Assembly: GCA_032718475.1 (NCBI GenBank) | Contig: JAUCBJ010006851.1 | Coordinates: 1 to 64,000 of the forward strand | DNA length: 64,000 bases | Origin: Nemertoderma westbladi | Lineage: Eukaryota > Animalia > Xenacoelomorpha | Direction: 5' to 3' | Shown: piece after piece, positions 1 through 64,000 of the stretch | How positions within the stretch are numbered: position 1 is the first letter of the stretch | How the letters are laid out: the number at the start of each line of letters is the position of its first letter | Translations under genes and position numbers: made by a program | The notes under the pieces: model-generated | What the model saw: only the letters and a program-made list of their open reading frames with translations | What the model was told of the DNA's origin: nothing | Database searches by the model: none

Positions 1-1019
1 AATTTCACTGGGCATTATCAGCACTAATATGCGATATTACCGAGACAAAACTCGAACTTTACAAACCCAGAGACATAATTCCCATTTATTATTTATAAAT
101 GATTTATATATCATAATATACTCAATATAATAACTTAGTCAGGTTCACTCTAAAGGATGCGAAATTTCCCGCCTACTCCTATACCACCCACCAACTCCCG
201 CTTCCTACTTATATCTTTTTATAACTTTAGAAATGAAAATAAATTGAATTAAGTTAGTAATTATTGCTAAATTAGTGTTGAGGATGCTTCGAAGATGGTT
301 GAGTTAGAGAGAAGGCGGAGTTAGTTGGAGGAGTAGCTACCGACCTGTAAATATCAGAATCCCCCAAGTACGAACTCGAGCCAAAACCATGACAGCAGGA
401 TCTTTAAGGATACAATTCTAGATTGGCGAACTAAAGTTGGAAACAGTATACGGGAAATTGTATGAAAAATGTTCTCTTTGTTTATCCAGTATGTGGAAAA
501 ATGAATAGTATTATAATATTTAAGAAAACCATAACATTAAATTAAATGCAGAAACAAGAAGCAACTACAACTTTGCCCTTTAATCTAAATGTTTAGTTCG
601 ACTGACGGATTCTGTCTGACTATCTTCTTTAAATATCGGGAGTAGGACGCCGTTTTACAGGTCAGCCACCCCACGGTGTTGGTGACTAACATTCTAATTC
701 ACTTAACCGAGGCCGCGGGGTTCCAATGAGGGCCGATTTAGGAGTAAACGCCCCCGTTTCAGGAATAATTCCGAGTAATTCGGGCTGTGCGTTCTGCTAC
801 TTGGAATCTAATTCTACTTGGGGGCTGCTGTTTGTGAGGATGGGATGATTCACACGCGATATGTTGGAGTTACTTTGTCTCCCTAATCTATTTATAAGTT
901 TGTGTTTCTTTACTGTAAGAACACAATAATAGTCGGGTTGGCGAAGGATTGAGCCCCTAAAATTAAATGTAACAGATTAAGATAAGGGAACTAATTTTCT
1001 CCAAGTGAGTAGCCGTGAT

Positions 1020-1895
1020 CCCACGGCTACTACGACTGCTACCAAGTGGCTACCACTGGAATCCCCCCTCTAACGACTGCTACCAAGTGGCTACCACTGG
1101 AATCCCCCCTCCATTAACGACTGCTACCAAGTGGCTACCACTGGAATCCCCCCTCCATTAACGACTGCTACCAAGTGGCTACCACTGGAATCCCCCCCTC
1201 CATTAACGGCTGCTACCAAGTGGCTACCACTGGAATCCCCCCTCTAACGACTGCTACCAAGTGGCTACCACTGGAATCCCCCCTCCATTAACGACTGCTA
1301 CCAAGTGGCTACCACTGGAATCCCCCCCTCCATTAACGGCTGCTACCAAGTGGCTACCACTGGAATCCCCCCTCCATTAACGACTGCTACCAAGTGGCTA
1401 CCAATGGAATCCCCCCTCCATTAACGACTGCTACCAAGTGGCTACCACTGGAATCCCCCCTCCATTAACGGCTGCTACCAAGTGGCTACCACTGGAATCC
1501 CCCCTCCATTAACGACTGCTACCAAGTGGCTACCACTGGAATCCCCCCTCCATTAACGGCTGCTACCAAGTGGCTACCACTGGAATCCATCCCTCCATTA
1601 ACGGCTGCTACCAAGTGGCTACCACTGGAATCCCCCCTCCATTAACGACTGCTACCAAGTGGCTACTACTGGAATCCCCCCCTCCATTAACGGCTGCTAC
1701 CAAGTGGCTACCACTGGAATCCCCCCTCCATTAACGGCTGCTATCAAGTGGCTACCACTGGAATCCCCCCTCCATTAACGACTGCTACCAAGTGGCTACC
1801 ACTGGAATCCCCCCTCCATTAACGGCTGCTACCAAGTGGCTACCACTGGAATCCCCCCTCCATTAACGACTGCTACCAAGTGGCTACCACTGGAA
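1020..1895. repeat. Minisatellite, ~44-bp unit (ctgctaccaagtggctaccactggaatcccccctccattaacga), about 20 copies
   Basis: Directly visible tandem units, e.g. starts at 1121 and 1165. Each unit contains the mini-palindrome agtgg-cta-ccact. Confidence 0.95.
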
Positions 1896-1969
1896 CCCCA
1901 CCACCCCCCTCCATCCACGGCTGTTACTTGTTACCAAGTGGTTCTAGTGGCTGTTGCCACTAGAACCCT

Positions 1970-2240
1970 CTCCGTGGGCTCTACCCCACGGCTACCACGG
2001 CTGCTACCAAGTGGCTACCACTGGAACCCTCCCCTCCCTGTTCTCGGGTCTACCCCACGGCTACCACGACTGCTACCAAGTGGCTACCACTGGATCCCTC
2101 CCCTCCCTGTTCTCGGGTCTACCCCAGGGCTACCACGGCTACTACCAAGTGGCTACCACTGGGACCCTCCCCTCCCTGTTCTCGGGTCTACCCCAGGGCT
2201 ACCACGGCTACTACCAAGTGGCTACCACTGGGACCCTCCC
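1970..2240. repeat. Derived 69-bp tandem repeat (~4 copies) sharing the ctaccaagtggctaccactgg core
   Basis: Visible tandem units that produce the 23-aa periodicity of ORF 1836-2264. Confidence 0.9.
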
Positions 2241-3419
2241 CTAAATTTCGAGCATGAAGAGTGATTTACATTACGTAGGAATAGTCGCTCTGTAATGTCA
2301 GGACAATATGTATAAACAGGATATAGAGGAATTCATTAAAAACAGGGTTGCTAATTTTCTGATTACGCTAAATAATATAGGTAAGTTTAATTTATCAATT
2401 TGTTGGGTACATTGGCAATTTATGGAAGACTGCAAGTAAAATTATAGAAGTAGAACAATTTAATGTCGAAAAGTATGAGTCGCCCCCTAACAAGAGCAAA
2501 TCGCCCAAAGTTTAGCGTCTAATAACCCATAAACGTCTCCTCCATGAATGGCTTACTATACTACCAATGGTTTCAAGTTTCATTGCACCAAGTGAGTGAA
2601 GTGAAGTTTATTGTTACTTGTTTATTGTTCTTTATTTATATATTTGTTTATTATTATTGTTATTGGGAGGGGGGTAGTGCTGGCCTATCCAACCAAGTAA
2701 CACGGACAGTTTCGAAAGGAACATCCTAAGCAGTGTAATTGTATTTATTTTTATTTTTACTGTTAGTATTTACTTGATTAATAATTTAGTAAAGGGATTG
2801 AAACATTAATTTAAATAAAGATGATTTACTTAAGTTCATTTACTAGAACGCCCAGTCTAAAGACAGGTTCGTCATTAGTTTATATTTTAATTTTCTTCCT
2901 AATGATTTTTTAGTGATACTTTGTTTTATATCTTTATCTAGGGTGTTCCAGACAACGGGCACCGTGATATTTTAATGATTTTTGTCCTAGTCATAGTCGA
3001 GTCCGTGGTATATAGTAATTTTCGTTTGTCGTTGATTGCGTGTTATAGGTGTGTACTGTACATGTTTGTTGAAACCGTGATGTAATAATGGTTTGTTTTT
3101 TGTTGTTATGAATTTACCACATTAGTTTAGCTGTTTCAAGTAATTGTAATTGTTCAATTGATAGTATAATTATTTAGTCGTCTGTAAAGTGGTGGTGTGT
3201 GTTCCCGGTTAGTGACTGAAAGTTATAGCTCTTAATAGTTTAATTTTACTTCTAATAGGTTTGATATGTTTAGACGTAGGTGTAGCCTGGACCTGGCCTG
3301 GTTTAAGTTTTATAATTAGCGTGTTGGCTTGGCAGCATGGCTAACATGTAAACTGAGTTTATACAGGCCAGTAGTGATTAATGTTATACTACTGATCCCG
3401 TAGTCACCCTGGTTACCGT

Positions 3420-4455
3420 AAGCATTGGTTACAAGGTTGCAATACATTACACGAAGTGGGGCCTTCGCGCAGCACGTGACTTAAATTTAATTTAAGTACT
3501 AATTCGAAAGTATTACTGTATTAGCAAATTTTAAGCAGATTTCGCCTAATCACTTTTTACCTCTTTCATTTCTATTCAGACATTTCTGACTCTAGCGGTA
3601 TAGTGAGAACTGAAGATGGATTAGGGTCTCCAGCCCCACAAAGACACAGCCTATGGATGAATAGTACATACGTACATCGGCCAAGTTTCATCTTGAATAA
3701 CGGATAACGAAATGAGAGACGGATCTCACTTTCAGAAATTTCGTCGTATAGCGGCAGACCGATTAAATCTCCCCCCCCCCACAAAGACGCAGCATGTGGT
3801 CCAGAATATATGGCAAGATTCAGCTTAAACTGATTAAAATCAATGAGACGGGAGAATCTATTCACTTTCAGGCATAAAGTAGTCCTATAGCGGGTGACTG
3901 TTGAACTGATTTTCAACAAAACAAATTTTCAACTTGGCAGCTTTAAATTCGACAAAGTTATAAGCATGTCAATATCATAACGACGACAACGATTTCACTT
4001 TCAGACATTTGGCCCTCTAGCGGCAGACTGGAGAACTGCAGATGGATTCGCCTCCTTTGAAAGTCACAGCTAATGGTCTAATACATATCTGCCAAGTGCC
4101 AAGTTTCAGCTTAAACGGATTAAAAGCAAAGAAATGGGAGGGCATTTAATGTTTAGACATGTGGCCCTCTAGCGGGAGACCATTGCACTGATGGTGTCTG
4201 AAAGTCTCTCAAAAATCTCAACTTTAGCTCATATTGATACCTACAAATTTTCAACTTGGCAGCTTTAAATCCGACAAAGTTATTAGCATGTCAAAATCGT
4301 AACGACGACGACGACGACAACGACGACGACGACGACAACGACGACGACGACGACACGACGACGACGACGACGACAACTATTTGCATAAATTGACCCACCC
4401 CCTAACAGTGTCAATTCGCTAAGGCTCCGCCAACTTCGTGGCTCGCCCCACAATA
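3420..4455 (-). mobile_element. Putative non-autonomous Helentron/HINE-like repeat
   Basis: Short subterminal inverted motif (gtggggc ~3457 / gccccac ~4445), an (ACG)n microsatellite near one end, and internal repeated blocks (3922-3990 vs 4245-4320; cagacatt..ctctagcgg x3). The same terminus recurs as a fragment at ~30130-30168. Classification is by architecture only. Confidence 0.45.
4302..4376. repeat. (ACG/ACA)n microsatellite
   Basis: Directly visible. Confidence 0.95.
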
Positions 4456-4659
4456 ACCATAGAAACCACCTCCTATTTATAATTCCATCAGGCACCTAAC
4501 CACTGGAATATCTACAGTAGTACCGTATAACTACATTATTAAACTGTATTTGAATCTTAATTAAAATAAATGCCAAACCCAAAAAAGTAATAATCTAAAA
4601 AATTCTAAAGGTTTAATCGGTCTCTAGGGTCAAAGGGATTCCAGGGCCCAAGTCTCTAG

Positions 4660-6125
4660 CCTTATCTCGGGTACGGTGCTCCACTTGGTTCTTATCTCGG
4701 GTGTGGTGCTCCACTTGGTTCTTATCTTGGGTACGGTGCTCCACTTGGTTCTTATCTCGGGTATGGTGCTCCACTTGGTTCTTATCTCGGGTACGGTGCT
4801 CCACTTGGTTCTTATCTCGGGCACGGTGCTCCACTTCGTTCTTATCTTGGGTACGGTGCTCCACTTGGTTCTTATCTCGGGTACAGGGCTCCACTTGGTT
4901 CTTATCTCGGGTACGGTGCTCCACTTGGTTCTTATCTCGGGTATGGTGCTCCACTTGGTTCTTATCTCGGGTATGGTGCTCCACTTGGTTCTTATCTCGG
5001 GTACGGTGCTCCACTTGGTTCTTATCTTGGGTACGGTGCTCCACTTGGTTCTTATCTCGGGTACAGGGCTCCACTTGGTTCTTATCTCGGGTACGGTGCT
5101 CCACTTGGTTCTTATCTCGGGTATGGTGCTCCACTTGGTTCTTATCTCGGGTACGGTGCTCCACTTGGTTCTTATCTTGGGTACGGTGCTCCACTTGGTT
5201 CTTATCTCAGGTACGGTGCTCCACTTGGTTCTTATCTCGGGTACGGTGCTCTACTTGGTTCTTATCTCGGGTACGGTGCTCCACTTGGTTCTTATCTTGG
5301 GTGCGGTGCTCCACTTGGTTCTTATCTCAGGTACGGTGCTCCACTTGGTTCTTATCTCGGGTACGGTGCTCTACTTGGTTCTTATCTCGGGCACGGTGCT
5401 CCACTTCGTTCTTATCTTGGGTACGGTGCTCCACTTGGTTCTTATCTCGGGTACGGTGCTCCACTTGGTTCTTATCTCGGGTACAGGGCTCCACTTGGTT
5501 CTTATCTCGGGTACGGTGCTCTACTTGGTTCTTATCTCGGGTACGGTGCTCTACTTGGTTCTTATCTCGGGTACGGTGCTCCACTTGGTTCTTATCTTGG
5601 GTACGGTGCTCCACTTGGTTCTTATCTCGGGTACGGTGCTCTACTTGGTTCTTATCTCGGGTACGGTGCTCCACTTGGTTCTTATCTTGGGTACGGTGCT
5701 CCACTTGGTTCTTATCTCGGGTACGGTGCTCCACTTGGTTCTTATCTCGGGTACGGTGCTCCACTTGGTTCTTATCTCGGGTGTGGTGCTCCACTTGGTT
5801 CTTATCTCGGGTACGGTGCTCTACTTGGTTCTTATCTCGGGTACGGTACCCCACTTGGTTCTTATCTCGGGTACAGGGCTCCACTTGGTTCTTATCTCGG
5901 GTACGGTACCCCACTTGGTTCTTATCTCGGGTACAGGGCTCCACTTGGTTCTTATCTCGGGTACGGTGCTCCACTTGGTTCTTATCTCGGGTACGGTGCT
6001 CCACTTGGTTCTTATCTCGGGTACGGTGCTCAACTTGGTTCTTATCTTGGGTACGGTGCTCTACTTTGTTCTTATCTCGGGTATGGTACTCCACTTGGTT
6101 CTTATCTCGGGTACGGTGCTCAAAT
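4660..6125. repeat. 30-bp minisatellite (ccacttggttcttatctcgggtacggtgct), ~49 copies
   Basis: Near-perfect 30-bp periodicity, which explains the long repetitive ORFs on both strands. Confidence 0.97.
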
Positions 6126-9061
6126 TGGTTCTCTATCTTAGCCGACTGTCAGGTTTCAGGCGCCGTTTAGCAGCCAAGCTACTTTCAAACGGCTGCCACC
6201 ATAGATTATGCGAGAACGAAAGTTGCTGGCGCCCGACTGAACAATGTACGTGTTGGCATTGCGGGAAACCAACACAAGAAGCGGAACACTATACTGCGTG
6301 CAGCGGACGGTATCCCCCCCCCCCCGGGGGGGGGGGGGGGGGATGTTACATGTTACATTTTTGCTACCAAACCTTTGCGTTCGACGTTTTGGATGTGACC
6401 TAAGTGTTATCAATTGTAGATCATATTTTGTTTCAAGTGTCACACCTTTGACCCATTTCCTGTAAGCCTTGGCAACGCTGCTGTTGCGGAACCCCTTAGA
6501 TTCTCTGACACTCCCGAACTTTGATACAATGAAATCTTTCGCCATAAACGTATGTAATGTACCACCCACCTGTGGGCTGAATCGATGTTTCGAGATTATT
6601 TCGGATCCCATTTCGTCGCATTCCTGTTCCATCAGGTATTATTTTCATCCCATAAGTTATCTTCTTTGCAGAATAGTTACACCCGTAGGATATAAAATAC
6701 CTCGATATTTTATTCCACGGCCGGCGGCCCTTTCATCTCAATGTGATATTATATTTACGTCCCAACGGGACGATAATAAATTCGCTTTTATAATATTTGC
6801 GTAGTTTTTAATGAATACTTGTAGTTCTTATTCATTGTGTTTTAGATTCTATTCGTGAAATGGAGATTAATACTTGATTAAATGTACATTTCGACTAGTT
6901 TATTTTTTAAACTTATTTTTTAAAATCAATCAATCATAAAAACATCGAACGTCCATCGCGAGTCTGTTATTGGTATATTGACTGTTTTCACTACCGGGAC
7001 GTCTATTTCCATTATTATGATAAAATTAACCCACCTTGTATTGATTTAACCAGCAGCGGCTTTATTGAACCAAACTGGCACAGTTGGAAAATCATATTAT
7101 TACATGTCTTTGCCTTTGGTTGTTGGCTGGGTTGAGAACAAATCTAACAACATGACTAAAATAAAGTTCATAGTCTACAAAGAGTGAATCAATGATAGGA
7201 GCTGAAATGTCAGTTTGTTTGTTAAAATCCAGAAGTATAGTACATCGTCCTTTAATTTCATTAAAAATTAAACCATTTAAAACATCAGTAAAATGTTTTA
7301 CGTAAACCAATGCAATGATAGTTGTTACTGATGTAGAGTAAGTATATACATTGTTACTACAACCAATGACTCAGTCGCTACGTTGCTATATTAACCACCG
7401 TGCACGTATGTAGCAGCTGTTTTTATAAAGACAGGTAATTCGATTTTATTTTAGCAGCGATATTGGTCGGCTTTGCGGCGGCAGCCGATTTTAATAGTCT
7501 GTAACATATTGCAGAGTTTATTACAGTAATATAGCAATGCAATGCAATATACAAACTTTAGGAATTCCACGTCATCTGTCTGTATTTGTAAAGGTAAATA
7601 CATCATTAATTGTTGGATAAGCAAAAATATCGCGAATGTTACACTACTTTATGATTTTGGTAAATAAACTGTACAAGTAGTATCAAAAATGTCAAAAAAC
7701 AAATAGAAAACCAAATAAATATAGATGGCCCAGTTTTAAAATGATTGGTGCCTCTGATAATTTAACAATTTTGCTTCATAATTCTTCGATATTGTAGTTT
7801 TGATCTTCCGTACACAGCCACACTCCTATATAAATATGAATCATCGACCACCAACTCAACCAGCCTGTATTCGCTAGACTTTAATCGATTGTAAGTGAAT
7901 CACTGCAAGAAACTGTAGCTATATATAATAGGTGTTGTGACAATGGCGGATCATTTACGTGCAAACCGATGAAAGAGAATAAATGAATAATTGGTGATGT
8001 GGCGGTGGCATATCACATAGTAAGAATGTTTGAAATATAACTTTACGCATTACTTGTTTATGGTTGGTAATATTTAAAGTTCTACTGAATTTGGTACTTA
8101 GTACGCCACACTACATAACCCCTTGTCAAAGAAATCTCCCATCTCCTTGCTTTTGTCTAATCTGTGAGTAAATAAGGTTGATATGTATATAATATGTCTA
8201 ATTAATATTGAACAACATAGGTAGAAGAACTACGACAGAAGAACTAATTCATGGCCCCATAATCACCCTCACCTTTATCCAGGTTCATCCACGTGGCTCA
8301 AGCCGTGTGGATCCTATTTAACCAATACCTTATAGGATTTCCTACCTTTGGTTGTAGTTGTGGCCTTGTACGGCTCTTTGTTTCCTCCTATATTGGTATT
8401 TTCGGCTAAGTTATGGAAGTGAAGCTGTGGGAAGAAGTGAATCTCACTCAAATTATTCCCTTATTGTATATGGAAACAAGGGTACTTGTCCCCCTCTGTA
8501 TAGATCCATGGTATTCGATAAGTATTATTCCTTATAAGTATTAGTAAAATAGTATATAATTCAAATGCATTGTAATATAATATGATATTACTAAATCCTT
8601 TGTTAATCCTCAGTGATGAAACGTCCCCCCTAGTGTCTTCCCGACATACTCAATGCAATAGACGCATATAATACTGTCCCTATATAACTCAGTACACTTC
8701 CATAGTTCCTATATATAAATTGCTGGTTGCATACAATTAGACCTACACAGTATTCCTTGTATCACAGAAGATATAACTTAATGTAATGTAGTGGATAACA
8801 CAACACAATATAGCAGATGGAGGAGATGATACCTCATGTGAAGCTGTCGATAATATCGATGTTCGACTTCTTATAAACATTTCTCTAATTTCATTGTTAC
8901 TATATAATTCTTACATTCATATTCCTTAGTTGATCAAAATTTGGTATACATAATATTCTGATTGAATCATTATATTACAGTAAAACATATTCTATAAAGA
9001 CAAACAAAATTTATCATTGTGAACTGAACATAAGCTCAACACAAAGCTGTACCCTACCTAT

Positions 9062-9239
9062 ATGCCTATAATGGCCTATAATTTAGGCATTGCTATAACA
9101 TGCCTACTACTTGGAGTTCTACTAGACATTAGGTTTGTTTCTGCAAAAGCTATCAAAGACATCGATGAGATCGGAGAAATAGAACTGAGGGAGAGTGAAG
9201 TGGATTTCCCGTCCGAGGTAATTGATCCTTCGTCTTCGG
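9062..9239 (+). CDS. Probable first coding exon of a secreted or membrane host protein (signal peptide plus acidic segment)
   Basis: MPIMAYNLGIAITCLLLGVLLDIRFVSA has a hydrophobic core and a VSA-type cleavage site. It is followed by a strong phase-1 donor G|gtgagt at 9240. Confidence 0.6.
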
Positions 9240-10944
9240 GTGAGTAATATGGATTAACATTTAATATATTTAATTTACATTCAAACAAACTGAAACATAC
9301 AATACATGCCATACAAGCTACATGTATACACATCCCATTATCGCTTCCGTTATTGCAGTATAGAGTATAGCGCAGACCTGAATCTGTTGGGGGGATTCGA
9401 TTCCGCTAATAATGCCAAAATATTATTTTGAGGTTATATGGGGTACCATTATGTCAATAGTTAAATATTTATGTAGAGTTGTAATGTTGGAAAAAGTCAT
9501 GTAACATACATGTAGTAAAAGTCCACAAGTCAAGTCAAGGTTGGTCAAGTTTTAATTGCTTTGAATAATCCAGCAGTAATGATTTACACTTTGATGCATA
9601 TTGCATACACGAAGTGTCAAACCAAATGTCAATAATACACAATATTTTTTTTTTTTTTTTTTTTTTATTTTTTTTTTATTTTTTTTTTTTTTGGTATTGA
9701 ATAATGGATTACAATTATTTTTTGAATTTACAGACAAGATAAACAATCATATTAACCTAAAGTACTGTAATGACATTCCAACTGTTTATTTTCCTCTCAT
9801 CAACTTCTTCCATCCAGCTGCAACATCGAATTGATTAGATATCGACTTTCCTACTCCTTTCTTCCCACACCCCTTCGATCTTCCTCTCTTTCCTTTCTTC
9901 TTCCCCTTTCCTCCACGACTCCTTGATCTACTCCCTTTACCTCGATGACTCTTTGATCTACTCCCTTTACCTCGGCGAGAATAACTCTATTCCACAGCGC
10001 TGATTGAACCCCGAACACAAAGGGCATTCCCCCTCACTATGGCTATCCCGATGCGTTGCTCAATATACACAATAATACACAATATATATATATATAATAT
10101 TACAAATTATTGTAGAAATATATAATACTTGAATATTATATAAGAAACCGCCGTGGGATAGGGGATCTGGTTTAGTGTATATATATTTGTAAGCATAAAA
10201 TAATAAATAAATAAAATATTATTATAAATAAACCTAGATCGACCTCAGAAAAAATTCATATATTACTTTATCATTATCTTTCGATATAATATGTATATCT
10301 TTTTCAAGTGTTGAAAACCAACTGTTTATAAATAAAATAAAATAACAATATATGTAGCGTGTCAAGTAGAAACCGTTTATATCAAAAAAAGGCTTTCTGA
10401 GAAAAATTCATTTAAAGTTTTATGGTGTGTGTATTATTTTTCTTGCAATACCCTATGGGCTAGAAAGATAGTTTCTGACTCAAAACCTTACGAGGAATCT
10501 GAAAATCTTGATTTAAACCACATAGTAAATCAATACATATTTCGCTAATATGAGATGTTTAAAGCTAATTCATACGATTTTAAATAACTGACGATTTGAA
10601 AAAATTGACGCTTAAGATTTAAATTTATGATTAACATAGTGTAATATCATGTCTTGGGTTGAGTTTTATTCGTTATTTACAACTCCCTTGTTTTGGAGGG
10701 ATATTTGAATTTTATTTTATTTTAACTGTTAAAATTTATACTAGATCTTTGTATAAGCAATGCTCCGCTTTTTATCGATAATACACTGGCATTGAATAAA
10801 CACTGTACTGGTAACATTACATTATCACTAGTCTTTTGGGCTTTTTTTAGATTAATACTCTTTTAAGGGGGGATTTTTTTTTATTTCATCTAGAGCAGAA
10901 TTTAATGAGGATTGCAAATCTGAAAACGGTTTAGCAAGATCTCT

Positions 10945-12131
10945 TGTACGCGCTTTTGAAGACCTTTAGCAGTTTAACCTGCCAAAATTTATATGTCTTT
11001 TGGTTTATAAATAGACTTTAGCATATGACAAGTATTTAATACCAATAAACACAACATTAGCCGAAGCCAGCCTAGTGCGCGTCCATTCACCCGCTGGATA
11101 TACCCGGGAGACTGGATTCGGAGGGCTTAGATTTTTATTGCAGTGTAAGCTTACGGTATTATTCGATTGATCGTTAATAAATAATCTCAGACGAATATTA
11201 TTCACTTTCGGGAAATATTAACAGTTCCTTTAGGACGTGGCGCTCTATCTAGGTAAACAGAGATATGACTTATACTAAACACAACGGTAAGACGGTAAGG
11301 CTTATGATTCACGTATGAGGCGCATTCTTTAGGAAATGCTTAGTTATCAGCCACAATCATGCACACTACCGGTACCGCACAATACTGCACACCAATCTGC
11401 CGACCGTCAATGAATTTTATCATACATAAAGAGAACAGCAATTGCCTCATGTAGTGCCTATCAAATAGCATTAAATTCACTACAAACCACGATAATATAA
11501 GTCGCAATCGCTATATGTAACCTGTCTCTCTAACCTGTAGTGTATCAAGAAAATTGGGAAATTTGGGTTATTTATCGATGTTCTCCAAGTAATAATATTC
11601 AACCAACTGATACAAATATTGACAGCAGTAAATAGCAGTATAATAATGTATGTTGCACTGAACTGTATGCTGTAAGACTGAACTGATTGGGTTGATAACA
11701 GTTATACGTTCTATAATCTAAGCCTACTAATGTTTCTTCTAAAGTCTGAAATCAATTGACTCCAGAGCCGGTGTTCTTGGCCTAGATAGAAACAACATAA
11801 CTCAAAACTAACAAACAGTAAGACAGAACACTCCTAGCACGATCTGTAGAATATCTCCACGTCGAAAGTAAAAATCGCCCTGATTGGCTGTTAAGCTGAA
11901 CAAAGAACCATGTGTCCAACGGGCGTTTCCATGCCAGCAACCAGCTGTTAGATGTCGTAATCTGAATCATCAAGGCTACACTGTGCTAGAGGATTTGACG
12001 CATTACGGGTTTTGTGCCTTGCCATGTCCGCCAAAGCACACATATAGAAGAATGACTTTTATGTCCGTTAAAACACCTACAACGGTACTTGGCGGGCAAG
12101 GGGACTGATTATATCCGCAAAAGCTTTTACA
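10945..12131 (-). repeat. E1 3' LTR
   Basis: Direct repeat of 25667-26853 with about 10 differences by eye (~99%). Confidence 0.97.
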
Positions 12132-12139
12132 CCGCTCCC
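12132..12139 (-). promoter_or_regulatory. E1 polypurine tract-like site (GGGAGCGG)
   Basis: Abuts the 3' LTR. The same GGAGCGG occurs at 32713 (E2) and 53183 (E3). Confidence 0.75.
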
Positions 12140-12208
12140 AGAAAATGGGATTCAAGTCTATAAATATACAAAATCACAGTTTCTAATATACGTAAATACT
12201 CTAAACAG

Positions 12209-13802
12209 TTAGTCTTTCTTGCGCGGACGGCGTTTACGCAGTTTTTTAAAGCTGGCCAGAGTCCTTTTCTCTTTGGGGCGAGCCACTTTACAAGGAGGGC
12301 TATAACTCCTGGGTGAAGGGTGCAATATGATTGCATCAGAGGGTGTAGGATTATGGTCGGTGTATCCGCCAGTCGAAGTGCCGGGTTGATTGACATCAAC
12401 GTCGGGGGAGAGGGGTCTAACGGCCTTTAGAGCGCGTTTTAGGACGGCCGCTCTTACGGGTCCTTTACGAGTGGTCTGAACAAGAGCCGTGGGTGGACCA
12501 TAGGCAGTCAGAAACTTCCTGGGTTTAATGGTTCTTTCCAACTCGCGTTCGCGGGCTCGGTATTCGTAAGGCCGTCGATATACTTCCTATAACTCGGGGT
12601 GTGAGTTAACAAATAAGTCTCCATAGTCCGGATCCTGACGGATAAAATTGATTAAGTTATAGGAATGAAGGTCGCTAGGATTAACACTCCTGAGAAATTT
12701 GCGTACAAATTTGGTTGAAATACATTCTCCGACGCGCTTCAGTAGTTCGTAACTCGATATGCGTGATTTCTGTTCGACAGAAGCGAATAGATAAGGATGG
12801 AACGCATAAACTCCTTCGTAAGCGCGTCCAGGATAATAGCGATGGCGCGAATCACAATGTAAATCAGCGTTCGCTTCCCAAGCTCTGATGTAACGTAGTG
12901 TGATCATTTCATCTACGCTTTCCAAATCGTGATTAAAAGGGCAATCGAAACTGGCGTGTCCCTTTAGTTGACAATGGTGACATTGAGTCATAAATTGAGG
13001 GCAAACCGCAAAAATATGCAAGTTATTGAGTCTGCAATATGCGCAATAAATTTCCATCGCCGGTTGTTCGTGGAAATAGGAACAGCGGACGTTTGTGTCC
13101 TTCAGTTTGTTGGTTGGGTATAGGGCATTCGTCACAATAATACCAAAGACGTACGTCCTGTAGAGGAAACGCGGGTGATCGTTCTCCAGTTTTGCAATAT
13201 TCTTCCATTTGTTCAAAACTATCCGGGATAACAGGTAGTGGACGATCGGCGGTAAGATACATCATAGTGAAATAGAGCCGTTTGAGTTCTACCATAGGGT
13301 CATGATGTATACCTTGAGGATATCGAGTCTCTAGGTTCTGCTGACTGGCGATGTTGAGATAGGTTTCTCTCAAAAATTCCAGGTAGTCGTTGAAGTCGAT
13401 GCGTTTATCCGGTTCTTCAACGTTTTCTCTTTCCAGTCTGTTACAAATAGAATTTTCGTGTTATATTCTCGGTTTATCGTTACGACTCCGCTGGGTATGA
13501 TATTTAAATAGAACCATTTCCCTTTCGGTGTCTACATCGTCCGTATCATGTAAATCGATAGGATGGCCGGTAGTTAAGAAGTCCATATACGTACCATTAC
13601 GATGCGTATAGCGAGCGGTGAATTTTCGATAGTCCAATTCACGCGTAAGTTGCTCTTGGGACATCGGCGGTTCGATATAACGACCATCGTCCTCCGTAAT
13701 GGTTGGATCGGCTTCACCGCGTATCATGCTATCCACAAATGCTTGTAAAGGTAGAGTATATCGCTCCCTGATACCAAGATCATCTTCTATCAACTCCGTC
13801 AT
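12209..13802 (-). pseudogene. E1 ORF3: ~530-aa triple-CCHC protein with a basic C-terminus, disrupted
   Basis: The ORF pieces join through in-frame stops at 13461 and 12587 and one frameshift near 13095. Motifs CAYCRLNNLHIFAVC and CHHCQLKGHASFDC align with E3 ORF3. Confidence 0.85.
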
Positions 13803-13843
13803 CTCTGCTATCTGAGTTTATTAATATCGAAATGAGTTTATGT

Positions 13844-13999
13844 TTAGGCTAGCGGGCGTCGCTGCCTACCTCTCGTTGCCCCCGGACAGTGGGATTCTCA
13901 GCGCCGATGTACCGTCGTCGCGGTGTTTACGCCAACATGTAGCAACAGCACGACAACGATAACCGGCACAAGTCACTCCACTGTCCGTCCCAAAGGCTT
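13844..13999 (-). ncRNA. Conserved structured cis-RNA module, copy A
   Basis: About 80% identical by eye to 50453-50617. Forms a long stem-loop plus a 3' hairpin, with G-U pairs on the minus strand. Confidence 0.7.
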
Positions 14000-14621
14000 G
14001 GATCCACTTTAGGTTCTTTCTATAGGAGAGTTGGGCTACTTTTACAATTGCGACTAGCTACTGTAAACATACTTTAGCAGTAACATTCACCTATAAACGC
14101 ACAAATTCCAACACAACTGTCACCAATTGTACACATACAGGCCATTTGTCCGTTAGTCAGTGCCTTCCAGAATGTCACGTTATTACTGTGTATCCTTGGA
14201 TACTAACAGTGTGCTATGTATTCTCTGTGCTATGCAATGGGACAAGCTTTCTATTGTTCTTTTAACTTGCTTCTAATTCTATCGTGGGTGTTGCTATGGT
14301 GACATTATGGAAAGCTAGCGGTAGAATTAGGGTAATTCTCATGCATACAGATCTGGGATGCTATTTAATAGTAATTCTTTAATTGTCAATATCCTCTTTA
14401 TACATGATTTTATTAATTTTGTCGGCTATTGACTATATGTCGGAGATTCTTGCACTCTAATACCCTCAAGAGGATGAATCTCCGCTCCCATGATCTATTA
14501 ATTAATGGAATTTTGGGAATGTTATAAATTGCACAAAATGACAATTTATGAAATTCATTTAAGATATGAATTTAAATTTATTCCCGTGAATTTTATTATT
14601 TGATGGTAAAATTGACACAAT

Positions 14622-14893
14622 TTTATTCCAGAGCATGTCTGGGGACCTAGGATCCTTAATTCTATAAAATTGTCTTTTAAGAGTATCGGTAAGCGCTGCG
14701 ATATCTTAATTGACTAGAAATTTTAAAGGATCTGAATTTCACAGATTTTAATAAATATTAAATTAATATTTAAGATAGGCACCGATTTATTCCAGAACTT
14801 GTCTGGGGACGTTAACCACTGATTCTAGAATTTGTCTTTCAAGTATATCGGTGGGTGCCGCGATATCTTAATCGACTAGAATTACAGATGGTC
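14622..14893. repeat. Two diverged copies of a ~110-nt hairpin module (14622-14733; 14786-14893)
   Basis: Shared tttattccaga..gtctggggac..ttgtcttt..tatcggt..gcgatatcttaat.gactagaa, with stems preserved. Confidence 0.75.
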
Positions 14894-15422
14894 AAAAGGT
14901 TTAACAGATTTATTTGCGTTTTACACTACTGTTATAGGGACATCACGCTACTATATGTATTATTTAATATAAAGTAGAAGAGCAATATCGCACGAAGCAA
15001 TGTCAGTGTGAAGAGGCAAGTCGTTTCCAAGGTCTACCCAGAGCTTGGTTTAGCCGAGACACGAGGATCTGAACTTTGCATTCCTAATACTCTGCCTACC
15101 GATAATACTTAAATATAGTAGGAGCTTTATTGTACTTTAATAAGTACTGACATGTCATCTTACATGTAGTCTCGTATTTATAATATAATACGGACAGTAA
15201 GGAACAAGAAAGAATTATTTCTCGCCGTCATATTAAATATATATTATGTGTAATTACGTAATAAACACTAATATATTGCACTAACCTACTAAATAATCTA
15301 AAATAACATTCTACTAAATAAAATTAAATAAAACGATTATAATAAAATACATAACAACGTTCGCATATAAAATATAATAAAAATAGATAGAATAATATAG
15401 TCATGCACCCACTCCAGACGTA

Positions 15423-18400
15423 TCACGTTGGGGAGTCCCTAGATGTTTGAGGAATTAGGGAGGTGGTCGTGGGAAGAGTGTCTTGTCTTCCATAGTTTCT
15501 GGAGAGTTCTCTGTCTCTTTCCAGTAAACATAAACGACCCACTGGGCGGTTGAGCTGTTGCGTCTCAAAGATTATGCCTGGCTTCTTGAAGTTACGTCGC
15601 ATGACGACGAGTTCTACCGAGCGCACTAAACCATCATCCGAGATGTGAGTCTCGATGATACGACCTGTCTGCCACCGTTTACGTGGAAGGTCTGAATCTA
15701 CAATAAGCACCATATCTCCGGCGCTGACGTTTTCTTGCTGCGCAAACCACTTAGTTCGAAGTTGTAGCGTGGGCAGGTAATGTTTCTCGAAATGGTCAGC
15801 GAAACGACGGGATAGCAACTGCATAAGTTGCCAAGTTCGACGGCAGTATTCGTCTCCGTCGGTAATCTCCGATCGTGGGAGCATGGCTACAGGTTTCTTC
15901 AGTAGAAAGTGCGCGGGTGTTAGCGCTTCCAGGGAATCGGGACTCGATGAGACTGGCATAAGCGGTCTCTCGTTGAGATAGGCAGCTATTTCCTCCATTA
16001 ACGTCCGCAAAAGTTCGTCGGTGAGATACGCGCGGCATGGCACTATAAAGTGAAATGCGGTCTTGACACTTCTAATTAATCTCTCCCAACTTCCTCCCCA
16101 CCAAGGGGCGTCGGCGGTGTTGAAGGTCCAGCTAGACGCTGTTATCCTTACCTGATCGTCCACCTGTCTTTGGTTCCAGTCCTTCACGTAAGCCTGGATT
16201 TCGTTGTTGGCACCAATGAAGTTCGTTCCCTTATCCGATCTCATGGTATTACTAGTCCCGAAGCGAGCGATCTGTCGGCATAAACTTAAGACGAAGCTGT
16301 TGGTAGATAGATCGTTCACCATATCGAGATGGATGGCTCTACAAGTCATGCATACAAAGATGACACACCATCTCTTGACTATAGTCCTAGCACGATATAC
16401 TTCAATAGGGCCAAATAAATCTACACCAGTATTAGTAAAAGGTGGTTCATAGAAGCTTACTCGTTCCCTAGGTAATTCTGCCTCTCGCTGTGTTAAAGGC
16501 CTACTGAATGCTTTCCTACAGGGTATGCAGTTCCTAAGAACTTGGTTCAGAGCTCTACGGGGTTTATAAAAATAATAGCGAGTTCGGATTTCGCTAAGAA
16601 CTCGTTCTCTACCAGCATGATAAAGTTTACTGTGAACATCTACAATCATCTTGATTTGTACTTCAAGATTTCTAATGAGTATGGGGAATTTAGTGTCAAA
16701 GGATAATGGCGCATTGGTGAGTCTTCCTCCAACACGTATTAACCCATCTATCATTGTGCTAGAGAAGCGATCCCTTAAGCTCATCTGCGGATTTCTCAAC
16801 AACAGGAAATACTTATCGGAATCCTCATAGCATTGCAGGAGTCTCAGTATCTGCTTATTGGTTTCTTCATGCTCCTGATAACTGATTTTTTCCTTTAGGA
16901 ACCGGTCGGATGTCTTATATTTGGGTAAATTTTTAATAACATGAACTTGCGCAGATGTCAATGGAACGATATCACTAATGGTCTTCGTCCTGGAGTAGTG
17001 ATGATGAAAACATCGCCTTAAATATGTGACGGCTTTACAGAGCCGATTCCAGGAACTGTAGTGATGCATTGCTCTCTGCAGCAGGGGTGAGATTCCTTGC
17101 GAGACGTCTGGTATTCCAGATTTCCAATCTATCTATTCCTATCTCTAATTTCCACAACAGACTTATTTGTGGCGAGGGATTGTGGATCCGAAGCATCATT
17201 TCCGGAAGTATGTAATACAGATAGATCGATCGCAGGTTTAAATAACTTCGATTTACTCGCCCGGGTTTTAGGTTTGACTTTCTCCGCTCCCTTGGCTTGT
17301 CTAATCTCCGCCGTAGTAAGGTGAGGAGGCCATTCATCCTCTTCCTTGCTCAGGAAGTCGGGTCCACCCAACCAGTCTGGAGTATCTATCAGTTCCTGTG
17401 GAGTCGCTCCCCTGGAGGCGATATCGGCTGGATTAATCGTACCAGGGCAATGTCTCCATTGATCTATCTTTGTGCGACTAAGAATAATAGCTACCCTGTT
17501 AGTAACAAAAACGCTGAACTGACAGACTTCATTGGTTATATACTCCAACACGAGTAAAGCGTCGGTCCAATAAACAGTTTTCTCCAGTGGATAGTCGATT
17601 TGTTCTGTCATGTTCCGGCCGATGGCTGTAGCGTATAAAGCCGCTTTTAACTCCGCTCGAGGAACCTTTAACTTGTTGTTAATCAATGCCTTAGAGGTAA
17701 CCAAGGCGACTTTGATTCCATCCGGAGTTTCGACTGGCAGATATGCTACTATACCTATTCCCATGTCGCTGGCGTCTCCAAACACGTGGAGTTGATAGGA
17801 ATACGTAGGGAGAACATGACCAAAATATGCACGGGAAATTACAAAGCTCTCGATGGCAGGTAGAGAATCTTCCCATTTCATCCACTTCTTTAACAGTTCT
17901 CCCTTAAGTGGATCGTCCCATGAGTGGTTTTCAAGCCACATTTGTTGTACTAAACTCCGAGCAATCAATATAACTGGGCTAATAAATCCCAATGGGTCGA
18001 AATAAGTGCTCAGGATACTTAAACAAATCCGTTTGGTCCGAACTGGATTATCTCGCTGTTTTAGCTGAAAAAACAGGATATCTCTTTCTGTGTCCCACTT
18101 CAAGCCAAGCGTCTTGGTTTCTGGAAGATCGTCCTTTATTAAGTCTAGGTCTTTCGTTCCTCGGTCTTCTACCGGTATCGCTTCCAGAAACTTACGGGAG
18201 TTGCTAGTGAATTTCGTCAGTCGAAATCCACCTCTTTTCAAACACTCTACCGTTCCTTTCGCGACATCAATGGCTTCTTCTACTGATGGAAGGGACTTTA
18301 AATTGTCGTCCATGTATATATCGCGCTTGATGTTGTCTATCACCTCTTTGGAGAAGGCGTCTCGGTTGTCATTCGCAGTGGTCCGCACCACGGAGCAGGC

Positions 18401-21400
18401 GTTGGAAGGGCTTGATATGATCCCGAAGGCCTGGATGGTCATCCAGTACTCTACCGGTTTCTGGTTGAGATCTCCTTCAGGCCACCACAGAAATCTTAGG
18501 ATGTCTCTATCTCTATCCTGCGCTTTAACTTGTAAGAACATTCATTCTATATCGGAGGCGAACGCGATGGAATATTGTCTTAATCTTAAAAGTATTCCCA
18601 ACAAAGATTGGAGTAAGTTGGGTCCTGGTAACAACTCGGAATTGAGGGATTGGCCCATATATAGAGCGGAGCCATCGAATACGACTCGTACTTCATGGGG
18701 TTTACCGGGTTTGGGAACGTAATGATGTGTTAAGTAATACGTTCTCTCAGTTACTGGTGTTCCTTCCGGTACTCGCTCCGCGTATCCCTTTGTAATGCAT
18801 TTCTTCAACTGAGTTTGGTACATCTCTTTAGCTGAAGCATTAGCCGTAAGGCGTCGATGTAATTGAGTGATTCTTTTCTCTGCCAAGGGTCTGTTATTTA
18901 TAAATCTAGGTTCTCGTTTTCGAAATGGTAGGCCGATTTCATATCTACCTTGATCTTTTAAAAAACGTGTAGTTGTTTCCTGGATTTGCTTGGCTCTTTC
19001 TTCTTCTATCGATAGGGCCTTATCGTATGAATTGGGCTCTACCAATTCTTGAGTAAAGAATTGTACGGCGAGTTCGTCCCGAGTTCTAGCGTTGTAGCGC
19101 TCTATTTCATCATTTAGTTCGTCATTGTAATCAATGGGTCCCGATGGGCGAATCAGTTGACATAGGTTCACCTGGTTTTTCCAAGTTTTGTTTTCTGTAA
19201 GTAGGTCGATCGTGTTCTCTTCATCGAAGAGTTGGTAGATGTCGTCATTATCTGAGGAGTATGGTGTTCCCTCAGTTAGTTCGTCCACCTCACTGCTCTC
19301 CACTTCCCAATCATTTACTTGGTATATTCGTTCTTGTGGTAATCTCTCTTGGAGAGTTCTGCGGGAAGGGCCAGTAAAGTACCAACCTACTCTAGTTCTT
19401 ACCGCATAGGTTTGTAGTGGCTGCGGTTGAGCAGGCCGTTTCTCCAATGTCTCGAGCGCCTCATGCGCGTTTTGGCCGATGAGTATTTGCACTCCAGGAT
19501 AATCTGTCTGGAATCGAGGTATTTTAAGCTGTTGGATGCTCTCGTCCTCGTCCCAGTTATAAGGTTCTACTTGGGTAGTAGCGAAGTTCTTTATAGCTAC
19601 CATTTTTACCGACCTTATACCTTGTGCTCCTAATTTATCCTGGGGGGTGGACAACGCACCTACATAGTAATCTGCCGTTAGGGTAGATTTCCAAACCTGC
19701 ATAATTCCGGACATATTCAACTTAGTTTGGAATTTGGGTGGTCCAGCAAAGATATCTTCGGCTAGTTCTTGATCGATGAATGTTCCTGTGCTGCCGGAGT
19801 CAAGGAGGGCGTTCACTATGTAACTTTTGTTAGGACCGTGAACTCTTACCTGCACTACAGGAAATTCTCTGATTCCTACGTTGGAAGTTGGATCTTTCCA
19901 AGATGGTTGTTTGTCAAAAGTAGTTGGGGGGAACTCATTGTCTGTGTCCTCTTCGTAAGTAAGTGCTCGATATACTGCGGTATTTATTAGGTAACAGGAT
20001 TCGTTGGCGTCGGAGAATTCGTCAGTATAGAATCCTTCCATCTCAGACTCTTGATCAGTGTCATTTACATCACTGAATTGGACATGTAGTTCGGGCTCAC
20101 TTACCTGACTCGGGTTGTTTCGTTCGAATTCACTGTGTAACAAGATGTGATGTTTCGCACCGCACTTTGCACACTTTACGTCGGAGTAACAGGTTCGCCG
20201 TTGGTGTCCTGGTCTGAGGCAATTATAGCATAACCGCTTATCCCACATGACTTCACGTCTGTCTACTAGGGATTTCTTTAGGAATTCAGCACACGCACTC
20301 AAACGGTGGGGCCCGTCGCACAGCGCACAGTTTGGTTTGATGTTACTCACTTTACCTTGGGTAACTTGATGCACTCTCGTTCTTTCTTCGGGCTTTCTTC
20401 CGTGCATTCTGTTAGGAGACTGAGGAGGAGTCTTGGCAACCTGTTCTCTCCTATCATTGGTTCGAGCCTTGTATTTACTTACGTCTTTTGAGGTTTTGTT
20501 AACGTAGTAAAATCTGTCAATGTCTTTTCCGCTGTCCTCTTCTTGAGAAGCTTGGCTTTTGCCGTCGTCAGTGTAACACACTGGTGTTACTCTTCTCCTA
20601 GAAACGGGTTTCTCACTTACCTTATTTTCCGATGTTTTCTCTCTGGACTGCTTGATGAGTTGTAGTTTTACTTCACCATCTAAGAAGGACATGAGATCAG
20701 CCATGGTAGGGCCTCGTCGTTGCTGCTCATTCATATACAACACTTTCTTATCCCAGCGTGTACATACTCCACCCTTTGGTAAAGTAGAGACTACTGCTCC
20801 AATAACCATGGAACTCTGATATTCATGAGACTTACCTAACCAGTCCAATTGTCTACAGATCTCCTGAATCTCATCGGAAAACTCTATAATCCCGCTACTA
20901 AGGAACTTTCGGGGGGCTACTAATTTTGCATACAAATACTTAGCTATGTTATCCTTGTTACCATACCTGATGTTTAATGTATCCCAAACTTGTCTTAATC
21001 CATCTGGATGTCCAATAAACTTTAACGCCATTAACTTGGGAGGTCCTTCCAAGCACTTGATGAGGAATCTAAGTTTCTCTCCGTTAGATAGTACAGAGTT
21101 CTGTATGCTATCTTTGTAATATTCATTAAAAGGTAACCATTTCATCTCATCTCCATTGAATTTGACGATTTCTCCCACTTTGACCGCTTGGCGGGCTTCT
21201 GTTCTAGCCATCTGACGCGTAAAGCTTTCTTGGGCCATCGTGTTATTTAATATCGAATTATCGGTATATAAATTTCTCGGATTATTATCAGGTCTATAGG
21301 GAATATCATTAACAACAGGTTTATAATCACCCTTAATAGGGTTTGCTATAGGAGTTTCTACTTCACTAGCAGTATAGATGCGTGTAGGCTCCACACCTTG

Positions 21401-23426
21401 CGCATGTAATACTTCAGACCTAACAGGTTGACACAATGTTACAGGGGGTATTGGTATACCCTTTTGTATATTGACTAATTTGTCGCGTTCCAGCGCGATA
21501 CTTTGCTGCACTTCTTGCAATTCTACCCTACTTTCCCTTACTGTTCCCTTGAGTTGGTGGACAGTCCCTTCTAAATCTCGGATCTGCTGTGAGGAACATT
21601 CTCGGTGCTCTCTCAGCTGCCCGAGCAAGAGACCCATCTCCCGCCGTCCCTCATCAACCCACTCGACCGCCGAAGCGGGAGTCGCCAACATTGTAGCGGG
21701 CCGACGCGGGACGACGGGAAACAAATCTTTGATTTCTCTGGGTCTCTAGCACAGGAGTGGCTTTGGGAACGACAGGCCTAATTATTTCAGGCCCATCAAC
21801 TATCGTAGGGAGTCTTTTGACCTTAATAATTTGGTCTGTGGGTTCTGTACTACCTAAGTCTGTGCTAGCTAGTTGTCTTCTAACCGCTGGGGGCAAATCA
21901 GGCAATTTGTGACGGTGAGATGTTTTTCTACGCCTGCTTAGACGAGATCTATTTCCTCCGCCTTCAGGATCGGTGGTCTCGCCTTCCTCCGATGATGTGT
22001 ATCCTTGGCGCTTGGGAGTAGATCGACTCCTCATCTGCATTTGACTAGCAGTTAACTGTTTATTTATGCAGTCTTGCGTCTCTTGCAGATATTCCAACTC
22101 CAGTTGGGTAGTCTCCTCAGACGCTCTCCGTTCTGCTTCTGCCACTGCCTTTGCTGCCTTTCTTTCCGCTTCTGCTTCTGCCATTGCCGCAGCTACTGCC
22201 TTTCTTTTCGCTTCTGCTTTTGCCATTGCCGTGGAAACTGCTGCTGCCTTTCGGTCCTCTATCCGTTTTTTCTTTACTTGTTCTTCTTGGACTCTAGCGA
22301 GGCGGAGTTTTTCATCAAATTTAGCTTGGTTTGCAGCTAACATTTCCGCATCGATTGAGTCCAATACAAGCTTGGCTCCTTCACTATTGGGGCGAAGTCC
22401 AGCCAGTCGTCTCCTCAACTCTTCATCACCTAGGAAACGTTGATAGTCTGACAGATAGATGTCTATGGCGTCTCTCGTTCGCAGTCTCTCTGCGGTCACT
22501 TCGCTTTCCACTTGAGAGAAGGTGGCATCGGTTGATTCTTCATAGGTTGGTCGCTCAGCCAGCTGGTATTTCCACTGGGCCGTTTCTTGAACTTTGAGAC
22601 CTATCCGCTGGAACCAAGTCTTGACAGCAACTTGCAGCGACATGTCCTGTCTTCTTTTGGAAGTTTCCTCAAAGGCTGATAGGATTAATCTAATGCGTAG
22701 GGTTCTTTCGCGTACTTGATAAAGCAGCTCTTCCTGCTCTTGAGGTCCTTGGGGTTGTCGAAACAGTTGTTCTTCTAATCGCTCTAAGGAGCTGAAGAAT
22801 CCCTGCACATATCCTGCTGCCGACCTCTTCCAAACAGCTGGATCCATCGTATCTTTAGTCACTCCCATCCTGTGTATGTCTTCCCAGGTAGCTTCAGATA
22901 AGTCTAACGGGGATCCGGGTCCGGGAAAGTTCCATTGTGACTCGACAATAGACATCAATTCTTCCCTGGCGTATCCCGCATAACTATCTTGGGTCGCTCG
23001 CTTACTTCTCGCCCAATCGACTTGGTGTTCCTCCACCGCAATCAATATCGTTATCAGTACTGCGGCAGGAAGGGTGAGAAGGGGATCCGAATAGGCTGTA
23101 GCCGCCATCTTCACTCCGCGTTCGGGGGTCAGCTCTACAGTATCCGAACTACTGGAGCTATCGGGTCGCTGGGAACGAGTTTCTTGACTAGGATGTTGCT
23201 GCTGTTGGACAGCTGCTTCTTGGTTCCGTTTGACCTGGGCCCGAGTGCCGATGATAGACCTACGGTGTTGGATTAGCCTAGGGTCTGATACTACTACTGG
23301 AGGGATGACTTTTCTTTCAGTAGGAGGTGAGCTGAACCCCTTTCTTAATCGCTCCACCCTCCTATCTGTGTCACAGATGGTTGTATCGATTAGGCTGTCT
23401 GACAGGTTTTGCCTAGTGTCAGACAT
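15423..23426 (-). pseudogene. gag-pol: E1 gag-pol polyprotein (coiled-coil N-terminus, Gag with Zn knuckles, PR, RT, RNase H, IN), disrupted
   Basis: Motifs CYNCLRPGHQRRTC, LLDSGS, YMDD, HVFGDAS and GVDLFGP/SDKGTNF/WERLI. Frameshifts near 21700 and 17130, and an in-frame TGA at 18542. Confidence 0.93.
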
Positions 23427-24776
23427 GCTTAGCTATACAGTTGAATGCTTACTGCTATAGTTACAGTTAAAGCAAGTCCAGTAATTCAGTATGACCGTTG
23501 GCCTAGTACCGGTAATTTATTACAGTATATTAGAATACCGGTATACACTTATAGTATATATAAGTATTGTAGACTAGGTTTGTCGCAGAATACCGGTATA
23601 TAATTTTAGCACAAATATATATAAATATATAATAGGCCTATCGTGAATACCGGTATGCAGCTTACACTTATAGTATATATAAGTATAATTATGGACTAGA
23701 ATTAATTACAGAATACCGGTATAATTTCAGCCTAAATTTATAGAAACAAAGATAATAGGTCTATCGTAAATACCGGTATATCAATTATTTAAATAACTGA
23801 ATTTCTGAAATTTAAAGGTTACTTAGTTACTTTAACTTACTTTATTACCATTATTTAAGCAGTAGTCCAACTGATATTGAGACCTAATTGTTGTATGGCA
23901 GGCCTACTCGCTTATAAACCTTTGAGTTGATTTATAATAGATATATATATGTATATACCCGTATGAGGGGTTTTGTTACAATATTGAAATAGATGTTACT
24001 ATTTCTGGGGGGAGTCACTACACAGAAGCTGTGCGCTCTCAGTGAAGTGCTACTTATTGGACACTAAAACAGATAATTCTACTTCCTAAGTTACTTATCT
24101 ACGAATTACTTACGATACGGGTGAGATTAATTCTCTAACTAAACACAACAAAATATTACGTACGAAATTTTAGGGTAATTTTACAGGAAGTCTACAAACC
24201 AGCCTAACAAAGGGTTAGAATTCTGGTTATTACAACGGACAGGGTATTACGGTATTTGAAAATAATAAGTAGTAGTAAATATGTTGCGCTGTCCAGATAG
24301 TTAAAATACCACCGTCTGACGACCTATAGCCGTATCGCTATAGGTACTAAATTATGTATCACGGAGTGTTCCTACCTGGAAGTTAATTACCGCGGACTAC
24401 CAGATCCAACGTGCCTATTAACCACTTTACAACACAATACACTGCCTACACACTAATTACTTTCGGAAAGCACTGTACACCAAACCCTAAATTAGGTACA
24501 AGTACTTATTAAAACAGATAACTAGCAGTTAAATATACTTGAACAGTTAAAAGAACCACGGCATCTGCTGGAGTGACCGGAGCACAAAGTCACCAGTGTT
24601 TACCTACGCCAAGCAGCCCGTGTAGTACCGGGGTTAATTTAACTATAACGGTATGTGTAACAAGCACAATTACTGTAGGAATAAACTTGGGGACATGAAT
24701 GTTGCGAATAATAGCATAAACTCTGAATAATAAATATTACGCTACCCGTACAGACTACTCAAACAAAATACAAACC

Positions 24777-25300
24777 AAACGCTGGCAGACTACCATCAAG
24801 CCTAAATAAACTACAGTATGTGCAGATTCCGAAATGGTTAGTTAGTATGCGTTCTAACACGGTAGTACGACTTATTCTTTAAGAGGGGATTGACCTTACA
24901 ACTCAAGATGCCCCAACTTACTAACTGGCACTTTATCAGACAAACTCTACACACGCAGCAATCTCTTCAGACCTAATAATAGCTAGACAACAATCCAGCC
25001 TACAAAATATCTGAGTAATAACTATTACGGTACCTGAACAGACCACACAAACAAACACAGGCTAAAACGCTGGCAGACTACTATCAAGCCTAAATAAACT
25101 ACAGTATATGCAGATTCCGAAATGGTTAGTTAGTATGCGTTCTAATACAGTAGTACGACTTATTTTTTAAGAGGGGATTGACCTTACAACTCAAGATGCC
25201 CCAACTTACTAACTGGCACTTTATCGGACAGACTCTACACACGCCGCAATCTCTCAAGACCCAACAACAGCCCGACAACAGTCCAGCCTACAATTATCTG
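24777..25300. repeat. ~290-bp tandem duplication in the E1 5' leader, with 33-bp repeats at 25478-25605
   Basis: aaacgctggcagacta..atcaagcctaaataaact occurs at ~24777 and ~25066. Confidence 0.9.
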
Positions 25301-25666
25301 AACAATCTGCGCAGACTTACACGTCTTCTGCTCAATATTAACTTACATGTAAATAAAACCGACAGAAATAAGTAAAATCTCAATAAAAAACCAGGGCGGC
25401 CTTTCCCTGATTAAGTACTAAGACCTACCGGTATACAATAATCAAAATCGAATAATACTAATGTACTTATACTGGAAGTACCGGTTAGGACAGTTGGGCC
25501 TACAGACCTACAGCAGTACCGATTCAGGCAGTTAGGCCTACGGACCTACAGCAGTACCGGTTCAAGCAGTTGGGCCTACAGACCTACAGCAGTACCGGTT
25601 CAGGTTTACCGGTCGACCGGTACTTTCAACTTTATTGCTTACTGCAATAAAGAAAATAACTGTTAT

Positions 25667-26853
25667 TGTACGCGCTTTTGAAGACCTTTAGCAGTTTAAC
25701 CTGCCAAAATTTATATGTCTTTTGGTTTATAAATAGACTTTAGCATATGACAAGTATTTAATACCAATAAACACATATTAGCCGAAGCCAGCCTAGTGCG
25801 CGTCCATTCACCCGCTGGATATACCCGGGAGACTGGATTCGGATGGGCTTAGATTTTTATTGCAGTGTAAGCTTACGGTATTATTCGATTGATCGTTAAT
25901 AAATAATCTCAGACGAATATTATTCACTTTCGGGAAATATTAACAGTTCCTTTAGGACGTGGCGCTCTATCTAGGTAAACAGAGATATGACTTATACTAA
26001 ACACAACGGTAAGACGGTAAGGCTTATGATTCACGTATGAGGCGCATTCTTTAGGAAATGCTTAGTTATCAGCCACAATCATGCACACTACCGGTACCGC
26101 ACAATACTGCACACCAATCTGCCGACCGTCAATGAATTTTATCATACATAAAGAGAACAGCAATTGCCTCATGTAGTGCCTATCTAATAGCATTAAATTC
26201 ACTACAAACCACGATAATATAAGTCGCAATCGCTATATGTAACCTGTCTCTCTAACCTGTAGTGTATCAAGAAAATTGGGAAATTTGGGTTATTTATCGA
26301 TGTTCTCCAAGTAATAATATTCAACCAACTGATACAAATATTGACAGCAGTAAATAGCAGTATAATAATGTATGTTGCACTGAACTGTATGCTGTAAGAC
26401 TGAACTGATTGGGTTGATAACAGTTATACGTTCTATAATCTAAGCCTACTAATGTTTCTTCTAAAGTCTGAAATCAATTGACTCCAGAGCCGGTGTTCTT
26501 GGCCTAGATAGAAACAACACAACTCAAAACTAAAAAACAGTAAGACAGAACACTCCTAGCACGATCTGTAGAATATCTCCACGTCGACAGTAAAAATCGC
26601 CCTGATTGGCTGTTAAGCTGAACAAAGAACCATGTGTCCAACGGCCGTTTCCATGCCAGCAACCAGCTGTTAGATGTCGTAATCTGAATCATCAAGGCTA
26701 CACTGTGCTAGAGGATTTGACGCATTGCGGGTTTTGTGCCTTGCCATGTCCGCCAAAGCACACATATAGAAGAATGACTTTTATGTCCGTTAAAACACCT
26801 ACAACGGTACTTGGCGGGCAAGGGGACTGATTATATCCGCAAAAGCTTTTACA
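25667..26853 (-). repeat. E1 5' LTR
   Basis: Direct repeat of 10945-12131. Confidence 0.97.
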
Positions 26854-27574
26854 TCTCTTTTAATTTTCGAGTTATCGCTGTCTGTCCGTCTGTCTCGTTT
26901 TGGTCTGTCTGTTAGAAGACTGACATTAGCAATAAATTTACCGACCACGAAAACCCCCACAGAGAAATTTTTATCTATATTGTGCGAATTATTCTATTTT
27001 GACGGACAGACCGACCGACTGACAAACTGGCTCACAGACAGACATCAGATAGTCAGTTAGAAGACTAGATTTTCCAAAAAATTGAAAACTGACATCAGAA
27101 ATATCAGTATCATCAGTATTATTTTGGTCTGGTATCCTTCCGCATAGGCAGACTTACTTTATCATATATTCTTTCATATTCACGCATAAATAATTGGAGG
27201 GAAGGTTTAAAATTTAAAGGCCATTATCGGAATTACATTTTTTCACACAAAAAACACTATCCTCCGCAATTTCATAACCTTTTTTTGTGATTTTTGATTT
27301 TTATGAAAGGAAATTTAATAAGCTTTAATAATTCTTCGGCCACTTTTTTTGATTTCAGAATATTTCCGCATTTTTTTAAAAAGAAAAACCATAAAAAACC
27401 GTAAATTTTTTTCAATTTTTAAAAAATTTGAATTTTTTTTTACAAAATTACCAATTATCAGATATAGAAAATAAAAATAAAAAAAGTGTCCGAAGAATAT
27501 GATGAAATTTAACATGCTGGTTCTCAAAAATGTGGTATCGTGGTAATGTGGAATCTAAAAATGTGGTAATGGTG

Positions 27575-29420
27575 AAAAATATCGAGACTTGAAAAATATC
27601 GAGACTTGAATAATATCGAGAGTAAAAATAACGAGAGTAAAAATATCGAGAGTAAAAATAACGAGTGTTGAAAATTAACGTGATTAAAAAATATCGAGAG
27701 TAAAAATAACACGAGATGAAAAATATCGAAAATAACGAGTGTTGAAAAATATCGAGTGTTGAAAAATATCGAGTGTAAAAATATCGAATGTTGAAAAATA
27801 TCGAGAGTAAAAATATCGAGTGTTGAAAAATATCGAGAGTAAAAATATCGAGTGTTGAAAAATATCGAGAGTAAAAATATCGAGTGTTGAAAAATATCGA
27901 GTGTTGAAAAATATCGAGAGTAAAAATATCGAGTGTTGAAAAATATCGAGTGTTGAAAAATATCGAGAGTAAAAATATCGAGAGTAAAAATATCGAGTGT
28001 TGAAAAATATCGAGAGTAAAAATATCGAGAGTAAAAATATCGAGTGTTGAAAAATATCGAGTGTTGAAAAATATCGAGTGTTGAAAAATATCGAGAGTAA
28101 AAATATTGCATTTTACTTGAGCATTTTATTTAGAATTATGGAACAATATTGCAGTGCATGGGTTACAACAGTGCAAGTGAATGGCATTATGTAATACACC
28201 TTGGGTACCCATTTACCAGATTTATTATACTAGCTAGGTTTTGCTATTTTTTTAATAAATATTATAAAAGAAGTGCTAGCTATAAATTTTGATAAATATT
28301 ATAAATTATTGTTAAATATTATATTTGAACACGTACCTTATAAGCTACCAAATGTTGATAAATATTATTGTTCTAGAACATTTTTAGTAAAAAAATTATC
28401 ATACAACCCTTATTTAAAAAAATTGTTACTATCAATATTTTTACTCTCGATATTTTTCAACACTCGATATTTTTACTCTCGATATTTTTCAACACTCGAT
28501 ATTTTTCAACACTCGATATTTTTCAACACTCGATATTTTTCAACTCTCGATATTTTTACTCTCGATATTTTTCAACACTCGATATTTTTACTCTCGATAT
28601 TTTTCAACACTCGATATTTTTACTCTCGATATTTTTCAACACTCGATATTTTTCAACACTCGATATTTTTCAACACTCGATATTTTTCAACTCTCGATAT
28701 TTTTACTCTCGATATTTTTCAACACTCGATATTTTTACTCTCGATATTTTTCAACACTCGATATTTTTACTCTCGATATTTTTCAACACTCGATATTTTT
28801 ACTCTCGATATTTTTCAACACTCGATATTTTTACTCTCGATATTTTTACTCTCGATATTTTTCAACACTCGGTATTTTTCAACACTCGATATTTTTCAAC
28901 ACTCGATATTTTTCAACACTCGATATTTTTCAACACTCGATATTTTTCAACTCTCGATATTTTTACTCTCGATATTTTTCAACACTCGATATTTTTACTC
29001 TCGATATTTTTCAACACTCGATATTTTTACTCTCGATATTTTTCAACACTCGATATTTTTACTCTCGATATTTTTCAACACTCGATATTTTTACTCTCGA
29101 TATTTTTACTCTCGATATTTTTCAACACTCGATATTTTTACTCTCGATATTTTTCAACACTCGATATTTTTACTCTCGATATTTTTCAACACTCGATATT
29201 TTTACTCTCGATATTTTTCAACACTCGATATTTTTACTCTCGATATTTTTACTCTCGATATTTTTCAACACTCGGTATTTTTACTCTCGATATTTTTACC
29301 CTCGATATTTTTACTCTCGATATTTTTTGAACTCTCGATATTATCGTTATTTTTCAACACTCGATGTTTTTACTCGCGTTATTTTTACTCTCGATATTTT
29401 TCATGTCTCGATATTTTTCA
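27575..29420. repeat. Inverted pair of satellite arrays (15- and 17-bp units aaaaatatcgagagt / aaaaatatcgagtgttg) with a ~330-bp spacer
   Basis: Array 27575-28105 and its reverse complement 28435-29420. Confidence 0.92.
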
Positions 29421-29938
29421 ATATAACCAAAAATGTGGTCGTTTTGGCGTAATCTTACGTTAATCTTACGGTAATCTTGCGTACCTAATCTTACGCCAGC
29501 CGCTATGGGGCGCTAAAAAAATTTTTTTTTCACATTTTTATTTACTATAGTTCATTCTCTATTCGATGGTATATAGCTTTCTGCGCATTTTTCAACCATA
29601 TTGGAGATATAAACAAATTAAAAAAAACACCAGGGGGGTCCCCCCCCCCCCACTTAACTTTAGGAATCCTGTCAATACAATGCAGAAATTAGCTGTACCG
29701 GTATACCTACTGCAGTAACCTAGTATTAAGGTTTGTTGATCATACCAGGATACCGGTAGGCAAAACTGAAAGAAGTTTGGAATAGACAGTGTGTTCTCAT
29801 TTTTGATGTAGTGTACTAGGACTTCAAGTCAGTCAGTCAGCCAGTCTCTTGTCGATTTAGTTGGTGTAGACACCATCAAAACTGGATTATTTTAAATATC
29901 ACAATAATATAAATAATATTATAAATAATAATCAACAG

Positions 29939-30079
29939 ATGTAGATGAGTGCGCTACTGATACTCACGGATGCATTGAAAGTGACACAACAACTGGAAGT
30001 TGTACAAACAATGAGGGAAGCTATCAATGTGAATGTAAAGCTGGCTTCATACCAACCGCCAATCCACAGATTTGCCAAG
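29939..30079 (+). CDS. Host exon encoding one calcium-binding EGF domain ([47 protein letters not shown])
   Basis: cag|..|gtaa boundaries, 141 nt, phase 1-1, six Cys with the DxDEC and CxNxxGSYxC consensus. Too short for the ORF track. Confidence 0.93.
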
Positions 30080-30369
30080 GTAATAAATAAATTTGTTTAT
30101 TATTATTAATACATTATTACACATTAGTTAGATGTGGGGCGAGCCACGAAGTGAGTGAGCCTTAGCGTTGGGGTACACATTAGTTAGATGTGTGTATTGT
30201 AAAAGACTGAAGACTATTATTATTAATTGATATGATAAAGTTGGTATAAAAGTTTCTGGTAGAAATTATTCTTATATAATATATAAATTTATTATTCACT
30301 AACTGGTAGTAGGTAAGTAAGTAATAAAATTTAAAAAATTAAAAATATAAATAATTAATTATAAAATTA

Positions 30370-30581
30370 AAAAATATAACAATACTTTGTTAGGGGAGTT
30401 AGCTGAGAAAATCTTGGCGTTAGTAAATAATATAACAATACATTGTTAGGGGGTTAGCTATGAAAATCTTGGTGTTAGTAAATAATATAACAATACTTTG
30501 TTAGGGGAGTTAGCTGAGAAAGTCTTGGCATTAGTAAAAATGTAACAATACTTTGTTAGGGGAGTTAGCTGAGAAAATCTT
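30370..30581. repeat. ~59-bp tandem repeat (4 copies)
   Basis: aacaatactttgttaggggagttagctgagaaaatctt is repeated. Confidence 0.9.
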
Positions 30582-31133
30582 TGTGACGGGATCCTAAGAT
30601 CCCGACCGGGTTAGATTTGTACGCGTCACCGTTCTGCTGGGCAGTTGTACTGGGTTTGGCCGAAGGCCGTCGGGGAAAAACAATAGAGTTTCTGATTCTC
30701 AATGTTTATACTCCAAGCAATAATAGCACAATCGGTAAATCAGTGATATCACGGTAAATTGGTAACAGCCGAAAATACACAGTAATATATGATGTTAGTG
30801 GCGGTGACGGTCATAAATTATGACCGGTCTGCAACTGAGTAACTAATGAACTGACCAGTAAATCAGTAATGCAGAATAATATATGATTAAAACACATGGG
30901 TATTGATTTCACCTCTTACTGTACTTGGCCCTCTGTACCCAGTGGATGCTTTCCTATCTCTAATCACGTGCTTCCCTCCCCGCTATTGGCTAATATACTA
31001 ATTGTCACTTTGGCACTCCCTGTGAGTGTTTCCCCCCGCTGCTAGCCTCTACTAGCCTGCTAGCCTTCAATACCTTGGTATTGTCTCATGATGTCGTATG
31101 CTGGCCTACCTGTGTAGACTTGTAAGTATTTAA

Positions 31134-31844
31134 GGGGGGGGTACACCATTTTCGGACAACTCTTCGATTTATCACTCTCAGCGTTTCAAAATTGTTTGAT
31201 TTTGGCTAAAATTTGGCATATAGGTGCCTAAGATGCTATTCTACATGACAGGTCAGAAAATATTTTTTTTTCGCTATTTAATATTAGTTAATACTAGTTA
31301 ACAACAAAAAAAACTTGGTTGCGCTTAAAACCCTAAGGCTTTTACAGTTTTGAACCTAATCACATGAAAGTTTTTTTATATGATAGATCAAAGATGGGGC
31401 AACATAACTATCAGGCGAAATTTTGTTAAAATAATTCTGCACCGCTAGGTGGCGCTGCAAATTTATGCAAATTTTTAGGTTTTTTATAAATAGTATTAAA
31501 TTTTATTAACAAAAAATTTCGAAAAGTTGCCTGATACTTTTATGCAGGGTGACTATCTAGACACCCACAGGAAGTTTCAGACTAATTACTCAAAAATTGT
31601 AGAAGTAGTAGGGTTTTGAAGTTGACAATTTCATGAAAAAAATATTTGGAGATAATCGACCTTTCATTATACATAGTAATAGTAATTTCAATAGGATTCC
31701 GTAAAGGGAAATTTACATAACTTGAAAACTGAAAGAGCTATTAAATAGCGGTTTTCAGATTTGGAAACACCATTCAATGGTGCATTACAATAGACCATAA
31801 AAAAAATTTCGACATATTTTGGACCAAAATGGTGTACCCCCCCC
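31134..31844. mobile_element. Non-autonomous DNA transposon (MITE), Kolobok-like
   Basis: TIR ggggggggtacaccatttt / aaaatggtgtacccccccc with TTAA duplicated on both sides. Purine termini favour Kolobok over piggyBac. Confidence 0.85.
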
Positions 31845-32110
31845 TTAAGGCACTCCGCCTGCATCAAGTTCTTCATTAAGATTTCATTGCTGTACAATAG
31901 CCGGAATTGCAGATATTCCTCCGGCTTACTACCATTGAATTTGAAGGGCTCCACCAGTGGCTGCTCGATCCTAGTCGCGTCGATGAGTGTTGCCATTCCC
32001 ATCGCTTGTACTTCTAGCGCGCTCGATGGTAGAGATACAGACTCCCTTGCTGTTGGGTGTGGTTCACACTTCGGGCCCATCGACTTTCCTTGCGTTGGAT
32101 ATATCATCGG

Positions 32111-32712
32111 TATCACGTTGGCTAAAAGAATCCTTTGTGAAGATTCTATAGCCAGGAAGGAAATAAGGAGGGCCGGTTGCGGTACTCCAAGTATTTCTTC
32201 CCCTGGGCCACGTGTAAGCCTTGACTGGGCTGATAATTCTAGAGCTCCTTTTATAAGGATGTCCAAACCTCCCAAACAGACTCCAGGCTATCCCTGAACC
32301 TTAATATAAATACCCAAACATGCCAAACCCAATAGAGTTACCTGATTGCCAAAGTTACCTTGCTCGCTTGACCGCGAGTGAAGCCCCTCTCCACGGCGGA
32401 ATAGAGTGACGGAAATATAAGTTGTAACCCACGATATAATAGAGAATGGACGACGGTCCCGGTGACCTGGTGGATTGTTCTAGGCGCTGGTGAGTAATGT
32501 TGTCTGTTATTGTAGGATTGGGAACAAATCCCATAAGAACTTTATGAATTTTCCCAGTCAGTAGTTAGCAGTACTGCAGTATGCCTACATCGGTAGGCTA
32601 CTCTCTGTGTTGCAGGAGTAGTGCAGTCGTGTCCTGTCACTTCTGCTGTCTGCTATCTGATGGATACCGGAAGTGTCATTTGTCATTTTACAGGCCACCA
32701 GGTGACGTCATA
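32111..32712 (-). repeat. E2 3' LTR
   Basis: Direct repeat of 43514-44115. Confidence 0.93.
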
Positions 32713-34562
32713 CCGCTCCCTAAAAAAATATTTATAAATTATTTATAAACAAAAAGGAAACTGGTGGTACAATCAAATAGCATGTAATCCCTTCACCAAT
32801 ATGACACACGTAAATAATTATATTGGTAACACAATACGTTATTAATAATTGTTGTAAACTACTATATTTGTGACTATCACATACTAAACTATTAATTATT
32901 TACGTAGTTGTAGTTAAGTATATATGGTGTATACATTTTGAGTTGGAACTCAAATTAATTAACTATCAGTAAGGGAAAATAAACTAACATAGGCATTTAA
33001 TTTACTTATTGCACCGTTATTACAACAACAACAAAAATTTCTAAAAACTTACGATTGAGTATGATTAACTCGAAATGAAATACTTAGTACTTGCTGGCTC
33101 CCATTTAGGCAAGGTTTCTCTAGGTAATGTTTGCTGAATATGCTGATCCAGTAAACACTATAGCCTGCGTTCTCGGGGGAGTTCGGAGGCGGCTTCAGTT
33201 CGCGCTCCTCCGCTCCAACTCCCTCTGTTTGCGTGGTGGCCGGCGTCCCTGGAGGGCGCTGGGCTTTGGGGATGGTGCGGGTCTGCGGGGGAATGACCTC
33301 GCAGACCATTATTAATTCACGGTGCACCATTTTTAATTGTTGTTAAATTTTATTGTCTTAATTGTTTTGTTCTGATTGGTGGTGGGATGCTGGTGCAGTT
33401 TTATATTTAATTTTGGTTTTATGGATATTATATATTTATGATGTAAACACTATTGCACTATATGTATAACTTAATATATATTCTTAGAATAATAACATGA
33501 TTAATATAATGGACTTTCTGAATAAAACTATATTACCGCAAGTAAAGTTATCATATCAAAGAAATTATCAACAAACCAAGTATTAACAATATAAACATTT
33601 CAACGCCAAATTAATCAAACTTCTGAAATTCAAATAGACACCGTTTTCGGGGACTGACTCCTGAAGGTCATTCACCCAGTGTTTTTCCCGTCTGCAGGCA
33701 ATTACCAAGGAAAGGTTGAGATAATTATTTGGTTCACCGGTAAGATAGATAACGAGTCGCCCATCACGTCACGCAGATCCGATCCGTCTAGGATATATAG
33801 GTCTAGCATCGGTCCAACGAAACATCTTTGTCCCAGGACGTCTGTGGTTCCGTAGTCTAGGTAAATAGCCGTTGCTGTGGGGAGTCAAATGGAGTATTCC
33901 AACGTTGGCGATAAGGCAATTAGTCCCTCACCCACCGTTCGATTCCCCCCAATAATAATAAACACATAGAGATAGCCTGGATTTTTCCTATATTATTATT
34001 ATGTTATATAGTATCACACTGTTTCATAATCAAAATCAATCCAATCAGGCGATTACCTCTTAAAATGTAAAAGTAATCAAATTGGTGATAACATAAATTC
34101 ACCAAACTGAAACCAAGAGGAAGAATAACTTCAGAGATTAATTATTTTTTAATTAACCAAACAGTTTTAGTTATAATAAATGTTATTTTTATTTTTTAAA
34201 CACTCCGACCCTCCTTCGGTCTAAAATGTATTTTATTAAGTCATTAAATTTTTCTAGAATTACTTTTGAAAGTTGGTCATTAATTAAAAATTTTATTGTT
34301 AACTATAAATTCAACAAATCTCAATAAATTTAAATAAATTTAAATTTATTACCGGAATTATGTTTATATGTCTCTATGTATGTCATATTTTGTTCTAATT
34401 CATGCGCTAGTTTCTTAGATCAGATAAATATGAACATCATACGATCTATTCATACTAAACATACAACGCATTATAATACACACATTCTTTGCTATATTAA
34501 ATCGGTTATCTGTATACAGTTTCAGTTAATAAGTAGAATCATTAAAGTTATTAACATGGCGT

Positions 34563-37500
34563 TTACGGTTTATGTTTGTCAACAGATTTCCGTTGGGTAT
34601 TTGTAATATTACTAAGGATCCACGGCTGATTATGTTGAAGAGGCTGAAATTGACCATATATACCTGTCTTCTCTGAGTCTTGTTCAAGGAGGCATAATTT
34701 CTGTATCGGTCTTTCGAGAATACTCCCATTCTGCGTCTTCAACTTAGCGCTTCTGACTAAGCCATCGCCGCTGTAGTTAGGTTCTAAGACAGTAGCTGTA
34801 AGCCAATCCCGCCGTGGCCGTACAGGGTCATGAATTAAGACGATATCACCAATATTTAGATTTGGTCGTTGGCAAAACCACTTCGATCTTAGGCGTTGAG
34901 AAGGTAAATAGTCAATCAACCAATTGTTCCAGAATCGTTGAGTCAGGAGTTGAAGAACTTTCCAAGTGCGTCGGGAATGAAGATCATTATCCTCCATTTC
35001 GGATATTGGTATCGTAATGGCTGGTTTAGAGAAGAGGAAATGTGCTGGAGTGAGAGCTTCAGCTGATTCAGAAGATTGCGAAATACGTGTTAATGGTCGG
35101 TTGTTCAAAACTAATTCGATCTGAGCCAACAATGTGCGCAACGCCTCATCATCCAAATACGTGCAAGTCTCATCCTCGGGCAACAGTTTGTAGAAAGCTT
35201 GTTTGACACTCTGTACCAGCCTTTCATAAGTTTCCCCATACCAAGGAGCGTGGGGTGGAGTAAAGTACCAGTCTATGAGGTTTATTTGATGATTATCAAG
35301 AAGCTCGTGTAGCGATTGCGTATTCCACTCATTGATATTCTTACGAAGCTCTTTCTCGGCTGCTACGAAGTTTCCTCCATTATCAGCGGTGATATGATGA
35401 GGTTGTCCGCGCCGTGCGATCAATCTGGACGATGCGGACAAAAACGAACCCATGTTAGCTTGATACAAAACGTCCAGATGGATCGCCCTTGTAGTCATAC
35501 ATACCGCCAATAGGCCCCATCGTTTGACAGTAGTTCTGGCGCGCTTAACTAATATCGGGCCAAACATATCCACTCCACAATTGGTAAATGCTGGCTCATA
35601 TGCCGCCATCCGAACGTTGGGTAGATCTCCCATCTGTTGCTTCATCAGTGGTGAGTTGTATCTCCGGCAGTGAAGACAATTGCGCATAACATTCCGTAGA
35701 TACTTCCAGGGTGAAACCAGAAAATAGTGTTGTCTCAAATGACTCAAGATATGGTCTCTTCCTGAGTGATTAAGTTCAAGGTGAGTGTCATGAAATAATT
35801 GTTCCAAGAGGAACGGTTCACGCAACATGATAGGATGTATAGTGTCATAGGACACTGGAGCCATTGTTAGGCGTGTTTGAACTCGAATATTCCCATTTGA
35901 CATGATTGTGGCAACACGCTGAGGGGGAATAGGATTATTATGTTGATGTTTCAAAAAAAGTTCTGGATCTGCTATTCTTTGTGAGAGGCGAAGTCTCATT
36001 TGTAAACTCGTCCTTAGTTCTTCTAGTGTTAATGGACCAACAAATCTAAGAGGTTTCTCGGTCGTCTTGGGATTATTTTGTCACCAACAATACCAATGTG
36101 CCATGCGATGGATGTAGCAAATATCTCGAATCGAGGCACGAAGACTTTGCTGACTGCTCAGAAGTCCTTTCATCCAAGGATGCAATCCTTTGTCTAAGTT
36201 TGGAAATTGAATCTCTTTACATGGGAAGGATGACTCACTGGCACCTTTGGGAATTGGGGTAGGATCATCTTCAACATTTATTATTATATTGGTTTCTCCT
36301 AAAATCAACCTAGATTTGGGGTGGTATACTCTATCGGGAACTATCTCCGCTCCCTTGGGGAGATTTAGATCTCGCAGTACATGAGGCCACTCATCTTCTG
36401 TCTCCCACAAGAAATATGGACCTTTCCACCATATGGAAGAATTGACTAATTCTTCTGCTGTTGAGCCACGACAGGCCAGATCAGCTGGATTAATGGTACC
36501 AGCTATATGACGCCATTGATATAGGAGTGATCGTTTTAATATTCGAGTCACCCGGTTTGTTATAAACACAGAGAGTTTATGTTTACGGTTATGCAGGTAT
36601 TGTAATACTATGGTAGCATCAGTCCAATAATATTGTTCTACCTTAAGAGTAAGTTCAGCTGTGATAATCTCAGCAAGTTCAGTTCCCAGCACAGCAGCTT
36701 GCAATTCTGCCTTAGGGGTTGATAGTTCCTGTTTAGGCATAATACGAGATTTTAAAGCAACAAAGGTTACTGAAAATATACCCTTCAACTCTCGTCTAAA
36801 ATAGGCCGTTGCACCCATCCCATTATCACAAGCGTCAACAAAGACATGAAGTTGAAGTTGTTCGGTTGTTTGCAAGTGAGGAAAGTATGTTCTGGGAATA
36901 GTTAATTGTTCTATATTTTTAAGGTCCTTTTCCCACTTACTCCAGGCCTCAAACAGAAATTGGGGAATAGTATCATCCCAATCTAAATCTAAAAGCCAAG
37001 TTTTCTTAAGCAAGAACTTAGCCCTCATAATTACTGGCGCAACATATCCAAATGGGTCGAAGACCTTGTGCATTTTCGAAAGGCATTGGCGTCGTGTTTT
37101 TGCTGGCACATTATCAATAAAGGCAACTGTGAAGTAGAACTCATCTTCTTGCATTCGCCAACGTAGTCCCAATGTTTTCATTACTGGGAGCTGCTCTACA
37201 TCTAAGTCTAGGGTAGGGGAGGCCCGTTCTTCTGGTGGAAATGTCTGTAGTAGTTCCTTGCTGTTGCTAGCGAATTTCACCAGTCGAAAGCCACCCCGGA
37301 GCAGGCAATCTTGAACACCATGAGCAATATCAATTAAGTTTCGACTGATTGGATGTGACTTAAGAACATCATCCATATAAAAACTATTCTTTATTGTTTC
37401 AATTATAACCTTTTTGAAATCATTGGCATTGTCATCAGCTGTTGCATACACAATACTCTCAGCATTGCTAGGTGAGGATATTACTCCAAAGGGTTGGCAC

Positions 37501-40500
37501 TTCATCCAATATTGGCTTGGCTCACCTTCAAGCTCAGTTGTCGGCCACCAATAATATCGGAGGCTGTCTTGGTCCACTGTGAGGGCACGTACCTGTAGAA
37601 ACATTGCTTCTATATCTGCTACGAAAGCTACATTAAACTCACGAAATCTAATAAGAATTCCTACCAAAGATTGTAATAAGTTTGGTCCAGGAAGTATCTC
37701 TGTATTGAGTGATTTACCTTTATATGTGGCATGACAGTCGAAAACAACTCGTACAGTGTTGGGTTTGTTTTCATGGGTTACAAAATGATGCGGCATAAAA
37801 TATGACCTGGGACCAAATTGTCGTTGGTCAGATGGAACCAATTCTGAGCAATCAATTTTAAGGTATTTATCCATTTGATGTTGATACATATCTAAATATT
37901 TAGGGTTCTTCTTCAGCCTTTTTCTCATGTTCAGAGCTCTATTATATGCTAGGCTAGAATTGTTAATAAGCTGTGGAGGATCATCCCGCCACAGCAGACC
38001 AGGTCTGATAATGTCCATTAGGCAAAAGTTTGCGCGTCCAATGCTGGATCTCCACAGCATGGAGGTCGTCTGGAGACATTGCTAATTTATCCTCATTCAC
38101 ATTAGTGCTGTCATTCTCAAGCCATTGTTGCATGGCCAAATCAAGAGTCATATTATCCAAGGCTGAACATTCTTCCTTATTATGATAATCATCGTGGGTT
38201 CTAGATGATTCACTATGAGTCACCAAGTGCATTAAGGTATCGTAAGTATCCTGAGTGGGCAGTTCAGTCGTGTCTCTACCTAAGGCTGCCAATTCCTGTT
38301 CTATGAATGTATCTTGTAGTCGACATACTGATTCATGAGTGAGTATTTCAATGTAATTTATACTCTCAGATTCTCTCTCTTTTAATGTTCTCTCTGATGG
38401 TCCCGAACAATACCATCCAAGAGGTGTTCATGCCGCAAATGGCGAACTGTATTTGGATGACCCCACTCCCAAGAAAGCTGCCGGAATTGTTTCTAAAACG
38501 CGAAAGGCTTCAGGGCAGTTCTGCCCTATGAGCATGACAACCTTAGGATCTTCAGCCGTTGCTAGAGGAATCTGGTATTGTTTGGAAAAATCATCACTCA
38601 ACCAGTCATGGAGAGTCCCAAGTGCGTTTTTTAAACCATTCATACATATAATTTTGATGTTCTCTGCCATTTCCCCTTCCACGTCATCCCTGGCTGGACT
38701 AAGTTTACCCTTTGCCACTACTGTAGGCATCTCTTGGTACCAGGCTATGGCCGTTAAGTGTAGGTTAGTTTCTTTGGTTACCCCAAACAACTGGTCGAAA
38801 ATATCCCCATCTAGAAAGGTAGTCGAGCTACCCGTATCTACAAGAACATTAACAATTGTTGAACCCTTATCGCCATTTAGTCTCAAGGTCAAAACTGGAA
38901 ATTCACGCACTGGACCACCTCTACGATTGAGTCTACAGGAAATTATGGCAGCATTATCGATAAAATTTGACTCATGTTCTGCAAACTCAGTAACTCCATA
39001 TTGATCACCAGCAGCATCTGAATCTGTCTCAGATTCTACTATTCTCATCGCAGCCTCTTCTCGTTTAGTTTCACGTGAGGTAAGTTCTTCTTTATGAAGG
39101 ATAGTGTGGTGGGCTTCACCACAAATTTTACAACGATTTTTATTCTTACAATGGGACCGGAGGTGGAGGCTTGATAAACAGTTGTAGCAAAGTTTTTCAC
39201 ATTGACAAAAGGATCTTCTTTTCTCTAGATTCATCTTATTAAAGTCTTCACATTTAAACAAGTTATGGGTATCTCCACATTTAATACATTTCAATTCACC
39301 TGTCCCTCTGGATACAGTTGGTTTGGGTGGGATATTTTGTTTAGAAGGTCGAGTGATAGCATTAAGAGCCTTGGATTGCTGATGTCTTCCTTTTGCTGGC
39401 TTATGCAATTTCGCCACTATCCGATTTAAGAACTCATCATCATCACTTGAGTCATCTGTTCTTACTGCATTTACCCTCGAAAATCTTTCAATATCTTTAT
39501 TAAGAATTGTGGTATTATTGGGCCTTGCAACAGGCATTAAAACAAGAATATCCACCTCTTCTTCCAAAAACTGGACAAAATGTTCAGCTTTGGCAATATT
39601 AGGATCATTCAATCGATGCTGGTGATGTAATTGTGCCTTTACCCATCGTCGATGAGTGGGTTCTGTTAACTTAGCTGCGAGATCGTTCAATATCTTAGTG
39701 TTATCTAGCTGAGGTCCAGCCCCGAGTTGATGCAACTGTTGGAAAGTCCATTTTACCTCATCTGCGAATTCAATTACCTTTTCAGGTTGGCTTACAGGTT
39801 CCATTTTCAAAAGTTTCTCCAATAATGATGCAATTATGGATTGCTCTCGACCATAACGTTTGTTCAAACCTTCCCAGGCCTTTATGAATCCATCCTGAAG
39901 ACCAACACAACTTTCTACCATCCTTAAAGGTGCATCTTCCACCATAGCCATCAAATAGTTCAAGTTTTCTTGATCCATCAAGTGGAATCCCAAAACTGCT
40001 GTCTCAAAGTGATGTCTGAAGGTTACCCAATCATCTGCAGCACCAGAAAATTTCTTTAACTTTATTTTCGGAAGATTTCTCTCAGCCGTAAGTCTATTCA
40101 TAGCATGTGCTATGGTTGGTTCCATCGATGAAGTATTAATTCTACTGGACTGAAGCATCCCTATATCCCTCGATACCAAAGGAGGTGGACACCCTTCACC
40201 CAGTGGAGCAGAAGTTGAATTTGATCTATCAATATTATCCTGGTATGTATTATTTACAAGTTGACTTCTAGAAAGGTTATTGTGAGTTTGACCTCCTGGA
40301 GAGTTCATACTACCATTGGAAGTTAGAGTTTCATGAGGGGGCAGTTGGGCCGTATCTGCATTGAGCGCAACTTCTGCTTGGATCCTATCCACATGATCAA
40401 AGCAACTCTTCCGAAGGTCCTTTAACCGTATGTCCATGTTCTTGGCTAGCTGACTTATGTGCTGTCCCCAGTGCCCATGGGGTGGTTGTAAACCCTGTAT

Positions 40501-42217
40501 TTCATTAATCTTCTGGGATAAACCCTGCAGACTCTGCTCCATTTCATATCTCCAATTCGAATATTGGTCTATTGGTGACCATCCCATTTTATTATTGTAT
40601 ATAGCATTTGTGTGTTTAGGAATGGTTCCGCCTATACTTGTAGAGTATTGCATGGATATTGGAGGTGGTACAGGTATTGATTGTATCCTTGGATGTAAGA
40701 TAGCCTTTGGTTCTCTCGAGGTTTGATACCTCAGTGAAGATAATTGCGGTCTATTTCCACTTCCAGGATTCTTCTGGAAATAGTGGGAGGATGGTGCCAT
40801 CTCAGTGTCCTGCCGCTCATATCTAATCTCTGAGGTTACATGTTTTGGCTCAATTCTACCAGGTTTAGGAGTTCCTTTTGCCTCTTTCAAAGCCTCTGAT
40901 TCTAGGAGAATTCTATGTTTTTCCGGTGGAATTTCGTCAGCTCGCCTCTTGTTAGGTACTGGTGGGCAAAACTCAACATGATGTGACAAGTCGGGTTGGG
41001 TGGTTACAACATTGACCTTCATTCTCTTTCTATCTTCTAGGTTTTTGTCTATCAAGTGATCCTCTTGATTTTCTTCCATAACCAACCGATTCAAATCAGG
41101 TACCAGGGGTTGCTGTAAATATCGCTGCAAAGTCTCGGAACTGGGATTAATTGGAGATGAGCTGATAGGTCCTGTTGCAGCTGGTAGCAAAGACTGCCCT
41201 TCTTGTCCAATTGAAACAAAAGGGGCATCATCCAGGATGGTGTCATTTACTTCCTGCAGCTGGGACTGCAGACGGATAAATTTCTGTTGTTGATCTAGGG
41301 CATCATTCTGCAATTGAAACTCCATATCTTTCAGTTTCTTCTGTTCCGCTAACTCCTCAAATATATTATCTTGATGACGTTGTTCCGCAGCAACTCTTTC
41401 TTCAACCTCTCATTTCTTAGATTGGGCTATCCTTTCTTCCACAGCTTGTTGGTTGGCTCTCTTCTGGGAGCTCAGTATTATGTTATCTCTCAGTTGTTGT
41501 GCTTCTGTTTGCTTTCGTTGAGTGATCAATTCTTCCTGTTGTTGATATTCCTTACGGCGACGATCCCTATGTTTCTTTGCTATTTCAAAGCGTTGCATCC
41601 GGTCCTCCCCTTTTGAAGAGGCAACACTGCTTTCGCTTAATGTGCAGGTCGGGGGTGAAAATAGAGGCATCATTACTCCTGCTGCTCCACACCATTTTTG
41701 GTATAGACTAGATATTTTTTGGTATCTGCCATCGTGCTCACGTGCACGCATCTGTAATCTATGATCAAGAGTGTCCAATTGTCGGGCCTTGGCAACGAGA
41801 TGTATCCACTCCAAATGAGACATAAGGCGTTGTCGTTTTGCTTCTAATTCAACATTCCATGTGTATACTTCGTCTGGACGGTGAGCCTGGAAGCCTGGGT
41901 GACTCGGGGGTGAGTTTCGCTTCCAATGTGTTTAGATACTGTGTCGACGCTGATAAATATCCGGAGCTTATGTGGTCTAAACGTTCACAAGAGACAGTGG
42001 GGTCAATACCCTCCAATTTCAACTGCATACAAGCTGATAAGTAGGAGTCTGTGGCTCTCTCACTAAGAGGTCTCGTTGTTACAGCTAATAGCTGGTGTTC
42101 TTCTGATTTGGTTTCATCACTTTCTTGCTGTGGGGGAACTACTGTTAAGTCAGAAGCTGATGGCGAATTGTTCGGATTTTCCCCATCCGTGGTATACTGT
42201 CTATTATCATCAGACAT
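34563..42217 (-). pseudogene. gag-pol: E2 gag-pol, broken into at least 6 ORF pieces
   Basis: Motifs KFSGAADDW, CYNCLSSLHLRSHC, LVDTGS, YMDD, HVFVDAC and GVDMFGP/ADNGGNF/YERLV. Confidence 0.92.
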
Positions 42218-43513
42218 GTTTAAAATTGATATATGAAATATTCAACAAAGGCCTAATAAAGCCAAATGGTCTGAATGTCTTAAAAAGAAATAGGCTTACT
42301 ACTACTTTTACTGAACCGAATATAAATGTTGGGTACTCTATCTGTACCTATTGGGAGCAGTAGGGAAGCGTAATATGATATCCCTTTTTCACAAAAGATT
42401 GTATTCAATCGTGGTCAGTGGATAGCCTAAAAGATTAAAATTGGCTGAAACAGACAGGTAGGTACCGATACTGTGTTTATATTTTAAACTTAACTGCAGA
42501 ACTGCAATGAAAAACTAGTTACTTACAATTAGGCAAACACAAATATATTTACAGAATTAATAGGATTTATTGCTAGACTGAAGCAATTAATTACTCATAA
42601 GACGAGGGTGAATAATGTCTATATTGTAAATATTGAAGTAGGGCCTACCTAGATACACAATTAAATAGGCCTATGCACTATGGCGGCTTGGGCTGTTGGG
42701 CAATGTATTAAATACTAAATACATATAGGCTAGCTATATACTGATATTTATATAGATACGAACCATATATTGGTAGATACTAGACAGTCTCTCAGTGCCT
42801 ATACTCAGATATCGGTACTTTATATATATAATAACGAAATAACGTCTGAGTTGAGTATATGTAGGACGTTATTACCTTTAATATTATTATATAATAATAT
42901 TAATATACACACTTTAATAGACAATAATAGCCTATCAAATACTGGTACTGAAATTGGTTAACTCGGTCTATCAACCAGTTATGAGTTCTGGAGTTAACTA
43001 GGTTATATACCGTACAGATATATAGATATATACCGGTATATATAGCAGTATAGGCTGATAGGCAAAACTCCTGATACCGGTATACCACTAAATCTGAACA
43101 GAAGCAGAGAAATGTCGCAATATAAAAGGCTGTTTGCAGGTTTGGCCAATTAAATGTCAGAACGCGGTTTGACATTGACAGTTTGATTCAGCCGGTAAAC
43201 ATATAGGTTTGTGCCAAAAATTAAATTAAATTTGGCGGAAAAACAATAATAATGACTTGGATTGATTATAATTTTTCCAGGGCAAATTTTCAACCGGTTG
43301 CGGAAGTGAACGTCTGTCCTACCCAGCGCATTTACACTGCGGTTGATGACCAACTGACAAAAGACACTCGATATGCGAGGTAATCTAAAGTAAATTGATC
43401 GCAGACTACAGAGTCTTTGGTGAAGAGCTGCCGTAGTCCACTAATCACCAAGGCTGCTGAGCCAAGGAAATTGTGAAGAACTGCGATTTTATTTTAAATT
43501 CTAAAGTTCTTAT

Positions 43514-44115
43514 TATCACGTTGGCTAAAAGAATCCTTTGTGAAGATTCTATAGCCGGGAAGGAAATAAGGAGGGCTGGTTGCAGTACTCCAAGTATTTC
43601 TTCCCCTGGGCCACGTGTAAGCCTTGACTGGGCTGATAATTCTAGAGCTCCTTTTATAAGGATGTCCAAACCTCTCAAACAGACTCCAGGCTCTCCCTGC
43701 ACCTTAATATAAATACCCAAACTGCCAAACCCAATAGAGTTACCTGATTGCCAAAGTTACCTTGCTCGCTTGACCGCGAGTAAAGCCCCTCCCCACGGTG
43801 GAATAGAGTGACGGAAATATAAGTTGTAAACCCACGATATAATAGAGAATGGACGACGGTCCCGGTGACCTGGTGGATTATTCTAGGCACTGGTGAGTAA
43901 TGTTGTCTGTTATTGTAGGATTGGGAACATATCCCATAAGAACTTTATGAATTTTCCCAGTCAGTAGTTAGCAGTACAGCAGTATGCCTACATCGGTAGG
44001 CTACTCTCTGTGTTGCAGGAGTAGTGCAGTCGTGTCCTGTCACTTCTGCTGTCTGCTATCTGATGGATACCGGAAGTGTCATTTGTCATTTTACAGGCCA
44101 CCAGGTGACATCATA
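43514..44115 (-). repeat. E2 5' LTR
   Basis: Direct repeat of 32111-32712. Confidence 0.93.
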
Positions 44116-44704
44116 ATCAAGGGTAACTGTCCCCTCCATATCTCCATGTCGCATGACTTATTTGGGTCTGAGAGGTTTGGGGTTTTTGTTCTTGGCTGCG
44201 TGTATTGCTGATACTGCAATGGGGGAATGTCACCCTGCCCCCCCTCCCCCCCACCGGTGTTATGTTTGGTACTGGGGTTGATGTTATCATGTTGGGGCCC
44301 ATGCACCTATCGGCAATACCTCCCCCCTCCCCTGGGTATATATTATATCCCTGCATGTTATAGTCTATCTTTCCCAGCATGGCCTATAGTATGTGCAGTA
44401 AGGCCTACAGTATGTCCTGCAGTCTGCCTGTGTCCTTCCAGACCGAAGTTTAATCTTCTCGAATATTCCGAGAAGTCCTCCCTGTGACTACCATATTCTC
44501 GATCGGCAGCTATGTTCCGACGGGAAGTTTCTCTCCAGTCCCCTCTCCTGTTTTCATCCTCGTACCGGTACACTCTGCACCCCTCCCTCGGTGTGTGGTA
44601 TATTTTACCAGGTTGTGTTTATCCGGTGTGACAGCAATCTCCTGGAGTACGACCCCACCGGTTCTCTTTCTCCATCTCGACTACTGATGGTTCTCTATCC
44701 GTCA

Positions 44705-45200
44705 TTCCCCTCCGGTTGCTCGTAGCAACACTTCCTCCTCGCCTTGTCCGATTCCAGTGTAGTGTCCTCCCTCGTGCGATCTCGCTTCGACCTCCCAGAT
44801 AAACTCCACTGTTCTCCTTCCGTCTTCCGACTGGGCTCAATGTCTTCTCGCTCGCCCGCTCACGGCGCCAACGTCTCTCCCTCTGCCTGGTTGGATGGCC
44901 CTGGGGATATTCGCAGTCCCCCTACTATCCTCTGTCGTCGGGCGACTATCCGTCCTTCCCCTCCGGTTGCTCGTAGCAACACTTCCTCCTTGTCTCCTCG
45001 CCTCGTCCGATTCCAGTATAGTGTCCTCCCTCGTGAGATCTCGCTTCGACCTCCCGGATAAACTCCACTGTTCTCCTTCTGTCTTCCGACTGGGCTCAAT
45101 GTCTTCTCGCTCGCCCGCTCACGGCGCCAACGTCTCTCCCTCTGCCTGGTTGGATGGCCCTGGGGATATTCGCAGTCCCCCTACTATCCTCTGTCGTCGG
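44705..45200. repeat. ~255-bp tandem duplication in the E4 remnant
   Basis: cctccc.gataaactccactg occurs at 44791 and 45050. Confidence 0.9.
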
Positions 45201-45922
45201 GTGCCATGGCTCACGTAACTCACCACGCACATTACCCGTCGATGGTCATGGGACATTCTCTGCCCCCCCCCCTCTCGCCCTCCGTCGGGTGCCACGGTTC
45301 ACTCAACTCACCGCGTACATTACCCGTCGGCACTCGTGGGACATTCTCTGCCTCCCCCCCCCCCCCATTCACCATTAATCGCTTGTGGTGGGGTGCCCGC
45401 AGCCCCCCCCCCCCATCCGTCACCTCTTACTTCGCCCCCCACGCTCCCCTCTAGTCGACGCGTTATTTCTACCCTCATTGGGTTTATTCACCCCCGCTAC
45501 TCTCTGCTGAACTGCGTAGCCTTGCAGGCTCTCATTGGGCAGATCGCTTGTTATTGGGATCGGAAATAAATGAATACCAGCTGCATCAGTTTATTAATGG
45601 TCGACATACAGAACAGCATATCAAACAATAATATGAACCAACAGACCAACGAACACACCCACCACCTTACAGCACATCAGTACAGCAGTACAGTAGGTAC
45701 CGGTAATGGTTACTGTACCTACAGACCTAGAAGATAGGAAAGACTGAATACCGGAATACCAGAAGAGGACCGGTAGGTAAAAGACCAGTAGGTTTGATCT
45801 AACCACCACCAAGCCAGGGTCTACTAGAGCCCTAACAATACATAATCTAACATCTCCCCCAAGAACAATGTAGGAGACATTTGTACTGAAAAAAAAAATC
45901 CAACCACCACCAATAGGTCAGT

Positions 45923-48900
45923 TCATTGAACTCCGAATCTTGCTGGTTGCTTGTGAGTTCTCGAACAGCGCCTGGGAAGATCATCAGCAAACTGTACCTG
46001 TTTTTGAGGCGTTATGTCACGAAGAGAAGAGTCATCTGGGATGGAACGCAGATAACGACGATTTCTCCAATACACCCGACCATTGTCTAGTTCTATCCTG
46101 TAATCTCGCCTAGTACCACGGGAAAGGACGATACCAGATTTGTTCCATAGTTTGGAATGTGCACTCTGGATGCAAACTCGGGAACCAATAGGAATCGGGG
46201 TTAAGTCGTGAGCATGATCATTATAATATGATTCAGTTGCTGAAGACGTTGAAGGACCAGGGATAGGGAATGAATCACCTACCAGTGTGGACGAATGAGC
46301 TGGTATAGTGGAACGGAGGGATCTACCGAACAACAGTTGAGCTGGAGACATACCATGTTCTTTAGGAGTATTTCTCCATTCCAGCAAACCACGAACAAAG
46401 CAAGTAGAGTTTAGATCTCCTTTGATATCTAACTTTTTTATCAATGATTTCATGGCCTTTACAGCCCCCTCTGCATGGCCATTAGACTGAGGATACTCAG
46501 GAGTAGAATACTCAGGGATGATATTCCATTCGGATAAGAAATCATGATAACGTGCTGAATTAAATTGTGTACCACCATCAGAACGAAGGCGTTTTGGAAT
46601 ACCAAAATCTTTGAACCATCCTCGAAGAGCTGAAATAACTTGAGTGCTGGAAGGATCAGCACGCCAAGAATAAACGCATGGCCACCCAGAATATCTATCG
46701 ACATAAACCAGGTATGACCAGGTGCTGAAGTAGAAGAGATCAGCAGAGCAATCCTCCATTGGAAGACATGGATGAGGGTCGCTTTGGAGAGACTCTTTAG
46801 GTAAACTTGGTTGATAAAGTTGACACTGGGGACAAGAATTGACTATGTTTGTAATATCGCTATTGATACCAGGCCAGAATACAGTTTGCCTAGCTCTCCT
46901 CTTAGAACGTTCAATGCCCTGATGAGCATCATGAAGGTGCTTCAGGACATTCTTGCGGAGGGAAGATGGAATTACAATCCGGGAACCTAATAAAAGAAGA
47001 TTATCTTCACAAGATAACTGATGTCGCACATTCCAGAATGGGCGTATGTGCACAGAACATTGTGTGGATGTTGAGGGAAATCCAGAAATAACAGCATCCA
47101 CCAAAGCCATGTAAGAAATATCATCCTTTGCAGATGATCGGATAGACTCAATATATGAATCCTTGAGATGACTTGGAGCATCAGAGACAACAATTGAGGT
47201 AGACACGTGACGAATGACTGCAGAAACATGGTCATTGACATCTGTATCACAAAGAATATCCTCTGGAGTAGGATCCGAAACAGGGGCACGGGAAAGTGCG
47301 TCTGGAATGGAATGTTCACTTCCCTTTCTCCATGTTGTATTGAAGAAATAAAGGCTGAGTTTCTCTTTAAGACGTTGGATTCAGGGATTGTCTATCATAT
47401 CCAAAGTATAATTGTTTAGGATAGGAAGAAGAGGTTTATGATCAATTACCAACTCGAATGATGGGAGACCCATAAGATACACCTTACACTTCCTAGTAGC
47501 CCATACGACGGCTAACAGTTCAAGCTCTATCATTGCATAACGTGATTCAGTGTCAGTGATGAATCTTGAACCGCACTGAATGAGTTTCCAAAAGCTGTCG
47601 TGTTTCTGAAGAAGTGAGAAACCAAGACCCTTCAAACGTGAAGCATCTGTCTGCAACATTGTAGGCAGCAATGGATCATATGGAGCTAGAATTGGAGGAC
47701 TTACAAGAGCTTTCTTAACTGCTTGAAATGAAGTTTCTTGGGGTTCTGACCAACAGAAGACATTTTTAACTTTAAGAAGGTCCCGAAGAGGGCCTGCCTT
47801 TTCGCTAATAGAGGAAGTGAACTCACCTAGTTGGTTCACAAGACCCAAGAAAGATCTAAGTTCAGAAATGTTGGTCGGAACAGGAAAGTCAGCAATGGCA
47901 TTAAGTTTGGAAGGATTTGCTTGAATACCATTACTACTAATTATATATCCTGCGAAGCACACCTCAGGGGTAGCTAATTTGAATTTCGCAGCTTTGAGAC
48001 TGATCTGGTGTTCACGACACCGATCTAGAACGGCAATAATATGTGCGAGATGACTGTGACCATCGGAAGAATGAATTAGAATGTCATCAACTACTTTAGC
48101 AATGCCATCCAATCCCTGTAAAGCTATATCACCACGAAGACAAAACACATCTTGTGCTGAAGTTAATCCCATGGGATTCCTAAGAAACTTGAATCGACCC
48201 CAAGGGGAAATGAATGTTGTTAAATTCTGACTGGATTCATCAAGAGGTATCTGCCAATATCCATCGTTGGCATCTAATGAAGAAAAGAAGCAATCTGATG
48301 GAGAAATCGAATTGACAGCCTCACGAGGAGTAACCGATGGATGATATGGACGTTTAACATGTTTGTTTAGTATAGTCAAATCAACACAAAGGCACCAACC
48401 GCCTGTTGGTTTAGGAACTACAACAAGAGGATGGACCCAATCAGTTGGTTCGTTATCCAGAACTGGACAAATAATACCTTGTTCAACCATTTTCTCTAAG
48501 CGAGCTTTAGCCCAGTCTCTAATGGCTAAAGGAAGTTGCCTGGCTGTATGAATAGCATATGGTTGGGCATCATCTTTTAATGAAATGGTCATGGGTGGGC
48601 CATTCATTGGACGAAGTTTGTCATCTTGGTCAAAAACATCAGAATAAGCCTTTATGAGTTTCTGCTTAACAGTATCCAATTCTGAAGGCGAAGGTTCATC
48701 AGAAAGATGGAAGTCAACCTTGAATGATGTTGTTGGAATTGAGTTTTTAATACCAATAGGTGACATATTAGAAGAATTAGAAGAAGCAACAGACTGAATT
48801 TCTGCCACTGGTTCTGGATATGAACTTGAAATAATTCCTAGGTTTTGACAAGTATACCATGCCAAAAGAATTCCATCGACTTCTTCACAAATGCAGATGA

Positions 48901-49174
48901 GCTCATCAGTTGAATATTCGCCATAGGAAATTGTGGTGTGGAGGAGACCAATGCATGAAAGAAGACTACCATTAGCAGCAGAAAGATCTTCATGGTCTAG
49001 TGGAAGTAAATTTTCTTTGTCAATAGAAAGGGCCTGAAGAAAATCTAAGCCGGCAACAGTGGCCTCAGCACCAGTATCTGGAGTTGCTTTAAGAGAACCG
49101 AATAAATGTCCTGTTGCGATATGACAGAAGTTCAGAAATACTTTCGGAGCTTGTCGATTATGGCTTCCAACCAA
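45923..49174 (-). pseudogene. pol: E5 pol (PR, RT, RNase H, IN) with one in-frame TGA at 47381
   Basis: Motifs DTGA, VVDD, TDAS, H-H-C-C, SDGGTQF and PQSNGHAE. The two ORFs are in the same frame. Confidence 0.93.
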
Positions 49175-50253
49175 ATTGAGGGTGATGCGGCTAATGGGTT
49201 TTGTCTTGGAGATTTTGAAGATGAATTCGAATTATTTTGTTTAGACCGACAAACATTGGCAAAGTGGCCTTCCTTGCCACAATAAGAACAATCTTTGTTC
49301 CTTGCTGGACAGTCAGCGCGTTTATGGTCTGTTTTACCACAACCATAACAAACTATAGGGCCAGTAGTTGAAGAATTGTTTCTGGAATTGGATTTAGAAG
49401 AATTGTTGCGCCTGGAATTATAAGGCTTTTTGTTGTGAAAACGAGATTGTCGAGAAGCTTGGTTGATTGAAGGGTTTTTTAAATCCTGAACTCCAGCTTG
49501 GGCTGATTCCTCAGACCTACAAAGATTTACAGCATCTTCAAGCGATGGAAATGGAGTCAATGCAAGAAGTTTAGATCTGGTGTCCTCGCAAGAAATACCA
49601 GACATAATTCGAGTAGTCAACCGCCGATCGAAACAATGACGACATAGATCAGCATCTCGAGCAAGATCTTTAATAGCAACCAGGTAGCTATCAAAATTTT
49701 CACTTTGACATTGTTTCCTATTATCAAAATGAACACAATCAAGGGCTATATTCCGTTTACCACGAAAATAACTTTGAATACAATCTATTAACACCTGAAC
49801 TGTTAAAGGATTATCATGTGTGTCAGGAGGAATGTCAATAACTTGTTCCAGTGTAGAGCGCATACCTATAGAAAGGTAACTCCTGAAAATACAGATTTGC
49901 CTATCCCTAGCCATTCTATCCATCTGAAATGCAGAATAATAATCCGCCCAAACCGACTTCCAAGTTTCAAATTTTGCTAAACTGAAATCCGGTTCTAAAG
50001 CAATTGGTGCTTTAATTTGAAGATTACGAGGGGTTGAGTCAGCCTGATGAACTACAGGTTGATGTGGTTGACCAAGTAATTGTTGAAATTGATGGGCATT
50101 TTGGGCTTGGGATTGTGCTAAGGAATCAGCCAAATCGCGTTGTGATTTAACTAAAGCATGTAGAAGAGCTGAGGTGGGATCAGGATTACCACGACCAGCC
50201 AACTGTTCTCTTAAAACCTCCAGTTCAGTTTCGAGTTCAGCTTTAGTAGGCAT
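49132..50253 (-). CDS. gag: E5 gag with two CCHC knuckles
   Basis: Motifs CYGCGKTDHKRADC and CSYCGKEGHFANVC. Confidence 0.92.
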   Translation of the reverse strand: MPTKAELETELEVLREQLAGRGNPDPTSALLHALVKSQRDLADSLAQSQAQNAHQFQQLLGQPHQPVVHQADSTPRNLQIKAPIALEPDFSLAKFETWKSVWADYYSAFQMDRMARDRQICIFRSYLSIGMRSTLEQVIDIPPDTHDNPLTVQVLIDCIQSYFRGKRNIALDCVHFDNRKQCQSENFDSYLVAIKDLARDADLCRHCFDRRLTTRIMSGISCEDTRSKLLALTPFPSLEDAVNLCRSEESAQAGVQDLKNPSINQASRQSRFHNKKPYNSRRNNSSKSNSRNNSSTTGPIVCYGCGKTDHKRADCPARNKDCSYCGKEGHFANVCRSKQNNSNSSSKSPRQNPLAASPSIWLEAIIDKLRKYF

Positions 50254-50452
50254 ATCTGACTGTTGAATATTAGAGAAATTTCAGGAAATTAAATATCCGA
50301 AAAAATTTGAAAAATCCAAAAAGAAAAAATTTTGCAAAAATGTGCAAAACTTTTGCACGCAAATCAGCCCAAATCTGTAGTTATCGAATACTGACAGACT
50401 GGAATACCGCCTGACTGCTGAATGTGAATTGAATAGGTACCGGTAGTTATAA

Positions 50453-50617
50453 TTAGGCTAGCGGGCGTCGCTGCCTACCCCTCACGGCCCCCGGACAGCG
50501 CAAGGTCCTCAGCGCCGATGTAGGCTACCGTCGTCGCTGTGTTTTGCGCCAACGTAGTAGCTACACAACGACAACGATAACCAGCGCGAGTCACTCCACT
50601 GTCCGTCCCAAGGGCTT
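50453..50617 (-). ncRNA. Conserved structured cis-RNA module, copy B (E5 5' leader)
   Basis: Homologous to 13844-13999 with pairing-compatible changes. Confidence 0.7.
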
Positions 50618-50785
50618 AGTTTAGAAGAGTACTGGAGTAGGTACACCACCAGAAGTATAGGTAGGTAGCTAGGCCTAGATCAGAATCAGTAGAGGCGACC
50701 GGTAGAATAATATTGAATTATCTAACCTGCTGAATGCACTGGAATGTCCACCATTTGAATAGGGTTGTAGGAACATCAAGTACAT

Positions 50786-50795
50786 CACTGCGCCA
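50786..50795 (-). promoter_or_regulatory. E5 primer-binding site TGGCGCAGTG (tRNA-Ser-like)
   Basis: Immediately follows the 5' LTR. TGGCGCAG is complementary to a tRNA-Ser-type 3' end. Confidence 0.8.
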
Positions 50796-51327
50796 TATTG
50801 GGATCGGAAATAAATGAATACCAGCTGCATCAGTTTATTAATGGTCGACATACATAACAGCATATCAAACAATAATATGAACCAACAGACCAACGAACAC
50901 ACCCACCACCTTACAGCACATCAGTACAGCAGTACAGTAGGTACCGGTAACGGTTACTGTACCTACAGACCTAGAAGATAGGAAAGACTGAATACCGGAA
51001 TACCAGAAGAGGACCGGTAGGTAAAACACCAGTAGGTTGGATCTAACCACCACCAAGCCAGGGTCTACTAGAGCCCTAACAATACATAATCTAACACTTG
51101 TTCTCCCTACTTTTGTATTAATTGCACCGTTAATAGTTTCGCCCTGCTGGTCCACTGCGTTATTAATTGCATTATTTTGATTATTTTCTCCACTGTTATT
51201 TATTATATTATTATTTGAATTGTTATTATTTAAATTATTTGAATTATTTTGCCCTACATTATTTATATTATTATTTAAATTATTTTGTATATTCGAAGAG
51301 ACGGTAACAATACCTGCAATATCCTAC

Positions 51328-53182
51328 TGTAAAGTTTGTGAATCAAATCATAAATCCGACCTTCTCACCAAAACAGTAAACTCTAAGTAAGCGAATATAT
51401 TGCAGTATCGATCTCTTATAACCGGTGAGGCAGAAAACAGTCTACGAGCAGACAAACTTCGATAAAACAAAATCCCGCGCAGCGAATCCTAGGCTCGTAG
51501 GAATCCAGGGCTCGTATACTTTGCCGCGGTGTGATTTATATGGTTGGGCGAAAGGGACGCTAGCTAGGTACAGAGGCAGAGATTTGGAGATGTCTAACTA
51601 GCGGGCAAAGCACAGTACGGACAAAAGTTAATTTTATATATTTTGAGGTGTAAATAATTTCTAACGCGCGTGTTAATTCTGAACGGTCAAAGCAGTTTTG
51701 CTCCTTCACATATATAATTACTGGGTACGGTGTGCATTTTACGAATATTCTAATTTTGTAACTTGTAGGTCCAATACTCACGAATGATAAGGTTCCTTCC
51801 CCTCTTGCGTATTTCCAGGACTCAAATTCAGGCATAAGGTTAATGCTACGCCCAGAATTCGGCAATTTTAATTTACCAGGCCCCTAATACTAAGAAGAAA
51901 TGTGTTAGTTTACTACAGTAGGCGTACGGTTACAAATAGCTATCCTGGCGTCCTATCTAGAATTTTAGTCACCTAGGTAGGCTGGGTAACTTCCTATCAA
52001 GACGTTGGCGGGGACACGGTAGATGTTAGTATATCCCTAATAGCCTCAATTTATTTTCGCCTAGCCGTAAACTGCCCTACCGCCTGAACGGTACAATCCC
52101 AATTCAGGTGAAACACAGCAACCCTCCTAGCCTACAAGTTCTAATGCAATGGACACCGTTGCACTACAAATAGTCACAGACGCACCTGTACTTAGCAAGA
52201 GTTAGGCGTACAGTTTGCTGCACCCTACCAATGTGTATGCTTTGTACCGGTGTGCCCACGTCCTATCTGCGTACTAGTATCTCTGCCTGCTCTCTCCCCC
52301 CCGTAGGAATGTGAAGGTCTACTGTGGTTTTTTCCTGAATTAAGACAGTACAGTCCCTAAGATGTAATTTTAGGCTCACAGCGTGTCACTACTTCTACCT
52401 TTTGATCTTTGGTCTTACGCTTAGGTAGCAAGGCGTCGAACGCTGTCTAACCTTTCAGGCGATGGGCGAATAACTGAGATGATATTGCGGGTTGTCTCTT
52501 GTCTACATTCCCGTGATGTTCCCGTTCATTGCTACGGCCCGATCTCTAGCCGGCCATCCTGTTCTTAAAGGTGTTCACCGTAGTGAATCATGATGAAAAG
52601 AAAAGGCAGGTAGCGGTATTTCTGAATTTATTGCAGATAATAATACAAAATGTAATCTGAAAACTAATGACAGAATAAACAAATATCAGATAACTCAGAA
52701 TAATTGTGTAAGTGAAGAGTGAAAATTAGATAACTAATGAACAAATCGCACCTTTATATACTAAATTTGTGCTGCAATCAATCGAGAAAATTCTCGATTG
52801 TTCTATAGGTTCTAACAGGTTTTTAAAGATAGCTATTGGTCCAGCTAATATATAACTTGTACGACATTGGTTACAATCAAATAACTACAGTCTCATTGGT
52901 TAATCTAGGTACAAACAAATGCAATTTAATTTGTAGCGGTTAATTTAAATGTGTTGAAATTCTGTACAAAAAATAATTCGCACTTACTAGGATTCGAACT
53001 CAATACCTACTACACATATAATTTCCAACGCTCTACCAACTGAGCTACTGAACCACTTGAATAATAGGCGTACAAATAGAAATAGCAATACAAATGAGGA
53101 CTCAATGTAATCTTTTACAAAGTTAATTCGAATAAAAATAAAATTTTGAAAATCCACGGCATTTAGGGAATATAATTCTATA
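51328..53182 (-). repeat. Putative E3 3' LTR (~1.85 kb)
   Basis: Starts after the PPT. Contains three CCAAT boxes (~52835-52899), TATATAAA (~52753-52760) and AATAAA (~52627-52632) in order. There is no partner LTR in the window to confirm the ends. Confidence 0.6.
52968..53054 (-). other. tRNA-derived Pol III-type unit (A box, B box, T6), not a canonical tRNA
   Basis: TAGCTCAGTTGGTAGAGC ... GAGTTCGAATCC ... TTTTTT. The D arm is intact but the anticodon and acceptor stems pair poorly. Confidence 0.75.
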
Positions 53183-53744
53183 CCGCTCCATGAAAACAGG
53201 ATATTATCGTGCATAAAATATACGGTTTTCACCAATAATCAATCAAACTATAGAATACTTAGGGCGTACTTACATATTTACAATTAAATTTCAAACAATA
53301 CTTCCTTTCTACATAATGATTCGATACAAATAATTACAAATTCAAACTTTACGTATTTAAGTCTTTACTAAGTAAGTACAATATAAATCTAAATTAAATT
53401 CACCAATATAAATCTATTGCATCTCAATATTGCATAAATTCAAATAATTACAAATACTTTCGTGCCTAAATGTAGATTGCATAAGTTCGGACTAATTACA
53501 AATATGAGTCTTTCTAAGCACAAAACTTTCTAACTATAAAACTTTCTAAATACAAAATATAACACTTTACAAATGAAACTATAAGAAAGGCCCACGAGTC
53601 TTCCATCTACTCTTACTTTCTATTTCACTGTAAATACAAATACTGCTTATAAGATATAAATTGCATAATATTCGGAACAATATAAATTGCATAAGTTCAG
53701 AATAATCTCAAATATAAAATATAAATCTTGCAAAATATAAGTTC

Positions 53745-53852
53745 TTACTAAATATAAATCTTACTAAATATAAATCTTACTAAATATAAATCTTACTAAA
53801 TATAAATCTTACTAAATATAAATCTTACTAAATATAAATCTTACTAAATATA
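53745..53852. repeat. 16-bp tandem repeat (aaatataaatcttact) in the E3 3' UTR
   Basis: Directly visible, ~6 copies. Confidence 0.9.
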
Positions 53853-53962
53853 AGTTCTTCCAGAATACAAACTTACTAATTAAATATAAAACATATAATT
53901 CAAATAAATCACAAATTCACAAGAAAGGCTCACGAGTCTTCCGTCCACCCTTGCCCTCCCTT

Positions 53963-55701
53963 TTATCGCTTTGTGGATCGAGCCCTGCCGCGTCCTCGAA
54001 AACTGCGCACAGGTGACTTTGCTCGCGATATGGGACTTGTGGGGCGAGTCACTGGTTTCGTTTGGACGTTGAGAGACGGTGCGACTATTTCCTCGCAAAT
54101 TCGTCTATTTGGCATCCCAAAACCTCGACCGATTCCTCGTGACCGATCAGTTGTCACTACAGTTGGTAGAACGTCTGGGAACGCGCGAGAAGCGGACGAC
54201 GCAGACCCAAGAGCAGCTTGCGCCCCCTTCTGATCAGCTGGTGTATGTCCCGATCCTCCTATTGGTTCTCTAGGAAGCGATACCGTATCCCGAGTAATTC
54301 GAATAGTCGGCTCAACTCCCTTGCGTTCTTCTATATTAATAATTTTCTTTAATTGTTGGCCCACTTTCTGGACCCGTATGATCCTACCCTGTCCGTCCTC
54401 CCGAGGGTGACGTGCAGACGGCGCAACCGGAGTGGCTGGTATGTCGGTCGCCTCTAGTATCTCCTCTTCCTCGAATACGCTCGCTCGTATACGTTTATGG
54501 TAAAACGCGGCTCGGTACGCCCATGCGACGGTTAACCAAGCTCCTTTATTCCGTTTTTCAGTTCGGAAACGATCGAATTCACCATACGTGATGCGATTAA
54601 CGACTTTCTGAAAATTCCACGTGTTTTTGTTATCCGGGTGAATCTGTAGTAGATACTCGCACACTACTCGGAATCCACTGTCGTGGGGCAAAATATCGAC
54701 TACCTCGATAAGTTCGTCATATTGGGGCATAGCGGAGATATATCCTTCCGACATCATCGTTTGGGGATTTACCGCCCAAAATCCAAGATGCGCTCTCATC
54801 GGAAACCGTCTTCTTTGTGCCGATACATGTTCGTCGGCTAAATCTTCCCACTCATCAAATAATTTCCTCACGAGTTTTACAGATTCGTGTTCATAAGGTA
54901 TGTCTCTTAGTTGGCATTCAGATGCTCGATGTCCCTTTATATTACAATAAGTACATTGAGCCATAAATCTCCAGCAAGTATAAAAGGTATGAGACCCTTG
55001 ATCCCCACACCATCCACAGATTAGCTGAGTCGTAGTAATGTGCTTTCCACTGCACTTGGTCAAATGATGTCCAGCGACGCCACATTTACCACACATCGTA
55101 TTGGCAGGGTACCACACTCGTTCGTATATAAGATCTCCAATCGGTCGAGCGCTTCCTCCCACACTATAATCGTAATCATCTGGATCTATGGGTTGGTAGG
55201 TTTCTGAGGGTTGTATACAAACTATAGCATCTGTTGCTTCAAGTTGTCGAATCTCCGTCTGAGATTTCTTCGGGAGGTTCCTTTCTATCTCAAGAAGTTC
55301 CTCTAAAGGATCGTCAGTGATCGTAGAAGTTACTTCGAAATCATCACCAAGGTGACCGATAGGCGCGCGCGTCTGCCGTGATTCATCCGTAATCTCCACG
55401 ATACGTTCTCCTTCATAGGGTAACAATGTAAACATAGATGGTCTTTCGATAAGAGATCCCGCACAGCGAAGATACACGTCTCGAAATATACTAAATCCTG
55501 CTCGAGTAAAGGCATTACACTGAGCGTCGGAGTTGTAGAAGGGTTGTCATATTTAGTCTTTGCGAGTTTCGCTGTACTTTCTGATAATTCCTTTATACCA
55601 AATATGGTGTAGTCCTTAGCTCCAAATCGTTCGAATGGCGCTGCTGCTTCCTCTTGGATATCATATCCCCATCTCGGCTCTCCATGTATCCCCTTCTCCA
55701 T
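53963..55701 (-). CDS. E3 ORF3: ~580-aa triple-CCHC protein with an R/G-rich basic tail (probably one frameshift between 55330 and 55480)
   Basis: Motifs CGKCGVAGHHLTKC, CGWCGDQGSHTFYTC and CTYCNIKGHRASEC. Homologous to E1 ORF3. Confidence 0.85.
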
Positions 55702-56364
55702 AATTAGAGGTGTAGTTACATAATCATTACTACTAGAGGGAATACAACAGAGTTTGTATTTAGTTGTGAGGAGACGTGAGAGTTTCGTCTGCCCTTTGGG
55801 CTCGACAACGCTCTAACCTCCTACCCATAGCCTAGGATCTAGGGTTTCTTTAATGACACGCTGCTTCTTATCTAAAATTTTTTGCCGAAATAAAAACGAA
55901 TTTGGGCTAAACTGGCTGTGAGTCTAAAATACTCACTTTTTGATCCCAAACTATTATCAGAAAATAAGCAGTCAAGAATTAGTAATAAATATAGGGGAGT
56001 CTATTTATTGACATAACTTATTGAAACAAAACCGTGTAAAATTTAATTAAAATTTTAAGAAAGGCTCGCAAGTCTTCCTCTCTTGTTTCTCTTAATTTTA
56101 AGTTCCACCCGACTGTACCCTGAAATCTATTCACTGGAGAAAATTTTTAAAAATTTTTCAAATCCAAATGGATTGTCTAAAATTTCGAAAATGTCTCAAT
56201 ATTGTGAGTTCCAAGTAGAATTCCATTTCTTATACCTACAAATCCCGCTCCTATGTGACACATAAGGGTACTACCCTCAATGTTCACATATAAAGACAAT
56301 GGAATTCTACCGCTGTCCTTACTACGGTGTACAGGTACGTGGAAATCTATTTGTAAACTCCTAA

Positions 56365-59300
56365 TTATTTACTAGTATTAGGTGGAGATTTGTAGTCTCC
56401 AGACTCGTTACGAGTCTCTTCAAGAAGTACGAGACGTTGAGTCGGTCTGTCAACTGTACGACCGTCAATTGTCCGTACCGTCACAGTTCTTGTCACTCCA
56501 TCCATAGATGGATGTGTGTCTAAAATTACACCTGTTATCCAGAAGCGTCTTTTTAGATTCACTTCTGCTAACAGCACGTGATCTCCCGGCTTTAATGCGC
56601 GGGTGTTATTGTACCATGTTGTTCTGGCAGAAATAGAGGGCAAATAATGGTTTTGCCATATTTCCCAGAATTTGTTAGCCAGTAGTTGCGTGATTTTCCA
56701 CGCTTTTCTACCGTAGCTATCGCTTTCTATTGGAATAGAAATAGGCGTCAATGTGGTCGGTGCCTGCATAAGCAGGTGTGCCGGTGTTAAAGCAAACTGA
56801 GATTGTTTGTCATCGGGTACTAATACTATTGGTCTAGTATTTAGTAGTATTGCCTCGATTTCAACAAACAGTGTTGTCAGTTGGTCGTCTGTCAATATGT
56901 GGTTTACTGGAATGACCTTTGCCATTGCCGTTTTGATAGATCTAATCAGTCTCTCCCAGACTCCGCCTCTCCATGGACTATCTGGAGGATTAAACTTCCA
57001 AACAATCTTGTGAGGTTGTAGTTCGTTTGAGATTTGATCATGATCTAATTTCTTAAAGGCTCTAGCAATCTCATTTCGAGCACCAACAAAGTTTGTCCCT
57101 TGGTCTGAGTACAAGCATTTCACTAGTCCACGTCTAGCGATAAATTGCCGCAATGCTAGTATAAACGCGTTGGTGGAAAGATCCATCACACGTTCAATAT
57201 GAACTGCCCTACTGGACATACATGTGAAAATCAGTCCCCAGCGTTTTACTAGTATACGTCCACGTTTCGTATGTATGGGACCAAAGCAATCAATTCCAGT
57301 CTCTGTAAAAGGTGGTCTGAATGCTTGAAGTCGTGCTTGTGGAAGTTCACTCATTTCTTGGGTACCTATTCTAGAATGTACCTTTTTACAAATAATACAC
57401 GTACGTGTCACTGAACTTAACGCTTTACTGGGTCTAATTAATACAAATCTTGTACGTAAGTAGGAAAGACAGTGGTGTCTTCCAGCGTGTTTCAGATGTA
57501 AATGTGCGTCCAGTATCATTGCACGTTGTAGTTCGTGATGTTGCGGTATTATTATTGGGTATCTAAAGTTTGTGTTAAAGTCAATGTTTTGAAGCCGAGA
57601 TTTATGACAAATTAAGCCATTATAAATAATCGGACTCCAACTCAGTATTGGTGACGACTTGATTGGTTGACCTTGATTTATAGATGTGAATTCGCGTGCG
57701 AAATATCGCAGTTGGTAATGGCAAATTAATTTAATCTCACACCTGTCAATCTCAGCCAATGTAAGTCGACGTGTAAAGTCGCGTTTGCCTTTAACGTATT
57801 GTACAAAACGTACAATCCACGCTAATTTTCGGCAAGCGTTTGTCCAAGAGTCTGTTAAGTTTACAATACGGTCGACGTAAGTATTTGTGACGTCATCAGG
57901 TAAGTCAATGGAGATTTTGGAAGGTTTTGATTTACTAGAAGGGCCCACGGGTCCGCCGGTAGGTATTCCCTTGTTGACTGTTGATCCGTCCGGGTCTACA
58001 AGTAATTTGTCCTTCTTCGTCTTCTTACCTTGATTGTCAGTACTTTGTAAGTCGATCGTTAATGGTGGTTTGAACTCTATGGGGTCACTGGGTTTCGGTA
58101 AACTTAATTTTCTGCCGACATTAATCCCAGGTTTCACCATAGGTTGCAAGTTTGGTATGTCTCTTGAGCGCAGAGTAACACCTGTATTTACATTAGCGTA
58201 GGTACTACCCACATCTGTAATACATGAGGTTTCACCGTGCTTGTGGTTGCTCAAGTGTGTCAAAATTGGTAGTTTGTCAATACAAGGCCGCTCCAATAGG
58301 GAAACTGCGGCTTCACTATTTGTCGGTATGTTACTAGTGTCTGGTAGAACATTGTGTGACATGTCTGGTAAAATGTTTCGCGGAACATCCGGCGAAATAT
58401 CTAGTGACGTGTCTGGCAAAACGTCTGGTTGACCGTCTAGTAACGTGTCTGGCGATACGTCTGGTAACGTATCTGGTTGTTTGTCAATAGAAGGCCGCTC
58501 CAATAGGGAAACTGCGGCTTTACTATTTGTCAATATGTTACTAGCGTCTGGTAGAACATTTTGTGACATGTCTGGTAAAATGTCTGGTTGGCTGTCTAGT
58601 AACGTGTCTGGTTGACCGTCTGGCGATATGTCTGGTGTAGAAAGGCTCGCAAGTCTTCCTCTCTTGACCTTTGAAGTTATATCCTTCCATTTCGCCTTCG
58701 GTTTCTTCTTGAGTTTAGCCGCCAACGTCTTTTTCTTTGCCTTCCCCTTTTTTGGTTTCTTGATTTCGGCGTCCTTAGGGATGGTGTTAGACTTGTTGTC
58801 GTATAACGGTGGCCAATCTTGTGTCGATTTCTGCAAGAATTGGGGTCCGTGTTGCCAAAATTCTTTGTTTTCCGGTTTACAGAATTCCTCAGGCATCATT
58901 CCTCGCGATGCAATATCGGCTGGGTTTTGTGGTCCGGGACAATGTCGCCAATCTTCTTTTATTGAACGGTCTAGAATTTCTGCGCGACGGTTAGCTACGA
59001 ATGTCTTGAATTCAAGTGTGTCGTTGTTTATGTAAAATAAAACCAACGTCGCGTCAGTCCAATAAAATATCTGTAAACTTGACTGTAGTTCTGTCTGTAT
59101 AAGGTTCACGATGGTGGTTGACAGTGTTGCGGCTTGTAGCTCAGCTCGTGGTGTCGTCATATACTTAGTAGGCATTGTTTTTGCCTTAGAAGTAATGAGC
59201 GAAACATCGAATTCTTCTGAGTCTACTTGTCTGCGCAAGTACGCTGCCACACCAAAACCGTTGTCACTGGCGTCAGAAAAACAATGTAATTCCAAGTTGT

Positions 59301-62300
59301 CAGGAAACGTTGTTTGTAATGGAAAGTAGACTCTGGGTATGGAATAATCCTCTAGCGAAGATAATTCTGCCTCCCAGGTCTTCCATAAGTCCACTTGGTC
59401 TGATGAGATCGGCTCGTCCCATGTCAGTCCATCCTTCCAAATACTGCGCATATAAATGCGGGCTTGCAGTATTATTGGACTGATGAATCCTAATGGATCG
59501 AACAATCGGCTCAATTTTGACAAGCATGATCTCTTTGTCAGTGTGTTTTCTTGACTGTCCAGTCTCACCTTTACTCGAAAGTTGTCCGTGTTTGGGTCCC
59601 AAAAGAGTCCCAACACCTTGGTCGTCGGTAGTGGTTCGAACTCTAGGTCTATGTCACCATCTCCACGCTCAGTCGTTCCGAATGAGTCTACTAATTCGGC
59701 ACTGTTTGAGGCGAATTTGGTGAGGTTAAAACCTCCGCCCGCTAAGCAGTCCCGTAATTGATGTGCTACTGTTGTAGCACGTTCTACTGTGTCGCAACTC
59801 TGTAATCCGTCGTCGACGTAAAAGTCACGTTCCACAATCCTAATTATCTCTGGGTCATACATGTGTTTCTGATCCCTAGCGGCTTGTTTTAGGGCGTACA
59901 TCGTACAGTTTGGGCTGTCCCTGGCACCGAAAACGCGAACTTGCATTTGGTAAGTCGCCGGTGGTAGACTTAAGTCTCCTTCCGGATACCAGAGGAACCT
60001 CAAACTGTCTCTGTCTTGCTCTAACGCTCTCACTTGGTGAAACATAGCTTCAACGTCACAAGTAAAGGCTACTTGACGCTGACGGAAGCGCATAATCACC
60101 CCCATAAGATAATTATTCATGTTTGGTCCATCCATCAACTCGCTATTGAGGGACATTCCCTCAAACAGAGCCGCACAGTCATTGACTACACGTACTTTGT
60201 CTGGTTTGTCGAGGTGTCTCACATAGTGATGTGGCAGGTAGTATGTCTGGTTAGTCACTATCTCTGGGTTAGTCATTCGGATAGCGTATCCCTTAGTCAA
60301 ATACGTCTCCATCTGAGTGTTGTACTGCAGATGGGCTTTCTCGTCCTTTAATAGACGTTGCCGTATTGAGTGTAGACGTCTTAAAGCTAGTGGGTAGTTA
60401 TTTATAAGTTTAGGACTTTGGCTACGCCATAACATCCCCACCTCATAATGTCCGTCCTTCGTCTGGCGGATAGTATCTTCCATGATCTTCAAAGATTGTT
60501 TCTCCTGTTCCGACATACATGGTTCGTAGCTACCAGGTTCAGCTGTATCTTGTTCTAACCACCTGATAGTCTTCTCCGTTAATTCTTTGTCCAATGCAGC
60601 TTGTTCCACTTGATGATTTCTCAACGCTTCATCATCGATATCGACGGGCATTGTTGAGGTTATTGGGGTAGGTAGACTCGCAAGCCTTCCGGCGTTATCA
60701 TCTGTCGTCGATGGAATCTCTAGCTGACTCGTCTTCTCCCCAAGTTCTAAACTCACCTGGTGGATTAGCTGCTCCTTGTGACTTATCATACTAGTTACAC
60801 GTCTGTCATGTTTTGTATGTAAGGTAGTATGGTCCACGTCGTGTGAAAAGGAATGAATTGAATTTGTAGTTAATAAACTACATGTACTTTGTACATCGTC
60901 TTCCTCGTCACTTATGTCCAGTGTGCGCACAGGCGCTCGAGTATACCACCCTATCGGCGTTCTACAGGCGTATGCGTTTCCCGCTACGATTGCCGATGGT
61001 CTGGTTTTCCACACTTGATGTAGGTTGAATTGGTCTGTCCCGATCAGCATTGCTACCGATCTATAATTGACAGGACATTCAGGTACACCAAGGTGTCTGA
61101 AATACTTACGGTCCTCCAAGGATTGTTCTGGGACAGGACCTAGTAGGTTACTAAAGTCTTTTGTGGCCGCAAAAGTCAAATCCTTGAAGGGTAACAAAGA
61201 CCTCTCCTTTTCGCTGTGTTGCGATTTTGGAAGAAGAGTGTCTAAGTTTAACTTAACTCGTGTCACTGGTATTGCACGTTGTCCGTGCATACTACTCACG
61301 GTGTAACTGACGCGCTTACCTTGTCTGAGATCCGTCACTACATCAGCTATCTGCTCATCCACGTAGCTGTGAGATGAGGCTGAATCCAGGATAGCGTAGA
61401 TTCTCTTGCTCCCCTTTGTGCCAGTAATCTTCATCGGAATTACACTGAATCCCTTTAGTTGGTCAGTCGTCAGAAGCGCGATCGATGGTTGTTCGTCTCC
61501 ATCAGAATATACGTCGTCGTCTTCTGACTCTTCGTCCGACGATCCGGATTGTTCTGAGAAGCAATCCTTAATATGTGTCACAAAGGTCGGAGTCGTTTTC
61601 GATTCTCGATTTTTGTAGGCCGCATTACATCTCGCTGCTGCTTCCGGTTGTTCCCTGGCGAAGCGTTTTGTCGGTGTGTGGCTGTCTGTGTGGAGCAGAC
61701 CGTCGTGGTTGCGTCCACAGGATGGACAAGTGTCGGTATTTGGGCAATCCTTGCGAACGTGTCCGTGTCGCGTACACCGCCAACAAGAGTCCAATGGCCG
61801 TATCTGCAGCCGTCGTTCTTCCGAGTTTAACTCGCGAAACTGTCGACAACCTCTCAACTTGTGACCGATAAACCGCTTACCTAGATGCTCGCAGTATTGG
61901 CAGCCGCTGAAGTCGGTACTGAGTTGCTGTCTCGTCTGTTTTGTCCCAATGGGCGCAGATACCCTACTACCGTCCGAGAATTGTCGTGATTCCGTCGGTG
62001 TGGCGTAAGTGGCCGTCTTGGTGGATGTTGTCTGGGGTTTTTGTCGGTTTGAGGATGGCAAGGTGATTCCTTCTGCCACGATGTGCTGGTCAGTGTAGTT
62101 GGATCGAGTTTCTACCACTGCCTCCCTGGATATCAAAAGGTACACATCCTCCAGTTTTAAGAATCCACCCCGCTCTTCCCGCTGGTATTCGATCTTTCTC
62201 CACTCCCGACGAAGTCGATGGTGGAGTCGTCCTATGATCTTTAATAGGACTGTAGGGGTATTCCCGTAGTCAAGTTGTCCAATGGATCTCAAAGTAGTGA

Positions 62301-64000
62301 TAGCGTTCTTTATCTCGTCAGCCAGTTTTAATAAGTCGACGGGTTTAGTGATAGCCCCTCCCTTACAGAGTTCCTCTATCACTGACCTGGCCATGCTGAC
62401 TGTACCTCCGTATATCGAAGTTAAACGATCGTACGCTAGTTCGAAAGCGTCCGGTACACCAACGAAGGTCTCCGCCAAACGTTTAGGTTCTCCTGACAAC
62501 GTTTGAAGCAGGTAATTAAACTTCTCCCGTGATGTAAAGGCGCACACGGCGATCTGAGATTCGATATAGTCTACGAAAGTGTGCCAGTGTTTTGAGCTAC
62601 TGGAAAACTTCGGTGGTTGTTGTACCGGCAATCCTTGTCTGGCTGCGAATTTCGCTATCTCCTCGGCCACGTTCAAAGTTTCGCGTCCTTGGTTGGCAAT
62701 CGAGTTGATGTTCTCTCGTCTTGGCGCTTTTCCTTGATACGAGGTGTTTCTCGAAGGTATTGGTCTTTGCGGATCCTTCGGGTGGCTATTGTGTTCAAAT
62801 TCGGTGTTCCTCGAACTATCGGTTTCAACTTCCTCCAAGCGTTCCTCAATCTGGGCCAACTTATTGACAACTGGTCGCAGAATGTCGGCGAATTGTTGTG
62901 TACTGATCGCGTCTGTTGGTTGTAACGCCTTTTGTGTTGGTGTATTCTGTGGAGGATTGTCGATAAATGAATTATCCGAACGCTCACGTTTACATTTGTC
63001 GGCCGCTCCTGTTCTAAATACCTCGCATTCCGGGTAATCCGACTCGCTCGAAGTACTACTGTCACCTGGATACGGTGGTCGACGTGCTCGAGTCCGTTGC
63101 GCCGTTCGAATCCTAACATTCCGTTTTGGAACATCGTCTACTGGTTTCCGTTGTTCGGTAGGCTCGCAGGTCTTCCTCGAAGTCGTAGATTGCGATGTAA
63201 ACTGATTAAACGGTCGCGTATCCACTGGTCTCCGTTGCTCGGTAGGCTCGCAGGTCTTCCTCGAAGTCGTAGATTGCGATGTAAACTGATTAAACGGTCG
63301 CGTATCCACTGGTCTCCGTTGCTCGGTAGGCTCACAAGTCTTCCTCGAAGTCGTAGATTGCGATGTAAACTGATTAAACGGTCGCGTATCCACTGGTCTC
63401 CGTTGCTCGGTAGGCTCACAAGTCTTCCTCGAAGTCGTAGATTGCGATGTAAACTGAACCGGTGGTCGAGTGACAGCGTTTGAATCTAAAGGCCTTGTAG
63501 GCCTAAACGTCATTGGGTAAGCGTAGTGTGTAACGGGTTTAGGTGTCGACGGTGGACTCACCTGTTTAGTCGTCAGTAATACAGGTTCGACTAATAAACT
63601 ACTACGATCTGTAATCAGCGGGTTACTTACCTTGACTTTCGGAATAGGCGATGACGTTGCTCTTGGCGGTGTAAACTTGTCCGGAATAACAAACCTGTGT
63701 TCCGTCGCACCATGGATAGGAGAAATATTACTACTACCAGCAATCGAAACAGGTTCCTTTGTCGTAACCGGTGCAAACATAGGAGTTACTTTAGGAAATC
63801 TTTGACATAAGTCTTTAACTAATTGTCGTTCTCGTCCAGGTGCTCCTATCGAACCTTCCTTCATTCGTTCCTGAATTTGGCGGTGCCTTACCTCTATCTG
63901 GTCTAAATCATGTCCGTCTCGAGATCTCATCGATCGATCGCGGGCTTGTAGATCCAGATCTTCCTTGGCGTTGGCTAATTCTCTCGCCTTCTTCTCGAGT
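56365..64000 (-). CDS. gag-pol: E3 gag-pol polyprotein (>2521 aa, open to the window edge)
   Basis: Motifs CWRCTRHGHVRKDC, ILDSAS, YVDD, HCFSDAS and GIDCFGP/SDQGTNF/WERLI. The frame stays open upstream of 63930. Confidence 0.96.
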   Translation of the reverse strand, partial: LEKKARELANAKEDLDLQARDRSMRSRDGHDLDQIEVRHRQIQERMKEGSIGAPGRERQLVKDLCQRFPKVTPMFAPVTTKEPVSIAGSSNISPIHGATEHRFVIPDKFTPPRATSSPIPKVKVSNPLITDRSSLLVEPVLLTTKQVSPPSTPKPVTHYAYPMTFRPTRPLDSNAVTRPPVQFTSQSTTSRKTCEPTEQRRPVDTRPFNQFTSQSTTSRKTCEPTEQRRPVDTRPFNQFTSQSTTSRKTCEPTEQRRPVDTRPFNQFTSQSTTSRKTCEPTEQRKPVDDVPKRNVRIRTAQRTRARRPPYPGDSSTSSESDYPECEVFRTGAADKCKRERSDNSFIDNPPQNTPTQKALQPTDAISTQQFADILRPVVNKLAQIEERLEEVETDSSRNTEFEHNSHPKDPQRPIPSRNTSYQGKAPRRENINSIANQGRETLNVAEEIAKFAARQGLPVQQPPKFSSSSKHWHTFVDYIESQIAVCAFTSREKFNYLLQTLSGEPKRLAETFVGVPDAFELAYDRLTSIYGGTVSMARSVIEELCKGGAITKPVDLLKLADEIKNAITTLRSIGQLDYGNTPTVLLKIIGRLHHRLRREWRKIEYQREERGGFLKLEDVYLLISREAVVETRSNYTDQHIVAEGITLPSSNRQKPQTTSTKTATYATPTESRQFSDGSRVSAPIGTKQTRQQLSTDFSGCQYCEHLGKRFIGHKLRGCRQFRELNSEERRLQIRPLDSCWRCTRHGHVRKDCPNTDTCPSCGRNHDGLLHTDSHTPTKRFAREQPEAAARCNAAYKNRESKTTPTFVTHIKDCFSEQSGSSDEESEDDDVYSDGDEQPSIALLTTDQLKGFSVIPMKITGTKGSKRIYAILDSASSHSYVDEQIADVVTDLRQGKRVSYTVSSMHGQRAIPVTRVKLNLDTLLPKSQHSEKERSLLPFKDLTFAATKDFSNLLGPVPEQSLEDRKYFRHLGVPECPVNYRSVAMLIGTDQFNLHQVWKTRPSAIVAGNAYACRTPIGWYTRAPVRTLDISDEEDDVQSTCSLLTTNSIHSFSHDVDHTTLHTKHDRRVTSMISHKEQLIHQVSLELGEKTSQLEIPSTTDDNAGRLASLPTPITSTMPVDIDDEALRNHQVEQAALDKELTEKTIRWLEQDTAEPGSYEPCMSEQEKQSLKIMEDTIRQTKDGHYEVGMLWRSQSPKLINNYPLALRRLHSIRQRLLKDEKAHLQYNTQMETYLTKGYAIRMTNPEIVTNQTYYLPHHYVRHLDKPDKVRVVNDCAALFEGMSLNSELMDGPNMNNYLMGVIMRFRQRQVAFTCDVEAMFHQVRALEQDRDSLRFLWYPEGDLSLPPATYQMQVRVFGARDSPNCTMYALKQAARDQKHMYDPEIIRIVERDFYVDDGLQSCDTVERATTVAHQLRDCLAGGGFNLTKFASNSAELVDSFGTTERGDGDIDLEFEPLPTTKVLGLFWDPNTDNFRVKVRLDSQENTLTKRSCLSKLSRLFDPLGFISPIILQARIYMRSIWKDGLTWDEPISSDQVDLWKTWEAELSSLEDYSIPRVYFPLQTTFPDNLELHCFSDASDNGFGVAAYLRRQVDSEEFDVSLITSKAKTMPTKYMTTPRAELQAATLSTTIVNLIQTELQSSLQIFYWTDATLVLFYINNDTLEFKTFVANRRAEILDRSIKEDWRHCPGPQNPADIASRGMMPEEFCKPENKEFWQHGPQFLQKSTQDWPPLYDNKSNTIPKDAEIKKPKKGKAKKKTLAAKLKKKPKAKWKDITSKVKRGRLASLSTPDISPDGQPDTLLDSQPDILPDMSQNVLPDASNILTNSKAAVSLLERPSIDKQPDTLPDVSPDTLLDGQPDVLPDTSLDISPDVPRNILPDMSHNVLPDTSNIPTNSEAAVSLLERPCIDKLPILTHLSNHKHGETSCITDVGSTYANVNTGVTLRSRDIPNLQPMVKPGINVGRKLSLPKPSDPIEFKPPLTIDLQSTDNQGKKTKKDKLLVDPDGSTVNKGIPTGGPVGPSSKSKPSKISIDLPDDVTNTYVDRIVNLTDSWTNACRKLAWIVRFVQYVKGKRDFTRRLTLAEIDRCEIKLICHYQLRYFAREFTSINQGQPIKSSPILSWSPIIYNGLICHKSRLQNIDFNTNFRYPIIIPQHHELQRAMILDAHLHLKHAGRHHCLSYLRTRFVLIRPSKALSSVTRTCIICKKVHSRIGTQEMSELPQARLQAFRPPFTETGIDCFGPIHTKRGRILVKRWGLIFTCMSSRAVHIERVMDLSTNAFILALRQFIARRGLVKCLYSDQGTNFVGARNEIARAFKKLDHDQISNELQPHKIVWKFNPPDSPWRGGVWERLIRSIKTAMAKVIPVNHILTDDQLTTLFVEIEAILLNTRPIVLVPDDKQSQFALTPAHLLMQAPTTLTPISIPIESDSYGRKAWKITQLLANKFWEIWQNHYLPSISARTTWYNNTRALKPGDHVLLAEVNLKRRFWITGVILDTHPSMDGVTRTVTVRTIDGRTVDRPTQRLVLLEETRNESGDYKSPPNTSK
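63135..63457. repeat. 84-bp (28-aa) coding tandem repeat x4 in the E3 gag N-terminus
   Basis: PVDTRPFNQFTSQSTTSRKTCEPTEQRR is repeated. Confidence 0.95.

Follow-up and report, generated by a model that had tools for sequence, protein, structure and literature searches.

Third genes of two BEL/Pao elements

The window analysed is a stretch of 64,000 nucleotides from Nemertoderma westbladi (contig JAUCBJ010006851.1), in which two elements, E1 and E3, carry DUF1759, Peptidase_A17, integrase and DUF5641 in the gag-PR-RT-RH-IN order of BEL/Pao (Belpaoviridae). The gag of each holds three knuckles, the last with a terminal His, an arrangement that is a hallmark of BEL/Pao gag. E1 has TG...CA termini and is flanked by a 5-bp target duplication. 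Both elements contain an additional, third gene downstream of pol, and their features are as follows.

10945..26853, minus strand: BEL/Pao element E1, 15.9 kb (Pfam DUF1759, Peptidase_A17, Integrase_H2C2, DUF5641)
25667..26853 and 10945..12131, minus strand: LTRs of E1, 99.2% identical
12209..13802, minus strand: third gene of E1, interrupted in this copy by two in-frame stops and a single frame change
13137..13802, minus strand: acidic N-terminal part of the E1 third gene (about 220 aa), constrained
12695..13136, minus strand: E1 core, three CCHC knuckles and then a helical W-E-x-x-A-D-x-H part
12212..12290, minus strand: Lys/Arg-rich C-terminal tail of E1, from the translation
12132..12138, minus strand: E1 polypurine tract, abutting the 3' LTR
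56365..64000, minus strand: E3 gag-pol, 2544 open codons up to the window edge
53963..55701, minus strand: third gene of E3; 52 codons precede a frame change at 55545/55546 and 527 open codons follow it
54698..55102, minus strand: E3 core, three CCHC knuckles (55093-54914) and then the helical part
53966..54100, minus strand: basic Arg/Gly-rich C-terminal tail of E3, from charge profile and translation
53183..53189, minus strand: probable E3 polypurine tract, GGAGCGG, as in the E1 and E2 tracts

The in-frame stops of the E1 gene lie at 13461-13463 and 12587-12589, and its frame change, near 13085-13100, splits knuckle 1. Judged from its polypurine tract, the 3' LTR of E3 would probably start at 53182, the 5' LTR lying beyond the window. 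A preliminary description had presented both genes as sense ORFs of 530-580 aa following the integrase. Orientation and place are correct: both genes run along the minus strand in the direction of gag-pol and lie past the integrase, before the 3' end. Neither, however, is one open ORF. The length was understated too, because at each of the two frame changes additional sequence is present in other copies; part of the N-terminal region is missing from the E3 window copy. The breaks of the E1 and E3 window copies are not common to the other copies in public sequencing runs.

Coding constraint was assessed in these natural copies. In the E1 family, 24 of the 27 segregating substitutions listed, taken from the best 40 of 453 rows, are synonymous, where about 35% would be expected to be (p 2e-8), and within 13101-13802 this applies to 12 of the 13 segregating changes listed. 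Among the contig pieces listed, those lying within the E1 gene are gap-free in 26 of 28 cases compared with 0 of 4 for those reaching upstream; some copies show one 1-nt insertion within the gene. The E3 substitutions form a weak set (7 of 12 synonymous, p 0.10). The acidic N-terminus and basic C-terminus reported earlier are borne out by net charges of -9 (first 50 aa) and +11 (last block) in E1 and of -14 (residues 51-150 of the long frame) and +10 (last block) in E3. As also reported, there is no transmembrane segment and no signal-peptide-like stretch, the highest 19-residue hydropathy being 0.83 (a reading from hydropathy), and similarity to viral fusogens was found neither with Pfam nor with PDB profiles, nor when a model of low quality was compared with viral folds. 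Since no hydrophobic segment is present the gene is not env, and the substitution pattern supports the earlier view of a real non-env accessory gene under purifying selection.

Between E1 and E3, pol is 42-43% identical and gag 26%, and no blastn match was obtained between their nucleotides, consistent with the divergence first described. The earlier alignment of the two third genes stands for its quoted motifs (27% identity over 159 aa, E 5e-17), but homology is confined to a core of about 150 aa; no alignment was found between the N-terminal parts and comparison of the tails gave no similarity. At 27% identity, set beside 26% for gag, the core is conserved to the same degree as gag. A third BEL element of the window, E2, is as near to E1 as E3 is and has no third gene; its LTRs are 97% alike, indicating that BEL elements here can move without a copy of their own. 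A second polypurine-tract copy was considered as the mark of a capture point and was rejected, E2 having one too.

The knuckle-helix core and its outside relatives

No Pfam name exists for the core, which combines three CCHC knuckles with a helical W/F-E-x-x-A-D part, and an NCBIfam scan gave no family. Word-seeded protein searches with the E3 core or a two-sequence profile found nothing. A full HMMER protein scan gave 8 matches, from which P0001, P0003 and P0004 were discarded as repeat or generic-knuckle matches, and the core was found to recur in six unnamed proteins or loci, namely P0002, P0005, P0007, P0008 and P0009, on contigs of 1.3-13.5 kb, and L001. An HMM built from these outside relatives alone finds both third genes (13051-12695 of the E1 core, E 1e-15; E3 core, E 7e-21, hhalign probability 97.7), as does the post-knuckle part by itself (E 1.4e-6 and 8e-5). 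That the third gene is a plain gag nucleocapsid fragment, a possibility raised at the outset, was therefore rejected: the post-knuckle part is conserved independently, and Pfam detected no capsid family in the N-terminal parts before the knuckles. The description of the gene as lineage-specific is not supported in that form: unnamed proteins of no relation also contain the core, in most cases downstream of an EXD2-like exonuclease region, and E2, equally close to E1, lacks the gene.

Five of the six relatives carry an EXD2/RNase D-like exonuclease region upstream of the core. Their N-terminal region gives a profile match to human EXD2 (E 1.6e-4), and D-x-E is present in four of the five relatives that cover the exonuclease region. 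As read from the alignment, P0008, P0009 and L001 have ExoI D-x-E, ExoII D and ExoIII Y-x3-D; P0002 has E at the last exonuclease site, and in P0005 the exonuclease motifs including D-x-E are gone and the module is doubled. In a fold search with the P0008 model (pLDDT 33), EXD2, RNase D and Nibbler were among the ranked matches, although none reached E 0.001, and the weak E3 core model (pLDDT 49) matched no solved fold. Searches of viral, metagenome and prokaryote contigs retrieved a single genomic context, that of L001, which is 2345 bp long and has no flanking genes. In the N-terminal parts of E1 and E3, no exonuclease was detected by HMM or hhalign (best E 0.05; probability at most 0.2%). 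The module profile matches knuckles that bind RNA in Lin28 (E 4e-5), in Air2 and in nucleocapsids which, with the presence of three CCHC knuckles, makes nucleic-acid binding a reasonable inference.

Proposed role, rival readings and a structured RNA element

A structured RNA element was found next to the E1 third gene and in an unrelated element of the window.

13838..13999, minus strand: structured GC-rich element of about 165 nt, ending 36 nt upstream of the E1 third-gene ATG; fold z -4.3
50447..50617, minus strand: second copy, within an unrelated Gypsy element (45552-51096), in its 5' UTR; fold z -4.0

The E1 and Gypsy copies are 83% identical, and of 58 predicted pairs 2 are changed on both sides and 0 broken, in a comparison of two sequences only. 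No Rfam match was obtained at E up to 10, tRNA scans were blank, and the pattern was not found in viral contigs; by eye, the element fits none of the consensus patterns of HDV, twister, pistol and hammerhead. It is absent from the E3 spacer and present in a Gypsy element that has no third gene, and is consequently not an obligate partner of the protein.

Judged from these sequences, the product of the E1 and E3 third genes is tentatively seen as a nuclease-free RNA-binding accessory protein acting on the element's own RNA, a reading that we favour while giving it somewhat less than an even chance. In the outside relatives the knuckles would hold single-stranded RNA for the 3'-5' exonuclease, in the manner of the trypanosome RNase D CCHC fingers, and the BEL version would have lost or replaced the nuclease and retained the RNA-holding arm, a later fusion being the alternative direction. 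As the gene lies 0.7-1.6 kb past the pol stop, its product may be made from spliced or internally started RNA. The basic tail, in a presumed role as nuclear signal, would direct the product into the nucleus. By coating the unspliced RNA of the element there, the product would protect that RNA against decay or small-RNA processing and aid its nuclear exit, as CERV or Rev do.

The same nuclease-free module could instead serve as a silencing decoy: in the cytoplasm it would bind either precursors of small RNAs or a trimming complex of the host (Nibbler, Mut-7 or EXD-type), and the silencing of many elements would be weakened in trans. The domain that accompanies the module is EXD2/Nibbler/RNase D-like, and P0005 has a doubled module without D-x-E; both are consistent with this, and action in trans would account for E2 lacking the gene; the basic tails, on the other hand, resemble nuclear signals, and a cytoplasmic decoy is considered unlikely.

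Somewhat less probable is a second nucleocapsid, that is a packaged RNA chaperone, perhaps of Gypsy gag origin, that would help a very long genome of about 16 kb to dimerise, to anneal its primer or to undergo strand transfer. The six-residue spacer between knuckles 2 and 3 is the same as in the window's Gypsy gag, which the core HMM also matches (E 5.5e-7), and the element of the Gypsy 5' UTR stands directly 5' of the E1 gene. However, the post-knuckle part that is kept in the outside relatives has no match in Gypsy gag, E1 and E3 each retain the three gag knuckles of their own, and the N-terminal parts match no capsid family.

The N-terminal part might also be a highly diverged exonuclease fold, making the protein a dead or active exonuclease-knuckle member like the rotifer DEDDy third genes. 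At least 220 aa precede the knuckles and are constrained in E1, the layout is that of five of the six relatives, and part of this region is missing from the E3 window copy; the blank exonuclease searches on both N-terminal parts and their failure to align mutually nevertheless leave it decidedly improbable.

A more speculative extension, to which only a slim chance is given, would make the knuckle-helix module a portable RNA-gripping unit from an undescribed exonuclease family, serving as a Rev-like factor in BEL/Pao with the 165-nt element as its response element; the unrelated Gypsy element, which has no third gene, would carry its copy in order to make use of the BEL protein in trans. Neutral carriage of a fragment captured from the host would fit the broken state of both window copies and the lack of the gene in E2, but is very hard to credit and for E1 largely refuted, since the breaks are private to the window copies and, among those listed, changes are mostly synonymous and pieces gap-free.

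Comparison with known systems

The literature presents BEL/Pao elements as gag-pol, with env as an optional addition, and calls their replication poorly understood (PMC8742986). Gypsy-type elements are known to carry third genes other than env; for BEL/Pao, none was found described in the literature searched, nor did an accessory ORF already on record, which the preliminary description had named as a check, come up there. The presence of a conserved gene other than env in two abundant families shows that BEL/Pao includes complex elements that have an accessory function, and it singles out one protein and one RNA element as candidates for testing. The core of the gene is an unnamed protein module that ties E1 and E3 to an undescribed family of EXD2-like exonucleases, a link that bears on the role of nuclease-related third genes in retroelements.

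The top ESM Atlas feature matches were fungal CCHC proteins of DUF8363 (PF27939), with a score of 0.88 (lead threshold 0.9); the match was not reproduced with the relative P0009 and was absent from the Pfam scan. The env-like third gene of Belpaoviridae is described as located between pol and the 3' LTR (PMC8742986, PMC3118150, PMC13524379), and the E1 and E3 genes occupy the same position with no signal-like or transmembrane segment and no glycoprotein match. At 15.9 kb, E1 is longer than the family's stated size of 4.2-10 kb.

The CERV protein of C. elegans Cer1 sets a precedent for export by a protein that is not env (PMC10309623). Like the products considered here it is a non-env accessory protein with a cysteine-rich, putatively RNA-binding part, and it offers a model for nuclear export of unspliced RNA; unlike them, it belongs to a Gypsy element and, by its described architecture, is set apart by G-like and M domains and a C4 loop. 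In Trypanosoma brucei RNase D (PMC7797062; PDB 7c45), a DEDD exonuclease is followed by CCHC fingers which grip RNA near its 3' end, at nucleotides 5-9 counted from that end, the order being that of the outside relatives. It differs as a cellular enzyme with four fingers and no sign of the helical W/F-E-x-x-A-D part, and the module profile matches it weakly at one knuckle pair (E 0.18).

The rotifer LTR elements Juno and Vesta carry DEDDy-exonuclease and GDSL third ORFs (PMC5408684). They are not BEL/Pao elements, unlike E1 and E3, and the main text of that study makes no mention of CCHC or zinc, although it notes a Cys-His-Cys motif in two ORFs. The E1 and E3 genes show no nuclease domain and show purifying selection, which the study did not find. 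Both systems nonetheless have in common a gene other than env that follows pol and precedes the 3' LTR, with a patchy occurrence among related families, and an RNase D-like DEDDy region is carried by the outside relatives of the E1/E3 module too.

The third gene and its elements

The window contains one Gypsy element and three BEL/Pao elements (E1, E2 and E3), each of them on the minus strand. It also has three tandem arrays.

Features of the window
1001-2240, tandem array of a 44-nt unit
4541-6200, tandem array of a 30-nt unit, open in several frames
10945-26853, minus strand, BEL/Pao element E1, LTRs 99.2% identical, 5-bp target duplication
13802-12209, minus strand (sense to the element), E1 third gene, interrupted by two in-frame stops and by a single frame change
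27558-29460, tandem array of 15/17-nt units in two inverted blocks
32111-44115, minus strand, BEL/Pao element E2, without third gene
53183-53189, minus strand, probable E3 polypurine tract
55701-53963, minus strand (sense to the element), E3 third gene, one frame change, then 527 open codons
window edge to 56365, minus strand, E3 gag-pol, open reading frame

Identities in RT-RNase H and integrase were 43% and 42% between E1 and E3, 46% and 43% between E1 and E2, and 41% and 37% between E2 and E3, respectively. The long sense gene reported after pol in E1 and E3 by the preliminary description is real, and is separated from pol by a non-coding spacer of 1.6 kb in E1 and 0.7 kb in E3. Its designation as an open reading frame, on the other hand, does not hold for the window copies, both being broken by stops or frame changes. 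The two proteins align only over a core module of three CCHC knuckles and a helical W/F-E-x-x-A-D part (27% over 159 aa, E 5e-17); neither the N-terminal parts nor the tails can be aligned. Gag is 26% identical between E1 and E3, so that the core is conserved at about gag level. The non-env character and the charge pattern described earlier were also recovered, with an acidic front, a basic end and no hydrophobic segments found in either protein. The post-pol spacer of E2 (1.85 kb) gave no match to the third gene.

Several other features of the elements were observed. The LTR ends of E2 are apparently TA at both ends, not TG...CA, and the putative E3 LTR also starts with TA. The polypurine-tract core GGAGCGG has a second copy in the post-pol spacer of all three BEL elements (14482, 33210 and 56245, minus strand); in the window it has 11 matches against 2.5 expected, all 11 on the minus strand and five of them inside gag-pol coding sequence. 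Behind the E1 5' LTR (25630-25666, minus strand), an 11-nt stretch that forms a local hairpin is also complementary to an intra-LTR site (position 988); it may serve in self-priming. Immediately before the Gypsy gag ATG, a U-rich tract with CAG (50255-50370, minus strand) resembles a splice or trans-splice acceptor.

Coding constraint and the upstream structured element

Constraint was assessed on contigs from public sequencing runs, which are deep over both third-gene regions and show other family copies. At both E1 stop-codon sites, practically all the depth in four runs carried a different letter, and at both frame changes the loose ends of contigs pointed to extra sequence in other copies; the stops and frame changes are therefore private to the window copies. 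Among the 40 E1 substitutions listed of 453, 31 lay in the gene outside the breaks and 27 of these segregated in the family, of which 24 were synonymous (p 2e-8 against the 33-35% that transitions would give). Synonymous changes made up 12/13 in the N-terminal part, 4/5 in the core and 8/9 in the tail; four changes private to the window copy were without synonymous bias. Contig pieces wholly within the E1 gene were gap-free in 26 of the 28 listed, many at 10-17% divergence, and all four listed pieces extending upstream of it were gapped. One 1-nt insertion within the gene, among 12 indel rows listed, counts against constraint. The E1 third gene is under selection. The signal was weaker for E3: synonymous changes accounted for 7 of the 12 that segregate (p 0.10), and the 12 indels listed of 36 all fell outside the gene. 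Of 13 contig pieces, 10 were gap-free and two more had gaps in multiples of three.

Upstream of the E1 third gene, a 165-nt stretch of the post-pol spacer (13838-13999, minus strand) ends 36 nt before the ATG and shares 83% identity with a segment of the 5' UTR in the unrelated Gypsy element (50447-50617, minus strand). Both copies fold strongly (z -4.3 in E1, -4.0 in Gypsy), with 58 predicted pairs, none broken and two changed on both sides as judged from these two sequences only, and many G-U pairs in the sense-strand fold. Rfam gave no match to this element and it is absent from E3; a diverged E1-type contig from the public runs bridges it and the third gene. Its role may lie in export, in packaging or in internal ribosome entry, or it may equally be left over from recombination.

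The core module and its outside relatives

Pfam returned a sub-threshold zinc knuckle on the core and nothing else. Scanning 1.84 billion proteins by HMMER with a two-sequence (E1 and E3) profile gave eight matches, five with the whole core; the other three were discarded as repeats or generic knuckles. A metagenome scan added one further relative, L001. Invariant in a set of eight sequences are the Cys and His of the knuckles, the third-knuckle G-H and, in the helical part that follows, E, A, R and G. An HMM built solely from the outside relatives recovers E3 (7e-21) and E1 (1e-15), a check not fully independent because the relatives were first found with window sequences. Its post-knuckle half, alone, matches only E3 and E1 (1.4e-6 and 8e-5), and the window's Gypsy gag is matched through the knuckles only, which argues against a plain gag fragment. 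Among solved structures, the core profile best matches the knuckles of Lin28, nucleocapsids and Air2.

Five of the six relatives (P0002, P0005, P0008, P0009 and L001) carry an N-terminal exonuclease-like region, and a profile of it built from the first four matched human EXD2 (E 1.6e-4); the sixth, P0007, is short and without this region. The full DEDDy motif set is kept in P0008, P0009 and L001; in P0002 the last site is E. The acidic motifs are gone from P0005, in which the core module occurs in two tandem copies. At L001 969-1045, the exonuclease region and the knuckle module are in different frames that overlap, perhaps by sequencing error or by frameshift.

The ICTV profile of Belpaoviridae gives gag, pol and env as the only genes (PMC8742986), and passages of two other papers mention env-type additions as the sole kind (PMC3118150, PMC13524379). 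Searches of full-text literature turned up no BEL/Pao gene of the present kind; one may be present in Repbase, GyDB, subscription journals or paper supplements. Taken together, the third gene of the BEL/Pao elements E1 and E3 is a genuine accessory gene that is constrained and not env. It is built around a knuckle-helix module that has no name and is linked to an exonuclease family of EXD2-like type.

Possible role of the third protein

In trypanosome RNase D, CCHC fingers keep RNA in place near its 3' end for the nuclease (PMC7797062); on this analogy, the most likely role of the core module is that of an RNA-holding arm. Having a basic tail and no detectable nuclease, the BEL third protein would most likely bind element RNA in the nucleus, and the bound RNA would then be protected or exported; we infer every functional step of this role, and propose it tentatively.

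A decoy against silencing is another reading, and an unlikely one. Somewhat less likely still is a second nucleocapsid. A cryptic exonuclease fold would fit the relatives, and is more doubtful again: no exonuclease region is detectable in the E1 and E3 third genes, part of the E3 N-terminus being missing from the window copy. A neutral passenger is highly improbable beside the selection seen on the E1 gene.

The proposed protection or export of element RNA has a functional likeness in CERV of Cer1, which is reported to protect or export its element RNA (PMC10309623). Non-env third genes, DEDDy nucleases among them, have been described in rotifer LTR elements (PMC5408684, PMC5718144, PMC6431247).

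Follow-up and report, generated by a model that had tools for sequence, protein, structure and literature searches.

The 64-kb window analysed here (the whole stretch of DNA) is made up of stacked LTR retrotransposons, which lie on the minus strand. It raises the question of how one non-coding module came to lie in two elements of different superfamilies, and what the module does in each of them. The original prediction placed a structured RNA between pol and ORF3 of a BEL/Pao element (E1) and in the leader of a Ty3/Gypsy element (E5).

Two copies of one module in elements of two superfamilies

A blastn comparison of the window with itself aligned 13838-13999 with 50447-50617 at 83.0% identity over 171 columns (E 5.5e-42), and 142 of 173 columns were identical in the alignment of the two module copies. 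The likeness of the E5 copy to the E1 copy faded at 50447. The module was the sole long sequence common to E1 and E5; their flanks gave no long match, as had been proposed. Beyond the module, the E5 leader and LTR had only 12-mers in common with the E1 leader and nothing with the rest of the E1 3' region. A third copy was found in the 64-kb window neither by blastn nor by a covariance model built on the two copies. The features are as follows.

10945..26853, minus strand: E1, a complete BEL/Pao element with LTRs of about 1.19 kb, a 5-bp target-site duplication (TSD) and gag-pol in four pieces.
13844..13999, minus strand: module, very probably the native copy, in E1 (blastn, fold, depth).
45552..51096, minus strand: E5, a complete Ty3/Gypsy element with 301-nt LTRs, a 5-bp TSD, PBS from 50795 and gag from 50253.
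50453..50617, minus strand: module, very probably a captured copy, in the leader of E5 (blastn, fold, depth).

The 5-bp TSDs enclosed both elements as wholes, and the LTR pairs were 99.2% (E1) and 98.7% (E5) identical by blastn. The Pfam domains of E1 (DUF1759, Peptidase_A17, Integrase_H2C2 and DUF5641) were those of BEL/Pao elements, and the domains of E5 (zf-CCHC, RVT_1, RT_RNaseH and rve) stood in the Ty3/Gypsy order. Locus searches found no related loci for the E1 integrase or the E5 RT.

Both copies were in the sense of their element, E1 and E5 both lying on the minus strand. E1 is 15.9 kb long; its pol stop lies 1.4 kb before the module. In E5 the PBS starts 178 nt before the module. The next AUG downstream was in each case the start of an ORF, as first described: ORF3 in E1, 41 nt away, and gag in E5, 199 nt away. 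Three AUGs lay between the PBS and the module of E5, where upstream AUGs had been noticed, and 21 lay between pol and the module of E1. The E1 copy also held one AUG within the module, at 13938.

Predicted structure of the module

Folding of the minus (sense) strand gave energies of -84.3 and -77.5 kcal/mol for the two copies, with z scores of -4.84 and -4.86, and none of 200 shuffles was as good. The z scores of the plus strand were -0.56 and -1.04. This asymmetry results from G-U pairs, and it argues for an RNA over a DNA inverted repeat. The blastn match, the Pfam domains and the z scores agreed on a structured RNA that is common to two LTR superfamilies and folds strand-specifically.

All four helices of the original prediction were predicted again in both copies, on the minus strand only. 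The modelled fold is bigger than the earlier one, in which an outer helix (P0) was missed. Its predicted order is P0, an asymmetric loop, P1, a GA-rich internal loop, the P2-P3 rod, the apical loop and P4.

50477..50615, minus strand: P0, predicted outer 6-bp helix, 50615-50610 with 50482-50477 (in E1, 13997-13992 with 13873-13868).
50492..50605, minus strand: predicted P1 (9 bp), GA-rich internal loop and P2-P3 rod (in E1, 13987-13883).
50547..50553, minus strand: apical 7-mer GUUGGCG (in E1, 13936-13930).
50455..50476, minus strand: P4, predicted 3' hairpin with the loop ACGCC (in E1, 13867-13846).

The pair probabilities of P0 were only 0.3-0.6, and one of its pairs was C-G in E5 and U-A in E1, a two-sided change. 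P4 directly adjoins P0; its letters were identical in the E1 and E5 copies, in line with the invariant 3' hairpin first described. The P2-P3 rod is about 28 bp long with many G-U pairs, and the P1-P3 region had energies of -61.7 and -58.1 kcal/mol. A local folding scan (12 shuffles per window) gave further windows with z < -4 in E1 and E5, so that a low z alone was not unique to the module; the lowest energies of the scan were those of the module. It is highly probable that the module folds as modelled.

The apical GGCG was complementary to the P4 loop in both copies, which makes a loop-loop pair a predicted feature of the fold. Holding the apical GGCG open costs about 3-4 kcal/mol, and a 4-nt complement to the P4 loop occurs in 8 of the 158 7-mers of the module. 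Two arms, of 28 and 24 bp, extend from the GA-rich loop, and a closed, bent domain is geometrically plausible on this model: P0 would stack on P4, the GA-rich loop would bend the rod back, and the apical GGCG would pair with the P4 loop and so close the domain. The loop-loop pair may form, although we lean slightly towards its absence. A kink-turn has a 3-nt bulge followed by tandem G-A/A-G pairs; by eye on the alignment, E5 fitted this pattern and E1 had an A for G at the second non-bulged position. The module had no 11-mer complement elsewhere in the RNA of E1 or E5, and no tRNA gene was found.

A compact fold might also be that of a self-cleaving ribozyme or other catalytic RNA, and CUGANGA did occur once on the E5 sense strand. 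The hammerhead core consists of CUGANGA and GAAA; CUGANGA was present in one of the two copies, E1 being without it, and GAAA in neither, on both strands. The hammerhead was rejected. At E up to 10, no Rfam match fell on the module, whether the whole window or 301-nt stretches were searched, which also bears out the statement that the module belongs to no recognised family. A catalytic role is scarcely credible on these results.

Sequence variation within the module

All 54 pairs of the model hold in E1 and E5, two of them through two-sided and four through one-sided changes. The pair score of the two copies was matched by 122 of 500 shuffles, and the structure itself was derived from those two copies. 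Further variation was taken from genomic contigs of four runs (at most three samples), which gave at least 40 variant rows; the 35 in or beside the module were used. It was seen mostly among BEL subfamilies and says nothing on selection inside the Gypsy family.

Thirteen of the variants listed fell in stems. Among these, 10 still paired with the partner letter of E5, 11 did so when any listed allele of the partner was allowed, and two broke the pair or had an unknown partner; on the opposite strand 4 of the 13 would keep pairing. The significance of pair-keeping was P 0.13 under a transitions-only null and 0.009 at 70% transitions. Variable sites made up 13 of 102 paired against 14 of 62 unpaired positions (P 0.13). 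Two further two-sided changes appear to be phased on single contigs, to judge from depth sums in X4; with the two between E1 and E5, the total comes to four. None of the variants listed fell in P4 or in the lower seven pairs of P1. The apical 7-mer was likewise free of listed variants, while sites next to it vary, and the four predicted loop-loop pairs never varied. The fold is well backed by energy and consistent with the variation; covariation is statistically not established.

Origin and probable capture of the module

The depths given here are summed contig depths, not copy numbers. On E5 the module was far deeper than its flanks in all four runs (in X1, 34,000-609,000 against 500-2,000), a difference of about a hundredfold as an order of magnitude in genomic contigs. 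On E1 there was no depth step: the module bins in X1 reached 0.54-1.19 million against 0.12-1.99 million over all bins, and all 30 bins from 13250 to 14750 were deep. Record 26 of X4 covered 13668-14076, including the module and both E1 flanks, at about 84% identity to E1. Contigs that ran on into unlike sequence in X4 amounted to 55% on E5 and 6% on E1, and among the loose ends listed at the edges of the E5 module, most looked like E1 flanks. The module is diverse and deep in its BEL context and uniform and shallow in its Gypsy context, from which we infer that it passed from BEL to Gypsy. Both the origin and the direction are very probable: the module would be native to an abundant, diverse BEL family and captured by Gypsy. 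The original prediction had called the module portable and exchanged between superfamilies. Its presence in both BEL/Pao and Gypsy was upheld, but a free, portable module was not; the depth points to a native BEL part that moved one way into one Gypsy family.

An independent short mobile element (SINE, MITE or Helitron derivative) inserted in both E1 and E5 could likewise account for the very high depth over the module on E5, and contexts beyond the loose ends listed are possible. Yet the depth on E1 passes over the module ends without a step, neither copy has an A-tail, box B motif, terminal inverted repeat or clear TSD, and the folding is strand-specific, unlike that of a DNA inverted repeat. 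An ordinary SINE or MITE is largely refuted by these results and very improbable.

It appears that a small young Gypsy family captured the module once, from one BEL subfamily, and multiplied afterwards. Contigs bridged the E5 junction on the gag side at the depth of the E5 family (X1 records 2 and 3, 175+426 against 495-558); at the PBS side a contig of flank depth entered the module by 26 nt, below the 31-nt requirement. Record 18 of X3 carried the 5-nt insertion of E5 with a non-E5 flank (109 nt, six differences, no gap). One capture end was located 2 nt beyond P0, the other no more than 8 nt from P4. Breakpoints at the fold ends could result from selection for an intact fold or from a polymerase that pauses at the bases of helices; pausing of reverse transcriptase there could set them without selection. 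A predicted compact RNA domain, native to an abundant BEL/Pao family, was likely copied whole into the Gypsy leader, and a double template switch would have done so. Capture by template switching in LTR elements, with double switching as its route, is documented in the accessible text of PMC5131818.

Two further observations concern X4. The E5 leader beside the module had no cover and the LTR was covered, a hole that proves nothing. The module and the ORF3 start were deeper than the upstream spacer, a feature that was absent in X1-X3 and was given no weight.

ORF3 and a BEL relative without the module

The ORF downstream of the module in E1 has a homologue in a second BEL element of the window, E6.

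12209..13802, minus strand: E1 ORF3, in four pieces in the E1 copy, with zinc knuckles and a basic C-terminal tail.
53963..55435, minus strand: E6 ORF3 homologue, 490 aa, with three zinc knuckles of CCHC type, after pol.

One piece of E1 ORF3 was 27% identical to the 490-aa ORF of E6 (E 4e-17), and the tails were basic in both. No hydrophobic segment was found (peak 19-residue hydropathy 0.96 in the four E1 pieces and 0.83 in E6); with zinc knuckles in place of the signal peptide and transmembrane segment that mark an env-like third gene, ORF3 was ruled out as an Env. A word search gave no ORF3 homologue, and an exhaustive search gave two matches, both confined to the knuckle region. By sequence, ORF3 is without close relatives in the databases searched. 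Its weak look-alikes in the Atlas were multi-knuckle nucleic-acid binders (0.87), a lead only. The module was absent from E6, which gave no alignment and no covariance-model score, and the region before its ORF3 folded weakly (z -1.25). ORF3 can therefore exist without the module.

The module might serve the unspliced genomic RNA as a signal for export or for packaging/dimerisation, to which the zinc-knuckle ORF3 protein would bind in a Rev/RRE-like manner. The protein would suit such a role, with its three CCHC-type knuckles (in E6), its basic tail and the lack of a membrane segment, and the Atlas look-alikes point the same way. The E5 module sits just after the PBS, where packaging signals lie, and acceptor-like CAGs (described below) would keep the module on unspliced RNA only. 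A kissing interaction is needed by the musD RNA transport element (MTE) according to the portion of PMC5767303 that was available. E6, however, encodes ORF3 without a module, and no conserved palindrome was found in a loop. We regard such a signal as unlikely, together with the idea that the Gypsy family acquired the module in order to exploit the abundant BEL protein or an export pathway of the host.

Possible role in translation

Three points favour a role in translation: in both hosts an ORF follows the module, 21 (E1) and three (E5) AUGs lie upstream of it, and the rod should stop scanning, yet the Gypsy family that carries it spread. A rod of about -60 kcal/mol located 200 nt ahead of gag should halt scanning ribosomes. 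In E1 the module would allow the zinc-knuckle ORF3 to be made although 21 AUGs come after pol and ahead of the module. In E5 the 60-kcal rod would block scanning unless ribosomes were recruited or the rod was spliced out. That the module helps ribosomes start at the next AUG in both elements is our preferred but tentative reading, which we consider somewhat more probable than any one of its rivals and still less likely than not. Counter to it, the spacing to the AUG differs fivefold (41 against 199 nt), and the BEL relative E6 carries an ORF3 homologue but lacks the module. Little weight attaches to the AUG-free spacer, because the E1 gag leader, a module-free control, was AUG-free over its last 199 nt (P0 0.026 against 0.024). 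Candidate splice acceptors (CAG) were found 2-9 nt upstream of each AUG (12-16 pyrimidines in 25 nt). The letters that E1 and E5 share immediately ahead of these AUGs also occur before an ORF of E3 that has no module.

In a ribosome shunt of the pararetrovirus type, a short ORF ends 5-10 nt before a large stem. From the stop of the nearest upstream ORF to the stem the distance was 59 nt in E5 and 22 nt in E1, in a check that covered all three E5 and the last 4 of the 21 E1 upstream AUGs, and this mechanism was rejected. IRES activity is reported for gypsy, VL30 and LINE-1, and few retroelement IRESs are listed in the accessible part of PMC10974842. IRES assays give false positives from cryptic promoters and splicing, according to excerpts of PMC2657110.

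It is also possible, though we think it unlikely, that the module works only in the BEL family and is a passenger in Gypsy: the young family would have picked it up once from an RNA of very high abundance, would tolerate it through splicing or bypass, and would have carried it along while spreading. The donor BEL family is far more abundant, and LTR elements are known to capture partial RNAs (PMC5131818, in part). The E5-like record of X3 with its non-E5 flank suggests that differences between E1 and E5 may predate the capture, and a T-rich stretch and CAG stand immediately before the E5 gag. On the other hand, both breakpoints lie at fold ends, a 60-kcal rod in the leader should be costly, and the junction at family depth means that the carrier lineage multiplied. 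A passenger in Gypsy would still leave a new BEL RNA structure and a clear capture across superfamilies.

Should the module prove active in the leader of the Gypsy element, it would show that LTR superfamilies pass on non-coding control modules, much as RNA viruses do with IRESs, and it would add a short element with a new fold to the known IRESs or export elements. The fullest reading, in which the zinc-knuckle accessory gene would be driven by a new compact hinge-and-kiss RNA domain (an IRES or a protein target) that Gypsy hijacked in working order, is improbable in our estimate; if true, a non-coding module would have been exchanged in functional form between LTR superfamilies of a single genome. 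The 160-nt domain, its natural variants, the second host element and the module-free relative together offer a direct test of downstream-gene expression.

Comparison with known systems

Exact module patterns gave no match in viral contigs (three patterns) or in metagenome contigs. A gapped hairpin pattern gave one match in prokaryote genomes and 11 in viral contigs; these 12 loci were dismissed as chance, scoring at most 18.5 bits by the covariance model against 185-203 for the true copies. The literature searched, in full text with few subscription papers, held, among the papers listed, no account of the module or of any non-coding structure transferred from BEL to Gypsy, and none of a cis-acting RNA or a zinc-knuckle third gene for BEL/Pao. 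The module is real and its structure is new; very probably BEL is its native setting and Gypsy captured it.

In the case of Harvey sarcoma virus, donor and recipient are both retrovirus-like, and an internal entry signal was reportedly found in VL30 (Berlioz 1995). The VL30 segment in that virus is likewise a retrotransposon piece recombined into the leader of another LTR element, as described in the parts available of PMC9450689 and PMC2657110. Here, by contrast, the piece is one predicted fold, which very probably came from the spacer between pol and ORF3 of a BEL/Pao element and entered the leader of a Gypsy element. LTR-mediated retroposition likewise places a foreign internal segment between intact LTRs and spreads it in later cycles (PMC5131818, accessible text); in E5, unlike there, the captured piece is a non-coding RNA of the other LTR superfamily and the recipient retains gag and pol.

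IRESs have been transferred between virus families, and those of type 4 (HCV-like) and type 6 (IGR) are likewise self-contained folds before unrelated ORFs (PMC7354566 and bioRxiv 2024.04.17.590008, both in excerpt). Small type 6 IRESs, given as 120-260 nt in the excerpts, are similar in size to the module. Unlike these IRESs, the module is a rod and a hairpin with at most one loop-loop pair against three pseudoknots, has an AUG start at a variable distance, resides in a retrotransposon and has no Rfam match. Membership in type 6 was rejected: two or three nested pseudoknots are needed (bioRxiv 2024.04.17.590008, in excerpt), and the module has one 4-bp loop-loop candidate.

The MTE is likewise a structured cis-acting RNA in an LTR element, and in HIV the RRE is an RNA element coupled with an accessory protein, Rev, as the sources describe in the parts at hand. 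Unlike both, the module is a rod and not multi-branched, its accessory protein is of the zinc-knuckle kind, and no sequence or Rfam match links them. By the features compared, the module is a member of none of the VL30 segment, the viral IRESs and the musD element.

The replication of BEL/Pao elements is described as poorly understood (PMC8742986). E1 follows the plan of the Belpaoviridae, LTR-gag-pol-(third gene)-LTR, for which the family profile gives only env-like third genes, genomes of 4.2-10 kb and an 18-nt tRNA PBS (PMC8742986); env-like third genes are also the only ones mentioned in the accessible part of PMC3118150. E1 departs from this profile in its 15.9 kb, in its third ORF for a soluble zinc-knuckle protein and in having no TGG-type PBS after the LTR. 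BEL/Pao elements infect metazoans (PMC8742986), and the nearest named RT matches in our searches were from aquatic invertebrates, at 47-50%.

Primer-binding sites, leaders and LTRs of the elements

No TGG-type primer-binding site was found behind the 5' LTR of the BEL elements E1 (25666-25630, minus strand) or E3 (43513-43470, minus strand), and in both the LTR was continued by ATAA. A TGG-type site was present in the Gypsy element E5. The RNA module provides no explanation for the priming of these BEL elements because E3 does not contain it. The E1 leader was 2.2 kb long with only six AUGs, and about 300 nt of it were duplicated internally, at 24750-25360.

The palindrome TACCGGTA occurred at 18 sites in the window, from 11367 to 50942; most of these fell in an LTR or leader of E1, E3 or E5. 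It is possibly a shared host-factor site.

Third ORF of the BEL elements

The features of this region were as follows.

53963-55435, minus strand: third ORF (ORF3) of the BEL element E6
12209-13802, minus strand: third ORF of E1
55701-55333, minus strand: 122-codon ORF in a different frame, overlapping the start of E6 ORF3

Zinc knuckles, three of them in E6, and a basic tail characterised this type of ORF, for which database searches returned no close relative. The third ORF is lineage-specific and is not Env. The 122-codon ORF may be an upstream ORF, or its overlap may reflect either programmed frameshifting or a break.

Other folds and repeats in the window

Additional features were observed as listed here.

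33120-33400: stretch of E3 with high GC content and strong predicted folding, within its 3' non-coding part
52990-53060, minus strand: tRNA-like stretch, spotted by eye
27560-29280: 15/17-nt unit in two oppositely oriented arrays, forming a large inverted repeat
4541-6400: tandem array of a 30-nt unit, about 49 or more units, inside a 546-codon ORF
1000-2250: tandem array with a 44-nt unit

In a folding scan with 12 shuffles, the E3 stretch reached z-scores of −7.4 on the plus strand and −5.9 on the minus strand; it was unrelated to the module. The tRNA-like stretch, for which neither ARAGORN nor Rfam gave a call, is perhaps a tRNA-derived SINE. The inverted repeat of the two arrays was foldback-like.
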